A stretch of DNA of 46,110 nt, taken from sequence record SRR22947725_5645. One strand, given 5' to 3'. The stretch's first letter is position 1. Each line of letters starts with the position of its first letter. The notes below the pieces were generated by a model. The model did not search any database and was not told the DNA's origin. It saw only the letters and a list, made by a program, of their open reading frames with translations. A program made the translations under genes and the position numbers. Positions 1 to 46,110 of the stretch are shown piece by piece.

Positions 1-1
1 A

Positions 2-118
2 GCGGCCTTGATTGACCTTGAGCCCGATGCGCCACAAGGGCTTGTTTTTGACGTGGTTGCCCAAAAATCCTATGCCAACGCAACGTCTTATCGCCTTGAG
101 TTGGTGAACCCACTTTAA
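2..118 (+). CDS. 3' end of an upstream gene, possibly DUF3426/zinc-ribbon protein (partial)
   Basis: Open frame 2 from the window edge (AALIDLEPDAPQGLVFDVVAQKSYANATSYRLELVNPL*) ends at TAA 116-118. DUF3426 genes commonly precede dusB; the identity is inferred from context only. Confidence 0.35.
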   Translation, partial: AALIDLEPDAPQGLVFDVVAQKSYANATSYRLELVNPL

Positions 119-123
119 TCTGT

Positions 124-138
124 TGTTATTATGGCGGC
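124..138 (+). promoter_or_regulatory. Putative extended -10 promoter with GC-rich discriminator for dusB-fis
   Basis: TG-t-TATTAT (124-132) followed by GGCGGC, about 28 bp upstream of the dusB ATG; resembles stringently controlled fis promoters. Confidence 0.4.
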
Positions 139-159
139 TTTTTGCCGGAGAAGCCCAGT

Positions 160-1146
160 ATGCTTGAAATCGGAGGCATTCAACATGCCAGTCGGGTGAT
201 TGTCGCGCCAATGGCCGGTGTGACGGATCGTCCGTTTCGGGACCTGTGCCGTGAATTTGGGGCGTTTTGGCTGGTTGGTGAGATGTTGACCAGTGATCAG
301 GGGCTTTGGAAAAGCCGAAAATCTCAAAGCCGTCAAGTCAGTCTGGATGAGACGGGGCCCCGATGGGTCCAGATTGCAGGATCTGACCCCGAGATGATGG
401 CGGCGGCTGCGAAAGCAAACGAAATCGCTGGCGCGGATATTTTGGATATCAACATGGGATGTCCGGCCAAGAAGGTGTGCAACAAAGCGGCCGGGTCCGC
501 GCTGCTTCGGGATGAAGGTTTGGTTGCGGCGATTTTAAAGGCGGTTTGCGCAGCGGTTACGATTCCCGTTACGTTGAAAATTCGTCTTGGTTGGTCGCCG
601 CAAGAACAAAATGCGGAAACCATTGCGCAGATTGCGGAGGCCGCTGGCATTCAAGCACTAACGGTCCACGGCAGAACGCGGGCGTGTCGATTTCAGGGTG
701 AAGTCGACTACGCGGCGATTGCACGGGTTAAAGCGAAAGTCAGTATTCCGGTGATTGGCAATGGTGATATCACCAATGCGCAGCAGGCATCCTCAGTGCT
801 GCAGAACACGGGTGTGGATGCGATAATGTTGGGGCGAGCGGTGCAAGGCAGGCCTTGGCTGCCCGCTGATATTGATCGATTTTTGACAACCGGCTTACCG
901 CCGGTTGAACGATCCTTTGAAACCCAGTGCCGAGCTTTAGCGCGACATGTCCGCGCCTTGCATCATCATTATGGACCTGAACAAGGTCTTCGGATCGCGC
1001 GAAAACATGTGGGTTGGTTTCTACAGGCCAACACCCTTGACAGCGAACCGTTCCGCCAAGCCTTCAATCTTATTCAGTGCGATGCACAACAGCTGGTCTT
1101 CCTGGACCGCCTTTGGGACCTCGACGCGATCGGCGCGGCGGCATGA
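160..1146 (+). CDS. dusB: tRNA-dihydrouridine synthase B
   Basis: APMAGVTD, INMGCP, HGRTR and GNGDI motifs; precedes fis. Start moved to ATG 160, which follows GGAG at 147-150. Confidence 0.95.
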   Translation: MLEIGGIQHASRVIVAPMAGVTDRPFRDLCREFGAFWLVGEMLTSDQGLWKSRKSQSRQVSLDETGPRWVQIAGSDPEMMAAAAKANEIAGADILDINMGCPAKKVCNKAAGSALLRDEGLVAAILKAVCAAVTIPVTLKIRLGWSPQEQNAETIAQIAEAAGIQALTVHGRTRACRFQGEVDYAAIARVKAKVSIPVIGNGDITNAQQASSVLQNTGVDAIMLGRAVQGRPWLPADIDRFLTTGLPPVERSFETQCRALARHVRALHHHYGPEQGLRIARKHVGWFLQANTLDSEPFRQAFNLIQCDAQQLVFLDRLWDLDAIGAAA

Positions 1147-1412
1147 GCCAAGACGTGGCGGACAGTCTTCAAGGCCCTTTAGGGCGGGTGAGTATCAAGT
1201 CTGCTGTCGAAGACACCATCAAAGATTATCTGCGATTGCTTGAGGACCAGCCGATTGATGATTTGTATGCACAAGTCTTGGCTCAGGTTGAACCGTCGTT
1301 GCTTCGACAAGTCATGATGCATGTTGGGGATAACCAATCGAAGGCGGCCCGGTTATTAGGCTTAAGCCGAGGGACCTTGCGGACCAAGTTAGGCAAATAT
1401 GGTCTTTTGTAA
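1143..1412 (+). CDS. fis: Fis family DNA-binding protein
   Basis: LYAQVLAQVEPSLL...NQSKAARLLGLSRGTLRTKL helix-turn-helix; ATGA overlap with the dusB stop. Confidence 0.92.
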   Translation: MSQDVADSLQGPLGRVSIKSAVEDTIKDYLRLLEDQPIDDLYAQVLAQVEPSLLRQVMMHVGDNQSKAARLLGLSRGTLRTKLGKYGLL

Positions 1413-1537
1413 CCTTGGTCGGCCTGCGCCTCGCCAACGCGCCTTGCCATCGTAATGCGCTGGTGCGCGGTCTAGGCAACGATTTTTTTAAATAGCGATA
1501 AAACACAAATAAAACACAGTCTAATAAAAGGTGCGAT

Positions 1538-3115
1538 ATGGACACGGTTGTCGTAAAGAGTGCATTAATTAGTGTTTCCGATAAGACGGGTCTGGAAGAT
1601 CTGCTTGCCGCGCTCGCCGCTCGGGGTGTGGCGCTCATTTCGACCGGCGGGACCTATGCGTTCATCCGTGCGGCTGGGTACGAAGTGACTGAAATCTCGG
1701 AATACACAGGTTCTCCAGAAATGATGCAAGGTCGGGTTAAGACGCTGCATCCGAAAGTGCATGGTGGCCTGTTAGGTCGCGCGGGGATCGACAACACGGT
1801 TATGGCCGAGCAAGCAATTACAGCGATTGATCTGCTCGTTGTTAATTTGTATCCGTTTGAAGCGGTGACCGAGGCGGCAGATTGTTCTTTGGAAACCGCG
1901 ATTGAAAATATCGATATCGGCGGCCCAGCAATGATTCGATCCGGTGCTAAGAATTTCGATCGGGTGACGGTCCTTACCAGTCCGGCGGACTATGCAGGTC
2001 TTATTCAAACGCTCGACGACAACACCGGCGCCGTGCCGCGGCAGGTGCGGTTTGATTGTGCGCGCAAGGCCTTTGCGCGTATCGCGCAGTATGATGCCGT
2101 GATTTCGAATTATCTCGCCGCTAGAGAGACCGAGTCAGATCACCATCATCCGAGTTTGTTCCCGTCGGTCTTGTCTCAGCAGTGGGTTAAAGTTCAAGAT
2201 ATGCGGTATGGCGAAAACCCCCATCAGCAAGCGGCGTATTATCGCGAGGATCCTGTACAGGCAGGCAGTCTGTCGGATGCGGTCCAAATCCAGGGAAAGG
2301 ATCTGTCGTTTAATAATCTAGCCGATGCTGATGCCGCCTTGGAATGTGTTCGGTCTTTTTTATCGCCGACTTGCGTTATTGTGAAACATGCTAACCCTTG
2401 TGGTGTGGCGTCGGGCCAGGATTTTTTTGAAGCCTACGACAAGGCCTTCGCGACCGATCCAACCTCTGCGTTTGGCGGCATTATCGCGATCAATGGCTGT
2501 GTTGATGAGCGTTTGGCTCAAAACATGATCGATCGGCAGTTTGTTGAAGTGCTGGTCGCGGATGCGGTAACGCCCGCCGCGGCTGCGATTTTGGCGACTA
2601 AAAAGAATGTCCGGGTGTTAACCGTCGGCGGCGCAAATTCGGGTCAAGTTGGGTTTGATTTAAAACGGGTCTCCGGTGGTCTCTTGGTGCAGACTCGCGA
2701 TACCTTATTGTATGAACCTGAGCATCTGCAATGCGTCTCTAAACGACAACCCACGGCCCAAGAGCAGATTGATCTGATGTTTGCCTGGAAGGTCGCAAAA
2801 AATGTGAAATCCAACGCCATTGTCTATGCAAAGCATGAGCAAACCATTGGGGTCGGTGCGGGGCAAATGAGCCGCGTCTACAGTGCCAAAATCGCCGGTA
2901 TCAAAGCCGCTGATGAAAATCTGGTGGTGCCAGGTTCTGTTATGGCCTCGGATGCTTTCTTCCCGTTTCGAGATGGGCTGGATGCGGCGGCGGCGGCCGG
3001 TATTACCGCGGTGATCCAGCCGGGCGGCTCCGTTCGGGATGAAGAGGTGATTCAAGCAGCAGATGATGCGGGTATGGCGATGCTGTTCACTGGCGTTCGG
3101 CATTTTAAGCACTAA
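1538..3115 (+). CDS. purH: Bifunctional AICAR transformylase/IMP cyclohydrolase
   Basis: [32 protein letters not shown] and SDAFFPF motifs. Confidence 0.98.
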
Positions 3116-3160
3116 ACCAGCGCTGGCGCAGGGTTTGCGCAGATGGAGAGGGTACAAAAC

Positions 3161-4441
3161 GTGAAAATATTAGTGGTGGGTTCAGGCGGCCGAGAGCATG
3201 CCTTGGCCTGGAAGTTTGCGCAGTCTGAAAACGTCAGTGTGGTCTATGTTGCACCCGGTAATGGCGGCACAGCGACGGCCGCAAAGCTTGAAAATGTTGA
3301 TATTGATCCGATGGATTTTGACGCGCTGTGCTTATTTGCTAAAGCGCATCAAATTGAGCTGACCGTTGTGGGGCCGGAAGGGCCATTGGTTGCGGGTATT
3401 CAGGCAGCGTTCGCACGCTTTGGGCTTGCGTGCCTTGCGCCCTCGGCGGATGCGGCGCAACTGGAAGGGTCGAAAACCTTCTCGAAAGAATTTTTGGCGC
3501 GGCATAACATCCCAACAGCGCGCTTTTCGAGCTTTACAGATCCCAGCGCCGCGAAGACCTTTGCGCAAGAACTAGGGTTGCCCGTTGTGATTAAAGCGGA
3601 CGGCCTGGCGGCGGGAAAAGGCGTCGTGGTGGCCCAAAGTCTTGCGGCCGCCGAGGCTGCGATCGATGACATGTTGTTGGGGAATGCCTTTGGTCGCGCG
3701 GGTGCTCGCGTCGTGGTTGAAGCGTTCCTGGTTGGGGAAGAAGCCAGTTTTATTGTTCTAGCCGATGGAACGGATTTCCACGCCTTTTCAACCTCACAAG
3801 ACCACAAAGCCATTTTTAATGGCGATCAAGGTCCCAATACCGGGGGCATGGGCGCTTATTCCCCGGCACCGGTTGTGACCCAGGCTGTAAGCGAGCGCAT
3901 TTGTGAACAGATCATTGCCCCGACTTTGCAGGGCCTTTTGAGTGAAGGCATTCACTACACCGGGTTTCTGTATGCAGGCTTAATGATCGATGCCCTCGGG
4001 GCGCCCAGTGTGATTGAATTTAATTGTCGGTTTGGCGATCCAGAGACCCAGCCCATCATGATGCGTCTCGAAAGTGATTTGGCTGAAGTGTGTTTGGCGG
4101 CCGTCGAGCACCGATTGGCTGAAGAGACGCTTGCCTTCTCACCCAAAGCCGCGCTTGCGGTCGTGCTTGCCAGTGCCGGCTACCCTGGAGATTATGAGGT
4201 TGGGGCGCCGATTAGTGGGCTGAGTGAGGTTCAAGATGCGGTTGTTTTTCATGCGGGAACCCGCCTACTCGATGGGGTTTTAACAACGAATGGCGGCCGG
4301 GTTTTAACGGTTGCAGCAACCGCGGATTCTGTTGAGCAGGCCCAGCGATTGGTCTATCAGGCCGTGAAGGCGATTCAATTTGAGGGCCAATACCATCGGG
4401 ACGATATTGGCTATCGCGCAATCGATCGGGAAGCGCGCTAG
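3161..4441 (+). CDS. purD: Phosphoribosylamine-glycine ligase
   Basis: GSGGREHALAW, KADGLAAGKGV, GPNTGGMGAY and EFNCRFGDPE motifs. GTG 3161 follows GGAGAGGG; ATG 3143 is an alternative start. Confidence 0.97.
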   Translation: MKILVVGSGGREHALAWKFAQSENVSVVYVAPGNGGTATAAKLENVDIDPMDFDALCLFAKAHQIELTVVGPEGPLVAGIQAAFARFGLACLAPSADAAQLEGSKTFSKEFLARHNIPTARFSSFTDPSAAKTFAQELGLPVVIKADGLAAGKGVVVAQSLAAAEAAIDDMLLGNAFGRAGARVVVEAFLVGEEASFIVLADGTDFHAFSTSQDHKAIFNGDQGPNTGGMGAYSPAPVVTQAVSERICEQIIAPTLQGLLSEGIHYTGFLYAGLMIDALGAPSVIEFNCRFGDPETQPIMMRLESDLAEVCLAAVEHRLAEETLAFSPKAALAVVLASAGYPGDYEVGAPISGLSEVQDAVVFHAGTRLLDGVLTTNGGRVLTVAATADSVEQAQRLVYQAVKAIQFEGQYHRDDIGYRAIDREAR

Positions 4442-5178
4442 GTCGTTGAAAGGCCGCCATCGATCGGGATTACCTGCCCAGTAATGTATTGATTGTCGAC
4501 GAGAAAGGCAACGATCGAGTCGAGGCAGTCAGAGCCTCCCAGGCGGTGCAGGGGGGTGCGTGTAATGAGATCAGTGAGCAGACCCGCATCCTCATAACCC
4601 GCTGGTTCAAGCAGCGCGCCAGGCGCGATCGCGTTGACTCGGATCCCGGGTGCAAGCTCCAGGGCCAAGCTTTTCGTCAGCATTATTAGCCCGGCTTTGC
4701 TTGCAGTGTAGGCGCTATGACCCGCAAGGGGTTTCTCGCCGAAGACATCACATATATTAATAATGCTCGAATAGGGCGCCATGATTGGGGCAAGGCCTTG
4801 GCAAATCATGAACGGTGCTTTGAGATTGACGCTAAAGATTTCGTCCCATTGCGCGGACGACGTGCTGCCAAAAGGCGTACTCGGAAAAACGGCCGCGTTG
4901 TTAACAATTAGGTCCAAATGGTCATATTCGGCTTTAACGTCATTGATGAGTTGTGCAACATCTGATTGCTGAGCAAGATCGGCTTGAAAGAGTCGGACTG
5001 ACTTTGGGCGCGCCTGATTCAGTTTGTGGGCGATGGCGTCGGCGGCTGTTTTTGATTGGCTAAACCCTAGTGCAAGCTGCCAACCTGATTGGTGCAGATG
5101 CTCGGCAATGCCGCGCCCGAGTCGTTGCGCGGCGCCAGTGATCAGGGCAACTTTAGTTCCGATCACAAGTTGCTTCAA
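4438..5178 (-). CDS. Pteridine reductase / FolM-like short-chain dehydrogenase
   Basis: TGAAQRLG, NNA, YTASK and VNAIAPG motifs; adjacent to cca as in related folate loci. Start uncertain (TTG 5178 or GTG 5166). Confidence 0.85.
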   Translation of the reverse strand: MKQLVIGTKVALITGAAQRLGRGIAEHLHQSGWQLALGFSQSKTAADAIAHKLNQARPKSVRLFQADLAQQSDVAQLINDVKAEYDHLDLIVNNAAVFPSTPFGSTSSAQWDEIFSVNLKAPFMICQGLAPIMAPYSSIINICDVFGEKPLAGHSAYTASKAGLIMLTKSLALELAPGIRVNAIAPGALLEPAGYEDAGLLTDLITRTPLHRLGGSDCLDSIVAFLVDNQYITGQVIPIDGGLSTT

Positions 5179-6250
5179 TTCGGCGTAACTGCTCTGCTCG
5201 GATCATCGCTTTGATGTCCTGGCCGGATAGGCCGCTCGCGGTCTCCGGCAGGCTCACCTTGGCGGTTTCCTGAACGAGGCGTTGCCAAAGCCCGAGAATC
5301 TGAGTCTGCTCGACCGAATCGATGATCAGCGACTGGCAACTGATGTGAACCGATTGCGCAAAACGCTCAGGTTTTCGTCGGGCGTCACCGCGCTCTAGGA
5401 CCGCAAGAATGGCGTCCGCGCTCAGCGTCGTGACTTGGCAGAACGCCGCAGCCCAAGTCCGCGTCATGCTGGCAAGTTCCAGCCAGTGCTTCGGGATTGC
5501 CAATTGTTTGTTGAGGCCCTGTAAGTCCAAGTCAGGATTTTCAAGGACCAGTTGGCTAAAGCGCGATGGCGGTGACGTATCTGTCGCCGGCCCATCGAGA
5601 TTTTTGGTTTCGGCGAGTTCAACGCCTTGGAACATCTGCGCCAACGCATTGACCGATGCGAGTACCGCAAAAAATTCAGAGGGATGCGGCGCGCTAAGCG
5701 CTTTTTCGAGCTCTTTGAAGACGCGTTCCCGTGAGAGCGTGTCAAGATCCCCTCGCGCGACCATCTCACGGCACAGCTTTGTTGTGAGATCATGAACCCT
5801 GAATCCAAGCCCCTTCAATCGGGCCTGGAACTGGGCCAGGCGTAGGATTCGTAAAGGGTCCTCAGTGAAGGCGTCAGAGACGTGCCGCAGCAGACGGTCG
5901 GCAAGATCTTTTTGACCGCCGTAAGGATCAATCAAGGTGCCATCAGGGGCTTTTGCAATCGCATTGATCGTAAGATCGCGCCGACTGAGATCTTCCTCAA
6001 GCGTAATGCCAGGGTCTGTATCAAAGCGAAACCCTTGATGACCGGGCGCCTGCTTGTACTCCCGGCGCGCCAGCGCATACTCTTCTTGGGTTTCGGGGTG
6101 CAAGAACACTGGGAAGTCCTTGCCCACTTGTCTAAAGCCGCGGTCCAGCATCGAATCAGGTGTCTCGCCAACAACGACCCAATCGCGTTCGAGAATTGGC
6201 AGGCCGAGTAACGTGTCTCGGACGGCCCCGCCGACTAAAAAGGTGTTCAT
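5153..6250 (-). CDS. cca: CCA tRNA nucleotidyltransferase, short form without a recognisable HD domain
   Basis: LVGGAVRD, VGKDFPVFLHP, EDLSRRDLTINA and EDPLRILR motifs; start placed at MNTFLVGG. Confidence 0.93.
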   Translation of the reverse strand: MNTFLVGGAVRDTLLGLPILERDWVVVGETPDSMLDRGFRQVGKDFPVFLHPETQEEYALARREYKQAPGHQGFRFDTDPGITLEEDLSRRDLTINAIAKAPDGTLIDPYGGQKDLADRLLRHVSDAFTEDPLRILRLAQFQARLKGLGFRVHDLTTKLCREMVARGDLDTLSRERVFKELEKALSAPHPSEFFAVLASVNALAQMFQGVELAETKNLDGPATDTSPPSRFSQLVLENPDLDLQGLNKQLAIPKHWLELASMTRTWAAAFCQVTTLSADAILAVLERGDARRKPERFAQSVHISCQSLIIDSVEQTQILGLWQRLVQETAKVSLPETASGLSGQDIKAMIRAEQLRRIEATCDRN

Positions 6251-6277
6251 CGTTGCCTCATGTCCCATTGGTATTCT

Positions 6278-7081
6278 TCATTCTGACGCGGCAGGTTGCG
6301 TAAAATAGACGCCGTCTTCGAGTCGTAGAGCCGTTAAGTGTCGGCCCCAAACCGCACCTGTGTCGAGTCCGATCAGTCTTTCCTGCCGCACGCCGCCTAA
6401 GGCCGCCCAATGCCCAAAGATCAGGGTGTAGTCGGCAAGACTGGCGTGCCGAGTATTAAACCAGGGGGTGAAGCCCTCGGGCGCAGTCTCTGTTTTATGG
6501 GTCAACTCGAGCTCACCGGTTGATTTGTAGAAGCGCAGGCGCGTAAAAAAATTGGTTGCAAGGCGCAATCGGTCTGGGGTGGTCAGGGTGTCGGACCAGG
6601 TTGCTGGGGTATCGCCGTACATATTGTTCAAAAAAGCGTCGACTGAGGCGCCGCGCAGCTGTTGTTCAATCTCATGCGCAAGGTGTTTGACTTGATCCAA
6701 AGACCAAATATCAGGGAGCCCAGCGTGAACCATTAACCGCTGATTGACATCATCGCAGATGAGTAGCGGTTGCTTTTGTAACCACGCAACAAACTGCTCT
6801 CGATCAGGATGGGTCAGTAAATCTCCGATCGTGTCACTAGGGGTGGGTGTTTTGATGCCTTTGGCGAGCGCTAAAAAGTGCAGATCGTGATTGCCCAGGG
6901 CCACCTTAAGGCTCGGTAAGGCCATTAAATACTGTAGGGTTTCAACGTTCTTGGGGCCCCGGTTAATCAGGTCTCCGGCGCACCAGAGCGTGTCGGTCTC
7001 GGGCTTAAAATGTACTTGGGTCAAGAGCGCCATCAAGGTGTCAAAGCAGCCCTGTATATCCCCGACAGCATAGGTGCTCAC
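6278..7081 (-). CDS. apaH: Symmetrical bis(5'-nucleosyl)-tetraphosphatase
   Basis: GDIQGC, GDLINRGP, LGNHDLH, FGHWAAL and LDTG motifs; GTG start overlaps the rsmA stop. Confidence 0.95.
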   Translation of the reverse strand: MSTYAVGDIQGCFDTLMALLTQVHFKPETDTLWCAGDLINRGPKNVETLQYLMALPSLKVALGNHDLHFLALAKGIKTPTPSDTIGDLLTHPDREQFVAWLQKQPLLICDDVNQRLMVHAGLPDIWSLDQVKHLAHEIEQQLRGASVDAFLNNMYGDTPATWSDTLTTPDRLRLATNFFTRLRFYKSTGELELTHKTETAPEGFTPWFNTRHASLADYTLIFGHWAALGGVRQERLIGLDTGAVWGRHLTALRLEDGVYFTQPAASE

Positions 7082-7851
7082 GATGCGTTCTGGCTCAAAA
7101 GGTTGGCACATCGAACGTAATCGGCAACGGTCAAAGACTCGGCTCTTTCACTTGGGTCAATGGCCAGCGCCTTTAATTGATCGGTTGTTAGCAGACTCGA
7201 TAAAGAATTTCGCAGCGTTTTTCGGCGTTGGCCAAACGCGGCAACCAGAATGTCAGACAAGGTTTTTAAGTTGGTTGCTGGGTGGGGTGGCGGCGCGTGT
7301 GGCCGCAATTGAACCACGGCCGAGGTGACTTTCGGGGCGGGTTTAAAAGCGGTAGGCGGCACATCGAATAATTTTTCAATCTCGCAGTGATACTGCGCCA
7401 TCACCGAAAGCCGGCCATAGGCTTTGGTGTTGGGGACTGCTCCCATTCGGTCGACGACCTCTTTTTGGAGCATAAAAGTCATGGCGGCGACCCGTGTGCC
7501 AAGTTCAAAGAGGCGAAAAAGCAGGGGCGTCGAGATGTTATAGGGGAGGTTGCCCACAATCATTAACGGCGCCACGAAGTCATTAAAGTCAACGGTTAGA
7601 ACATCTGCTTCGATGATGTTGACCGAGCTAGGCAGTAAGCGCCGAAGATTTGGAATCAAGTCTCGGTCGAGCTCAATAATGGTCATGTCTGGCGTACTGT
7701 GAACCAATCGCTTGGTTAAGACGCCGTGCCCTGGCCCGATCTCAATGAGGGATTGTCCGGCTGTGGGCCGAACGCTTCCGCATATCCGATCAATGATGAG
7801 GTCATCCTGAAGAAAATTTTGACCAAAGCGTTTTTTTGCGCGCATCATCAT
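7078..7851 (-). CDS. rsmA: 16S rRNA m6,2A dimethyltransferase
   Basis: KKRFGQNFL, EIGPG, GNLPYNIST and YGRLSVM motifs. Confidence 0.97.
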   Translation of the reverse strand: MMMRAKKRFGQNFLQDDLIIDRICGSVRPTAGQSLIEIGPGHGVLTKRLVHSTPDMTIIELDRDLIPNLRRLLPSSVNIIEADVLTVDFNDFVAPLMIVGNLPYNISTPLLFRLFELGTRVAAMTFMLQKEVVDRMGAVPNTKAYGRLSVMAQYHCEIEKLFDVPPTAFKPAPKVTSAVVQLRPHAPPPHPATNLKTLSDILVAAFGQRRKTLRNSLSSLLTTDQLKALAIDPSERAESLTVADYVRCANLLSQNAS

Positions 7852-8844
7852 TTAGGAACTGACCATGCGATCTGCGAGGTGAATTGCAGCCAAGAGGCTG
7901 CCGTGATCCGCACGACCGGTACCTGCAAGATCGAGGGCCGTCCCGTGGTCAACAGAGGTTCTAACGATTGGCAATCCCAGCGTGACATTAACGGCATGTC
8001 CAAACCCACTGTGTTTGAGCACGGGCAAGCCTTGATCGTGATACATGGCGATAACAGCATCGACACCCTGCAGCGCCTGTCGGGTAAAAGCTGTGTCGGC
8101 GGGCAATGAGCCTTGAACAAAATGGCCGCGGCTTTGGAAATCTTCGATAACGGGCGTAATGATGTCAATTTCCTCCCGACCGAGATAACCGGCCTCGCCA
8201 GCATGCGGGTTCAGACCACAGACGCTGATGCGCGGCTTGGCAATGCCAAAGTCTTCCCTGAGTGATTTTAAGGTTTGCGCGATGGTTGCTCGAACGGCGT
8301 CGGGGGTGATCGCGCGAGCAACCTCGGATAAGGGCAAGTGGGTTGTAACCAATGCGACTCTGAGCTCACCATCGGCCAACATCATGACCACCTTATCGGT
8401 TTGCGTGCGTTCGGCCAGCCATTCGGTATGTCCGCTGAAAGCAATGCCGCTTTGATTGACGACGGATTTTTGGATCGGTCCCGTCACGAGGGCGGTTTTG
8501 GGATCAGCTTCCCAGAGTGAAATCGCTTTTTCTAAGCATTGCACAACGAAAGGGCCCGAGCGCATGTCGAGCTTGCCGGCTTGGACGGTGTAACCGAGGT
8601 CACACGGTATGACGTTGAGGTGGCCAGGCGCATAGTCTTTCGGATTGGATAGCACTCGGAGTGCGCATTTTATTCCGAGTAAGTCAGCGCGTGCTGCGAG
8701 CGCCTCAGGGTCTGCTAAATAGATTCTTTTGAGTGCATCGGGCAACAGCGCATCGCTTGCCAAGCAAACATCCATACCAATGCCAGCGGGCTCTCCCGGT
8801 GTAATGACAAGCGTATGGTCAGATTCTGATTTCGACAAACGCAT
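7852..8844 (-). CDS. pdxA: 4-hydroxythreonine-4-phosphate dehydrogenase
   Basis: TPGEPAGIG, GLNPHAGE, MYHDQGL and RTSVDHGTA motifs. Start approximate. Confidence 0.95.
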   Translation of the reverse strand: MRLSKSESDHTLVITPGEPAGIGMDVCLASDALLPDALKRIYLADPEALAARADLLGIKCALRVLSNPKDYAPGHLNVIPCDLGYTVQAGKLDMRSGPFVVQCLEKAISLWEADPKTALVTGPIQKSVVNQSGIAFSGHTEWLAERTQTDKVVMMLADGELRVALVTTHLPLSEVARAITPDAVRATIAQTLKSLREDFGIAKPRISVCGLNPHAGEAGYLGREEIDIITPVIEDFQSRGHFVQGSLPADTAFTRQALQGVDAVIAMYHDQGLPVLKHSGFGHAVNVTLGLPIVRTSVDHGTALDLAGTGRADHGSLLAAIHLADRMVSS

Positions 8845-10144
8845 CTTCCCTGATTTCACGAACCCAATTATCAACTTCCTCATCAAAAGATTGATTCCTG
8901 AGATAGTTACCCACTTGATTGCGTTTGAATGTCTGACTGAAATCCTCGATTCGGCGACCCGTCACTTCCAGAAAGTGGAATCCAAACTCGCTTCTAAAAA
9001 CCGGACTGACTTCATTAACTTGAGTTTCAGAGATGGCTTTCTCAAAGGGGCCGACAAATTCATCACCGTTACTCCAACCGAGGTCGCCGCCATTCAAGGC
9101 CGAGCCGGGATCTTCAGAGTAGAGCCGCGCGACCTCTTCGAAGGCGCGTCCACTGATCACTTCTTCTCGCAAGCTCTCGGCCAAGGCTTCGGCCTCTTCG
9201 AGCGATCGGATCTCATTGGGATTGATCAAAACATGACGAACCCGAGTTTGATCAATCATGCCTTGTGCTGCTGCGCCACGTTTTTGTAGTAATTTAATAA
9301 TATGGAAGCCGGAGCCGCTTTGAATCGGCCCTTTCACCTCGTTGACAGCAAGATCGGCCACAAGATCTGAGAATAAAGTGGGGAGTGCGCCGGGTTTCCG
9401 CCATCCTAGATCGCCGCCCTCAAGGGCATTTTTGCCCGCTGATTTGGCCATTGCCAGGGCTTGAAACTCAGCGCCGGCATTGAGTTCAGAGACTAAGGTG
9501 TCTGCCTGCGCTCGGATGCCTTGGATCGCGGCTTGGGACATTTCTGAATGGGTTGCCAGCAGGATATGACCGACCCGATACTCATCGGCGGTGAGTTCTC
9601 TGCCCGCATCTGAATTGAGAAAATCGTCGATTGCTTGTTCGCTGATTTCAATTCGGTTGTTCATGACGCCTTGCTGAACTCGGCCAATCATGATTTCTCG
9701 CTCGATTTGCTGACGCATCCCTCGGTAGGAGATGCCATCAGCGGTGAGGGCTTGTCTAAACTGCTCGAGACTCAGTTTATTTTGGCCGGCAATTCTCGCC
9801 ATGGCTTCATTCAACTCTGCATCGCTTACCCGTACTCCGGCGCGGCGCGCCATCTGGAGTTGGAGGCTCTCAACGACCAGACGCTCAATAATTTGTTCGG
9901 TGAGGATGTCATCGCTCGGCAGGCTACTCGGGTTAGCAGCTTGTGCTCGTATGGCTTTGGCCCGCTCAGCAACTTCCGAGCGGGTGATGATGTCGTCGTC
10001 AACAATCGCTGCGATCTGATCAAGCACAATCGGCAAGCCGAACGCGGGCAGACTGACTAGGCTCAAGTAAAGAAGGATAAAGGGCATTTTGAACATGTTC
10101 GTAACCTTGATTCTGTTGGTTTTAAGCAGGTCGCTTGGCGTCAT
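8819..10144 (-). CDS. surA: Periplasmic chaperone/peptidyl-prolyl isomerase SurA
   Basis: Signal peptide, LDQIAAIVDDDII, and two parvulin domains (GGDLGW twice); lies between lptD and pdxA. The start may be downstream at MFKMP. Confidence 0.95.
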   Translation of the reverse strand: MTPSDLLKTNRIKVTNMFKMPFILLYLSLVSLPAFGLPIVLDQIAAIVDDDIITRSEVAERAKAIRAQAANPSSLPSDDILTEQIIERLVVESLQLQMARRAGVRVSDAELNEAMARIAGQNKLSLEQFRQALTADGISYRGMRQQIEREIMIGRVQQGVMNNRIEISEQAIDDFLNSDAGRELTADEYRVGHILLATHSEMSQAAIQGIRAQADTLVSELNAGAEFQALAMAKSAGKNALEGGDLGWRKPGALPTLFSDLVADLAVNEVKGPIQSGSGFHIIKLLQKRGAAAQGMIDQTRVRHVLINPNEIRSLEEAEALAESLREEVISGRAFEEVARLYSEDPGSALNGGDLGWSNGDEFVGPFEKAISETQVNEVSPVFRSEFGFHFLEVTGRRIEDFSQTFKRNQVGNYLRNQSFDEEVDNWVREIREDAFVEIRI

Positions 10145-12435
10145 CGGGTTGCGGCGGTAAAGCCAGGAACACTGCGCTCAAAAACCCGGGTCATGTCACT
10201 GCCAATTTGCATCAACCCTTTGAGTTCAAATGAGAAGAAGATACCGGTCCGAGTTTGAGCATCTATTTGGTATTGGCCTGCCACCCATGTGAGCTTGGGG
10301 TCAAAGGACTTTCTATAAGCCGCGTCAACCGTCCAGCAACAGCCATTGTATGACACACCGAGGAGGGACTCTATATCTTTACTCGCTCGATTATTACGGC
10401 CCCATAATCCCCTAACTTGAAAACCTTTCCCGATTGGGGCTTGTAAGGCGATCTGAGAGACGCTCGATTCAGGCATTATCCCGGCCTGCCCAAACAAATG
10501 CTCGGCAGTTCTATATCGATGCTGGAGGCTGATCAAGGTTGAACCGCCTGGCCGATAAGACAGGCTGAGGAATCCAGAGGCGATCGCCTGCTGTTGGTGC
10601 TGATACGAAAGATCAATTCGACCCGTGATGGCGCCAGCGCTCGTGAGTTCCGCTTGAAAGTCGGTTTGATGCCCGCGACGACCACCGCGGGCGGGTTGGT
10701 CTGTGGTTGCTTGATACGATTGTCCCACACTGATGCGGCCGAGTTGATGGCCGCTGGATCGTTCTAGCCAGCGGTGGTCAACACCCAGTGCGAGGGTATG
10801 GCCCGAGACGCCCCAATCGGCGCCGACGGACGCATAAGGGTTGAACATGGAGGGGTAGTTGGGTTCGAGCCAGGCGGAATCGATACCGAATTGTGGTTGA
10901 TCGCGATGGTTACGACCCAGCGTGATCGAAATCTTGGGTTCAAGAATGCGATCGATCGAACGGGTGCCGCCTTGATGTGTGAGCCGAGTCCCGGCTAAAA
11001 CGTGCAGGAATGGGCTGTTGAAAACGGGTCCGGCTTCCGCCTCTTGCGTTGCTCGATATCGTCGAAGCTTTGCGCCAACGGTGCTTTGTACGTAGCCCAG
11101 CGCGTTCTCGTAAGGCCAAGTTAATTGTGCATCGAATACCTGACGCTGACCCTGAAAAGTGTCCGGGTCTGGATCCTGCATGCGTGATTCTGTCAGACGT
11201 AGGCGGGTTGTCCCACGTAAACGTCCCAAAGATCGGTTGTATTGAATATCGAGTTCCGGGCGCTTTTCAATTTGTTGATTCAGTTGCGGCACGAGCATCT
11301 GAAACCCTTGATAGGATAAATCAGCCTTTAAATGGGTGCGTTCATACTGCAGGGAGATCCGTTGATTCAAAGCCGGTAAAATGCTGCCGTATTGGGGGTT
11401 GGCTGGACGAAGTCCGCCCAGATGACCACTGTAGGGGGCCAGATCACTATCGAAATCGCGTAAGAAGTTTAGGTCCGAGGCCTTGCTGAAATTGATTTTG
11501 GTTGTCAGTCCGGCAAGTTTGAAATCGTAAAAAAGACTCATCATGTTGCGGTTAGACGCGTCTTGATTTTGACTCGGTGCCAAGGATCTTAAATCATTGA
11601 CGCGATCCTCTGGCAGAAACGCGCCATTGAATTGCCCTTGTTGGTTAGCCCCAAGGCCTCTGACTTCGGCCTCAAAAAGTTGACCGCGCTGACTCATGTG
11701 CCGTAGACCAAGGGTTGCGTCAAGATCGGAGCGCAAGTTGAAGTAGTATTTTAAATCAGTCTCAACCCCGTTTCGACTGTTCTGAGACAACCCAATGGGT
11801 AAAAAGCCGCTCTGACGTTCGGTCGTTACCGGTATTTTTAAATAAGGTAGGTACAAAACCGGAACCTGTTTGATCCGAAGGACCATATCTTTAACGGTCA
11901 GAGCGCTTTGGACTTGGTCGGCGACCAGTGAACCACTCGAAATCTGCCAAAAGTCAGTGCCGCCGGGACACCGGGTGACCACGCCTTCAGATAGTTCAAA
12001 ACGCTGACGCCCGCTGAGCTTGATTTCGGCAGCACTGCCCCGAAGATTTGATTGGGGCTGTAAAAATTGCGCTTGTTCGACTGATCCCTCCCCGATTAAA
12101 AAGTTACCGGAGGCTCGTGTACCTGTAATGCACAGATTGGCATCCACAATGGAGACGTTATTGTTCAAGGTAATTCGATTGTCGGTAAAGCTCAATTGCG
12201 CATTGTCGGCCTGTAAGCGGACGTCTTTGTTGTAAATTAGGACGTCACCAAAAATTTCAGCAAAGGCGTCCGGGCGAACGTTGGCGCGCAGCGCAGAAAT
12301 GTGTGTGCTGCCGTCAATGCCACTAACGCCCGCAAAATCTGGGTTACGACACTGCGCTGTCGTCAGGCCGATCGATCCGGCAGCGAGCAGGGGCGCGCCT
12401 GCGCAGAGCACGATTAGGGTAAGCAGTGGTCTCAT
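10141..12435 (-). CDS. lptD: LPS-assembly outer-membrane protein LptD
   Basis: N-terminal OstA jellyroll, RQSGFL, YYFNL, YNGCCW and FELKGL motifs. Start placed at MRPLLTLIVL because the longer ORF overlaps the divergent amgK. Confidence 0.92.
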   Translation of the reverse strand: MRPLLTLIVLCAGAPLLAAGSIGLTTAQCRNPDFAGVSGIDGSTHISALRANVRPDAFAEIFGDVLIYNKDVRLQADNAQLSFTDNRITLNNNVSIVDANLCITGTRASGNFLIGEGSVEQAQFLQPQSNLRGSAAEIKLSGRQRFELSEGVVTRCPGGTDFWQISSGSLVADQVQSALTVKDMVLRIKQVPVLYLPYLKIPVTTERQSGFLPIGLSQNSRNGVETDLKYYFNLRSDLDATLGLRHMSQRGQLFEAEVRGLGANQQGQFNGAFLPEDRVNDLRSLAPSQNQDASNRNMMSLFYDFKLAGLTTKINFSKASDLNFLRDFDSDLAPYSGHLGGLRPANPQYGSILPALNQRISLQYERTHLKADLSYQGFQMLVPQLNQQIEKRPELDIQYNRSLGRLRGTTRLRLTESRMQDPDPDTFQGQRQVFDAQLTWPYENALGYVQSTVGAKLRRYRATQEAEAGPVFNSPFLHVLAGTRLTHQGGTRSIDRILEPKISITLGRNHRDQPQFGIDSAWLEPNYPSMFNPYASVGADWGVSGHTLALGVDHRWLERSSGHQLGRISVGQSYQATTDQPARGGRRGHQTDFQAELTSAGAITGRIDLSYQHQQQAIASGFLSLSYRPGGSTLISLQHRYRTAEHLFGQAGIMPESSVSQIALQAPIGKGFQVRGLWGRNNRASKDIESLLGVSYNGCCWTVDAAYRKSFDPKLTWVAGQYQIDAQTRTGIFFSFELKGLMQIGSDMTRVFERSVPGFTAATR

Positions 12436-12540
12436 TCCGAATCGGAGGAACCGATGAGGCATAGTAAACATCTGGGTTTTCGCCGAGGTCCAAGAATAAG
12501 CCATAATGGGGGAGATCAACAGAGAACCCGGAGCCGATTG

Positions 12541-13554
12541 ATGGATACCCGATTGAGACAACTCAGTCATTGGGCCAGTGCCCAATTCCTCCCGGCCGGG
12601 CAAGTAACACTCTCGGCCGCTGATTTTGTTTCGGTTTCGGATGATGCTAGTTTTCGGCGCTATTTTCGCTGCCCGAAACTGGACCGAGCGATCGTGTTCA
12701 TGGATGCGCCACCGGATAAAGAACCGCTTCAAGACTTTCTGGCGATTGGCAATGCGTTGTCTGCGGCGGGTGTGCCTGCACCCGAATTTTTTGCCATCGA
12801 CATTGAAACCGGGTTTTTAGCGCTGTCCGACTTTGGGGACCGACAGTTACTCGGCCTAGTCCAAGATGAGCCTGAAGCTGTTTTGTCGATCCTTTCCGAG
12901 GTGACGGGTTTGCTGAACACCGTGGCAAGGGTTGACTGCACGCTGCCGGTCTATAGTGAGTCGATGTTGCGGGCCGAGATGGACTTGTTCCCAACCTGGT
13001 ATTTGACGCGCCTGTTGGGCTTAACACTGACCGATGCGTTTTGGCCTGTATGGCAAGACGTTTGTGATCGGTTGGTTGCATCCGCACTGGCTGAACCCCA
13101 GGTCTTTGTTCATCGTGATTTTCACAGTCGCAATATCATGGTGCCGTCGAAGGGGGGCTTGGCCCTGCTGGATTTTCAGGATGCGGTGCGGGGGCCGTTG
13201 AGTTATGACCTCGTGTCGTTATTAAAGGATTGCTACATCGAATATGAACCTTGGATGCAGCAGGAACTTGTTGAAGACTATCGACAAGCTTGGCTGTCTG
13301 ATCCGCAGGTCCGGGCTATGACGCCAATCGCGTTTTTTCAGACCTTTGAGCGCATGGGATTACAACGCCATTTAAAATGCGCGGGCATCTTTTCGAGACT
13401 TTGCTTGCGGGATGGTAAATCACGGTACCTAAACGACATTCCGATGGTGATGAAATACGTGGCGACGGTTTGCCAGAGCCAGCCTGAGTTCCGTGATTTT
13501 TTTCAGTGGCTACAAGCCTTTGTCTTGCCAGACCCAATGGGTAGATCCGCATGA
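12541..13554 (+). CDS. amgK: N-acetylmuramate/N-acetylglucosamine kinase (AmgK-like phosphotransferase)
   Basis: DASFRRYFR, HRDFHSRN, DFQDA and GLQRHLK motifs; divergent from lptD and upstream of murU. Confidence 0.88.
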   Translation: MDTRLRQLSHWASAQFLPAGQVTLSAADFVSVSDDASFRRYFRCPKLDRAIVFMDAPPDKEPLQDFLAIGNALSAAGVPAPEFFAIDIETGFLALSDFGDRQLLGLVQDEPEAVLSILSEVTGLLNTVARVDCTLPVYSESMLRAEMDLFPTWYLTRLLGLTLTDAFWPVWQDVCDRLVASALAEPQVFVHRDFHSRNIMVPSKGGLALLDFQDAVRGPLSYDLVSLLKDCYIEYEPWMQQELVEDYRQAWLSDPQVRAMTPIAFFQTFERMGLQRHLKCAGIFSRLCLRDGKSRYLNDIPMVMKYVATVCQSQPEFRDFFQWLQAFVLPDPMGRSA

Positions 13555-14222
13555 AAGCGCTGTTGCTGGCGGCAGGCCGGGGTGAGCGGATGGGTGCGCT
13601 CACCCATAATTGTCCAAAGCCGCTCTTGTCGATTGGCAAAGAGCGGCTCATTGAACGACATTTGAGGCGGTTGAAGGCCGCTGGGGTCGATGAGGTCGTG
13701 GTGAACTTGTATTACTTGGGCTCTCAGATCAAAGCGCAGTTGGGTGATGGTAGGTCTTATGGGGTCCGAATTGTCTATTCTGAGGAATCATCCCTTTTAG
13801 ATACGGGTGGCGGCGCCCGAGCCGCGTTGTCTCTGCTGGGCAATGATGCCCCCTTTTTGATGATCAGCAGTGATGTGGTGACCGATTTTGATTTTAGAGC
13901 GCTCACGCAACTTACGCCGGATCTTGCGCATTTGGTTCTGGTGCAGAATCCCGCACATCACCCAAGCGGAGATTTTTCACTGAACGCCAAGGGGGCGGTT
14001 TTGCCTGGATCAGCATTAACTTATTCCGGGATTGGCGTGATCGCGCCGGCGCTCATTCAGTCGTCGACGAAAGCCTGCTTTGCCATGCGCGAGGTGTTGT
14101 TTCCGGCGGCCGAGCAAGGTCGTCTGACCGGTTGTGTCCATGATGGCTATTGGTCGGATGTCGGCACACCTGATCGGCTGCAGAACACGCAGGCAGATTT
14201 TGAGGCTGGTCTGTGTCGTTGA
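13551..14222 (+). CDS. murU: MurNAc-alpha-1-phosphate uridylyltransferase
   Basis: LAAGRGERM, PKPLL, DTGGG and WSDVGTP motifs; ATGA overlap with amgK. Confidence 0.88.
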   Translation: MKALLLAAGRGERMGALTHNCPKPLLSIGKERLIERHLRRLKAAGVDEVVVNLYYLGSQIKAQLGDGRSYGVRIVYSEESSLLDTGGGARAALSLLGNDAPFLMISSDVVTDFDFRALTQLTPDLAHLVLVQNPAHHPSGDFSLNAKGAVLPGSALTYSGIGVIAPALIQSSTKACFAMREVLFPAAEQGRLTGCVHDGYWSDVGTPDRLQNTQADFEAGLCR

Positions 14223-14324
14223 TCAGTTGGATCCTGTAAACTGCTCGCCCTAAGCCGGGCGCAGAGCAAGCAGTGTGCCGTGATGCCTTGTTGAATTGAC
14301 GCTCATGCCGAGCAAGAGGGGTCT

Positions 14325-14996
14325 ATGAAAAACGATAGTTGGATCGCGCCGTCGATATTAGCGGCCGATTTTGCCCGGCTAGGGGCCGAAGTCGATGCCG
14401 TGCTCGAGGCCGGTGCCGACATCATCCATTTTGATGTCATGGACAACCATTACGTCCCGAATTTGACCATTGGCCCAATGGTCTGCCAGGCCTTAAGACA
14501 GTACGGCATTGCCGCGCCCATTGATGTGCATTTGATGGTTGAACCGGTTGATCGAATGATTGGCGACTTTATTGAGGCGGGTGCCAGCTACATTACCTTT
14601 CACCCGGAAGCGTCGCGACATGTCGACCGTTCACTTGAACTGGTAAAATCGGCCAACGTCAAAGCTGGATTGGTTTTAAATCCTGCGACGCCGATCTCGT
14701 GCCTCGATTATGTGATGGACAAAGTCGATATGATCCTGGTGATGTCGATTAACCCAGGGTTTGGTGGCCAGACGTTTATTGATACAACCCACCGTAAAAT
14801 TCAGGCCATTCGCGCTTTGATTGACGATAGTGGTCGGGATATTCGGCTTGAGGTCGATGGTGGCGTTAAAGTGGATAACATCGCCGCGATTCAGGCATCC
14901 GGCGCCGACACGTTTGTTGCAGGTTCGGCTATTTTTGGACGTCCAGACTATGCCGCAACGATTCAATCGATGCGCGCGGCGCTTGCCGCTGCCTAG
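14325..14996 (+). CDS. rpe: Ribulose-phosphate 3-epimerase
   Basis: [25 protein letters not shown] and EVDGG motifs. Confidence 0.98.
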
Positions 14997-15002
14997 GTTG
15001 AG

Positions 15003-16529
15003 ATGACGGACTTGGCCCACAACACGCCCGCCTACCTTGCCACGCTTTTGGCCGAGGGATGCCGGCACTTGCCGGTTTGTCGGGAACTGGTCGCGGATTT
15101 TGAAACCCCCTTGTCGTGCTATGCCAAAGTGGCGCGAGGACCCTACAGCTACCTGCTAGAGTCGGCCAACCAAGGCGGCGAGAAGTGGTCTCGATTTTCG
15201 ATCATTGGCTTGCCGGCAAGACGGATTTTAAGAGTTATCGGTGATCGACTGACGTTGACTGATAATGGCGCGCTCGTTAGAGATGAGGTGATTGAAGACC
15301 CGCTGGCCGAGATTGCTCAACTCCAAGAAGCCTTTAGTTACCCAAGCTGCGCGGGGATGCCGAACTACACCGGTGGCCTTGTGGGTTACTTCGGGTATGA
15401 CACGGTTCGCTATGTCGAGCCTAAAATCAAAGATTCAGCCCCCCCGGACGAGCTGGGTTCTGCCGATATTGTTTTAATGGTTTCCGACGATGTCATCGTG
15501 TTTGATAACGTCAAGGGTCGAATGCACCTTGTGACCCACGTGAGCGATCTGAGTCCGGATCAGATGAATCAAGCCGCGCTGCGTTTAGATGCGATGCAAG
15601 GCTGTTTGAAAGGGGCGCTGCCGGATGAGTTCGTTGCGCCAAAGGTTTCTCCGAAACTCGAAGAGCATGATTTTATTTCGTCTTATGGCGAAGATCAGTT
15701 CAAGGTGGATGTGGCGCACCTGAAAGAATACATTGCGGCTGGCGACGTGATGCAGGTGATTTTGTCCCAACGTTTGTCGTGCAGCTTTGAAGCGGCGCCG
15801 CTGAATCTCTACCGGGCCCTGCGCGCCTTGAACCCCTCGCCCTATATGTATTTTATGGACTTAGAGACCGTTCAGATTGTGTCGTCATCGCCTGAAATTT
15901 TGGCGCGTTTGGAGCATGGAGAGGTGACCGTTCGTCCGCTTGCGGGGACTCGGCGGCGGGGCAGGTCCCCAGAAGAAGATCTTGAGATGGAACGTGAGTT
16001 GCGGGCGGATCCCAAGGAGCAAGCAGAGCACTTGATGCTCATCGATCTCGGCCGTAATGATATTGGTCGGGTCTGCGAAACGGGAACCGTTGCGGTTTCA
16101 GAGATGATGACCATTGAGCGATACGCCCATGTGATGCATTTAGCATCCAACGTGTGCGGTCGTTTGAAGCCAAACCTCACAGCCATTGATGTCCTTAAAG
16201 CGACCTTGCCGGTGGGGACTTTGAGCGGCGCACCCAAAGTTCGCGCCATGGAATTGATTGATGCGTTTGAGCCTGTGAAGCGCGGTATTTTTGGGGGCGC
16301 AGTCGGGTATCTGTCTTGGCAAGGCCAAATGGATACCGCCATTGCAATTAGAACGGCGGTCATTCAGAACGGCAGGTTGTTTGTCCAGGCGGGCGCTGGC
16401 ATCGTGGCAGATTCTGAGCCCCATCTTGAATGGAAGGAAACCCTCAATAAAGCGCGCTCGGTCATGCAGGCTGCAATGATTGCCGAAGACGGTCTAAGGT
16501 TTCGTGATTCGAGCGAGGACAATCGATGA
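15003..16529 (+). CDS. trpE: Anthranilate synthase component I
   Basis: YLLES, NPSPYM, EHLMLIDLGRND and GTLSGAPK motifs. Confidence 0.96.
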   Translation: MTDLAHNTPAYLATLLAEGCRHLPVCRELVADFETPLSCYAKVARGPYSYLLESANQGGEKWSRFSIIGLPARRILRVIGDRLTLTDNGALVRDEVIEDPLAEIAQLQEAFSYPSCAGMPNYTGGLVGYFGYDTVRYVEPKIKDSAPPDELGSADIVLMVSDDVIVFDNVKGRMHLVTHVSDLSPDQMNQAALRLDAMQGCLKGALPDEFVAPKVSPKLEEHDFISSYGEDQFKVDVAHLKEYIAAGDVMQVILSQRLSCSFEAAPLNLYRALRALNPSPYMYFMDLETVQIVSSSPEILARLEHGEVTVRPLAGTRRRGRSPEEDLEMERELRADPKEQAEHLMLIDLGRNDIGRVCETGTVAVSEMMTIERYAHVMHLASNVCGRLKPNLTAIDVLKATLPVGTLSGAPKVRAMELIDAFEPVKRGIFGGAVGYLSWQGQMDTAIAIRTAVIQNGRLFVQAGAGIVADSEPHLEWKETLNKARSVMQAAMIAEDGLRFRDSSEDNR

Positions 16530-16587
16530 AGGTCATTGACGGTCATGGAATAGGTTGTTTTAAGCGCTGCGCGCCTCGAGGTTCCAG

Positions 16588-17178
16588 ATGTTATTGATGA
16601 TTGATAACTATGACTCCTTTACGTACAACGTGGTGCAATATCTCGCGGAATTGGGCGCAGAGGTTAAGGTGGTGCGCAACGATGAGATTTCGGTTGATGA
16701 TGTTCAGGCGTTAAAACCGAGCCACATTGTTATTTCCCCTGGACCTTGCACGCCCAATGAGGCGGGTATTTCGATGGGCGTGATTGATCGGTTTCGCGGC
16801 GTGATCCCGATATTAGGCGTTTGTTTGGGTCATCAAAGTATCGGTCAGGTGTATGGCGGAGCGGTCGTGCGCGCCCCTCGGGTGATGCATGGTAAAACCT
16901 CCGAGATTTTCCACACAGGGGTTGGCGTCTTTAGCGGTCTGCCCAGCCCGTTCGTGGCGACGCGCTATCACTCTTTGGTGCTTGCGCCAGATTCGCTGCC
17001 GGATACGCTGGAGGTCACTGCGTGGACTTCGTTTGAAGACGGCTCGATGGAGGCCATTATGGGCGTGAGACAAGTGGCTGACGGGGTCGAAGGGGTGCAA
17101 TTTCACCCTGAGTCGATTTTGACCGAGCACGGACACGCGTTGCTGAATAACTTTTTAACTCAAGGCCTTGGCGTATGA
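16588..17178 (+). CDS. trpG: Anthranilate synthase component II (glutamine amidotransferase)
   Basis: [24 protein letters not shown] and QFHPES motifs. Confidence 0.95.
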
Positions 17179-18206
17179 GCTTACCGACGCTGTTAGCAAA
17201 TTTAGTGGCACAAAAGGATCTTTCTGACGAGCAGATGACGTTGTTGATGCATGCCATTATGACGGGCGAGGCAACCGAGGCTCAGATCGGCTCGGCCCTG
17301 ACTGCTTTGCGCATTAAAGGGGAAACCGTTGTAGAGATTGCGGCGGCGGCCAAAGTGATGAGAGCATTGGCGGCGCGGGTCACGGTGGACACAAGCGGCC
17401 TCGTTGATACCTGCGGCACCGGTGGCAGCGGCTCGAACAAGTTTAATGTCTCAACCGCGAGCGCCTTTGTCGCAGCCGGCGCGGGTATCAAGGTCGCAAA
17501 GCACGGCAACCGGGCAGCATCAGGAAAGAGCGGTAGTGCGGACGTTCTGGAAAGCGCTGGCGTTCACCTTACGTTAACGCCCGCCCAAGTTGCGCAATGT
17601 ATTGATGTGGTTGGGCTAGGGTTTTTGTTTGCGGTGAATCACCACGGCGCGATGCGACACGCCATTGGTCCCCGAAAAGAGCTGCAGTTCCGAACCGTCT
17701 TTAATTTATTAGGGCCGCTCACAAACCCGGCGGGTGCCGAAAATCAGGTATTGGGGGTGTTTGATCGCGCCTGGGTGCGGCCGATGGCTGAGGTCCTTAA
17801 AAAGCTGGGTAGCCAACGGGTACTGGTTGTGCATTCTGAGGATGGGCTCGATGAGATTAGTATCGCAGCGCCAACACGCGTGGCTGAGTTGGTGAATGGC
17901 GAAATTTCCGAATATGACATCCGACCAGAAGATTTTGGAATGAAAGCGCAGACTTGGGCTGGGCTAACGGTTCAAGATAGCCGCGAAAGTCTGACTTTGG
18001 TGAAAGCCGCTTTGTCTGGCGAGCACACTCTGGCCAGTCAGTTTGTTACCTTAAATGCCGGCGCCGCAATTTATGTGGGGGGTGGTAGCCAAACCTTAAA
18101 GGGCGGCATTGCGCTGGCCGAAGACGTCATTGCCAGTGGTGCGGCGACTGAAAAACTCCGGTTTCTTGTTGAGTTCAGTCAGCAGCTCGGAGCGCTCTCA
18201 TCATGA
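17175..18206 (+). CDS. trpD: Anthranilate phosphoribosyltransferase
   Basis: [22 protein letters not shown] and DGLDEIS motifs. Confidence 0.97.
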
Positions 18207-19024
18207 CAACCCCCACAGTCCTTGAAAAAATTATTGCAGAGAAACGAAAGCATATCGCAGCGCAGCGAGTCCATCGTCAGATAGACCCAAAGGCGTTGCA
18301 TCGGCCATCAAGCGTCCGAGGTTTTTCAGATGCCCTTAAAGCCAAGCAGGCCCTTGGGTTGCCCGCGGTTATTGCTGAGATTAAAAAAGGCTCGCCGTCT
18401 AAAGGCGTTATCCGCCCTAACTTTGACGTCGCATCGATTGCCGCGTCCTATGAACGTCACGGCGCTGCTTGCTTGTCTTGTTTAACGGACGAGCCGTTCT
18501 TTTTTGGGTGTGATGCAGACCTGGCGACGGCGCGCTCGAGCGCTGCCTTACCCGTCTTGCGCAAAGACTTTATCATTGATGAATTTCAAATTTATGAGTC
18601 GTTTGAGCTCGGTGCGGATTGTATTTTGTTAATCGTGTCTGCCTTGACAGATGAGGCGCTGGATGCGTTTTACGCGTTGGCGATCGGGCTGGGTCTAGAC
18701 GTGTTGATTGAAGTTCATGACGCCGCAGAATGTCAGCGGGCGCTTCGATTAGCACCAAAACTCTTGGGCATTAATAACCGGAATTTGCATGACTTTTCTG
18801 TCAGTCTGGATACAACCCTTGGACTGCTGACGCAGATCCCGTCTGAGACCTTGATCATTACTGAAAGTGGTATTCATACTGAGTCCGATGTGCATTCAAT
18901 GTGGACCTCCGGCGTTGGCACGTTCTTAGTTGGTGAGGCGTTTATGCGGCACCCCGAACCGGGCGAAAGACTGAGCGCGTTGTTTGGGGCGATCCAAACA
19001 ACAGCGACAAGCAAAAGCGATTAA
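18203..19024 (+). CDS. trpC: Indole-3-glycerol phosphate synthase
   Basis: IAEIKKGSPSKG, LRKDFI, GINNRNL and ESGI motifs. Confidence 0.97.
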   Translation: MTTPTVLEKIIAEKRKHIAAQRVHRQIDPKALHRPSSVRGFSDALKAKQALGLPAVIAEIKKGSPSKGVIRPNFDVASIAASYERHGAACLSCLTDEPFFFGCDADLATARSSAALPVLRKDFIIDEFQIYESFELGADCILLIVSALTDEALDAFYALAIGLGLDVLIEVHDAAECQRALRLAPKLLGINNRNLHDFSVSLDTTLGLLTQIPSETLIITESGIHTESDVHSMWTSGVGTFLVGEAFMRHPEPGERLSALFGAIQTTATSKSD

Positions 19025-19058
19025 GAACGCCTCTTGCCTTGGGTCTTCGGCCTAGCTT

Positions 19059-19080
19059 GGGCCGGGTTGTCGCCCGGCCC
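19059..19080. terminator. GC-rich hairpin after trpC (possible terminator or processing stem)
   Basis: GGGCCGGG-ttgtcg-CCCGGCCC forms a perfect 8-bp stem; no U-tract follows. Confidence 0.35.
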
Positions 19081-19166
19081 GTATCTCAGGGCAGGGCTTT
19101 AGGTTTTGTTTATTGGATAAAGCGCGGCGGTCATAACCCAGAAACTCGGATAACGGAGAAGGCAAA

Positions 19167-19592
19167 ATGAAAGCGATGGTGCAGTGGCAGAGCGAGGTGT
19201 GTTTTCTGGCGAGGTCTGAGACGGGCCATCAACTACTGCTCGATGGGCCTGAAGAAGCCGGTGGTCAAAATAAAGGGCCGCGTCCCATGGAGCTCGTGCT
19301 GATGGGGTTGGGCGGCTGTGCCAGCTACGACGTTGTTTCAATTCTTAAGAAGGCTCGGCAAAAGGTATTGGACTGCAAGGTTGAGCTGTCTGCTGATCGC
19401 GCGGAGGCAACACCTGCTGTTTTTACCAAAATCCACCTTCATTTTGTGATTCAGGGAGAGGGCATCAGCGAGCAGCATGTCGGGCGAGCGGTCCAGCTCT
19501 CGGCGGAAAAGTATTGTTCTGCGTCCAAAATGCTGGAAGCCGGTGGGGTTGAGATTACGCACAGCTTTGAGATTCAGGCGGTGTCGATATGA
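19167..19592 (+). CDS. OsmC/YhfA family protein
   Basis: GPRPMELVLMGLGGC and AVQLSAEKYCSAS motifs. Confidence 0.92.
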   Translation: MKAMVQWQSEVCFLARSETGHQLLLDGPEEAGGQNKGPRPMELVLMGLGGCASYDVVSILKKARQKVLDCKVELSADRAEATPAVFTKIHLHFVIQGEGISEQHVGRAVQLSAEKYCSASKMLEAGGVEITHSFEIQAVSI

Positions 19593-19996
19593 AGCGGCCA
19601 GGCAAAACCCAAGGCCTGCGTCATATTGCGTTGTTTGTGCCGGATTTGGTTGCAGCAGAGCACTTTTTCGTGGATCTGATGGGGATGACGATTGAATGGC
19701 GGCCGGATCCTGACAATGTGTATTTGACATCGGGTAATGATAATTTGGCGCTCCATCAGGTGGAGACAGTGGACGGGCAAGGTTCTCTGGACCACATTGG
19801 GTTCTTCATTAACGACCCGGATGAGGTCCAGGCTTGGTTTGAATTCTTACAAGCAAGCGGCGTGGAGACGCTAACCGAGCCCAGAACCCATCGAGATGGC
19901 GCGATCAGTTTTTACTGTGTCGGCCCCGCTTTGATTCGGGTGCAGGTGATCTATCATCCGCCCATCGCATCCAAAGAAGGACTCGTCGGCCCTTAA
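19589..19996 (+). CDS. VOC (glyoxalase/bleomycin resistance) family protein
   Basis: GLRHIALFVPDL, LDHIGF and HRDGAISFY motifs; ATGA overlap with the OsmC gene. Confidence 0.85.
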   Translation: MKRPGKTQGLRHIALFVPDLVAAEHFFVDLMGMTIEWRPDPDNVYLTSGNDNLALHQVETVDGQGSLDHIGFFINDPDEVQAWFEFLQASGVETLTEPRTHRDGAISFYCVGPALIRVQVIYHPPIASKEGLVGP

Positions 19997-20011
19997 TCGC
20001 CACTTTGACGC

Positions 20012-20644
20012 TTAGATCCAACGGGTCGAGTTCGTCATGAGTGCGGATTGAAGGGCCATGAGCTTTTTAATGGCGGCGGGGTATGGCGCGCCACCTTCAT
20101 CAAGGGCCGCCTGTTCATGGCCGGCTTCATCGGCTTGCATTTGAGCAATGATTTCCCGAGTCCGATGGTCGCCCTCTGGAAGCTCCGCCAAGTGTCGGTC
20201 CAGATGCTTGCAAACCTCTTCTTCGGTTGCGGCAATAAAACCCAGACTCACCTTATCCCCCATTAATCCGGTTGCGGCGCCAACCATAAACGAGGCGCCA
20301 TACCAAAAGGGATTTAAATAACTGGTTTGTCCGTTGAGTTCGCGCAACCGCTCCTGGCACCAGACAAGGTGCTTTTGTTCATCTTCTGCGGCGTGCTCTA
20401 AATGCGCTTTGGTTGAATCATTACGGGCACTGAGCATTTGGCCGTGGTAGAGGCCTTGGGCGCAGACTTCACCGCAATGATTAACGCGCATGAGTTGTCG
20501 GGATTTTGATTGTTCGTCTGATGTTAATGCATCGTCTCGGCTGTCATATTCGAAGCTATTCGCGACGGGTAAGGTGCCGGTTAGGGTCTTCAGGCTGCGA
20601 TCGATGTGGCCCAGTAGCTGGTCAGTCCAGTGCAAGGCTCTCAT
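20012..20644 (-). CDS. coq7: Demethoxyubiquinone hydroxylase Coq7
   Basis: MRVNHCGEVCAQGLY plus di-iron ExxH motifs (EDEQKH, DEAGH). Confidence 0.93.
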   Translation of the reverse strand: MRALHWTDQLLGHIDRSLKTLTGTLPVANSFEYDSRDDALTSDEQSKSRQLMRVNHCGEVCAQGLYHGQMLSARNDSTKAHLEHAAEDEQKHLVWCQERLRELNGQTSYLNPFWYGASFMVGAATGLMGDKVSLGFIAATEEEVCKHLDRHLAELPEGDHRTREIIAQMQADEAGHEQAALDEGGAPYPAAIKKLMALQSALMTNSTRWI

Positions 20645-21660
20645 GCTGGGTCGGCTGCTAAAACGTAAGCCGTATGCCCAGCTTCATTAAGAAGATATGC
20701 GCCGAGCAGGTTAATTTTTAGTGATGCGGGACCTCGCACTGCGTACACGATCTCTGTAGAGAGCTCGTGGATATGATTCCGCAAGGCCATAAACGGGATG
20801 GCAAGCTCGCCCTCTATAGCTTCCGGCTGCGACTCATCCGGCTGATAGAGGTTGAGGATTTGCACTTGTGTGCCGTGAACCCGGACAGATTCTTCGATTT
20901 CTGTTGGGGTGATCACCTCAATGACGGGGTTTAATAATAAGTCCTCGAAGTCGGCCTCGGTAAGCATTCCAAGCTCGCAGGGCGCCGTCGCCATGACGGT
21001 TGCATTTCTGGGTAGGTCGCTGACTAGGGCATCTTGGCCGAAGCTCTGCCCAGCGGTGAGTTTTGCGACTTGGTTGACCTTGCCGTTCATTTCAATATGG
21101 ACAGAAACGGCGCCTGTTTTGATCATATAGAAATAATCGCCGGGATCGCCTTGCTTGATGATGATCTCACCACTGGTGACCTGTCGCGTTTTAAATCGCT
21201 TGAACAGTGCCTGAATGTTGGTCGGTGGGATGAATTCAAATAGTGGCGTTGAGAGCAGACGCTCCATCCAGTTACCGGTTAGAAGTGAATTCTCTGCCGT
21301 GCTGGCTGCCGCCTCAAGCAGCGTCTCGATTTCACTTTGAACGGCCTTGGGCAACGCAAAAACCGCGCAAGGTTCTTCGCAAACAGCGGACACCGTATGC
21401 GGCTGAAAATCATCAACGGCGCCATAAGTTTGGCTATCCGTTTCGGTGAACGGTCTGTTTTCAAATGCGTCGTTGACGAGATTGAGCCGACCTGTCAGCA
21501 GCCAATGCGAATCCGCATCATGACTGAAGCGCTTAAAAATGAGTGCGCCGGCAGGCTGATGTTTGATCTCGCCGCGCGCTGCGATTTTGGTAAAGTCTGC
21601 ATCGGAAAGCGCGGAAAAAGGGCTCAATCCCTTCAGGATTCTGAGTTGGCTGTCGTCCAT
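20641..21660 (-). CDS. Tandem cyclic-nucleotide-binding domain protein with degenerate C-terminal rhodanese-like domain
   Basis: Two CAP-effector domains; the second has QGDPGDYFY..FGQDALVSDLPRNATV. The C-terminus resembles rhodanese (IPFMALR...AYLLNEAGHTAYVL). No HTH. Confidence 0.8.
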   Translation of the reverse strand: MDDSQLRILKGLSPFSALSDADFTKIAARGEIKHQPAGALIFKRFSHDADSHWLLTGRLNLVNDAFENRPFTETDSQTYGAVDDFQPHTVSAVCEEPCAVFALPKAVQSEIETLLEAAASTAENSLLTGNWMERLLSTPLFEFIPPTNIQALFKRFKTRQVTSGEIIIKQGDPGDYFYMIKTGAVSVHIEMNGKVNQVAKLTAGQSFGQDALVSDLPRNATVMATAPCELGMLTEADFEDLLLNPVIEVITPTEIEESVRVHGTQVQILNLYQPDESQPEAIEGELAIPFMALRNHIHELSTEIVYAVRGPASLKINLLGAYLLNEAGHTAYVLAADPA

Positions 21661-21783
21661 TATGCGTCCTTCATGACCAAGGGAGATTCAGTATAGTCCC
21701 TCTGCGGTGATCATCAAGGCGCACCGCGTGATCTATTGGCATGACCTGGTTCTCGATTCAGCGAGCAGACGCCGTTTGAGTGG

Positions 21784-22149
21784 CTATTGTGAGGCTGTTT
21801 TGATCAGCGTCGCTGAGATTTGCGCGGCTCTCGCCATCGCTGATGGTTTGTGGGCAGTAACCTCGACCCGCGTCAGTGGATAGTGGGTCAGTAAATGGTC
21901 GGCGGCAACGACCGTCAGGGTCTCGAGCAATTTAAAGCGCCTGGCCTGGATGAGCTTGGCGAGATCTCGGGTGAGGGCATCATAGTCTATGGCCAGGGTG
22001 AGATCGTCCTTGCTGGCTGGCGGCGCAAAATCATATTCCAAACCAAGATCCAAATAGATTGTTTGTAAGACCTCGCGTTCTCGCGGGTAAGCGCCAATGA
22101 TGGTTTCTATTTCAAGCTGGGTGACGTCAATGCGGCCTTGTCGGGTCAT
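21784..22149 (-). CDS. folB: Dihydroneopterin aldolase
   Basis: [23 protein letters not shown] and HKPSA motifs; ATGA overlap with the tsaD stop. Confidence 0.88.
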
Positions 22150-23168
22150 GTGGCCAGCCCCTGAAGTTCGGTCATAGGCCATCTTGGGCGCGCAATGATC
22201 TCATGGTTATCGTGCTGCCATTGGCTTCGACGGAGTAGGCCCGCAATCGCAATCATCGCGCCGTTATCGGTGCAGAACTTAAGGTCAGGATAGCTCACCG
22301 CAACCTGTAAGGATTGGCTCAGGGCTTGAAGGCCCGCCCGAAGCGACGTGTTGGCGCTGACCCCGCCGGCTAAAACAAGGGTCGGATATCCTGTTTGTGC
22401 CAGCGCGCGGGTGCATTTAATTTTAATGGTCTCAACAACCGCGTCTTCAAAGGCCCGCGCGATATCAGCTCGATCCTGATCGCTTGGGTCCTTTAAGGCT
22501 CTTAAGGTGTTCATGGTGTGAGTCTTAAGACCACTGAAGCTGAAGTTCAGTCCTGGTTTTTGGGTCATTGGCCTAGGGAAGTGAAATCGGCCTTTGGCCC
22601 CGTGGGTTGCCAAAGCGGCTACCTGTGGTCCTCCGGGATAACCCAATCCCAGCATCTTGGCGACCTTGTCGAAGGCTTCGCCGGCCGCGTCGTCCATGGA
22701 CTCGCCTAGGATTTCGTATTCTCCAGGCTGGCTGCAGGCCATGAGCTGAGTATGCCCGCCGGAAACCAAGAGCGCGACAAAGGGATATTGCGTTGGTGTC
22801 TCCGTCAACTGGGTGGCTTGCAGGTGGCCTTCCATGTGATGAATGCCAATGGCGGGAATGTTCCAAGCCAGCGCAAGCGATTTGGCGATGCTTGCGCCAA
22901 CCAGCAGGGCGCCAATCAGGCCGGGCCCTTCGGTATAAGCAATCGCGTCGATCTGATCCGGTTTGGTTTCGGTTTGCGCCAAGATCTGATCAATCATCGG
23001 AAGGCATTTTCGGATATGGTCTCGGGAGGCCAACTCCGGAACAACACCGCCATAAGCTTTATGGACATCAATTTGGCTATACAGAAGATCGGCCATTAAT
23101 CCCAGGGAATCGTCATACAGAGCAATTCCGGTTTCATCACAAGATGTTTCGATCCCCAAAACGCGCAC
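22146..23168 (-). CDS. tsaD: tRNA N6-adenosine threonylcarbamoyltransferase
   Basis: [30 protein letters not shown] and CTDNGAMIA motifs. Confidence 0.98.
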
Positions 23169-23299
23169 GTTTGGCTCCAGACGGTATTGATTGAGATGGC
23201 AATTATAGACCGAGGGTTGCGTCGCGTCTGCAACGATTGGAGCGTGCGGGCAAAGACTAAGCTGGGTAAGGCTAAAAAGGTTTGGCCTTTTTTGGGCTT

Positions 23300-23337
23300 T
23301 TGCAATTGCTCGGGATTGTGTTTAGAATCCGCTCTCC
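23300..23337 (+). promoter_or_regulatory. Putative sigma70 promoter of the rpsU-yqeY-dnaG-rpoD operon
   Basis: TTGCAA (23300-23305), a 17-bp spacer, TAGAAT (23323-23328), then a GC-rich discriminator CCGCTCTCC. Confidence 0.65.
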
Positions 23338-23360
23338 ATTTGGCTGGTGTATAAGAAACA

Positions 23361-23576
23361 ATGCCCTACGTAAAAGTAAAAGAAAACGAACCGTTCGACA
23401 TCGCACTCCGACGCTTTAAGCGATCCTGCGAAAAAGCGGGTGTCCTGGCCGATGTTCGTAAACGCGAGTTTTACGAAAAGCCAACATCAATCCGAAAGCG
23501 TAAAGCGGCAGCGGCTGTAAAGCGGTATGCGAAAAAAGTACAAAGAGAATCAAGAAAGATGGAGCGGCTCTACTAG
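23361..23576 (+). CDS. rpsU: 30S ribosomal protein S21
   Basis: [27 protein letters not shown]...REFYEKP. Confidence 0.99.
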
Positions 23577-23697
23577 TCAGAGCCCTTTAGCGGGCTATGA
23601 CCCTCATAGCCTGATTATCCTTCAACACAGCCTCTGACCCTTGCCGCTGGTCTTGCACCCCCTTAGTCGTCCTTTTCCTGAACCATCGAGGCGTTTT

Positions 23698-24153
23698 ATG
23701 TCAGCATCCCTAAAAGATCGGCTACAAAATGATGTCAAAGATGCTATGCGAGCACGCGCCAAGCAAACCTTAGGTACCCTGCGTTTAATCATGGCTGAGT
23801 TGAAGCGACGAGAAGTTGATGAACGGATTGAATTATCTGATCAGGATGTGTTGCTAATCCTTGAGAAGATGGTGAAACAAAGAAGAGATTCCTTGAGCCA
23901 ATACCTTGCTGCAGATCGCCAAGATTTAGCAGACCAAGAGCAGTTTGAGCTTGATTTGATTGCCCAATACTTACCTGAACCCTTGTCCGATGAAGCGGTT
24001 TTAACGCTGATTGAAGAGGCCATCGAAGCCGCGGGCGCGCGCGAAATGTCGAAAATGGGTCAGGTAATGGGCTGGGTTAAAGACCGGGCGCAGGGCAGAG
24101 CCGATATGGCGAAGGTGGGCCAGCTGGTGAAGGCGCAATTAAGTCAGGGTTAG
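23698..24153 (+). CDS. GatB/YqeY domain protein
   Basis: LKDRLQNDVKDAMRA, KQRRDS, YLPEPLS and GRADM motifs; lies between rpsU and dnaG. Confidence 0.93.
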   Translation: MSASLKDRLQNDVKDAMRARAKQTLGTLRLIMAELKRREVDERIELSDQDVLLILEKMVKQRRDSLSQYLAADRQDLADQEQFELDLIAQYLPEPLSDEAVLTLIEEAIEAAGAREMSKMGQVMGWVKDRAQGRADMAKVGQLVKAQLSQG

Positions 24154-24213
24154 CTTGCGAATCCACAAGGCCCCTGCCACACTTCTTAGCCGTTAAAGTG
24201 CATTGGTATCGCG

Positions 24214-26052
24214 GTGATTCCTCCTACTTTTATTGATGAGCTTCTTGCCCGAACCGATATTGTTGAGATTATCGAGTCCCGGGTCGCACTTAAGAAAACA
24301 GGTCAAAATTTTTCCGGTCTGTGTCCGTTTCATCAAGAAAAATCCCCCAGTTTCTCTGTGAGTCAGGAAAAACAGTTCTATTATTGTTTCGGTTGTCAGG
24401 CTTCCGGCTCGGCATTGAAATTCTTAATGGAATTTGACCGCATGGATTTTTTATCTGCGGTTGAATCCCTTGCGGGTCGCTTGGGTTTGGCGGTGCCAAA
24501 TGATGCCTCAAGCGAGGATCGCGAGGCGGTTGCACAGCGTAAGTTGATTTTTGACACCCTCGCAGAGGCAAAAGATTTTTATAAACAACAGCTTCGATCG
24601 AACCCCCAGCGGGGACGAGCGGTTGATTATTTAAAACAAAGAGGCCTGACTGGGGAAGTCGCGAATCGGTTTGAAATTGGGTTCGCGCCGCCGGGTTGGC
24701 AGAATTTGTTGGGGTCAAAGCCTGAATCGTCAAGCTATCTGAGTCGTCTCTTAGATGCGGGTCTCGTGGTGACCCAAGATGCCGAGGATAAACGCTACGA
24801 TCGCTTTCGGGATCGGGTGATGTTTCCGATTCGGGATCTACGTGGGCGAACCATCGCTTTTGGCGGTCGGGTGATCGGCGACGGCAAGCCGAAATATTTG
24901 AATTCCCCTGAAACTGCGGTGTTTCATAAAGGGCGAGAGCTTTATGGCTTGTTCGAGGCCCGTCGCAGTCAGAAAAACTTGTCAAGGTTGCTGGTTGTCG
25001 AGGGTTACATGGACGTGGTGGCGTTGGCGCAAAACCAAATTGAGTTTGCGGTTGCGACTTTGGGTACGGCGACATCGGATGAACACATCCAAAGAATGTT
25101 TCGCCAGGTCTCTGAGATTATTTTTTGTTTTGACGGCGACGCTGCTGGCCGGCGTGCCGCTTGGAAAGCGATGCTGACGGTCCTGCCGCATTTGAGCGAT
25201 GGTCGAAGCGCTCGGTTCATGTTTCTGCCCGAGGGTGACGACCCCGATTCATTGGTAAGACGGATCGGGCAAGCGGCGTTTCTTGCCCAGCTGGCGGCAT
25301 CTCACTCGGTTGCTGACTGGCTCTTTGAAAAGCTGGCGCAAGATTTAAAAGACAAAGGCCTTGATCCAACTGGGATTGCCGGTAAGGCCGCGCTGAGTAA
25401 AGACGCAATGCCGTTAATTAATCTAATGCCGGAAGGTGTGTTTCGGCAGCTCATGATAGACGCCCTCTCGCAGAATACGGGTTTGTCGACCCAAAGGCTC
25501 CAAGATGTAACGGAAAAATACGACGGCTCGCTTGAAAGCGACATTCAAGATGCCCGGCCGCGGCATGACGAGACGACGCCCGAGGTTCAAAATGCTCGGG
25601 TCCCAGAGGCGATGATTCGTGCGAGTCTGGACCCTGCATTATCGCTGCTGATTCTCCAGCCCGAGCTGGCCTTTGAGTTTGAGGTCGAGGCCTTTGAGTG
25701 CTTAACGCGCGGAGATCAAGACCAATTGCTTCAGGCGATTGCCTTGGGCGTGCATGCAGGAAGCTTGAACTCTCCGGGTGAGATTCTCGCGAAGTTCAGT
25801 GGCAAACCAGAGCAGATGTTTTTAAAAAAGGCTTTTGAATACAAGCCTTTACTTGGAACAGAGCACCTTAAAGACGAGTTTATAGGGCTCATGAAAAGTA
25901 AGTTCAAACGCTACAGTCAGCAGGACGGACGGGCTCAGATCGACGCGTTATTGCAAAAACCGCCATCGCAATTGTCCGAAGAGGAGCGTGGGCTAATCCG
26001 GCAGTACTTTTCAAAGACGCCGGCTGGCGATGACCCATCATTAATCCCATGA
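24214..26052 (+). CDS. dnaG: DNA primase
   Basis: CPFHQEKSPSF..CFGC zinc finger, RFRDRVMFPI, KYLNSPET, VVEGYMDV and FDGDAAG TOPRIM motifs. Confidence 0.98.
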   Translation: MIPPTFIDELLARTDIVEIIESRVALKKTGQNFSGLCPFHQEKSPSFSVSQEKQFYYCFGCQASGSALKFLMEFDRMDFLSAVESLAGRLGLAVPNDASSEDREAVAQRKLIFDTLAEAKDFYKQQLRSNPQRGRAVDYLKQRGLTGEVANRFEIGFAPPGWQNLLGSKPESSSYLSRLLDAGLVVTQDAEDKRYDRFRDRVMFPIRDLRGRTIAFGGRVIGDGKPKYLNSPETAVFHKGRELYGLFEARRSQKNLSRLLVVEGYMDVVALAQNQIEFAVATLGTATSDEHIQRMFRQVSEIIFCFDGDAAGRRAAWKAMLTVLPHLSDGRSARFMFLPEGDDPDSLVRRIGQAAFLAQLAASHSVADWLFEKLAQDLKDKGLDPTGIAGKAALSKDAMPLINLMPEGVFRQLMIDALSQNTGLSTQRLQDVTEKYDGSLESDIQDARPRHDETTPEVQNARVPEAMIRASLDPALSLLILQPELAFEFEVEAFECLTRGDQDQLLQAIALGVHAGSLNSPGEILAKFSGKPEQMFLKKAFEYKPLLGTEHLKDEFIGLMKSKFKRYSQQDGRAQIDALLQKPPSQLSEEERGLIRQYFSKTPAGDDPSLIP

Positions 26053-26160
26053 ATTTTCTACCATTCTAGTGCGGCTTGCCCTGGTCTGGACTGGCTAAAC
26101 GCCCAAGACGACCCTATACTAATTTGCTCCTTTGGGGGGATGAAGCGAAAGAGGGGTGTT

Positions 26161-27969
26161 ATGGTCAGCGTTCTTGCTCAAAAACAATCAAGGTTAAAGA
26201 AGCTCATTGCGCTCGGTAGAGGGCAGGGGTACCTCACTTATTCTGAGGTGAACGACCATCTACCAGATGATATTTCGGATCCGGAACAGATCGAAGATAT
26301 TATTGGCATGATCAACGACATGGGGATCATGGTCTATGAAACGGCGCCGGAAGCCGATGATTTGATGGTCGAAGCCGACGTCACGGATGATCTGGCCGCA
26401 GATGAGGCGGCGGCGGTGCTTGTGGCCGTTGAAAACGAAACAGGACGAACGTCCGATCCGGTCCGCATGTATATGCGAGAGATGGGTACGGTTGATTTGC
26501 TGACCCGCGAAGGTGAAATTGAAATTGCCAAACGGATCGAAGAAGGAATACGAGATGTGCTCGATGCTGCATCAGGATTCCCGGGCATTGTTGAGCGCAT
26601 CCTGAGTCGCTATCAAGAAACCCAACAAGAAGACGGTAAGCTGATTGATTTGATCATTGGCTTTTTAGATCCTGCTGAGCATGTCGCGCCCGCCGCCCAA
26701 GTCGTCCCAGGAGAGGCCAAAGACGAAGATGCGGCTGAAGTGGATAACGGGCCTGATGCGGAGCTCGCAGCAGAGCGGTTCGGGATCTTAGAAAAACAGC
26801 GGGCTAAAACGGCTCGTTCAATTAAGCGCAATGGCCGTCAATCTGATGCGGCGCAAAAGGAACTTGCGGCTTTGGCGGTTGCCTTTCAGTACTTCAAGTT
26901 TATTCCGAAAGAGTACGAACGAATAATTAACGAGGTCAAAGCGCCGCACCAAGAAATCCGCCGTTCAGAACGCCAGATCATTGCGCTCTGCGTTCGCGAG
27001 GCCGGCATGAGTCGCAAAGCCTTTATGGATGCGTTTCCGGGCAATGAATGTGACTTGAAGTGGTCTGCCAAACAAATCAAAGCCGGCGTCAGCAAACTAA
27101 AGGGCGTTCAGGACGAAGTCGTTCGGGCCCAAAAACGGATCGTCAGTATCTCAGAAGCGGCGGGCCTGACCGTGGCTGATTTGAAGGATCTGAATCGCCG
27201 GCTATTTATTGGCGAGGCCAAAGCGCGTCGCGCGAAGAAAGATATGGTTGAGGCCAATCTCCGTTTGGTGATTTCAATTGCGAAGAAATATACCAATCGG
27301 GGTTTGCAGTTTTTAGACCTGATCCAAGAAGGCAATATTGGGTTGATGAAAGCCGTCGATAAATTCGAATACCGCCGAGGCTATAAATTCTCGACCTATG
27401 CGACTTGGTGGATTCGTCAAGCAATCACGCGTTCAATCGCCGACCAAGCAAGAACCATCCGAATCCCCGTGCATATGATCGAAACGATCAACAAATTGGC
27501 TCGGATTTCTCGGCAAATGCTACAGGAGATGGGGCGGGACCCAACGCCGGAAGAGCTTGGTGTCCGCATGGAAATGCCGGAAGAAAAGGTGCGTCGCGTG
27601 CTAAAGATTGCTAAGGAGCCAATCTCCATGGAAACGCCGATTGGCGATGACGACGATTCCTCTTTGGGCGATTTTCTGGGTGAGGATGCTAATGGCGATG
27701 CGGCCGCCGTGGGCGCGCCTTTGGACGTTGCAACAGAGGAAGGCTTGCGGGATGCCACCCGTAATATCCTGGCAGGCTTAACCGCCAGAGAAGCCAAAGT
27801 GCTTCGAATGCGGTTTGGGATTGATATGAATACCGATCACACGTTGGAAGAGGTGGGTAAGCAGTTTGATGTGACCCGAGAGCGGATACGGCAAATCGAA
27901 GCCAAGGCCTTGCGCAAATTGCGACACCCCAGTCGTTCAGACCATCTGAAGAGTTTCCTAGACCAGTAG
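26161..27969 (+). CDS. rpoD: RNA polymerase sigma factor RpoD (sigma70)
   Basis: Region 1.1, [32 protein letters not shown] and TRERIRQIE motifs. Start is 26161 or 26140. Confidence 0.99.
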
Positions 27970-28089
27970 GCCGAGTTAGCGTCCTAGTTAGGCGGTTTTC
28001 GACTGTTATTTGGGGCGTCACTGAGCGCTGGTCGCCGAACGCTGAGTGCGGGGCCGTAGGACAGCGCCAAATCTAAGCCAAATTTTGAC

Positions 28090-28145
28090 GGTCGATTGAC
28101 GCGGTCGTTCGACGAGGTCGTTCGACGAGGCCGTTCGACGAGGCC
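28090..28145. repeat. 13-bp tandem repeat, about 4.3 copies
   Basis: ggtcgattgacgc / ggtcgttcgacga / ggtcgttcgacga / ggccgttcgacga / ggcc in the convergent rpoD-SDR intergenic region. Confidence 0.85.
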
Positions 28146-28172
28146 CAGACGCTTTCAAAAACGATAGCTTGG

Positions 28173-28949
28173 TTAGTACTGAGCCGTGCCACCATCGACG
28201 CTGAGCAGCGCGCCGGTGATCCCGCCACCGACGTCGCTTGCAAGCAGAACGGCAACCGCCGCCACTTCCTCGACGGTGTTGGGTCGTTTAATCGCCGCTT
28301 CTTGCGAAAAAGTCGTGACCATTTCGTCGAAGGTCATGCCCATTGCCTCAGCGGTCTTGGGGCCATTATCCCGAACAATATCCGTGATGATCAGTCCGGG
28401 ACAGATGGCGTTCACGGTAATGCCTTCGGTACCAACCTCTCTAGCAATTGATTTTGTCATGCCGTTTACCGCATGTTTTGCGGTGCTATAGGCTGTCAAT
28501 ACGGGCTTGCCGTGTTTGCCTTCCATCGACGAGATATTAATAACGCGTCCCCACTTTTGAGGCAGCATCAGCTGCAAGGCTCGGCGGGTACCCCAAAAAG
28601 TCGAGTACACATTCCATTTCATACATTCGTCAAAGGATTCATCGCTAAGGGTTGCCGCCGGTTGCAAGTCACCTGCGCCACCCGCGTTATTCACCAAGAT
28701 GTCTAATCGACCAAATTGCTCGGCGGTTGCGCTAACGAAGTGTTCAATCGACGCCTGGTCCATCGCATCACCTTGAATGAAAACTAAGTGATCACCGGCG
28801 CTCAGTTCTGCGAGCATCGCCTCGGCTTTCGCTGGGTTTCTCGCCATGATCGCAACTTTCGCGCCTTCGGCGAGAAAAGCCTCCGCAATTGCGCGACCGA
28901 TCCCGGCTGATCCGCCCGTGATAGCAGCAACTTTTCCATCTAATTTCAT
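28173..28949 (-). CDS. Short-chain dehydrogenase/reductase (3-hydroxybutyrate dehydrogenase/FabG-like)
   Basis: TGGSAGIG, NNAG, YSTAK and VNAICPG motifs. Confidence 0.92.
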   Translation of the reverse strand: MKLDGKVAAITGGSAGIGRAIAEAFLAEGAKVAIMARNPAKAEAMLAELSAGDHLVFIQGDAMDQASIEHFVSATAEQFGRLDILVNNAGGAGDLQPAATLSDESFDECMKWNVYSTFWGTRRALQLMLPQKWGRVINISSMEGKHGKPVLTAYSTAKHAVNGMTKSIAREVGTEGITVNAICPGLIITDIVRDNGPKTAEAMGMTFDEMVTTFSQEAAIKRPNTVEEVAAVAVLLASDVGGGITGALLSVDGGTAQY

Positions 28950-28959
28950 CTGTTGGTCC

Positions 28960-29994
28960 TCAGGTTAATAAGTCAAATGCATTCAGCGCGTCAATTGAAC
29001 GCAGAGAATTGCCCAATAGTGTTTCGCCCAGCGCTCGACCCCGTTCATTGGCCAGATCCAGTGCGCTACAAATTACCACGGCATAGCAAAGGAAATACAG
29101 TGCACATTGGGTGAAACGTTGCCTGCAATCCTCGATTGGATAGTCAACGCCTAACTTGGTGAGTTCGGCGTGATAGAGCGCGACCCAATCTTGGGCATCC
29201 CGGACGGCATCGCTAGGGCTTTGCGTTAGAAAGTAGGCAAGATCATGCTCTGGTGCCGATTTTGATACCGCCTGGAAATCAACGAGCGCGATGTGATCCG
29301 GACCAAAAAAGATGTTGTCCAGGCGCATATCGCCGTGACTGATGCAAATGGGGTCTGCGGTAATGGTGTCAAGTAAGGTTGGCAGATGGTCCGGGAGCTT
29401 TGGAGCGAGGCGCTCGGCCTGCTCTGAAATCAGCTCCGGAAACAACCTCGTAACAACGGGCCAGCCGGCTGAAAACCCAGCCTGCATACCGGTAACTTGG
29501 GCCTCGTTATTGTGTCGCTCGATCGACGGGAACGCCGTCGTCTTGAAAGTCTCGGCATGAAATTTTGCTAAGGCTTTAACCACTTGCTCGCACTGCGCAA
29601 TGCTGCAGCCGACAACCTGATCACCAATCTCGTATTGGTCTAGATCCTCGAGCAGGAGCACGAAGGCGCGGGAGTCGGGATCATAGCCCGCATGAAAACA
29701 ACGGGGTGCGCGAATCGATAGGGTAGGCGCAATCTCGGTGTAAAAGGTGATTTCTCGCTCGTACATTTGATAAAGCCCGGCAACCGCGCGATTGTCGGCG
29801 ACGGGTGATTGGAACTTTGCGATCAAGGTTTTGGGACAACCCTCGCCTTCAAGGGTTACACGGGTCACGAGGCCCAATATACCGACCCCCTCACCTAACG
29901 GTTTGACAGAAAAAGCATTGACCTGGCAATCCAGTACGGCGCTTAACCAGTGGGTTGTCAGTACCTCCGGTGATATAGGAAAGAGTGTTGTCAT
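28960..29994 (-). CDS. APH/ecdysteroid-kinase-like phosphotransferase
   Basis: GEGVG glycine loop, YEREITFY, LLLEDL, HGDMRLDN and DFQ motifs. Confidence 0.85.
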   Translation of the reverse strand: MTTLFPISPEVLTTHWLSAVLDCQVNAFSVKPLGEGVGILGLVTRVTLEGEGCPKTLIAKFQSPVADNRAVAGLYQMYEREITFYTEIAPTLSIRAPRCFHAGYDPDSRAFVLLLEDLDQYEIGDQVVGCSIAQCEQVVKALAKFHAETFKTTAFPSIERHNNEAQVTGMQAGFSAGWPVVTRLFPELISEQAERLAPKLPDHLPTLLDTITADPICISHGDMRLDNIFFGPDHIALVDFQAVSKSAPEHDLAYFLTQSPSDAVRDAQDWVALYHAELTKLGVDYPIEDCRQRFTQCALYFLCYAVVICSALDLANERGRALGETLLGNSLRSIDALNAFDLLT

Positions 29995-30025
29995 ATGGCT
30001 TTCTCCGGGATTTTTATCGCAGGGC

Positions 30026-31345
30026 TTAGTTGCGCCAAGATTGGGTTCGCTCTATGGCTTGTCTGAAGTATTTTAGGCTTAGGCCAAGGCAGATAATGGC
30101 AACCGAGTAGTTAATCAAAGCGAGCAATGAAATGGACTGACCCAATGCCAGCTCGCTTTCGAAGACAAAGTCGCTGATCACCGCGGGTAAAGATGGCGCA
30201 AAGCTATAGGATAAGAAGTTAACCGCGATCAAATAAAAGGCAACCATCTGGCCGCGAAGCTCATTTGGGGACACCGTTTGCAGGGTGGCAATAATCAGAC
30301 CTGGCGGCATCGACATACAAAATGTGACGGGAACGAGCAGCGCCAAGGCGACATAGGGATCGGGTGCTACAGTTAAGAAGGCCGCCAAAGGCAGCAGAGC
30401 AACGGTCGAATAAAGCACGACGCGTAAGGTTGCATCCACTTGGCCGCGTTTAATCATGGCGCTTGCGAATAGCCCGCCGGCAACGCTGCCCGTTATCCCA
30501 ACAACCAGCGCGATGCTGCCATAGGATAAGCCAATTTCTGTTCGGCTCCATTCATGGTTTCTAACAAAGTATTCCACCAGCCAGCTGAACAAAGACCAGC
30601 CTTGGGTTGCAAGGCACAGATAACCGAGGAAGACGAAAAAGAAAAAATGTTTCCGGCTTTTTATGAAGGCCCAGACGTCTTTCATTGGCACCGAGGTGTC
30701 ATCCGCTAGCTGCTTATTTTTGCGAGCGGGCTCAATTAAAAACCACATGGCGAGGGCGACGAGCAGGCCCGGCGCGCCAACCAGCATTAAAACCATCTGC
30801 CAAGAGTAGATCTCTCCTAAAACGGGCACGACGAAATTGGGTGTGCTTTCAAGATAGTCAATTAAGGGCCCACCAGCGATATTGGCGAGGCCTTGGCCAA
30901 TGAAGGGCGCAGAGGCCACAATGCCAATGGCAATTGGAAGGCGCTCAGGGGGAAAATAGTCGGCCAGGGCTGAGTTTGCCGCCGGCCCGAGCGTTGCCTC
31001 ACCCACGCCAACGCCCATCCGGGCAAGGAAGAGCTGCCAGTATTGGGACGCGGCGCCGCACATCATGGTCATGAAGCTCCAACCGGCAATGCCTGCTGTC
31101 ATCAACTTGATTCGGTTGTAGCGATCTGCGATCCGACCTGCGGGATAGGTCATAAGGGTATAAAACAGGGCAAAGGCGAACCCCATGATCAGCGAGACTT
31201 GCGTGTCGGAAATGCCGCCCAAATCGCGCTTAATGGGGCCAATCATGACGTTGAGAATTTGCCGATCGATGATTGAGAAAGTGGAGGCCAAGGTGAAGAT
31301 AAAGACCACGAGGATCAGATAGCGATTCGAAAAGGTTTGATTCAC
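30026..31345 (-). CDS. MFS transporter (spinster-like)
   Basis: About 12 hydrophobic segments; IDRQIL, GRIADRYNR and ARMGVGVGEA motifs. Confidence 0.9.
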   Translation of the reverse strand: MNQTFSNRYLILVVFIFTLASTFSIIDRQILNVMIGPIKRDLGGISDTQVSLIMGFAFALFYTLMTYPAGRIADRYNRIKLMTAGIAGWSFMTMMCGAASQYWQLFLARMGVGVGEATLGPAANSALADYFPPERLPIAIGIVASAPFIGQGLANIAGGPLIDYLESTPNFVVPVLGEIYSWQMVLMLVGAPGLLVALAMWFLIEPARKNKQLADDTSVPMKDVWAFIKSRKHFFFFVFLGYLCLATQGWSLFSWLVEYFVRNHEWSRTEIGLSYGSIALVVGITGSVAGGLFASAMIKRGQVDATLRVVLYSTVALLPLAAFLTVAPDPYVALALLVPVTFCMSMPPGLIIATLQTVSPNELRGQMVAFYLIAVNFLSYSFAPSLPAVISDFVFESELALGQSISLLALINYSVAIICLGLSLKYFRQAIERTQSWRN

Positions 31346-31596
31346 AGAGACAGCCTAGGGGTTTCAATCGGGGGTCAAGATATCACAGAATCCCAATGGG
31401 TGGTTCGACCTCCCGAGGCTGCCGCTGCGAAGTGCTGTTTTGCCGTATGGAAAAGGAGCGGGTACGCGCGGCATTGCGAGCGAGGGGGCGTCGGCCTACG
31501 CGTTAATTGACTGCAGGACACGGTTGGCGAACCGATGGATCCAGTCTCGTTTTAAAATAAGGTTTGACTTCCGCGACGCTCGATTAGAAGAGGCAT

Positions 31597-32334
31597 TCAA
31601 TCATCAGATTTTAAGTTGCGATCAAACAAATCATGCAATCGCTCCCAATGCCGCTCCGCACTGGGTTTGTGATAGATCGCACCGCGGCCAGGAAAGGCAA
31701 AGCCATGTTCGGCTCCCGGGTACCACTCTAATCGGTAGTTAATTTGGCTCTCTTTAAGATGGGCCTCAAGTGCATCGATCGTGTCCTTGTGTGCAAAGTG
31801 ATCAATCTCGGCGCAGGCGAAATACATCTCACCGGTGATGTTCTGAGCGGTCAGGTGAGGTGAGTCATCGCGTTTGGTGAGTAAGTTCGCGCCGTAGATC
31901 GAGGCGGCGCAGGCGATTCGTTCGGGGTAGCAGCCAGCGGCTTTGAACACAAAGGGTCCGCTCATGCAGTAGCCGACGGCGCCAATTCGGTCGCTGTTTG
32001 CGGGCTCAAAATGATCAACAAAGTCTAGAAGGGCAGTGGTGTCTTGCATGATTAAGTCAAGGGATAAGTGTTTGGTCATCTCAAACATGGCTTTCGTGGC
32101 CGCATCCGATCGGTCCCACACAAATTCTTTTGTTTTACGGTAGTAAAGATTTGGCAAGACCACAACGTAACCGGTCGTTGCAATTCTTCGCGCCATGTCG
32201 TGCAGTTCTTCGCGCTTGCCCGGGGCATCCATATAAAACAAGACCACGGGGAAGGGGCCGTTTTCTTCAGGATGGGTCACGAAGGTGTTCATGAGACCAT
32301 CTTGGGTTTGGATGTTTAGGTTGTGTTCGATCAT
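31597..32334 (-). CDS. Dienelactone hydrolase family protein
   Basis: GYCMSG nucleophile elbow, MDAPG and AEHGFAF motifs. Start placed at MIEHNL after AGGA. Confidence 0.9.
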   Translation of the reverse strand: MIEHNLNIQTQDGLMNTFVTHPEENGPFPVVLFYMDAPGKREELHDMARRIATTGYVVVLPNLYYRKTKEFVWDRSDAATKAMFEMTKHLSLDLIMQDTTALLDFVDHFEPANSDRIGAVGYCMSGPFVFKAAGCYPERIACAASIYGANLLTKRDDSPHLTAQNITGEMYFACAEIDHFAHKDTIDALEAHLKESQINYRLEWYPGAEHGFAFPGRGAIYHKPSAERHWERLHDLFDRNLKSDD

Positions 32335-32532
32335 CGTGGGGCATTCCTGAGTGTTTTTAGTTGAGGTGCTAGATTGAATAAGAACGTATTGAGTCGCGAA
32401 AGGAAATAGACGCCTAAGCCATTGTCTTTTTTTGTTTATGAATGGCTCATACATTTGCCCGCTGGGCACACTACTTTCTTTAAGAAAAACCCGCTTTAGG
32501 TCTCGTTACGTGACATACTCACTTTTATGAAT

Positions 32533-32562
32533 TTGACAGAAGAATTTCAATTTCTTAGGTCA
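32533..32562. promoter_or_regulatory. AT-rich divergent promoter region with TTGACA and an imperfect inverted repeat
   Basis: TGAC-ag-AAGAA-tttcaat-TTCTT-ag-GTCA (32534-32562) overlaps a perfect TTGACA (32533-32538) upstream of the cytochrome operon. Confidence 0.4.
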
Positions 32563-32582
32563 GTAATAGCTTAATATTTAAT

Positions 32583-34553
32583 TTGATAATATATAGATTG
32601 CTTAAAGAAACCCTTAAAATTTTTAGTCACTTAACGATTGTTTTGCTCGCAGCTTGTGGTGGCTCTGAGTCGGTCGAAAAGGCGCCAATGCCTCAGCCCT
32701 CGGCTCTGTCGCCTGATAACACCCTGGTGGCGGCAAAGCGGCTGTTGCCCGAAGACGTGGCCGGTATTTTAGACCAAGCGATTGAGCAGATGATTGCGCG
32801 TGGCGCTACAGGTGTTGTTAGTATTAGTGATCGAGTTGGCAATATTTTAGCAGTGTCTCAGCACGGGGTAAGTACTCGGTACGTACAGGTCGCGCCGGGG
32901 CCGGGCGCTGAGACGGCGGCCGGAAACGTTGGACTGCAGTCTGCGCTGGTGCCGAGAACGGCGGTTGCAATCTCAAAAGCGGTTACGGGCGCGTACGTCT
33001 CGTCGGGCGGGAACGCGTTTAGCACGCGCACAGCGAGCATGATAATCCAGCCTCACTTCCCGCCCACCACGTACACGGTCGGTTTGGAAAGTGGACCTTT
33101 ATTTGGATTGCAGTTTTCTCAACTGGCCTGTTCGGATGTGATGGCGTCAGCTGAAGCTGAGCTTGACCACAACATTGGGCCCAGAAAGTCGCCTCTGGGA
33201 ATGTCGGCAGATCCCGGCGGCTTCCCACTCTACAAGAAGGGGGTATTGGTGGGTGGAATTGGTGTTAGTACGAAAGCAGTCTATGGTTTTGACGATAATG
33301 TTGAAGATTTTGACGAAGATATAGATGAGGCCATTGCACTTTTAGCGTCGTCACACTTTCTGCCACCAGCTGAGATTCGCGCGGACAAAATTTCATTGGA
33401 TGGCACCTTGCTCAGGTATTCAGATGCACAGGTAGTAGAGCCCGCCAGTAATCTCGTTGATGCACTCGCGCAGTCTGATAAAGATTTGATCGACGCCAGT
33501 TTGATTTCAGTTCCGGGCTACTTTGATTCGGCTCAAGGTATCAAAGCCGGCCAACAGTATGGTCAAGAGGGTTCCGGCGTCAGGCCGTCCACGCTAGATG
33601 AGTTTGCGATTCCGGGTGCGTTTATTTTAAGTGATGGTGCAGGCAGGAATCGATTCCCAATAAAAGCTGCTGCCGATGGCAATGGCAATGAAATGCCCTT
33701 AACGCAGGATGAGGTCAGGCAGCTTCTCGAAACCGCTCATCAGACGATGTCAGCAGCACGCGGACAAATTAGACGACCGCTCAACCAGTCGGCACGCGTG
33801 TCCATGGTTGTTGTAGATACAACCGGCGAAATATTGGGGTTAGTGATCGGCTCAGACGCGCCGATTTTTGGGCTTGACGTTGCCGTTCAAAAAGCCCGTA
33901 CAGCGACTTTTTTCTCTAGTGAGTTGGCTGCCACCTATTTAGTTGGCTTGAACAGAGATGAAATTTCGGACTACGTGCAAAGGGTGCGTGTATTTCTGAA
34001 TGATCCGCAAGCCTTAACTGGGCAGCATGCCTTCTCAGATAGAGCGGGTGGAAATTTATCGAGGCCCTATTTTCCTGATGGCGAACTAGGGCGTCCCCAT
34101 GGGCCTTTGTCTAGACCGATTACGGAGTGGAGTCCGTTTGCCACGGGGTTGCAGGAAAGTCTCGTGCGGCCTGAAGTGGTGAAGCACTTGGGCTTTGTTG
34201 ATGGGACTTCTGATAAAGGAGCCGCGAATGAGTGCGTCGGGTTGTTAAATGAGGGTGGCGATATCCATTTGCTTGGAAACGGCATTCAGATTTTCCCAGG
34301 AAGCGTGCCCATTTATCGTGGATCAACTTTGATTGGTGGCATTGGTGTATCGGGCGATGGGGTTGACCAGGATGACATGATTGCGTTTTTAAGTGTGCAT
34401 CGAGTGGGAGAAGCTTTAGGCACGCTTGGGAATGCGCCGAAAGAAATCAGAGCGGACACGATTGAAGTCGATAACGTTCGGTTGCGGTACATCTCATGTC
34501 CTTTTAATCCTTTTCTCGACGAAAGTGAGCAAGAGGTTTGTAATGGTAAATAA
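32583..34553 (+). CDS. Predicted lipoprotein with two GlcG/HbpS-like heme-binding domains
   Basis: Lipobox LLAAC-GG. Two copies of the family signature: AISKAVT...GGFPLYKKGVLVGGIGVS and AVQKART...GSVPIYRGSTLIGGIGVSGDG. The TTG start is uncertain. Confidence 0.8.
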   Translation: MIIYRLLKETLKIFSHLTIVLLAACGGSESVEKAPMPQPSALSPDNTLVAAKRLLPEDVAGILDQAIEQMIARGATGVVSISDRVGNILAVSQHGVSTRYVQVAPGPGAETAAGNVGLQSALVPRTAVAISKAVTGAYVSSGGNAFSTRTASMIIQPHFPPTTYTVGLESGPLFGLQFSQLACSDVMASAEAELDHNIGPRKSPLGMSADPGGFPLYKKGVLVGGIGVSTKAVYGFDDNVEDFDEDIDEAIALLASSHFLPPAEIRADKISLDGTLLRYSDAQVVEPASNLVDALAQSDKDLIDASLISVPGYFDSAQGIKAGQQYGQEGSGVRPSTLDEFAIPGAFILSDGAGRNRFPIKAAADGNGNEMPLTQDEVRQLLETAHQTMSAARGQIRRPLNQSARVSMVVVDTTGEILGLVIGSDAPIFGLDVAVQKARTATFFSSELAATYLVGLNRDEISDYVQRVRVFLNDPQALTGQHAFSDRAGGNLSRPYFPDGELGRPHGPLSRPITEWSPFATGLQESLVRPEVVKHLGFVDGTSDKGAANECVGLLNEGGDIHLLGNGIQIFPGSVPIYRGSTLIGGIGVSGDGVDQDDMIAFLSVHRVGEALGTLGNAPKEIRADTIEVDNVRLRYISCPFNPFLDESEQEVCNGK

Positions 34554-36321
34554 CGTGCTGATTATTGCGCTGGTAATGCTGCTGCCGGCACAAGCCTTTG
34601 GTGCGCACGATCAGGATGAAAAATCGCTGGAAATCAGTAACGACTCCGTTTCTGTTGCTCAAGACCCTCGACCGAATCGATCTCGCCAAGATTTAGACCG
34701 GATGGCACCGCTCGATATTCGGTTGTTGCAACGCGAGGGCGGGATGTTAGAAGCCTTGCCTGATCGATGGCGAATCGTTGAGTCCATAGGTGTGAATGAG
34801 CGCTGGTGGGATCCTTATAACCAGAACACCTTGAAGGGCGATCGGCCGATACTAGGTTCCAAAGATTTATTTTTTGCATTGGGTTTGGTCTCAGATACGG
34901 TTGTCGAACCCCGAACCTTTCCGATTCCAGTAGGGGTTCAAACAACTGGTGACGCAGGGCAGTATGATCTTCACGGCGATGGTCAAAGCAATATCTTTAG
35001 TCAGACAATCATCGCGAGCCTATCACTGATTAAGGGGTCAACAACGTTCAAACCGCAAGATTGGGAATTTCGATTAACACCCGCATTTAATTTCAACCGG
35101 GTCGATATTAACGAGCGTCGAATTCTTTATGTGCAACCCAGTAAATTTGGGAAGAGAAGCCGAAATTTCGGCACTCTGCAAGAAGCCTTTTATGACTATC
35201 ATATAAGGAATGTTGGAAGTCGTTATGATTTTGACTCCGTACGGATAGGGATCCAACCATTTTCGAGCGACTTCAGAGGCTTTCTGCTTCAAGACGCCTT
35301 GATGGGTGTTCGGCTCTTTGGCAATCGCGATAACAATCGGTATCAATATAACCTAGCGTACTTTCGGCGGCTTGATAAAGATGTGAATAGTGGCTTGAAT
35401 GACTTGAGCACGCCGCTCCGTCGAGATCATATTTTAACGGCAAACCTGTATCGTCAAGACTTTCCGTCACCAGGCCTAACCAGCCAAATCTCAATTACCG
35501 CTAATCTGAATGAGGAAAACCGCAGGCAAGCAATTGATGCCAACGGCTTCCCCACTCGGCCTGCTTTGATCGGTGATTTGCGGCCTCGTCGCTACCACGT
35601 TACCTACCTGGGTTATTCCCTTGATGGAAGATACGGGAGACTCAATGTAGCGGGGTCTGCCTACGCAGCCTTTGGCCAGGATAAAAATAACCCGATGACT
35701 TCTCGGGCCAGTAAAATCAGGAGCCACTTTCTTGCCTTAGAACTCTCTGTGGATAACGACTGGCAGCGTTATCGATTGTCCGGGGTTTATGCATCCGGCG
35801 ATGATAATGTGTTTGATGACAAGGCATCGGGATTTGATGCGATCTTTGAGAATCCACTCATCGCTGGTGCAGATACCAGTTACTGGATGCGTCAAACGAT
35901 ACCCTTCGTAGGTGGTGGCCGAGGGATTGGCTTAAACGGCCGCAACGGGTTACTACCCTCGCTTCGTTCTTCCAAAGAGCAGGGGCAAAGCTTTTTTAGT
36001 AATCCTGGGTTGATGCTTTTAGGCGTGGGTGCTGATTTCGACCTGACGCCGAGCTTGCGGTGGTCTGTTAATTACAATCATCTTTGGTTCGACGAAGTTG
36101 ATGGGATAAGCCAGCTGAGGATGCAGAATGGCATCACCCGCAAGATCGGCGTTGATGCCTCAACCTCTTTAATCTATCGACCTGGCTTTATTCAAAATTT
36201 TGTTATTCGATTTTCTTATGCGGAGCTGACGCCGGGCGCCGGTTTTAGTCGTTTATTTGACAGTACTCGAGACGATGATCGATTTTACAGCAGCCTCCTT
36301 AATATTGTTATAAGTTATTGA
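34543..36321 (+). CDS. Predicted outer-membrane beta-barrel protein
   Basis: Signal peptide MVNNVLIIALVMLLPAQAFGA after AAGAGG; many alternating amphipathic strands; C-terminal beta-signal-like LLNIVISY with a terminal aromatic residue; no heme motifs. Confidence 0.7.
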   Translation: MVNNVLIIALVMLLPAQAFGAHDQDEKSLEISNDSVSVAQDPRPNRSRQDLDRMAPLDIRLLQREGGMLEALPDRWRIVESIGVNERWWDPYNQNTLKGDRPILGSKDLFFALGLVSDTVVEPRTFPIPVGVQTTGDAGQYDLHGDGQSNIFSQTIIASLSLIKGSTTFKPQDWEFRLTPAFNFNRVDINERRILYVQPSKFGKRSRNFGTLQEAFYDYHIRNVGSRYDFDSVRIGIQPFSSDFRGFLLQDALMGVRLFGNRDNNRYQYNLAYFRRLDKDVNSGLNDLSTPLRRDHILTANLYRQDFPSPGLTSQISITANLNEENRRQAIDANGFPTRPALIGDLRPRRYHVTYLGYSLDGRYGRLNVAGSAYAAFGQDKNNPMTSRASKIRSHFLALELSVDNDWQRYRLSGVYASGDDNVFDDKASGFDAIFENPLIAGADTSYWMRQTIPFVGGGRGIGLNGRNGLLPSLRSSKEQGQSFFSNPGLMLLGVGADFDLTPSLRWSVNYNHLWFDEVDGISQLRMQNGITRKIGVDASTSLIYRPGFIQNFVIRFSYAELTPGAGFSRLFDSTRDDDRFYSSLLNIVISY

Positions 36322-36328
36322 TATAAAT

Positions 36329-39300
36329 ATGATTTTTAAATTTTTATTATTGTTTTTGATGCAACTGGTTGTGGTCAGTTCGTGCCTAGGCGCAAGCAAA
36401 GGAATGGGTAAGGCGTTCCCCCGAAGCTATCCTGAGATGGTGCCAGCGCCTTTCTCTCAAAACGCTGCGACCGCCCAGCTGAAAACAGCGGGGTGTCAAA
36501 CCTGCCACGCGAAAGCTGAGCATAAAACCATGCACAAGGCGCCAAGCGTTGTGCTGGGGTGTACTGACTGTCACGGTGGGAACGCCAATGTTCAGTGGGC
36601 AGGCGATCTTTGGGTTGCTCCGGAGACTGCGGTAGCGTCGCATGCTTCGCCCGCGCTTGATCCTGATAAAGGCCATGCAGGCAAAAGTCTCGCAGGTAAG
36701 GATCATCATGGTGACGATCATTATGACGCCCATGGGAATGACCACGATTACCCGTCTGGTTACAAAGCGGCAATGGACGCGGCCCATATCCTACCAACCT
36801 ACCCGAGTGTTTGGCCGGGTAGTGAGAATCCTAAACGATCCTTTGCGAAACTGTTGAAAGAGTCGCCGGAGTTCGTCCGTTTCATGAACCCATCAGATTA
36901 TCGTGTTGTGCGGATGGCCTGTGGGGCTTGTCATCTGGATACCATTGAAGCTGCTGAGAGATCTTTGATGGCAACTGGCGCCATGCTTTGGGGTGGGGCT
37001 TCTTACAATAACGGTATCTTGCCTTACAAAAACTATATCCTTGGCGAGGCGCATACGCAGGAAGGGCTGCCTGCAATGTTGACGAGCCCGACTGACCAGG
37101 ACGGGACGCTCAGCGAAAAAGAAAAGCTTAGAGGTGCGTTGCCCTCTTTGTTGCCTTTGCCTGCTTGGCAGGTGGTGCCGCCGGCAGATGTTTTTCGCGT
37201 TTTTGAAAAAGGCGGGCGGAATATCAACACACAGTTTCCTGAAATCGGACTGCCCAATGCCACTGGGTTGTTGCAGCGGCTAGAAGAACCTGGGCGCCCG
37301 GACATCAGACAATCTAACCGAGGACCTGGCACCGGGTTAAGAGTGGCGATTCCTGTCTTGAACATACACAAGACCAGGTTGAATGACCCTTTCACAACGA
37401 TGATGGGCACGAACGATCAGCAAGGAGACTATAGAGCCAGTGGGTGTGCGTCCTGCCACGTCGTTTATGCGAACGATCGAGAGCCGAGACACAGCTTAAC
37501 GTATGCTAAATATGGTCGGGATGGCAAAAGCTTCACCTCTGACGTCACCATTGACAAAAATGAATCGGGACACCCGATAGAACACGTGTTCACGTCCGCG
37601 ATACCCACCTCTCAGTGCATGACGTGTCACATGCATCAACCCAATATATTTCTTAATTCTTATCTCGGTTATACGATGTGGGATTATGAATCCGATGCCC
37701 CGTCGATGTGGCCGGAAGCGCAGGTTTACCCTACAAGTGACGAGGCACGAGCCGTGCTCGATAGGAATCCGGAAGGCGCGGCGCCCAGAGGTAAGTGGGC
37801 AAGTGAAGACTTCTTAAGGGATGTCTACGACCTGAATGCGACGCTGAAAGATACTCAATTTGCTGACTATCATGGGCATGGATGGAATTTTAGGGCGGTA
37901 TTCAAACGGGATAGAGCTGGGAACCTGTTAGATGAGGCAGGGAACAAAGTCGCTAACGATGACCCTGAAAAGTTTCGCAAAGAGGGTGAGGCGAAGTTTG
38001 TGGAAATCGGCGTCAATCCCGGTAAAGCCGTGCACCTGATGTCAATTCATGCCGAGAAGGGCATGCAGTGTGTGGACTGTCACTTTAGCCAAGATGGTCA
38101 TGGCAATGGGTTTATTCATGGAGAGGTCGCAAACGCGGTACAGATCGGTTGTAAAGATTGTCATGGTACGACCGAAAGTTATCCGACCTTAATGACGTCA
38201 AATGTTGCTGCGCCGACGGGTGGTGAGGATTTGAGTCTGATTAGGAACTCAGATGGTAAAAAGCGCTTTGAATGGATTGAGTCCGCGGGCGTGAGGACTC
38301 TGATTCAGCGTTCTGTTTTGGACCCCAACCTTGAGTGGGAAGTTTCGTTAACCCGAGATGCAGTTGATCCAACACACGGAAGCTTTAACGAAAAGGCGGC
38401 GGCCGCGAAGTTGGTTCAGTCGTCCAAGAAGGAAAGTAGTGGCGAATCAGGTTATGAGCAGATCGCACATGGGGACAACATGACCTGTTATAGCTGTCAT
38501 TTGTCTTGGTCAACCTCATGTGGCGGCTGTCACTTGCCCATAGAAGCGAACTGGAAAACTGAGAGCCACAAGTATGATGTGGGCGAGACTCGAAATTTTG
38601 CCACATACAATCCACAAGTTGCCCGTGATCAAATCTTTCAGTTGGGCCGGCATCAAACAACGAAAGGGAATGTGATTGCGCCGATTCGGTCGACGTCGGC
38701 GCTGCTTCTCAGTTCTACCAATATCAATCGAGAAAGAATTTACGTTCAGCAACCACCGGTATCCGCCGCGGGTTTCTCATCGCAGGCATTTGCGCCTCAT
38801 TTTCCCCATACCGTTCGAAAAGAAGAGACGCGGGTTTGCTCGGATTGTCATTTGTCGGCAAATGGCGATAACAATGCAATCATGGCTCAGACCCTACTTC
38901 TAGGAACTAACTTCATCAATTTTGTTGGACTCCACAGCTATGCCGGAACAGAGAACGGTCTTTGGGCCGTGAGAGTGACCGAATACGAGGAGCCGCAAGC
39001 TGTTTTTGGGTCTTACCTCCATCGTTACGCTTATCCGGATTATTATGAAAATCATGTTTCTGATAATGATAGAGAGTTGAAGAGCTGGGTTCGCGGTACG
39101 GCATTCGATCGAGACAATGGCTATTCGGGTGAGACCGGCGCGCTGGAGGAAATCAGCAACGTTTTTCAGGGCGCTGACGGTGCGGTCCAATGCCTTCAGC
39201 ATCGAGGAGAGTACTTGTATGTTGCAGAGGGGCGTGGCGGCTTTAGAGTTTATGATATCGCTAACATCGCGAATAAATCGATTTCGGAACGGATTGTTCG

Positions 39301-40345
39301 AGCGCCTTTTTCACCGCTAGGCCATAACGCGCATGTTGGATCGAAGCAGGCAACCTGCTTCGCAATTGGCACGACACAACCAGTGCATCCCCCTAAGAAC
39401 ACCAAGTTTATGCAAGAGGTGAATCAAGAGCAGAGCATGCATCCGTTGTTTAGCTATGCTTTTGTTACGGATGCTGAAGAGGGGTTGATTGTCGTCAATA
39501 TCAACACGTTTGGTGATGGCGATCCGCTCAATAACTTCTTGGAGCGCGCTCTAACTTGGAACGAAAACGGCTTGTTGGATGGCGCTCGGTTTATTTCACT
39601 TTACGGCAGCTTTGCCTACATTGTTGCGGATCAAGGGTTGATAACCCTGAATATTGATAACCCGCTCAAGCCGGTTGTGACGTCGGTCATTCGGCTAGCC
39701 GGTATGAGATCGTTTGCAACTCAGTTTCGTTATTTGTTTTACACCTCTGAAACAGGCCTTGGCGTGGTCGACATTACTGATCCCAGCCAGCCTGTTCTGG
39801 TGAAGGATAGTGCGGTTGCACTGGCTGATGCTCGCAAGCTTTATCTTGCGAGAACCTATGCGTATGTTGCTGCGGGTGAAGATGGGCTTGCGATCATCAA
39901 CATTGAAAAACCAGAGGCACCTGTTTTGGATCAGATGTTCGATGGCGAAGGTCAGCTAAAAGACACATCCGATATTGTTATAGGAACGACTAACGCGTCG
40001 TTGTTTGGATATGTGGCCGATGGTGACTTTGGGTTTAAGTTACTTCAGTTGACCAGCCCCTCCTCACAACCGAATTTCTATGGCTACTCACCCCAACCAA
40101 AGCCAGAAGTCATCGGGTGGATGCCGAGTAAGTCTCGGGTACTTTCGATTTCCAAGGGCCTCGACCGTGATCGGGCCGTTGATGAATCCGGTAATCAAAT
40201 TGCCGTCTTCGGAAGATTGGGTTCTAGACCGTTCAATCGCGAAGAAATGGAAGGCCTTTTTAAAAGGCTGGATGGGCAGATGTACTTTGTTAATGATAGT
40301 GATTCCACTGTTGTAGATGCGCCTAGGCCGGCGGGAGCGAACTAG
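36329..40345 (+). CDS. Decaheme c-type cytochrome fused to an LVIVD-repeat beta-propeller
   Basis: Signal peptide; 10 CxxCH motifs (CQTCH, CTDCH, CGACH, CASCH, CMTCH, CVDCH, CKDCH, CYSCH, CGGCH, CSDCH); C-terminal repeats such as YLYVAEGRGGFRVYDI and YAYVAAGEDGLAIINI. Confidence 0.88.
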   Translation: MIFKFLLLFLMQLVVVSSCLGASKGMGKAFPRSYPEMVPAPFSQNAATAQLKTAGCQTCHAKAEHKTMHKAPSVVLGCTDCHGGNANVQWAGDLWVAPETAVASHASPALDPDKGHAGKSLAGKDHHGDDHYDAHGNDHDYPSGYKAAMDAAHILPTYPSVWPGSENPKRSFAKLLKESPEFVRFMNPSDYRVVRMACGACHLDTIEAAERSLMATGAMLWGGASYNNGILPYKNYILGEAHTQEGLPAMLTSPTDQDGTLSEKEKLRGALPSLLPLPAWQVVPPADVFRVFEKGGRNINTQFPEIGLPNATGLLQRLEEPGRPDIRQSNRGPGTGLRVAIPVLNIHKTRLNDPFTTMMGTNDQQGDYRASGCASCHVVYANDREPRHSLTYAKYGRDGKSFTSDVTIDKNESGHPIEHVFTSAIPTSQCMTCHMHQPNIFLNSYLGYTMWDYESDAPSMWPEAQVYPTSDEARAVLDRNPEGAAPRGKWASEDFLRDVYDLNATLKDTQFADYHGHGWNFRAVFKRDRAGNLLDEAGNKVANDDPEKFRKEGEAKFVEIGVNPGKAVHLMSIHAEKGMQCVDCHFSQDGHGNGFIHGEVANAVQIGCKDCHGTTESYPTLMTSNVAAPTGGEDLSLIRNSDGKKRFEWIESAGVRTLIQRSVLDPNLEWEVSLTRDAVDPTHGSFNEKAAAAKLVQSSKKESSGESGYEQIAHGDNMTCYSCHLSWSTSCGGCHLPIEANWKTESHKYDVGETRNFATYNPQVARDQIFQLGRHQTTKGNVIAPIRSTSALLLSSTNINRERIYVQQPPVSAAGFSSQAFAPHFPHTVRKEETRVCSDCHLSANGDNNAIMAQTLLLGTNFINFVGLHSYAGTENGLWAVRVTEYEEPQAVFGSYLHRYAYPDYYENHVSDNDRELKSWVRGTAFDRDNGYSGETGALEEISNVFQGADGAVQCLQHRGEYLYVAEGRGGFRVYDIANIANKSISERIVRAPFSPLGHNAHVGSKQATCFAIGTTQPVHPPKNTKFMQEVNQEQSMHPLFSYAFVTDAEEGLIVVNINTFGDGDPLNNFLERALTWNENGLLDGARFISLYGSFAYIVADQGLITLNIDNPLKPVVTSVIRLAGMRSFATQFRYLFYTSETGLGVVDITDPSQPVLVKDSAVALADARKLYLARTYAYVAAGEDGLAIINIEKPEAPVLDQMFDGEGQLKDTSDIVIGTTNASLFGYVADGDFGFKLLQLTSPSSQPNFYGYSPQPKPEVIGWMPSKSRVLSISKGLDRDRAVDESGNQIAVFGRLGSRPFNREEMEGLFKRLDGQMYFVNDSDSTVVDAPRPAGAN

Positions 40346-42769
40346 ATGGTCGAAAAATACGATGTTGTAATTGTTGGATCTGGTCCTGCGGGAATTAGTG
40401 CTGCATGCCATGCTGCAAGTTTATCGATGAGCCATATGCTGGTTGAGAAAACGGATCATCTATCCGATACGATTTTTAAATACCAGAAAGGCAAACATGT
40501 CATGGCAACCCCTGAGGTGCTGCCATTAAGAAGCGACATAGCCTTTGCTGCGGGCAAGCGTGAGCTGGTATTGGATACTTGGGGAGAGGCTGTCGAGAAA
40601 ATGAGCGCCCAGGTCCGCTTTGGCTTTGATGTTACAGAAATTACAGGGCAAAAAGACGATTTTCTCGTGACCGCTGCAAATGGCGACACAGTAAGGTGTC
40701 GAAATATCGTGCTCGCTTTGGGCAACCAGGGCAATCCTAATCTGATTGGATTCCCTGATGATGGATCGGTCATCGTTGAATATCAGCTTGACGATCCGCT
40801 CGAGATTTTAGATGAAAAGGTTGTGGTTCTCGGCGGTGGTGACGCCGCTATTGAGAATGCGATGGGGTTGGGTCAAGACCCTGACCAAGGAAATGAGGTG
40901 ACTATTGTGCAGCGCCGCGCAGAGTTTGCGAGGGCTAAAAAAGCAAATGTTGATGGGCTGATGGCGGCCGCCTCAAATGAATTGCTCTGTATTATGACGG
41001 AAGCGGTGCCGCAGGAAATAAAAGGTGGCATCGTTCGGATAGAAGGCCGGGATGGTGAACTCAATGTCCCTGCGGATCGACTCATCGCAAGACTGGGTTC
41101 CGCACCCCCAAGAAAGCTTCTGGAGTCCTTTGGCATCGAATTTACGGGCCAGGAGAAAGAAGCCCTCCCAAAAATTTCAGCACGATTTGAGTCAAGCATT
41201 GCTGGAATGTATGTTGTGGGTGCAATTGCGGGCTACCCCCTGATTAAAAATTGTATCAATCAAGGATTTGATGCGATCGAGTATATTAACGGCAACCTTG
41301 ATTTGGCTTCTGTAGACGAGCCTTTGTTGGCAGCCAAGTTTGAGTTCCTTCCGGTGCAACACACTGTTGAGGAGTGGCTTGCCCTTATTCCGAAGGCCAT
41401 CGACTTGCTCTCGCCATTGTCGCCATTGCAGTTGCGAGACTTTCTTCTTGAAACGAGTATGCGGCATGCCAAAGCGGGTGAGGTTATCTTTGAGAAGGGC
41501 GCAGCAGGGTCTTCAGTCTTCGCTGTTTTTGCCGGTGGCATTAAAATATTAATTGAGACGGGTGAAGACCTTTTAGAGATTCCTATGGGTGCCGGTCAAA
41601 TGTTTGGAGAAGTCGGCCTTATTTCGGGTCGGCCAAGAGGCAGCACCGTCGTCTCCAGTGAATCTACGATCCTTTTAGAAATACCGCGAACAGCCTTGTT
41701 GAAATTGATGTTAAGTCAGGAGCGCATAAAAAATTATGTCGATGACCTGGTCGCAACGAGGATGTTCTCTCAAGTCTTTGGTCCCTCGCTTTCCGACGAA
41801 AGTAAAAAAATGATACTTGCTGCGAGCGAATTAATTACCTTGTCGCCTAACCAATACCTCATTACAGAAGGTGATACAAAGAGTGATGCTTATTTGATTC
41901 GATCGGGTTCCATGGTGGTTGAAAGAGAGCTCATGGGGTCAACTGTTTTTGTTACTTACCTGCAGGCCGGGGCTGTCGTGGGCGAGATGGCCGCCTTGAT
42001 GGACGGGTCAAGAAATGCCTCGGTCAAGGCGACCGTAAAGTCAGAAGTGCTAAAAATCCCCAAAGAAGCGCTGATAGCAGCCTTAGCCAGTAGCGATGAT
42101 GTGCGCGCGTTAGTCGAAAGTAGGATGGAAAACCGAATTCAGGTCAACGATTTTATCACATCAAATAAAACACAATTTTCATCAGCGGTTGAAATGAATT
42201 CGGCGATTGCAGGGTTTGTTTTCGAAAACGGATTGGGAGAAGCGACCGACGTTTTAGTTATTAACGAAACCTTATGTATTGGCTGTGATTATTGCGAGAT
42301 TGCGTGTGCAGAATCCCATAATGGGATAACGCTGCTGAATCGAGAGGCGGGTACAACTTTTGAAAAGCTCCACATACCAACATCATGTCGTCATTGCGAG
42401 CAGCCGCAATGTATGACCGATTGTCCTCCAAATGCGATCACGCGTTCGGTCGATGGTGAGGTCTTCATTGCAGATACGTGTATCGGTTGCGGAAATTGCG
42501 AGCGAAACTGCCCCTACGATGTCATTAAGATGGAAAGAGCCCCAGAACCGCGGTCAAACTTTCTAAGTTCGGTGCTTTTTGGCTTGGGCCCAGGTATCGG
42601 TCACCGTGATAGGCGAGCGGTGAAAGTTGAGACGTCGAGTCCAAAGTTGGCGCGAAAATGTGACATGTGTAAAGGCATTGATGGCGGGCCTGCGTGTGTC
42701 AGAGCCTGTCCCACTGGTGCTGCCGCCAGGGTTTCCGTAAATGAGTTCATAAACTTTAACGAGCTGTAA
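40346..42769 (+). CDS. FAD/NAD(P)H oxidoreductase fused to two cNMP-binding domains and a 4x[4Fe-4S] (DmsB/NrfC-like) domain
   Basis: GSGPAG and GGGDAA..QRR Rossmann motifs; FGEVGLISGRPRGSTV and VGEMAALMDGSRNASV cNMP cassettes; four Cys clusters (CIGCDYCEIAC, CRHCEQPQCMTDCP, CIGCGNCERNCP, CDMC..PACVRACP). No signal peptide. Confidence 0.88.
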   Translation: MVEKYDVVIVGSGPAGISAACHAASLSMSHMLVEKTDHLSDTIFKYQKGKHVMATPEVLPLRSDIAFAAGKRELVLDTWGEAVEKMSAQVRFGFDVTEITGQKDDFLVTAANGDTVRCRNIVLALGNQGNPNLIGFPDDGSVIVEYQLDDPLEILDEKVVVLGGGDAAIENAMGLGQDPDQGNEVTIVQRRAEFARAKKANVDGLMAAASNELLCIMTEAVPQEIKGGIVRIEGRDGELNVPADRLIARLGSAPPRKLLESFGIEFTGQEKEALPKISARFESSIAGMYVVGAIAGYPLIKNCINQGFDAIEYINGNLDLASVDEPLLAAKFEFLPVQHTVEEWLALIPKAIDLLSPLSPLQLRDFLLETSMRHAKAGEVIFEKGAAGSSVFAVFAGGIKILIETGEDLLEIPMGAGQMFGEVGLISGRPRGSTVVSSESTILLEIPRTALLKLMLSQERIKNYVDDLVATRMFSQVFGPSLSDESKKMILAASELITLSPNQYLITEGDTKSDAYLIRSGSMVVERELMGSTVFVTYLQAGAVVGEMAALMDGSRNASVKATVKSEVLKIPKEALIAALASSDDVRALVESRMENRIQVNDFITSNKTQFSSAVEMNSAIAGFVFENGLGEATDVLVINETLCIGCDYCEIACAESHNGITLLNREAGTTFEKLHIPTSCRHCEQPQCMTDCPPNAITRSVDGEVFIADTCIGCGNCERNCPYDVIKMERAPEPRSNFLSSVLFGLGPGIGHRDRRAVKVETSSPKLARKCDMCKGIDGGPACVRACPTGAAARVSVNEFINFNEL

Positions 42770-42798
42770 TGCCCAACGATAGAAGACGACGATAAGCT

Positions 42799-43647
42799 AT
42801 GCCAAATGTAATTTCTCAGAGATTCGAATCGTTCCTAAGCTTTAATCGCTACCGATACCTTTGGGTCGCTTTGGCTTTGATGGTTGTGGCGATTGGCTGT
42901 TACGTTTTTGCCCCGGTTAAAACAGAGCATAATGGGGGAACCTGGTTCGGTTATACCCTTGGGGTTATCAGTGTAGGCCTGATGGTTTGGTTGGCGGCCC
43001 TAGGTTTGCGTAAAAGATTGATCCGGCCCGGTAAATGGAGCCAAAAAGGAAGGACTTCAGCCCATGTCTACCTGGGCATTGCACTGGCCTTGATCGCAAC
43101 GCTGCATACGGGGTTTCAGTTTGGGTGGAATGTCCACACGGCTGCTTTTGGCGGGATGATGATTGTGATCGTTTCTGGATTTATTGGTGTGGCGATTTAC
43201 GCAACGGTACCCTCAAAGCTGTCAGAAAATTCAGGAAGTCAGACGTTTGTCGAGCTAAAGAGCCAATTGGATCAGGTGAATCTCCAGTTGGATAAAGTGT
43301 TATTCGAATTAGATGGACCACCACTTAAGCTTGGCGAGCGAGTTTTAAAGACAGATGGCGTTCTTGTTAGTCAGCTCAGAGCCCTATTTTCTCAAGTGGC
43401 GTTGCCTGTTTTCGAGCAATTCCGGGACAGTATCCAGCAGGCGCGCGATGCTGGTGCGATTGAAAGAGATTTGAGTTTAACCGTTTTGCGATTAACCCAA
43501 TCAAAAGCGGCGTTGGTGAAGAGAATAAGGCTGCATCAAAGATATAAGGCCCTCATCAGTATATGGCTTGCAGTGCACGTGCCATTTACGTTCTTTTCAA
43601 TGCTTCTGGTCGGGATCCATATCTTCGCCGTTTTCTACTACTGGTGA
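42799..43647 (+). CDS. Inner-membrane protein, putative di-heme cytochrome b (ferric-reductase-like)
   Basis: About 5 TM segments; two TM helices each carry a His pair spaced i,i+14 (HVYLGIALALIATLH and HVPFTFFSMLLVGIH). Confidence 0.7.
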   Translation: MPNVISQRFESFLSFNRYRYLWVALALMVVAIGCYVFAPVKTEHNGGTWFGYTLGVISVGLMVWLAALGLRKRLIRPGKWSQKGRTSAHVYLGIALALIATLHTGFQFGWNVHTAAFGGMMIVIVSGFIGVAIYATVPSKLSENSGSQTFVELKSQLDQVNLQLDKVLFELDGPPLKLGERVLKTDGVLVSQLRALFSQVALPVFEQFRDSIQQARDAGAIERDLSLTVLRLTQSKAALVKRIRLHQRYKALISIWLAVHVPFTFFSMLLVGIHIFAVFYYW

Positions 43648-43655
43648 TCTCGACT

Positions 43656-45407
43656 ATGCAAATAAAACTGACAACAATTATTTATCGCCAGAGCGGTCGT
43701 CAAACTCGCAAGGTCGAAACGTTTGAGGGACCAAAGTTGTCTTTTGGGCGTAGTGCAAGCAACGACGTTGTCCTGTCGGATCGCTCGCTGCCGGTAAAGT
43801 GCTTTGACTTAGACATTGTGGACGGTGTCGTGGCCCTTAGGGCAACCGATAATCAGACTAAAGTGGCGATTAACGGTATTGATCTGAAGCGTCCCAAGTT
43901 TTTATCGGGTGAATCGCAAGCGGAATTCAAGGTTGGACAATATTCGATCTCACTGGGCCTTTCTGCTGATCAGGATATGGTCTTGGTTAGCATCGATCCA
44001 GGCGGGAGTGTGGGCTACACGCCACGCTATGGTCCTGGTTTCAGAGTCCGGTCGAAGTTTGCGAACCTTTTAAATGCTCGTTTTCTGTCCTGGGCAGGCG
44101 TTTTTGCTTTGTTCGCACTATTTGCGTGGTACCCGTTTTCATCTGAGGTCGCATCAACCACCACCTTATCAGGGGATGTTTCAGATCAGGCGCCGGAGGT
44201 GCTCTGGGCCTCTGGCAAAATATCGTCGGCGCACCATAATTTTGCAGAATCATGCGATCAGTGTCATGTCGAGCCATTCGAGTCTGTCACCAGTGAAACC
44301 TGCTCAAGTTGTCACGAGGATTTACCAGAGCACGCCTCAGCGCTGTTGCTTTCCCATTCCAAGCCGATGTCTGAGGGGCTAGAGGCGCTTGAAGGATTGG
44401 CGAAGGCCGAGTTTGGGATTGAAGAAGGCGGTTGTGCCAGTTGTCACAAGGACCACAATGGCGATGAGGGTGTGTTATCGATGCCAGACGGGCTGTGTCA
44501 GACCTGTCACGAAGGGTTGGATAAGCGATTGGCCGGGCACATGGGCGCGGTCGGCTTCGATGATGTCGGCGCCTTTTCTACGCACGGTGACTTTAAATAC
44601 CTATCGGTTGATAGATCCGGCGATGAAATCACCTTAGTGCGCTCTGTACTGAGCCCTTCTAAAAGGGATCAAAGCGGCATCAGTTTTTCTCATGAGCAAC
44701 ACCTCGCCGACTCAGGACTTGTGTGGGAGATGGCTGAAGAGCAGACGCTTACTTGTGCGAGTTGTCATGCGTTAGACGTCTTAAAGACAAATTTCAAACC
44801 GGTCGAGATGGAAACGGGTTGTGGTGGCTGTCATGATCTTGCTTGGGGCGAGGATGACCTTGGTCAGGTTTTCCGACTGGAACATAGCTCTTTGGCTGAA
44901 GCTCGATATGTTTTGGCGCGAGAGCTTTCGTTAGCGTCACTGAATGACCCTGGTTCGGTTAGGCCTAACCGGGCTGACGGAAACAGGGGTGTTGAAAATC
45001 TCGACGCGAAAGTAACAGAAATCCTGCTGGGAGAAACCGGCTTGTGTCTGGAGTGTCATGAATCTGCTCTGAATGATGATGGTACGAGGCTCGACGTTGT
45101 AACGATTGAGGATTTTGCGGTTCATGCAACCTTCGATCACAGCGTCCATAAGCTAGAACCGCTTCAGTGCGACAGTTGTCATGATGCTGAAGGGTCCACC
45201 GAGGCAGAGGACGTCTTGATGCCGAAGATTGAGGTGTGTTCGACTTGTCATGCTGACCCGGGCGTCAGTCACCGGATTGAATCTGATTGCCTGATGTGTC
45301 ACGAGTATCATGCAACCCCGCCAGTTTTTCCGAAACTGAGTTCGGGGCTTGATGCGTTCGCCGCGCGACTCGTTCTCGATCCTAACCGAGGAGGAAGCGA
45401 AAAATGA
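43656..45407 (+). CDS. Membrane-anchored decaheme cytochrome c with N-terminal FHA-like domain
   Basis: LSFGRSASNDVVL..VAING FHA-like region, one TM helix (FLSWAGVFALFALFAWYPF), then 10 CxxCH motifs plus c3/c7-type FSHEQH and FDHSVH. Start moved to ATG 43656. Confidence 0.85.
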   Translation: MQIKLTTIIYRQSGRQTRKVETFEGPKLSFGRSASNDVVLSDRSLPVKCFDLDIVDGVVALRATDNQTKVAINGIDLKRPKFLSGESQAEFKVGQYSISLGLSADQDMVLVSIDPGGSVGYTPRYGPGFRVRSKFANLLNARFLSWAGVFALFALFAWYPFSSEVASTTTLSGDVSDQAPEVLWASGKISSAHHNFAESCDQCHVEPFESVTSETCSSCHEDLPEHASALLLSHSKPMSEGLEALEGLAKAEFGIEEGGCASCHKDHNGDEGVLSMPDGLCQTCHEGLDKRLAGHMGAVGFDDVGAFSTHGDFKYLSVDRSGDEITLVRSVLSPSKRDQSGISFSHEQHLADSGLVWEMAEEQTLTCASCHALDVLKTNFKPVEMETGCGGCHDLAWGEDDLGQVFRLEHSSLAEARYVLARELSLASLNDPGSVRPNRADGNRGVENLDAKVTEILLGETGLCLECHESALNDDGTRLDVVTIEDFAVHATFDHSVHKLEPLQCDSCHDAEGSTEAEDVLMPKIEVCSTCHADPGVSHRIESDCLMCHEYHATPPVFPKLSSGLDAFAARLVLDPNRGGSEK

Positions 45408-46110
45408 AACGATTTCTGTTAGGTCTGCTGTGTATCGCTAGCTTTTCAATGTCTGCAAATTTGCAAGCGGATCAAAAAATCAGTCAGCAGGATCAGCATC
45501 TAGGCGTAAACAGTTGTGGCGGATCAATGTGTCATGGTCGACAGCATTCGACAGGCGATGTGGTTTATCAGAACGAAATTGCGATATGGCAGTCGTCTCA
45601 TAGTTATCTGGGTGCGCATCATAGGGCTTACCAAGTTTTAAATGGGGCGTTAGGGAAAGCGATTACGCGCAATATGGGTTGGGAAGATGCCTCGAAACGC
45701 GCGGAGTGCTTGGGGTGTCATACGGACTTAGTCCCAGAAAGTGAGCAAGGGTTGTACTACCAAATAACGGATGGCGTTAGTTGCGAAAGTTGCCATGGGG
45801 GCTCAGAGCGTTGGCTGAAATTGCATTATGGCGCGTCTTGGGATGGCAGTCGTCACGCCGATATGGGGTACGTGGATCTATCCAATGTTAATTTAAGGGC
45901 GCAAGTCTGCTTGGATTGTCATTTGGGCTCGAATAATGGGAATCAGTTTGTAACTCATGAAATGATGAGTGCAGGACACCCAAGGCTTGCGTTCGAATTA
46001 TCAATTTTCGAAGATCTTCAAGCCCACTATGAAGTCGATCAGTCTGAGCAAGGGCAAGATATCGATGTTATGACCGCTCAAGTTTGGGCATTGGGTCAAA
46101 TTACGGCGGC
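45404..46110 (+). CDS. Cytochrome c554-like multiheme protein (partial, runs off the window)
   Basis: Not in the ORF track; translated by hand. GAGGAGG RBS, ATGA overlap, signal peptide MKRFLLGLLCIASFSMSANLQA, motifs CGGSMCH, CLGCH, GVSCESCHG and CLDCH, then AGHPRL. No stop before the window end. Confidence 0.85.
   Translation, partial: MKRFLLGLLCIASFSMSANLQADQKISQQDQHLGVNSCGGSMCHGRQHSTGDVVYQNEIAIWQSSHSYLGAHHRAYQVLNGALGKAITRNMGWEDASKRAECLGCHTDLVPESEQGLYYQITDGVSCESCHGGSERWLKLHYGASWDGSRHADMGYVDLSNVNLRAQVCLDCHLGSNNGNQFVTHEMMSAGHPRLAFELSIFEDLQAHYEVDQSEQGQDIDVMTAQVWALGQITA

What the first reader, a model, noticed from the sequence alone, without database searches (positions are those of the whole stretch)
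32583..46110. Candidate uncharacterised envelope-spanning multiheme electron conduit with built-in signalling inputs
Seen in sequence: at least 7 co-oriented genes with junctions of 11-bp overlap, 7 bp, 0 bp, 29 bp, 8 bp and 4-bp overlap, consistent with one operon. Each compartment has a predicted component. Cytoplasm: FAD/NADPH-2xcNMP-4x[4Fe-4S] enzyme. Inner membrane: His-paired cytochrome b-like protein and FHA-TM-decaheme. Periplasm or surface: c554-like cytochrome, decaheme-LVIVD propeller and double GlcG/HbpS lipoprotein. Outer membrane: beta-barrel. At least 24 heme-c motifs (10+10+4). Established knowledge: MtrCAB/CymA, PioAB/MtoAB and Geobacter porin-cytochrome systems connect to the quinone pool and lack cNMP, FHA, LVIVD and HbpS domains. 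Inference: a chain NADPH -> FAD -> FeS -> heme b -> heme c relay -> terminal propeller cytochrome or barrel (direction unknown), gated by cyclic nucleotide. I do not recognise it as a named system, but could not search for homologues or prior descriptions.
Basis: partly seen in the sequence, partly recalled or inferred. Interest (0 to 1): 0.92.

Follow-up and report, generated by a model that had tools for sequence, protein, structure and literature searches.

The report
NADPH-fed multiheme redox gene cluster
Seven co-oriented genes encode a widely conserved but functionally untested chain that probably carries electrons from cytoplasmic NADPH across the inner membrane to a large ten-heme propeller protein near the outer membrane, apparently switched by a cyclic nucleotide.

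Summary
All seven genes, their junctions, their domains and 24 heme-c motifs are present.

The cluster consists of two modules that are inherited together.
- Module B (g4-g5-g6) has three proteins: a TrxR/YpdA-like flavoprotein with two cNMP domains and four [4Fe-4S] motifs, a 5-TM protein with two HX13H pairs, and an FHA-TM-decaheme cytochrome.
- Module A has four proteins: a c554-like pentaheme, a double-HbpS lipoprotein, an outer-membrane barrel and a decaheme-LVIVD protein.

All 25 genomes with g3, out of 502 sampled, also carry g4. At least 598 species genomes carry g3.

- The barrel has 18 strands and resembles AlgE/OprD, not MtrB.
- The inner half has already been described, without a function, as PCC4 (PMC5566968), as ptdABCDEFG (10.1101/2023.11.21.568154) and as the Ferrigenium FHA-nonaheme cluster.

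I found the outer half (HbpS lipoprotein, barrel, LVIVD decaheme) in no paper.

Best reading: a quinone-independent NADPH-to-periplasm electron supply, gated by a cyclic nucleotide, that feeds a terminal multiheme reductase. The substrate is unknown.

Verdict: a new variant of a known but uncharacterised kind.

The parts
32583..34553 (+). g1: lipoprotein with two HbpS/GlcG-like domains (656 aa from the TTG at 32583; an in-frame TTG at 32598 is an alternative start)
   Evidence: Pfam PF03928 at 58.8 bits in 2 stretches. The lipobox LLAAC is visible in the translation. Homologues in other loci mostly show a signal peptide ending in a Cys followed by a Gly/Ser/Pro-rich linker (listing). There is a weak PDB sequence match to the GlcG-family protein EfgA, 6bws, E 2.4e-5. 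g1 lies next to g3 in 72 of 80 loci.
34543..36321 (+). g2: outer-membrane 18-strand beta-barrel (592 aa) with a signal peptide and a C-terminal ...VISY
   Evidence: The AF2 model has mean pLDDT 62.5 and 18 strands by DSSP. Foldseek against PDB gives AlgE at E 1.2e-14 (TM by target 0.60-0.71), then MOMP and the OprD/Occ channels. No Pfam or NCBIfam family matched. g2 lies next to g3 in 77 of 80 loci at 49-63% identity.
36329..40345 (+). g3: 1338-aa secreted protein with a ten-heme domain (about residues 1-900) and a C-terminal LVIVD beta-propeller. It is the most conserved component.
   Evidence: 10 CXXCH motifs, also 10 in 78 of 79 homologues. LVIVD scores 53.9 bits. Identity to alphaproteobacterial homologues is 56-65%. 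A profile search of PDB sequences found no relative (0 hits at E<=1).
40346..42769 (+). g4: cytoplasmic flavo-iron-sulfur protein (807 aa)
   Evidence: Pfam hits: Pyr_redox_2 (residues 5-307), cNMP_binding x2 and Fer4_11/Fer4_7. A profile search of PDB matches YpdA/Bdr (7a7b), the tandem CNB domains of PKA-R/PKG, and HycB/ArrB-type four-cluster ferredoxins. No signal peptide or TM segment was found.
40358..41266 (+). g4 FAD/NAD(P)H domain (residues 5-307), TrxR/YpdA fold, with no CXXC redox disulfide
   Evidence: (YpdA family, 118 bits, below its cut-off). The sequence shows the GGGDAA second nucleotide motif followed by QRRAEFARAK.
41468..42121 (+). g4 tandem cyclic-nucleotide-binding domains (about residues 375-592)
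   Evidence: cNMP_binding at 110.6 bits in 2 stretches. The conserved motifs FGE...R431 and GEMA...R556-x-A558 are at least 95% conserved.
42254..42745 (+). g4 ferredoxin domain with four Cys motifs (16 invariant Cys: 644/647/650/654, 681/684/689/693, 712/715/718/722, 772/775/784/788)
   Evidence: invariant columns. Fer4_11 (PF13247) scores 41.9 bits.
42799..43647 (+). g5: 5-TM inner-membrane protein, a candidate di-heme cytochrome b
   Evidence: Hydropathy analysis. H89/H103 (TM3) and H260/H274 (TM5) are invariant, each pair being HX13H. TM4 has SGxxG (S126-G130) and TM5 has WX3H. Sub-threshold Pfam hits to Ni_hydr_CYTB occur in 27 of 29 homologues and to Ferric_reduct in 12 of 29.
43656..45407 (+). 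g6: cytoplasmic FHA-like domain, one TM helix (about residues 143-165), and a periplasmic ten-heme domain
   Evidence: 10 CXXCH motifs, also 10 in 52 of 52 homologues.
45404..46110 (+). g7: c554-like periplasmic cytochrome, 5' part only (235 of 436 codons)
   Evidence: PF13435 at 35.5 bits. The full length is seen in G001/L002 16218-17528(-). One CX4CH and four CXXCH motifs occur in 64 of 64 homologues.

Best explanation
The region is one operon-like cluster built from two co-inherited modules.

Module B is an electron-export unit.
- g4 oxidises NAD(P)H on a TrxR/YpdA-type FAD domain. I expect NADPH; that rests on recalled motif knowledge, not on a test.
- g4 then passes electrons down four [4Fe-4S] clusters.
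- g5, a 5-TM protein with two HX13H pairs, carries them across the inner membrane on two b hemes.
- g6, anchored by one helix, receives them on a ten-heme periplasmic domain.
- The tandem cNMP domains of g4 make the flow conditional on a cyclic nucleotide.

From g6, the c554-like pentaheme g7 relays electrons to Module A. There the ten-heme/beta-propeller protein g3 works with an AlgE/OprD-like 18-strand outer-membrane channel (g2) and a double-HbpS lipoprotein (g1).

I read g3 as a terminal reductase, or a cell-envelope electron outlet, rather than as a wire. I read g2 as its substrate or product channel, or its anchor, rather than as a sheath. The pathway bypasses the quinone pool, so it spends reducing power rather than conserving energy.

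Shown here: the parts, their cofactor motifs, their predicted compartments, their conservation and their co-occurrence.
Inferred: the direction of flow, NADPH as donor, heme b in g5, the g7 relay, catalysis by g3 and activation by cNMP.
Unknown: the substrate.
For: 1. Cofactor and topology evidence is given under parts.

2. The modules travel together.
- In 80 loci from other species, g2 lies beside g3 in 77, g1 in 72, g7 in 68, g6 in 55, g4 in 52 and g5 in 51. Many of these loci are cut by contig ends.
- In 5 of 5 genomes where module B was not within 10 kb, a g4 orthologue (47-51% identity) is present elsewhere; in four it is full-length or nearly so, and in G004 it is split over two contigs.
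- Among 251 sampled genomes of the window's class, g3 is in 12 and g4 in 14, and all 12 with g3 have g4. One of the 12, G045, is an unpublished genome.
- Among 251 genomes of the class of G003, g3 is in 13 and all 13 have g4.

3. Module B plus the c554-like gene also occurs with a different outer cassette. In G135 and G383, which lack g3, it sits with a pentaheme and a different outer-membrane protein. This suggests a general supply unit serving alternative terminal proteins.

4. g3 is the most conserved part. Identity to the window copy is 56-65% for g3 against 24-30% for g6 and 31-46% for g7. It also has about 134 residues per heme. Both fit an enzyme better than a wire (inference).

5. Signalling evidence.
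- The cNMP phosphate-binding Arg residues are conserved.
- A phosphodiesterase-like Metallophos gene directly follows g6 in most alphaproteobacterial loci. It is present in 57 of 80 loci and resembles SpdA (E 2e-42) and CpdA (E 9e-23), both below their cut-offs.
- A CHASE2 cyclase is present in 30 of 80 loci.
- In the window's own lineage, a glucose-6-phosphate dehydrogenase fused to a cNMP domain follows g7.

6. Complex prediction for g5 + g6(1-200) with the g4 Fe-S domain as partner gave weak support: score 0.37, best of 3 controls 0.01.
- The mark was reached by 51 of 78 solved complexes and 2 of 108 mismatched pairs.
- At 0.60 or under it was reached by only 5 of those 78 and by all 4 mismatches that passed (of 180).
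- The runs agree in at least 61% of contacts, and partner pLDDT is at least 60.

7. Contigs from metatranscriptome libraries of three studies cover the cluster and bridge all six junctions. Such libraries can contain DNA, and a bridging contig does not prove a single transcript.
Against: - No experiment exists for any member of this family. Three reports describe related clusters from sequence only.
- Heme b in g5 is inferred from motifs. No Pfam model reaches its threshold.
- The g3 heme-domain model failed (pLDDT 40.2), so no active site or fold relative is known, and no PDB sequence relative exists. Calling g3 a 'reductase' therefore rests on its conservation and on analogy with the NrfA-like PtdA described in 10.1101/2023.11.21.568154.
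- The localisation of g3 is open. The window copy has a possible lipobox (VSSC), but the alphaproteobacterial consensus has no Cys there.
- The G6PD-cNMP neighbour is lineage-specific. It appears next to the cluster only in G001 and L003. In 5 other gammaproteobacterial carriers it is not on the cluster's contig.
- The phosphodiesterase and cyclase genes are absent from the window itself.
- The complex score is weak, and the job did not use my alignments.
Confidence: 0.55

Rival explanations
1. This is an MtrCAB/Pcc-type extracellular electron conduit. g3 sits on the cell surface, g2 sheathes a cytochrome, and the system respires or reduces insoluble Fe(III)/Mn(IV), humics or electrodes.
For: - A barrel gene directly precedes a large multiheme protein, and about 25 hemes lie in series.
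- Pfam gives weak MtrC/MtrF-domain hits in g3, g6 and g7, all below cut-off.
- The window copy of g3 has a lipobox-like VSSC.
- The authors of PCC4 and ptd proposed a porin-cytochrome function for the related clusters.
Against: - The barrel model has 18 strands and matches AlgE/OprD channels. MtrB has 26 strands (recalled).
- No MtrA/DmsE-type decaheme is present: TIGR03508 scores 23.8 bits against a cut-off of 192.
- Neither library named a quinol dehydrogenase. The only related hits are sub-threshold: NrfH TIGR03153 in g3 (16.9 bits) and g7 (18.7 bits), cut-off 134.2.
- Electrons appear to come from NAD(P)H, which conserves no energy.
- The named carriers are Sphingomonadales, Caulobacterales, Parvularculaceae and Glaciecola. 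That these are aerobic heterotrophs is recalled, not tested.
- g3 is far more conserved than wire-like cytochromes such as g6.
Confidence: 0.15
2. Electrons flow inward. g3 oxidises an external or periplasmic donor (Fe(II) or Mn(II), as proposed for PCC4, or a low-potential compound). Electrons then reach the quinone pool through g5, or NADP+ through g4.
For: - PMC5566968 proposed this direction for PCC4, with the 5-TM protein acting as a quinone-active cytochrome b (sections 16 and 17 read).
- c554 is an electron acceptor of an oxidising enzyme in nitrifiers (recalled).
- PCC4 occurs in iron oxidisers.
Against: - The cytoplasmic partner is an NAD(P)H-type flavoprotein with four low-potential clusters.
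- Reducing NADP+ from Fe(II)/Mn(II) is strongly uphill, and inward electron transfer works against the membrane potential (established bioenergetics).
- In the window's lineage the neighbour is an NADPH-producing G6PD.
- No carrier listed is labelled a lithotroph or metal oxidiser. This rests on record titles only.
Confidence: 0.1
3. The system is a NOX-like oxidant generator, a special case of outward flow. It reduces O2 at or beyond the outer membrane to superoxide or peroxide, switched on by a cyclic nucleotide.
For: - The logic matches NADPH oxidases: an NADPH flavoprotein, then a transmembrane di-heme unit with two HX13H pairs.
- There is an allosteric second-messenger input, and a co-located cNMP-fused G6PD that would supply NADPH.
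- Reducing power is spent without energy conservation.
- The HbpS family is linked to redox-stress sensing (recalled).
Against: - Nothing in the sequence points to O2 as the acceptor.
- Twenty-five c hemes and a highly conserved 1338-aa terminal protein are more than O2 reduction needs.
- g4 has a TrxR fold, not the FNR fold of NOX. Pfam Ferric_reduct is matched only weakly, by 12 of 29 g5 homologues.
Confidence: 0.12
4. The two halves are unrelated neighbours and the apparent chain is coincidental.
For: - In most alphaproteobacterial loci the halves are separate, convergent operons. In some genomes they lie far apart.
Against: - All 25 g3-positive genomes among the 502 sampled have g4. Only 3 of the 477 g3-negative genomes have a full-length g4, and 2 of those 3 carry the alternative PCC4-like cassette.
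- The junctions in the window are tight.
Confidence: 0.03

Closest known systems
PCC4 putative porin-cytochrome cluster (PMC5566968, sections 15-18 passages and sections 16-17 read), the same kind as the ptdABCDEFG operon (bioRxiv 10.1101/2023.11.21.568154, section 8 read)
   Same: - Both have a cytoplasmic FAD/NAD(P) + cNMP + Fe-S (PF13247) redox protein. It is split into PtdC/PtdE in ptd and fused in g4.
- Both have a 5-TM inner-membrane protein with SGXXG and two WX3HX13H motifs (g5), a periplasmic decaheme (g6) and a c554-like tetra/pentaheme (g7).
- Both encode an outer-membrane protein in the cluster.
- Function is unknown in both.
- Two PCC4-like loci found here show 43% (g4), 33% (g5), 25-26% (g6) and 31-34% (g7) identity to the window proteins (L100 and L102).
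   Different: - The terminal pair differs. PCC4/ptd has an NrfA-like pentaheme and its own outer-membrane protein. The window has a decaheme-LVIVD propeller protein, an AlgE-like 18-strand barrel and a double-HbpS lipoprotein.
- hhalign finds no homology between g2 and the 542-aa PCC4-like outer-membrane protein (probability 0.4), nor between g3 and the 593-aa pentaheme (probability 4.7).
- I could not see the supplementary tables of either paper, so I cannot exclude that an LVIVD-type cluster is listed there.
Ferrigenium straubiae 'NHC' cluster (bioRxiv 10.64898/2026.01.22.701106, section 27 read)
   Same: Both have an FHA domain + one TM helix + multiheme cytochrome, next to a 5-TM protein and a cytosolic [4Fe-4S] protein. 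The function is unknown and the gene order matches g4-g5-g6.
   Different: The Ferrigenium cytochrome has nine hemes rather than ten. Its cluster lies beside nirK and an SHP-like gene. No LVIVD protein, barrel or HbpS gene is described.
MtrCAB / MtoAB / PioAB and Geobacter porin-cytochrome complexes
   Same: Both have multiheme cytochromes in series and an outer-membrane barrel gene in one cluster.
   Different: The window has no MtrB-size barrel and no MtrA/DmsE-family decaheme above threshold. It has no CymA/NapC-type quinol dehydrogenase, and its input is NAD(P)H rather than quinol.
NADPH oxidase / ferric reductase (NOX/FRE) transmembrane electron transfer
   Same: Electrons from a cytoplasmic NADPH flavoprotein cross the membrane over two b hemes, each held by an HX13H pair on TM3 and TM5 (comparison drawn in PMC5566968).
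   Different: - The proteins are separate rather than fused.
- The flavoprotein has a TrxR fold, not an FNR fold.
- Four Fe-S clusters are inserted.
- g5 has five helices rather than six.
- The Pfam Ferric_reduct model is matched only below threshold.
AlgE alginate export barrel and OprD/Occ substrate channels
   Same: Both have an 18-strand barrel fold (Foldseek E 1e-14 to 1e-8).
   Different: Sequence identity is 9-14%, there is no Pfam match, and g2 has an extra N-terminal region of about 100 residues and a long, highly conserved loop (residues 433-485) that is poorly modelled. Fold likeness does not indicate the substrate.

Membership tests
PCC4 / ptd cluster | 5-TM inner-membrane protein with SGXXG on TM4 and WX3HX13H on TM3 and TM5 | tested here: met
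   g5 has H89/H103 and H260/H274 invariant in 29 sequences, the SGxxG motif S126-G130, and W256-x3-H260. The TM3 Trp is present in the family consensus but is Arg in the window copy. The motif definition comes from PMC5566968 section 17.
PCC4 / ptd cluster | Fe-S (PF13247) protein encoded upstream of the membrane protein, together with FAD/NAD(P) and cNMP domains | tested here: met
   g4 lies directly upstream of g5. Fer4_11 (PF13247) scores 41.9 bits against a cut-off of 26.2, and Pyr_redox_2 and 2 cNMP_binding domains are present. Here they are fused in one protein.
PCC4 / ptd cluster | Periplasmic decaheme and tetraheme (c554-like) cytochromes | tested here: met
   g6 has 10 CXXCH. g7 has 4 CXXCH plus 1 CX4CH. 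Homologues in the PCC4-like loci L100 and L102 show 25-34% identity.
PCC4 / ptd cluster | NrfA-like pentaheme (PtdA) and its partner porin (PtdB) | tested here: not met
   The window has no pentaheme. g3 and g2 show no detectable homology to the L100 pentaheme and its outer-membrane protein. The window is therefore a variant, not a member in the strict sense.
MtrCAB-type porin-cytochrome complex | Large (about 26-strand) MtrB-family barrel that sheathes a decaheme | tested here: not met
   The model has 18 strands and its best matches are AlgE/OprD-type channels. The MtrB strand number is recalled.
MtrCAB-type porin-cytochrome complex | MtrA/DmsE-family periplasmic decaheme | tested here: not met
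   TIGR03508 decahem_SO scores 23.8 bits (g6) and 18.4 bits (g7) against a cut-off of 192.2.
MtrCAB-type porin-cytochrome complex | Input from the quinol pool through a CymA/NapC/NrfH-type protein | tested here: not met
   The only matches are sub-threshold. NrfH TIGR03153 scores 16.9 bits in g3 and 18.7 bits in g7 (cut-off 134.2), on soluble multiheme regions. No cluster protein has a NapC/NirT-type Pfam hit.
NOX / ferric-reductase domain (PF01794) | Pfam Ferric_reduct model matched above threshold | tested here: not met
   The window copy has no hit at E<=1. Twelve of 29 homologues hit weakly (best E 6.8e-4), and 27 of 29 hit Ni_hydr_CYTB weakly (best E 1.4e-6).
NOX / ferric-reductase domain (PF01794) | Two His pairs on two helices that bind two b hemes | tested here: inconclusive
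   The motif is present and invariant. Heme binding itself cannot be tested with these tools.
FHA domain (PF00498) | Pfam FHA model and conserved phosphothreonine-binding residues (GR ... S-x-x-H) | tested here: inconclusive
   At family level, 27 of 32 homologues hit FHA and 32 of 32 hit the YscD-type FHA-like model. The window copy reaches only 24 bits against 33.2 on the latter. It has G31-R32 but carries Cys at the position where at least 90% of homologues have His.
LVIVD repeat beta-propeller (PF08309) | Pfam model above the gathering score | tested here: met
   53.9 bits against 20.2, with 4 stretches at relaxed E-value. All 12 of 12 homologues scanned match.
HbpS-like / GlcG (PF03928) | Pfam model above the gathering score, present twice | tested here: met
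   58.8 bits against 25, in 2 stretches.
Cytochrome c554 family (PF13435) | Pfam model above the gathering score | tested here: met
   g7 scores 35.5 bits against 20.8. The NCBIfam Nitrosomonas c554 equivalog scores only 16.2 bits against 400, so g7 is c554-like and not c554 itself.

The most novel reading that the evidence does not exclude
Roughly one in twenty sampled alpha- and gammaproteobacterial species genomes (25 of 502) carries this system. Judging from the taxon names of the carriers (recalled physiology), these are mostly aerobic heterotrophs. On this reading it is a second-messenger-gated 'respiratory burst' machine. A sensor cyclase raises a cyclic nucleotide. That opens an NADPH -> FAD -> 4x[4Fe-4S] -> 2 heme b -> 25 heme c path, and in the window's lineage also switches on a cNMP-fused G6PD. 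Reducing power is discharged at the cell envelope through a previously undescribed ten-heme/propeller enzyme. This could be the unidentified enzymatic source of extracellular superoxide, or of reductive Fe/Mn mobilisation, in aerobic heterotrophs.
Probability: 0.15. Interest if true: 0.92.

Novelty: new variant of a known kind. Interest (0 to 1): 0.72.

Why it matters
- If the reading is right, many common marine, freshwater and soil heterotrophs can send NADPH electrons across the inner membrane without using quinones, under allosteric second-messenger control. The named carriers include Sphingomonadales, Caulobacterales, Parvularculaceae, Glaciecola and marine Pseudomonadales. That would be a bacterial counterpart of NOX logic, built from different parts.
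- The terminal protein is a very large family. More than 7,800 90%-identity clusters match at E<=1e-3, at least 598 species genomes carry it, and it has no solved relative and no assigned function.
- The same supply module serves at least two different terminal cassettes. This turns three isolated 'unknown cytochrome cluster' reports into one testable system.
- It also identifies culturable carriers for genetics, among them named Sphingobium, Qipengyuania, Tsuneonella, Erythrobacter, Sphingomonas and Hyphococcus strains listed.

Tried and rejected
- AF2 on the g3 heme domain (34-sequence alignment) gave pLDDT 40.2 and pTM 0.31. The model is unusable, so I ran no fold search on it.
- PDB sequence searches found nothing for the g3 profile (E<=1) or for full-length g7 (E<=0.1).
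- Relaxed Pfam scans of 12 g3 homologues gave only generic multiheme and propeller families and no enzyme family. The best NCBIfam hit for g3, ExtM, scored 66.8 bits against a cut-off of 800.
- hhalign of g2 and g3 against the outer proteins of the PCC4-like locus found no homology.
- The promoter and terminator scan of 32300-46110 showed no excess over shuffles: 9 promoter-like sites against 13.8 +/- 3.6, and 19 terminator-like sites against 15.2 +/- 4.5. It therefore says nothing about operon structure.
- In RNA run X1 the bins over the divergent DLH gene (31500-32475) have no cover. Run X7 gives 18-35 kb contigs and looks DNA-like.
- G6PD-cNMP as a general partner is rejected. Only L003 and G001 have it beside the cluster. 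In 5 other gammaproteobacterial carriers it is not on the cluster's contig. A fused form is seen only in G241, on other contigs.
- Literature searches returned nothing relevant for LVIVD + multiheme or cytochrome, multiheme + beta-propeller + Sphingomonadales + EET, 'multiheme cytochrome' + HbpS (0 papers), ptd names (only the one preprint) and PCC4 + porin-cytochrome (2 papers, no experiments). For multiheme + Erythrobacter I followed up only PMC5566968, the PCC3/PCC4 paper.
- The window's own assembly is not held, so I used G001 (98% identity) instead.
- Supplementary files of the papers were not opened.

Full report
**Observation.**

Heme-c motifs in the window are 10 CXXCH in g3, 10 in g6, and 3 CXXCH plus one CX4CH in g7.

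The window ends inside g7. In the nearest held genome, G001 (98% identical DNA), g7 is 436 aa and carries a fifth motif. Ninety-six bp further on lies a co-oriented glucose-6-phosphate dehydrogenase fused to a C-terminal cNMP-binding domain. After that comes a gap of about 0.8 kb and then panB/panC.

Upstream of g1 the genes are unrelated to the cluster. They are a divergent dienelactone hydrolase, an MFS transporter, a kinase-like gene, an SDR, rpoD and dnaG. The closest named record (97% identity) is a MAG labelled uncultured Pseudomonadales bacterium.

**The parts.**

- **g4** has a TrxR/YpdA-type FAD/NAD(P)H domain without a CXXC disulfide, two cNMP-binding domains, and a C-terminal domain with 16 invariant Cys in four ferredoxin motifs. 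A profile search of PDB sequences matches YpdA/Bdr, the tandem CNB domains of PKA-R/PKG, and four-cluster ferredoxins such as HycB and ArrB. The second nucleotide motif GGGDAA, followed by QRRAEFARAK, resembles the NADPH site of thioredoxin reductase. That comparison is recalled, not tested.
- **g5** has five hydrophobic segments. It has invariant H89/H103 and H260/H274, an SGxxG motif in TM4 and a WX3H motif. This is exactly the motif set that PMC5566968 (section 17) described for the inner-membrane proteins of its PCC3/PCC4 clusters and compared with NOX/FRE and cytochrome b. Pfam hits stay below threshold but are consistent: Ni_hydr_CYTB in 27 of 29 homologues and Ferric_reduct in 12 of 29.
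- **g6** has an FHA-like cytoplasmic domain, one TM helix and ten CXXCH motifs. The ten motifs are present in 52 of 52 homologues.
- **g7** is c554-like.
- **g3** has ten CXXCH motifs, seen in 78 of 79 homologues, and an LVIVD propeller.
- **g1** is a lipoprotein with two HbpS/GlcG-like domains.
- **g2** has no family match but folds as an 18-strand barrel (AF2, pLDDT 62.5). Its best structural matches are AlgE (E 1.2e-14), MOMP and the OprD/Occ channels.

**Conservation.**

g3 belongs to a very large, highly conserved family whose listed source names give no function (hypothetical protein, LVIVD repeat protein or multiheme c-type cytochrome).
- In the 50%-identity library, 3,168 representatives match at E<=1e-3 and 815 at E<=1e-30. 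Many of these are fragments.
- The language-model atlas also places look-alike clusters in Verrucomicrobiota, Planctomycetota and Acidobacteriota. This is a lead only.

In the 80 loci kept (79 from other species, mostly Alphaproteobacteria, plus L003, a 97%-identical relative of the window), tblastn finds g2 beside g3 in 77, g1 in 72, g7 in 68, g6 in 55, g4 in 52 and g5 in 51. Several loci are cut by contig ends.

The usual alphaproteobacterial layout is g7-g1-g2-g3 on one strand and g4-g5-g6 convergent on the other. In L006, L009, L012 and L043 all seven genes run the same way, starting with g4. That order is a circular permutation of the window's.

Identity to the window proteins falls from g3 (56-65%) and g2 (49-63%) through g1 (47-54%) and g4 (47-51% for full-length matches) to g5 (36-43%), g7 (31-46%) and g6 (24-30%).

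**Co-occurrence.**

- In 5 of 5 genomes whose g3 locus lacked module B within 10 kb, a g4 orthologue lies elsewhere (full-length or nearly so in four; split over two contigs in G004).
- In an even sample of 251 genomes of the window's class, g3 is found in 12 and g4 in 14. All 12 with g3 have g4. One of the 12 is the unpublished genome G045.
- In 251 genomes of the class of G003, a Sphingomonadaceae genome, g3 is found in 13 and all 13 have g4. One further genome has a full-length g4 and one has only a ferredoxin fragment.
- Three genomes have a full-length g4 but no g3. Two of them (G135, G383) carry the c554-like gene, g4, g5 and g6 together with a five-heme protein and a different 540-aa protein. 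This is the PCC4/ptd arrangement.
- The third (G243) has g4 alone, next to a giant kinase/GAF/histidine-kinase protein and a chemoreceptor.

**Prior descriptions.**

- PMC5566968 (2017) defined 'PCC4' as a porin, periplasmic cytochromes with 4, 5 and 10 hemes, the conserved 5-TM protein, a PF13247 Fe-S gene and further redox genes. It proposed Fe(II)-oxidising extracellular electron transfer to quinone (sections 16 and 17 read).
- bioRxiv 10.1101/2023.11.21.568154 named what is evidently the same cluster ptdABCDEFG. It noted the FAD/NAD(P), cNMP/4Fe-4S and ferric-reductase-like components and left the function open (section 8 read).
- bioRxiv 10.64898/2026.01.22.701106 described an FHA-TM-nonaheme cytochrome with a 5-TM protein and a 4Fe-4S protein in Ferrigenium. 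It stated that FHA-multiheme fusions had not been reported before (section 27 read).
- None of the text I read mentions an LVIVD decaheme, an HbpS lipoprotein or an AlgE-like barrel. Searches for those combinations found nothing relevant. I did not see the supplements of these papers.

**Mechanism.**

The most economical reading is outward electron flow:

NAD(P)H -> FAD -> four [4Fe-4S] (g4) -> two b hemes (g5) -> ten c hemes (g6) -> g7 -> g3.

Four arguments support this direction.
- The cytoplasmic end is a low-potential NAD(P)H/ferredoxin-type protein.
- In the window's lineage an NADPH-producing G6PD with its own cNMP domain sits next to the cluster.
- The reverse direction would be uphill for Fe(II) or Mn(II) and would work against the membrane potential.
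- The alternative terminal protein in ptd is described as NrfA-like, which makes it a reductase type.

A three-chain complex prediction of g5, g6(1-200) and the g4 ferredoxin domain gave weak support. The score was 0.37 against a best control of 0.01. See Best explanation for the calibration counts that must accompany this score.

Gating by a cyclic nucleotide rests on four observations.
- The phosphate-binding Arg residues of both CNB domains are conserved.
- A class-III phosphodiesterase-like gene sits directly after g6 in most alphaproteobacterial loci (57 of 80).
- A CHASE2 adenylate/guanylate cyclase is present in 30 of 80 loci.
- The window's lineage has the cNMP-fused G6PD.

The FHA domain may be a docking module rather than a phosphothreonine reader. 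The window copy lacks the conserved His.

**The outer half.**

An 18-strand barrel cannot sheathe a decaheme the way MtrB (26 strands, recalled) sheathes MtrA. Together with the exceptional conservation of g3 and g2, and about 134 residues per heme in g3, this points to a terminal enzyme with a dedicated outer-membrane channel. A mineral-facing wire fits less well.

The substrate cannot be named from sequence. There is no active-site model, no solved relative and no enzyme-family signal. Candidates to test are small N-, S- or O-oxidants, Fe(III)/Mn(IV), and O2.

**Expression.**

Contigs from metatranscriptome libraries of three studies cover the cluster at 95% identity or more and bridge all six gene junctions.
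- X1 34188-36625 bridges g1/g2 and g2/g3.
- X1 39185-40386 bridges g3/g4.
- X1 41586-43175 bridges g4/g5.
- X11 43113-43729 bridges g5/g6.
- X1 44920-46110 bridges g6/g7.

Such libraries can contain DNA, and a bridging contig does not prove one transcript. This is a hint of expression in seawater and no more.

**Verdict.**

The finding is real and conserved, and no function has been tested. Its inner half belongs to a kind already noticed three times in the literature. Its outer half, and the demonstration that the two halves are co-inherited in about 5% of sampled alpha- and gammaproteobacterial species genomes (25 of 502), are new as far as my searches reach.

I rate it a new variant of a known but uncharacterised kind, with interest 0.72. 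The NOX-like 'burst' reading remains the boldest option that the data do not exclude.

Noticed in passing
L002 14139-16121 (-) in G001; L003 20470-22452 (+): A glucose-6-phosphate dehydrogenase (TIGR00871, 570 bits) is fused to a C-terminal cNMP-binding domain. It lies directly downstream of g7 in the window's lineage. A fused orthologue (about 70% identity) is also seen in G241, but on other contigs.
   Followed up: partly
window 20641-21660 (-): A 339-aa protein with a cNMP-binding domain (81.7 bits) lies next to COQ7, 11 kb upstream of the cluster. It is a second cNMP receptor in the same window, and any link to the cluster is unknown.
   Followed up: no
e.g. L055 20408-21358 (+), 39 of 80 loci: A TPR protein resembling CcmH/CycH and NrfG heme-lyase accessory subunits (below cut-offs) flanks module B in many alphaproteobacterial loci. 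It might serve the unusual CX4CH motif of g7. That is speculation.
   Followed up: partly
G161 contigs C12 and C14: One gammaproteobacterial genome carries two full copies of both g3 (57-58% identity) and g4 (44%), each pair on its own contig.
   Followed up: no
L101 (G243:C30) 1445-12110: A g4 homologue (40% identity) has no g5, g6 or g3. It sits after a 2039-aa Ser/Thr-kinase/AAA/GAF/histidine-kinase/receiver protein, a chemoreceptor and a DUF1451 zinc-ribbon protein. The flavo-Fe-S-cNMP protein may have other uses.
   Followed up: partly
window 32583 vs 32598: The g1 start is uncertain. Both positions are in-frame TTG codons, and the shorter form gives a more typical lipoprotein signal peptide (MLKETLKIF...LLAAC).
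   Followed up: no
L006 4280-5983, L009 4610-6243, L043 4580-6203: In the loci where all seven genes run the same way, a stretch of about 1.6 kb between g7 and g1 is not accounted for by any of my query proteins. It may hold a further gene.
   Followed up: no
G219:C1:351606-355046: The g3 homologue of this genome is read through one in-frame TGA. This may be a sequencing error, a pseudogene or recoding. I did not examine it.
   Followed up: no
window g2 residues 433-485 (about 35839-35997): A long loop of the barrel is among its most conserved stretches (...FENP.FAGADTSYW.RQTIPF.GGGR...LRSSKEQGQSNFNNPG) but is modelled with pLDDT below 50. It may be a plug or a partner-binding element.
   Followed up: no
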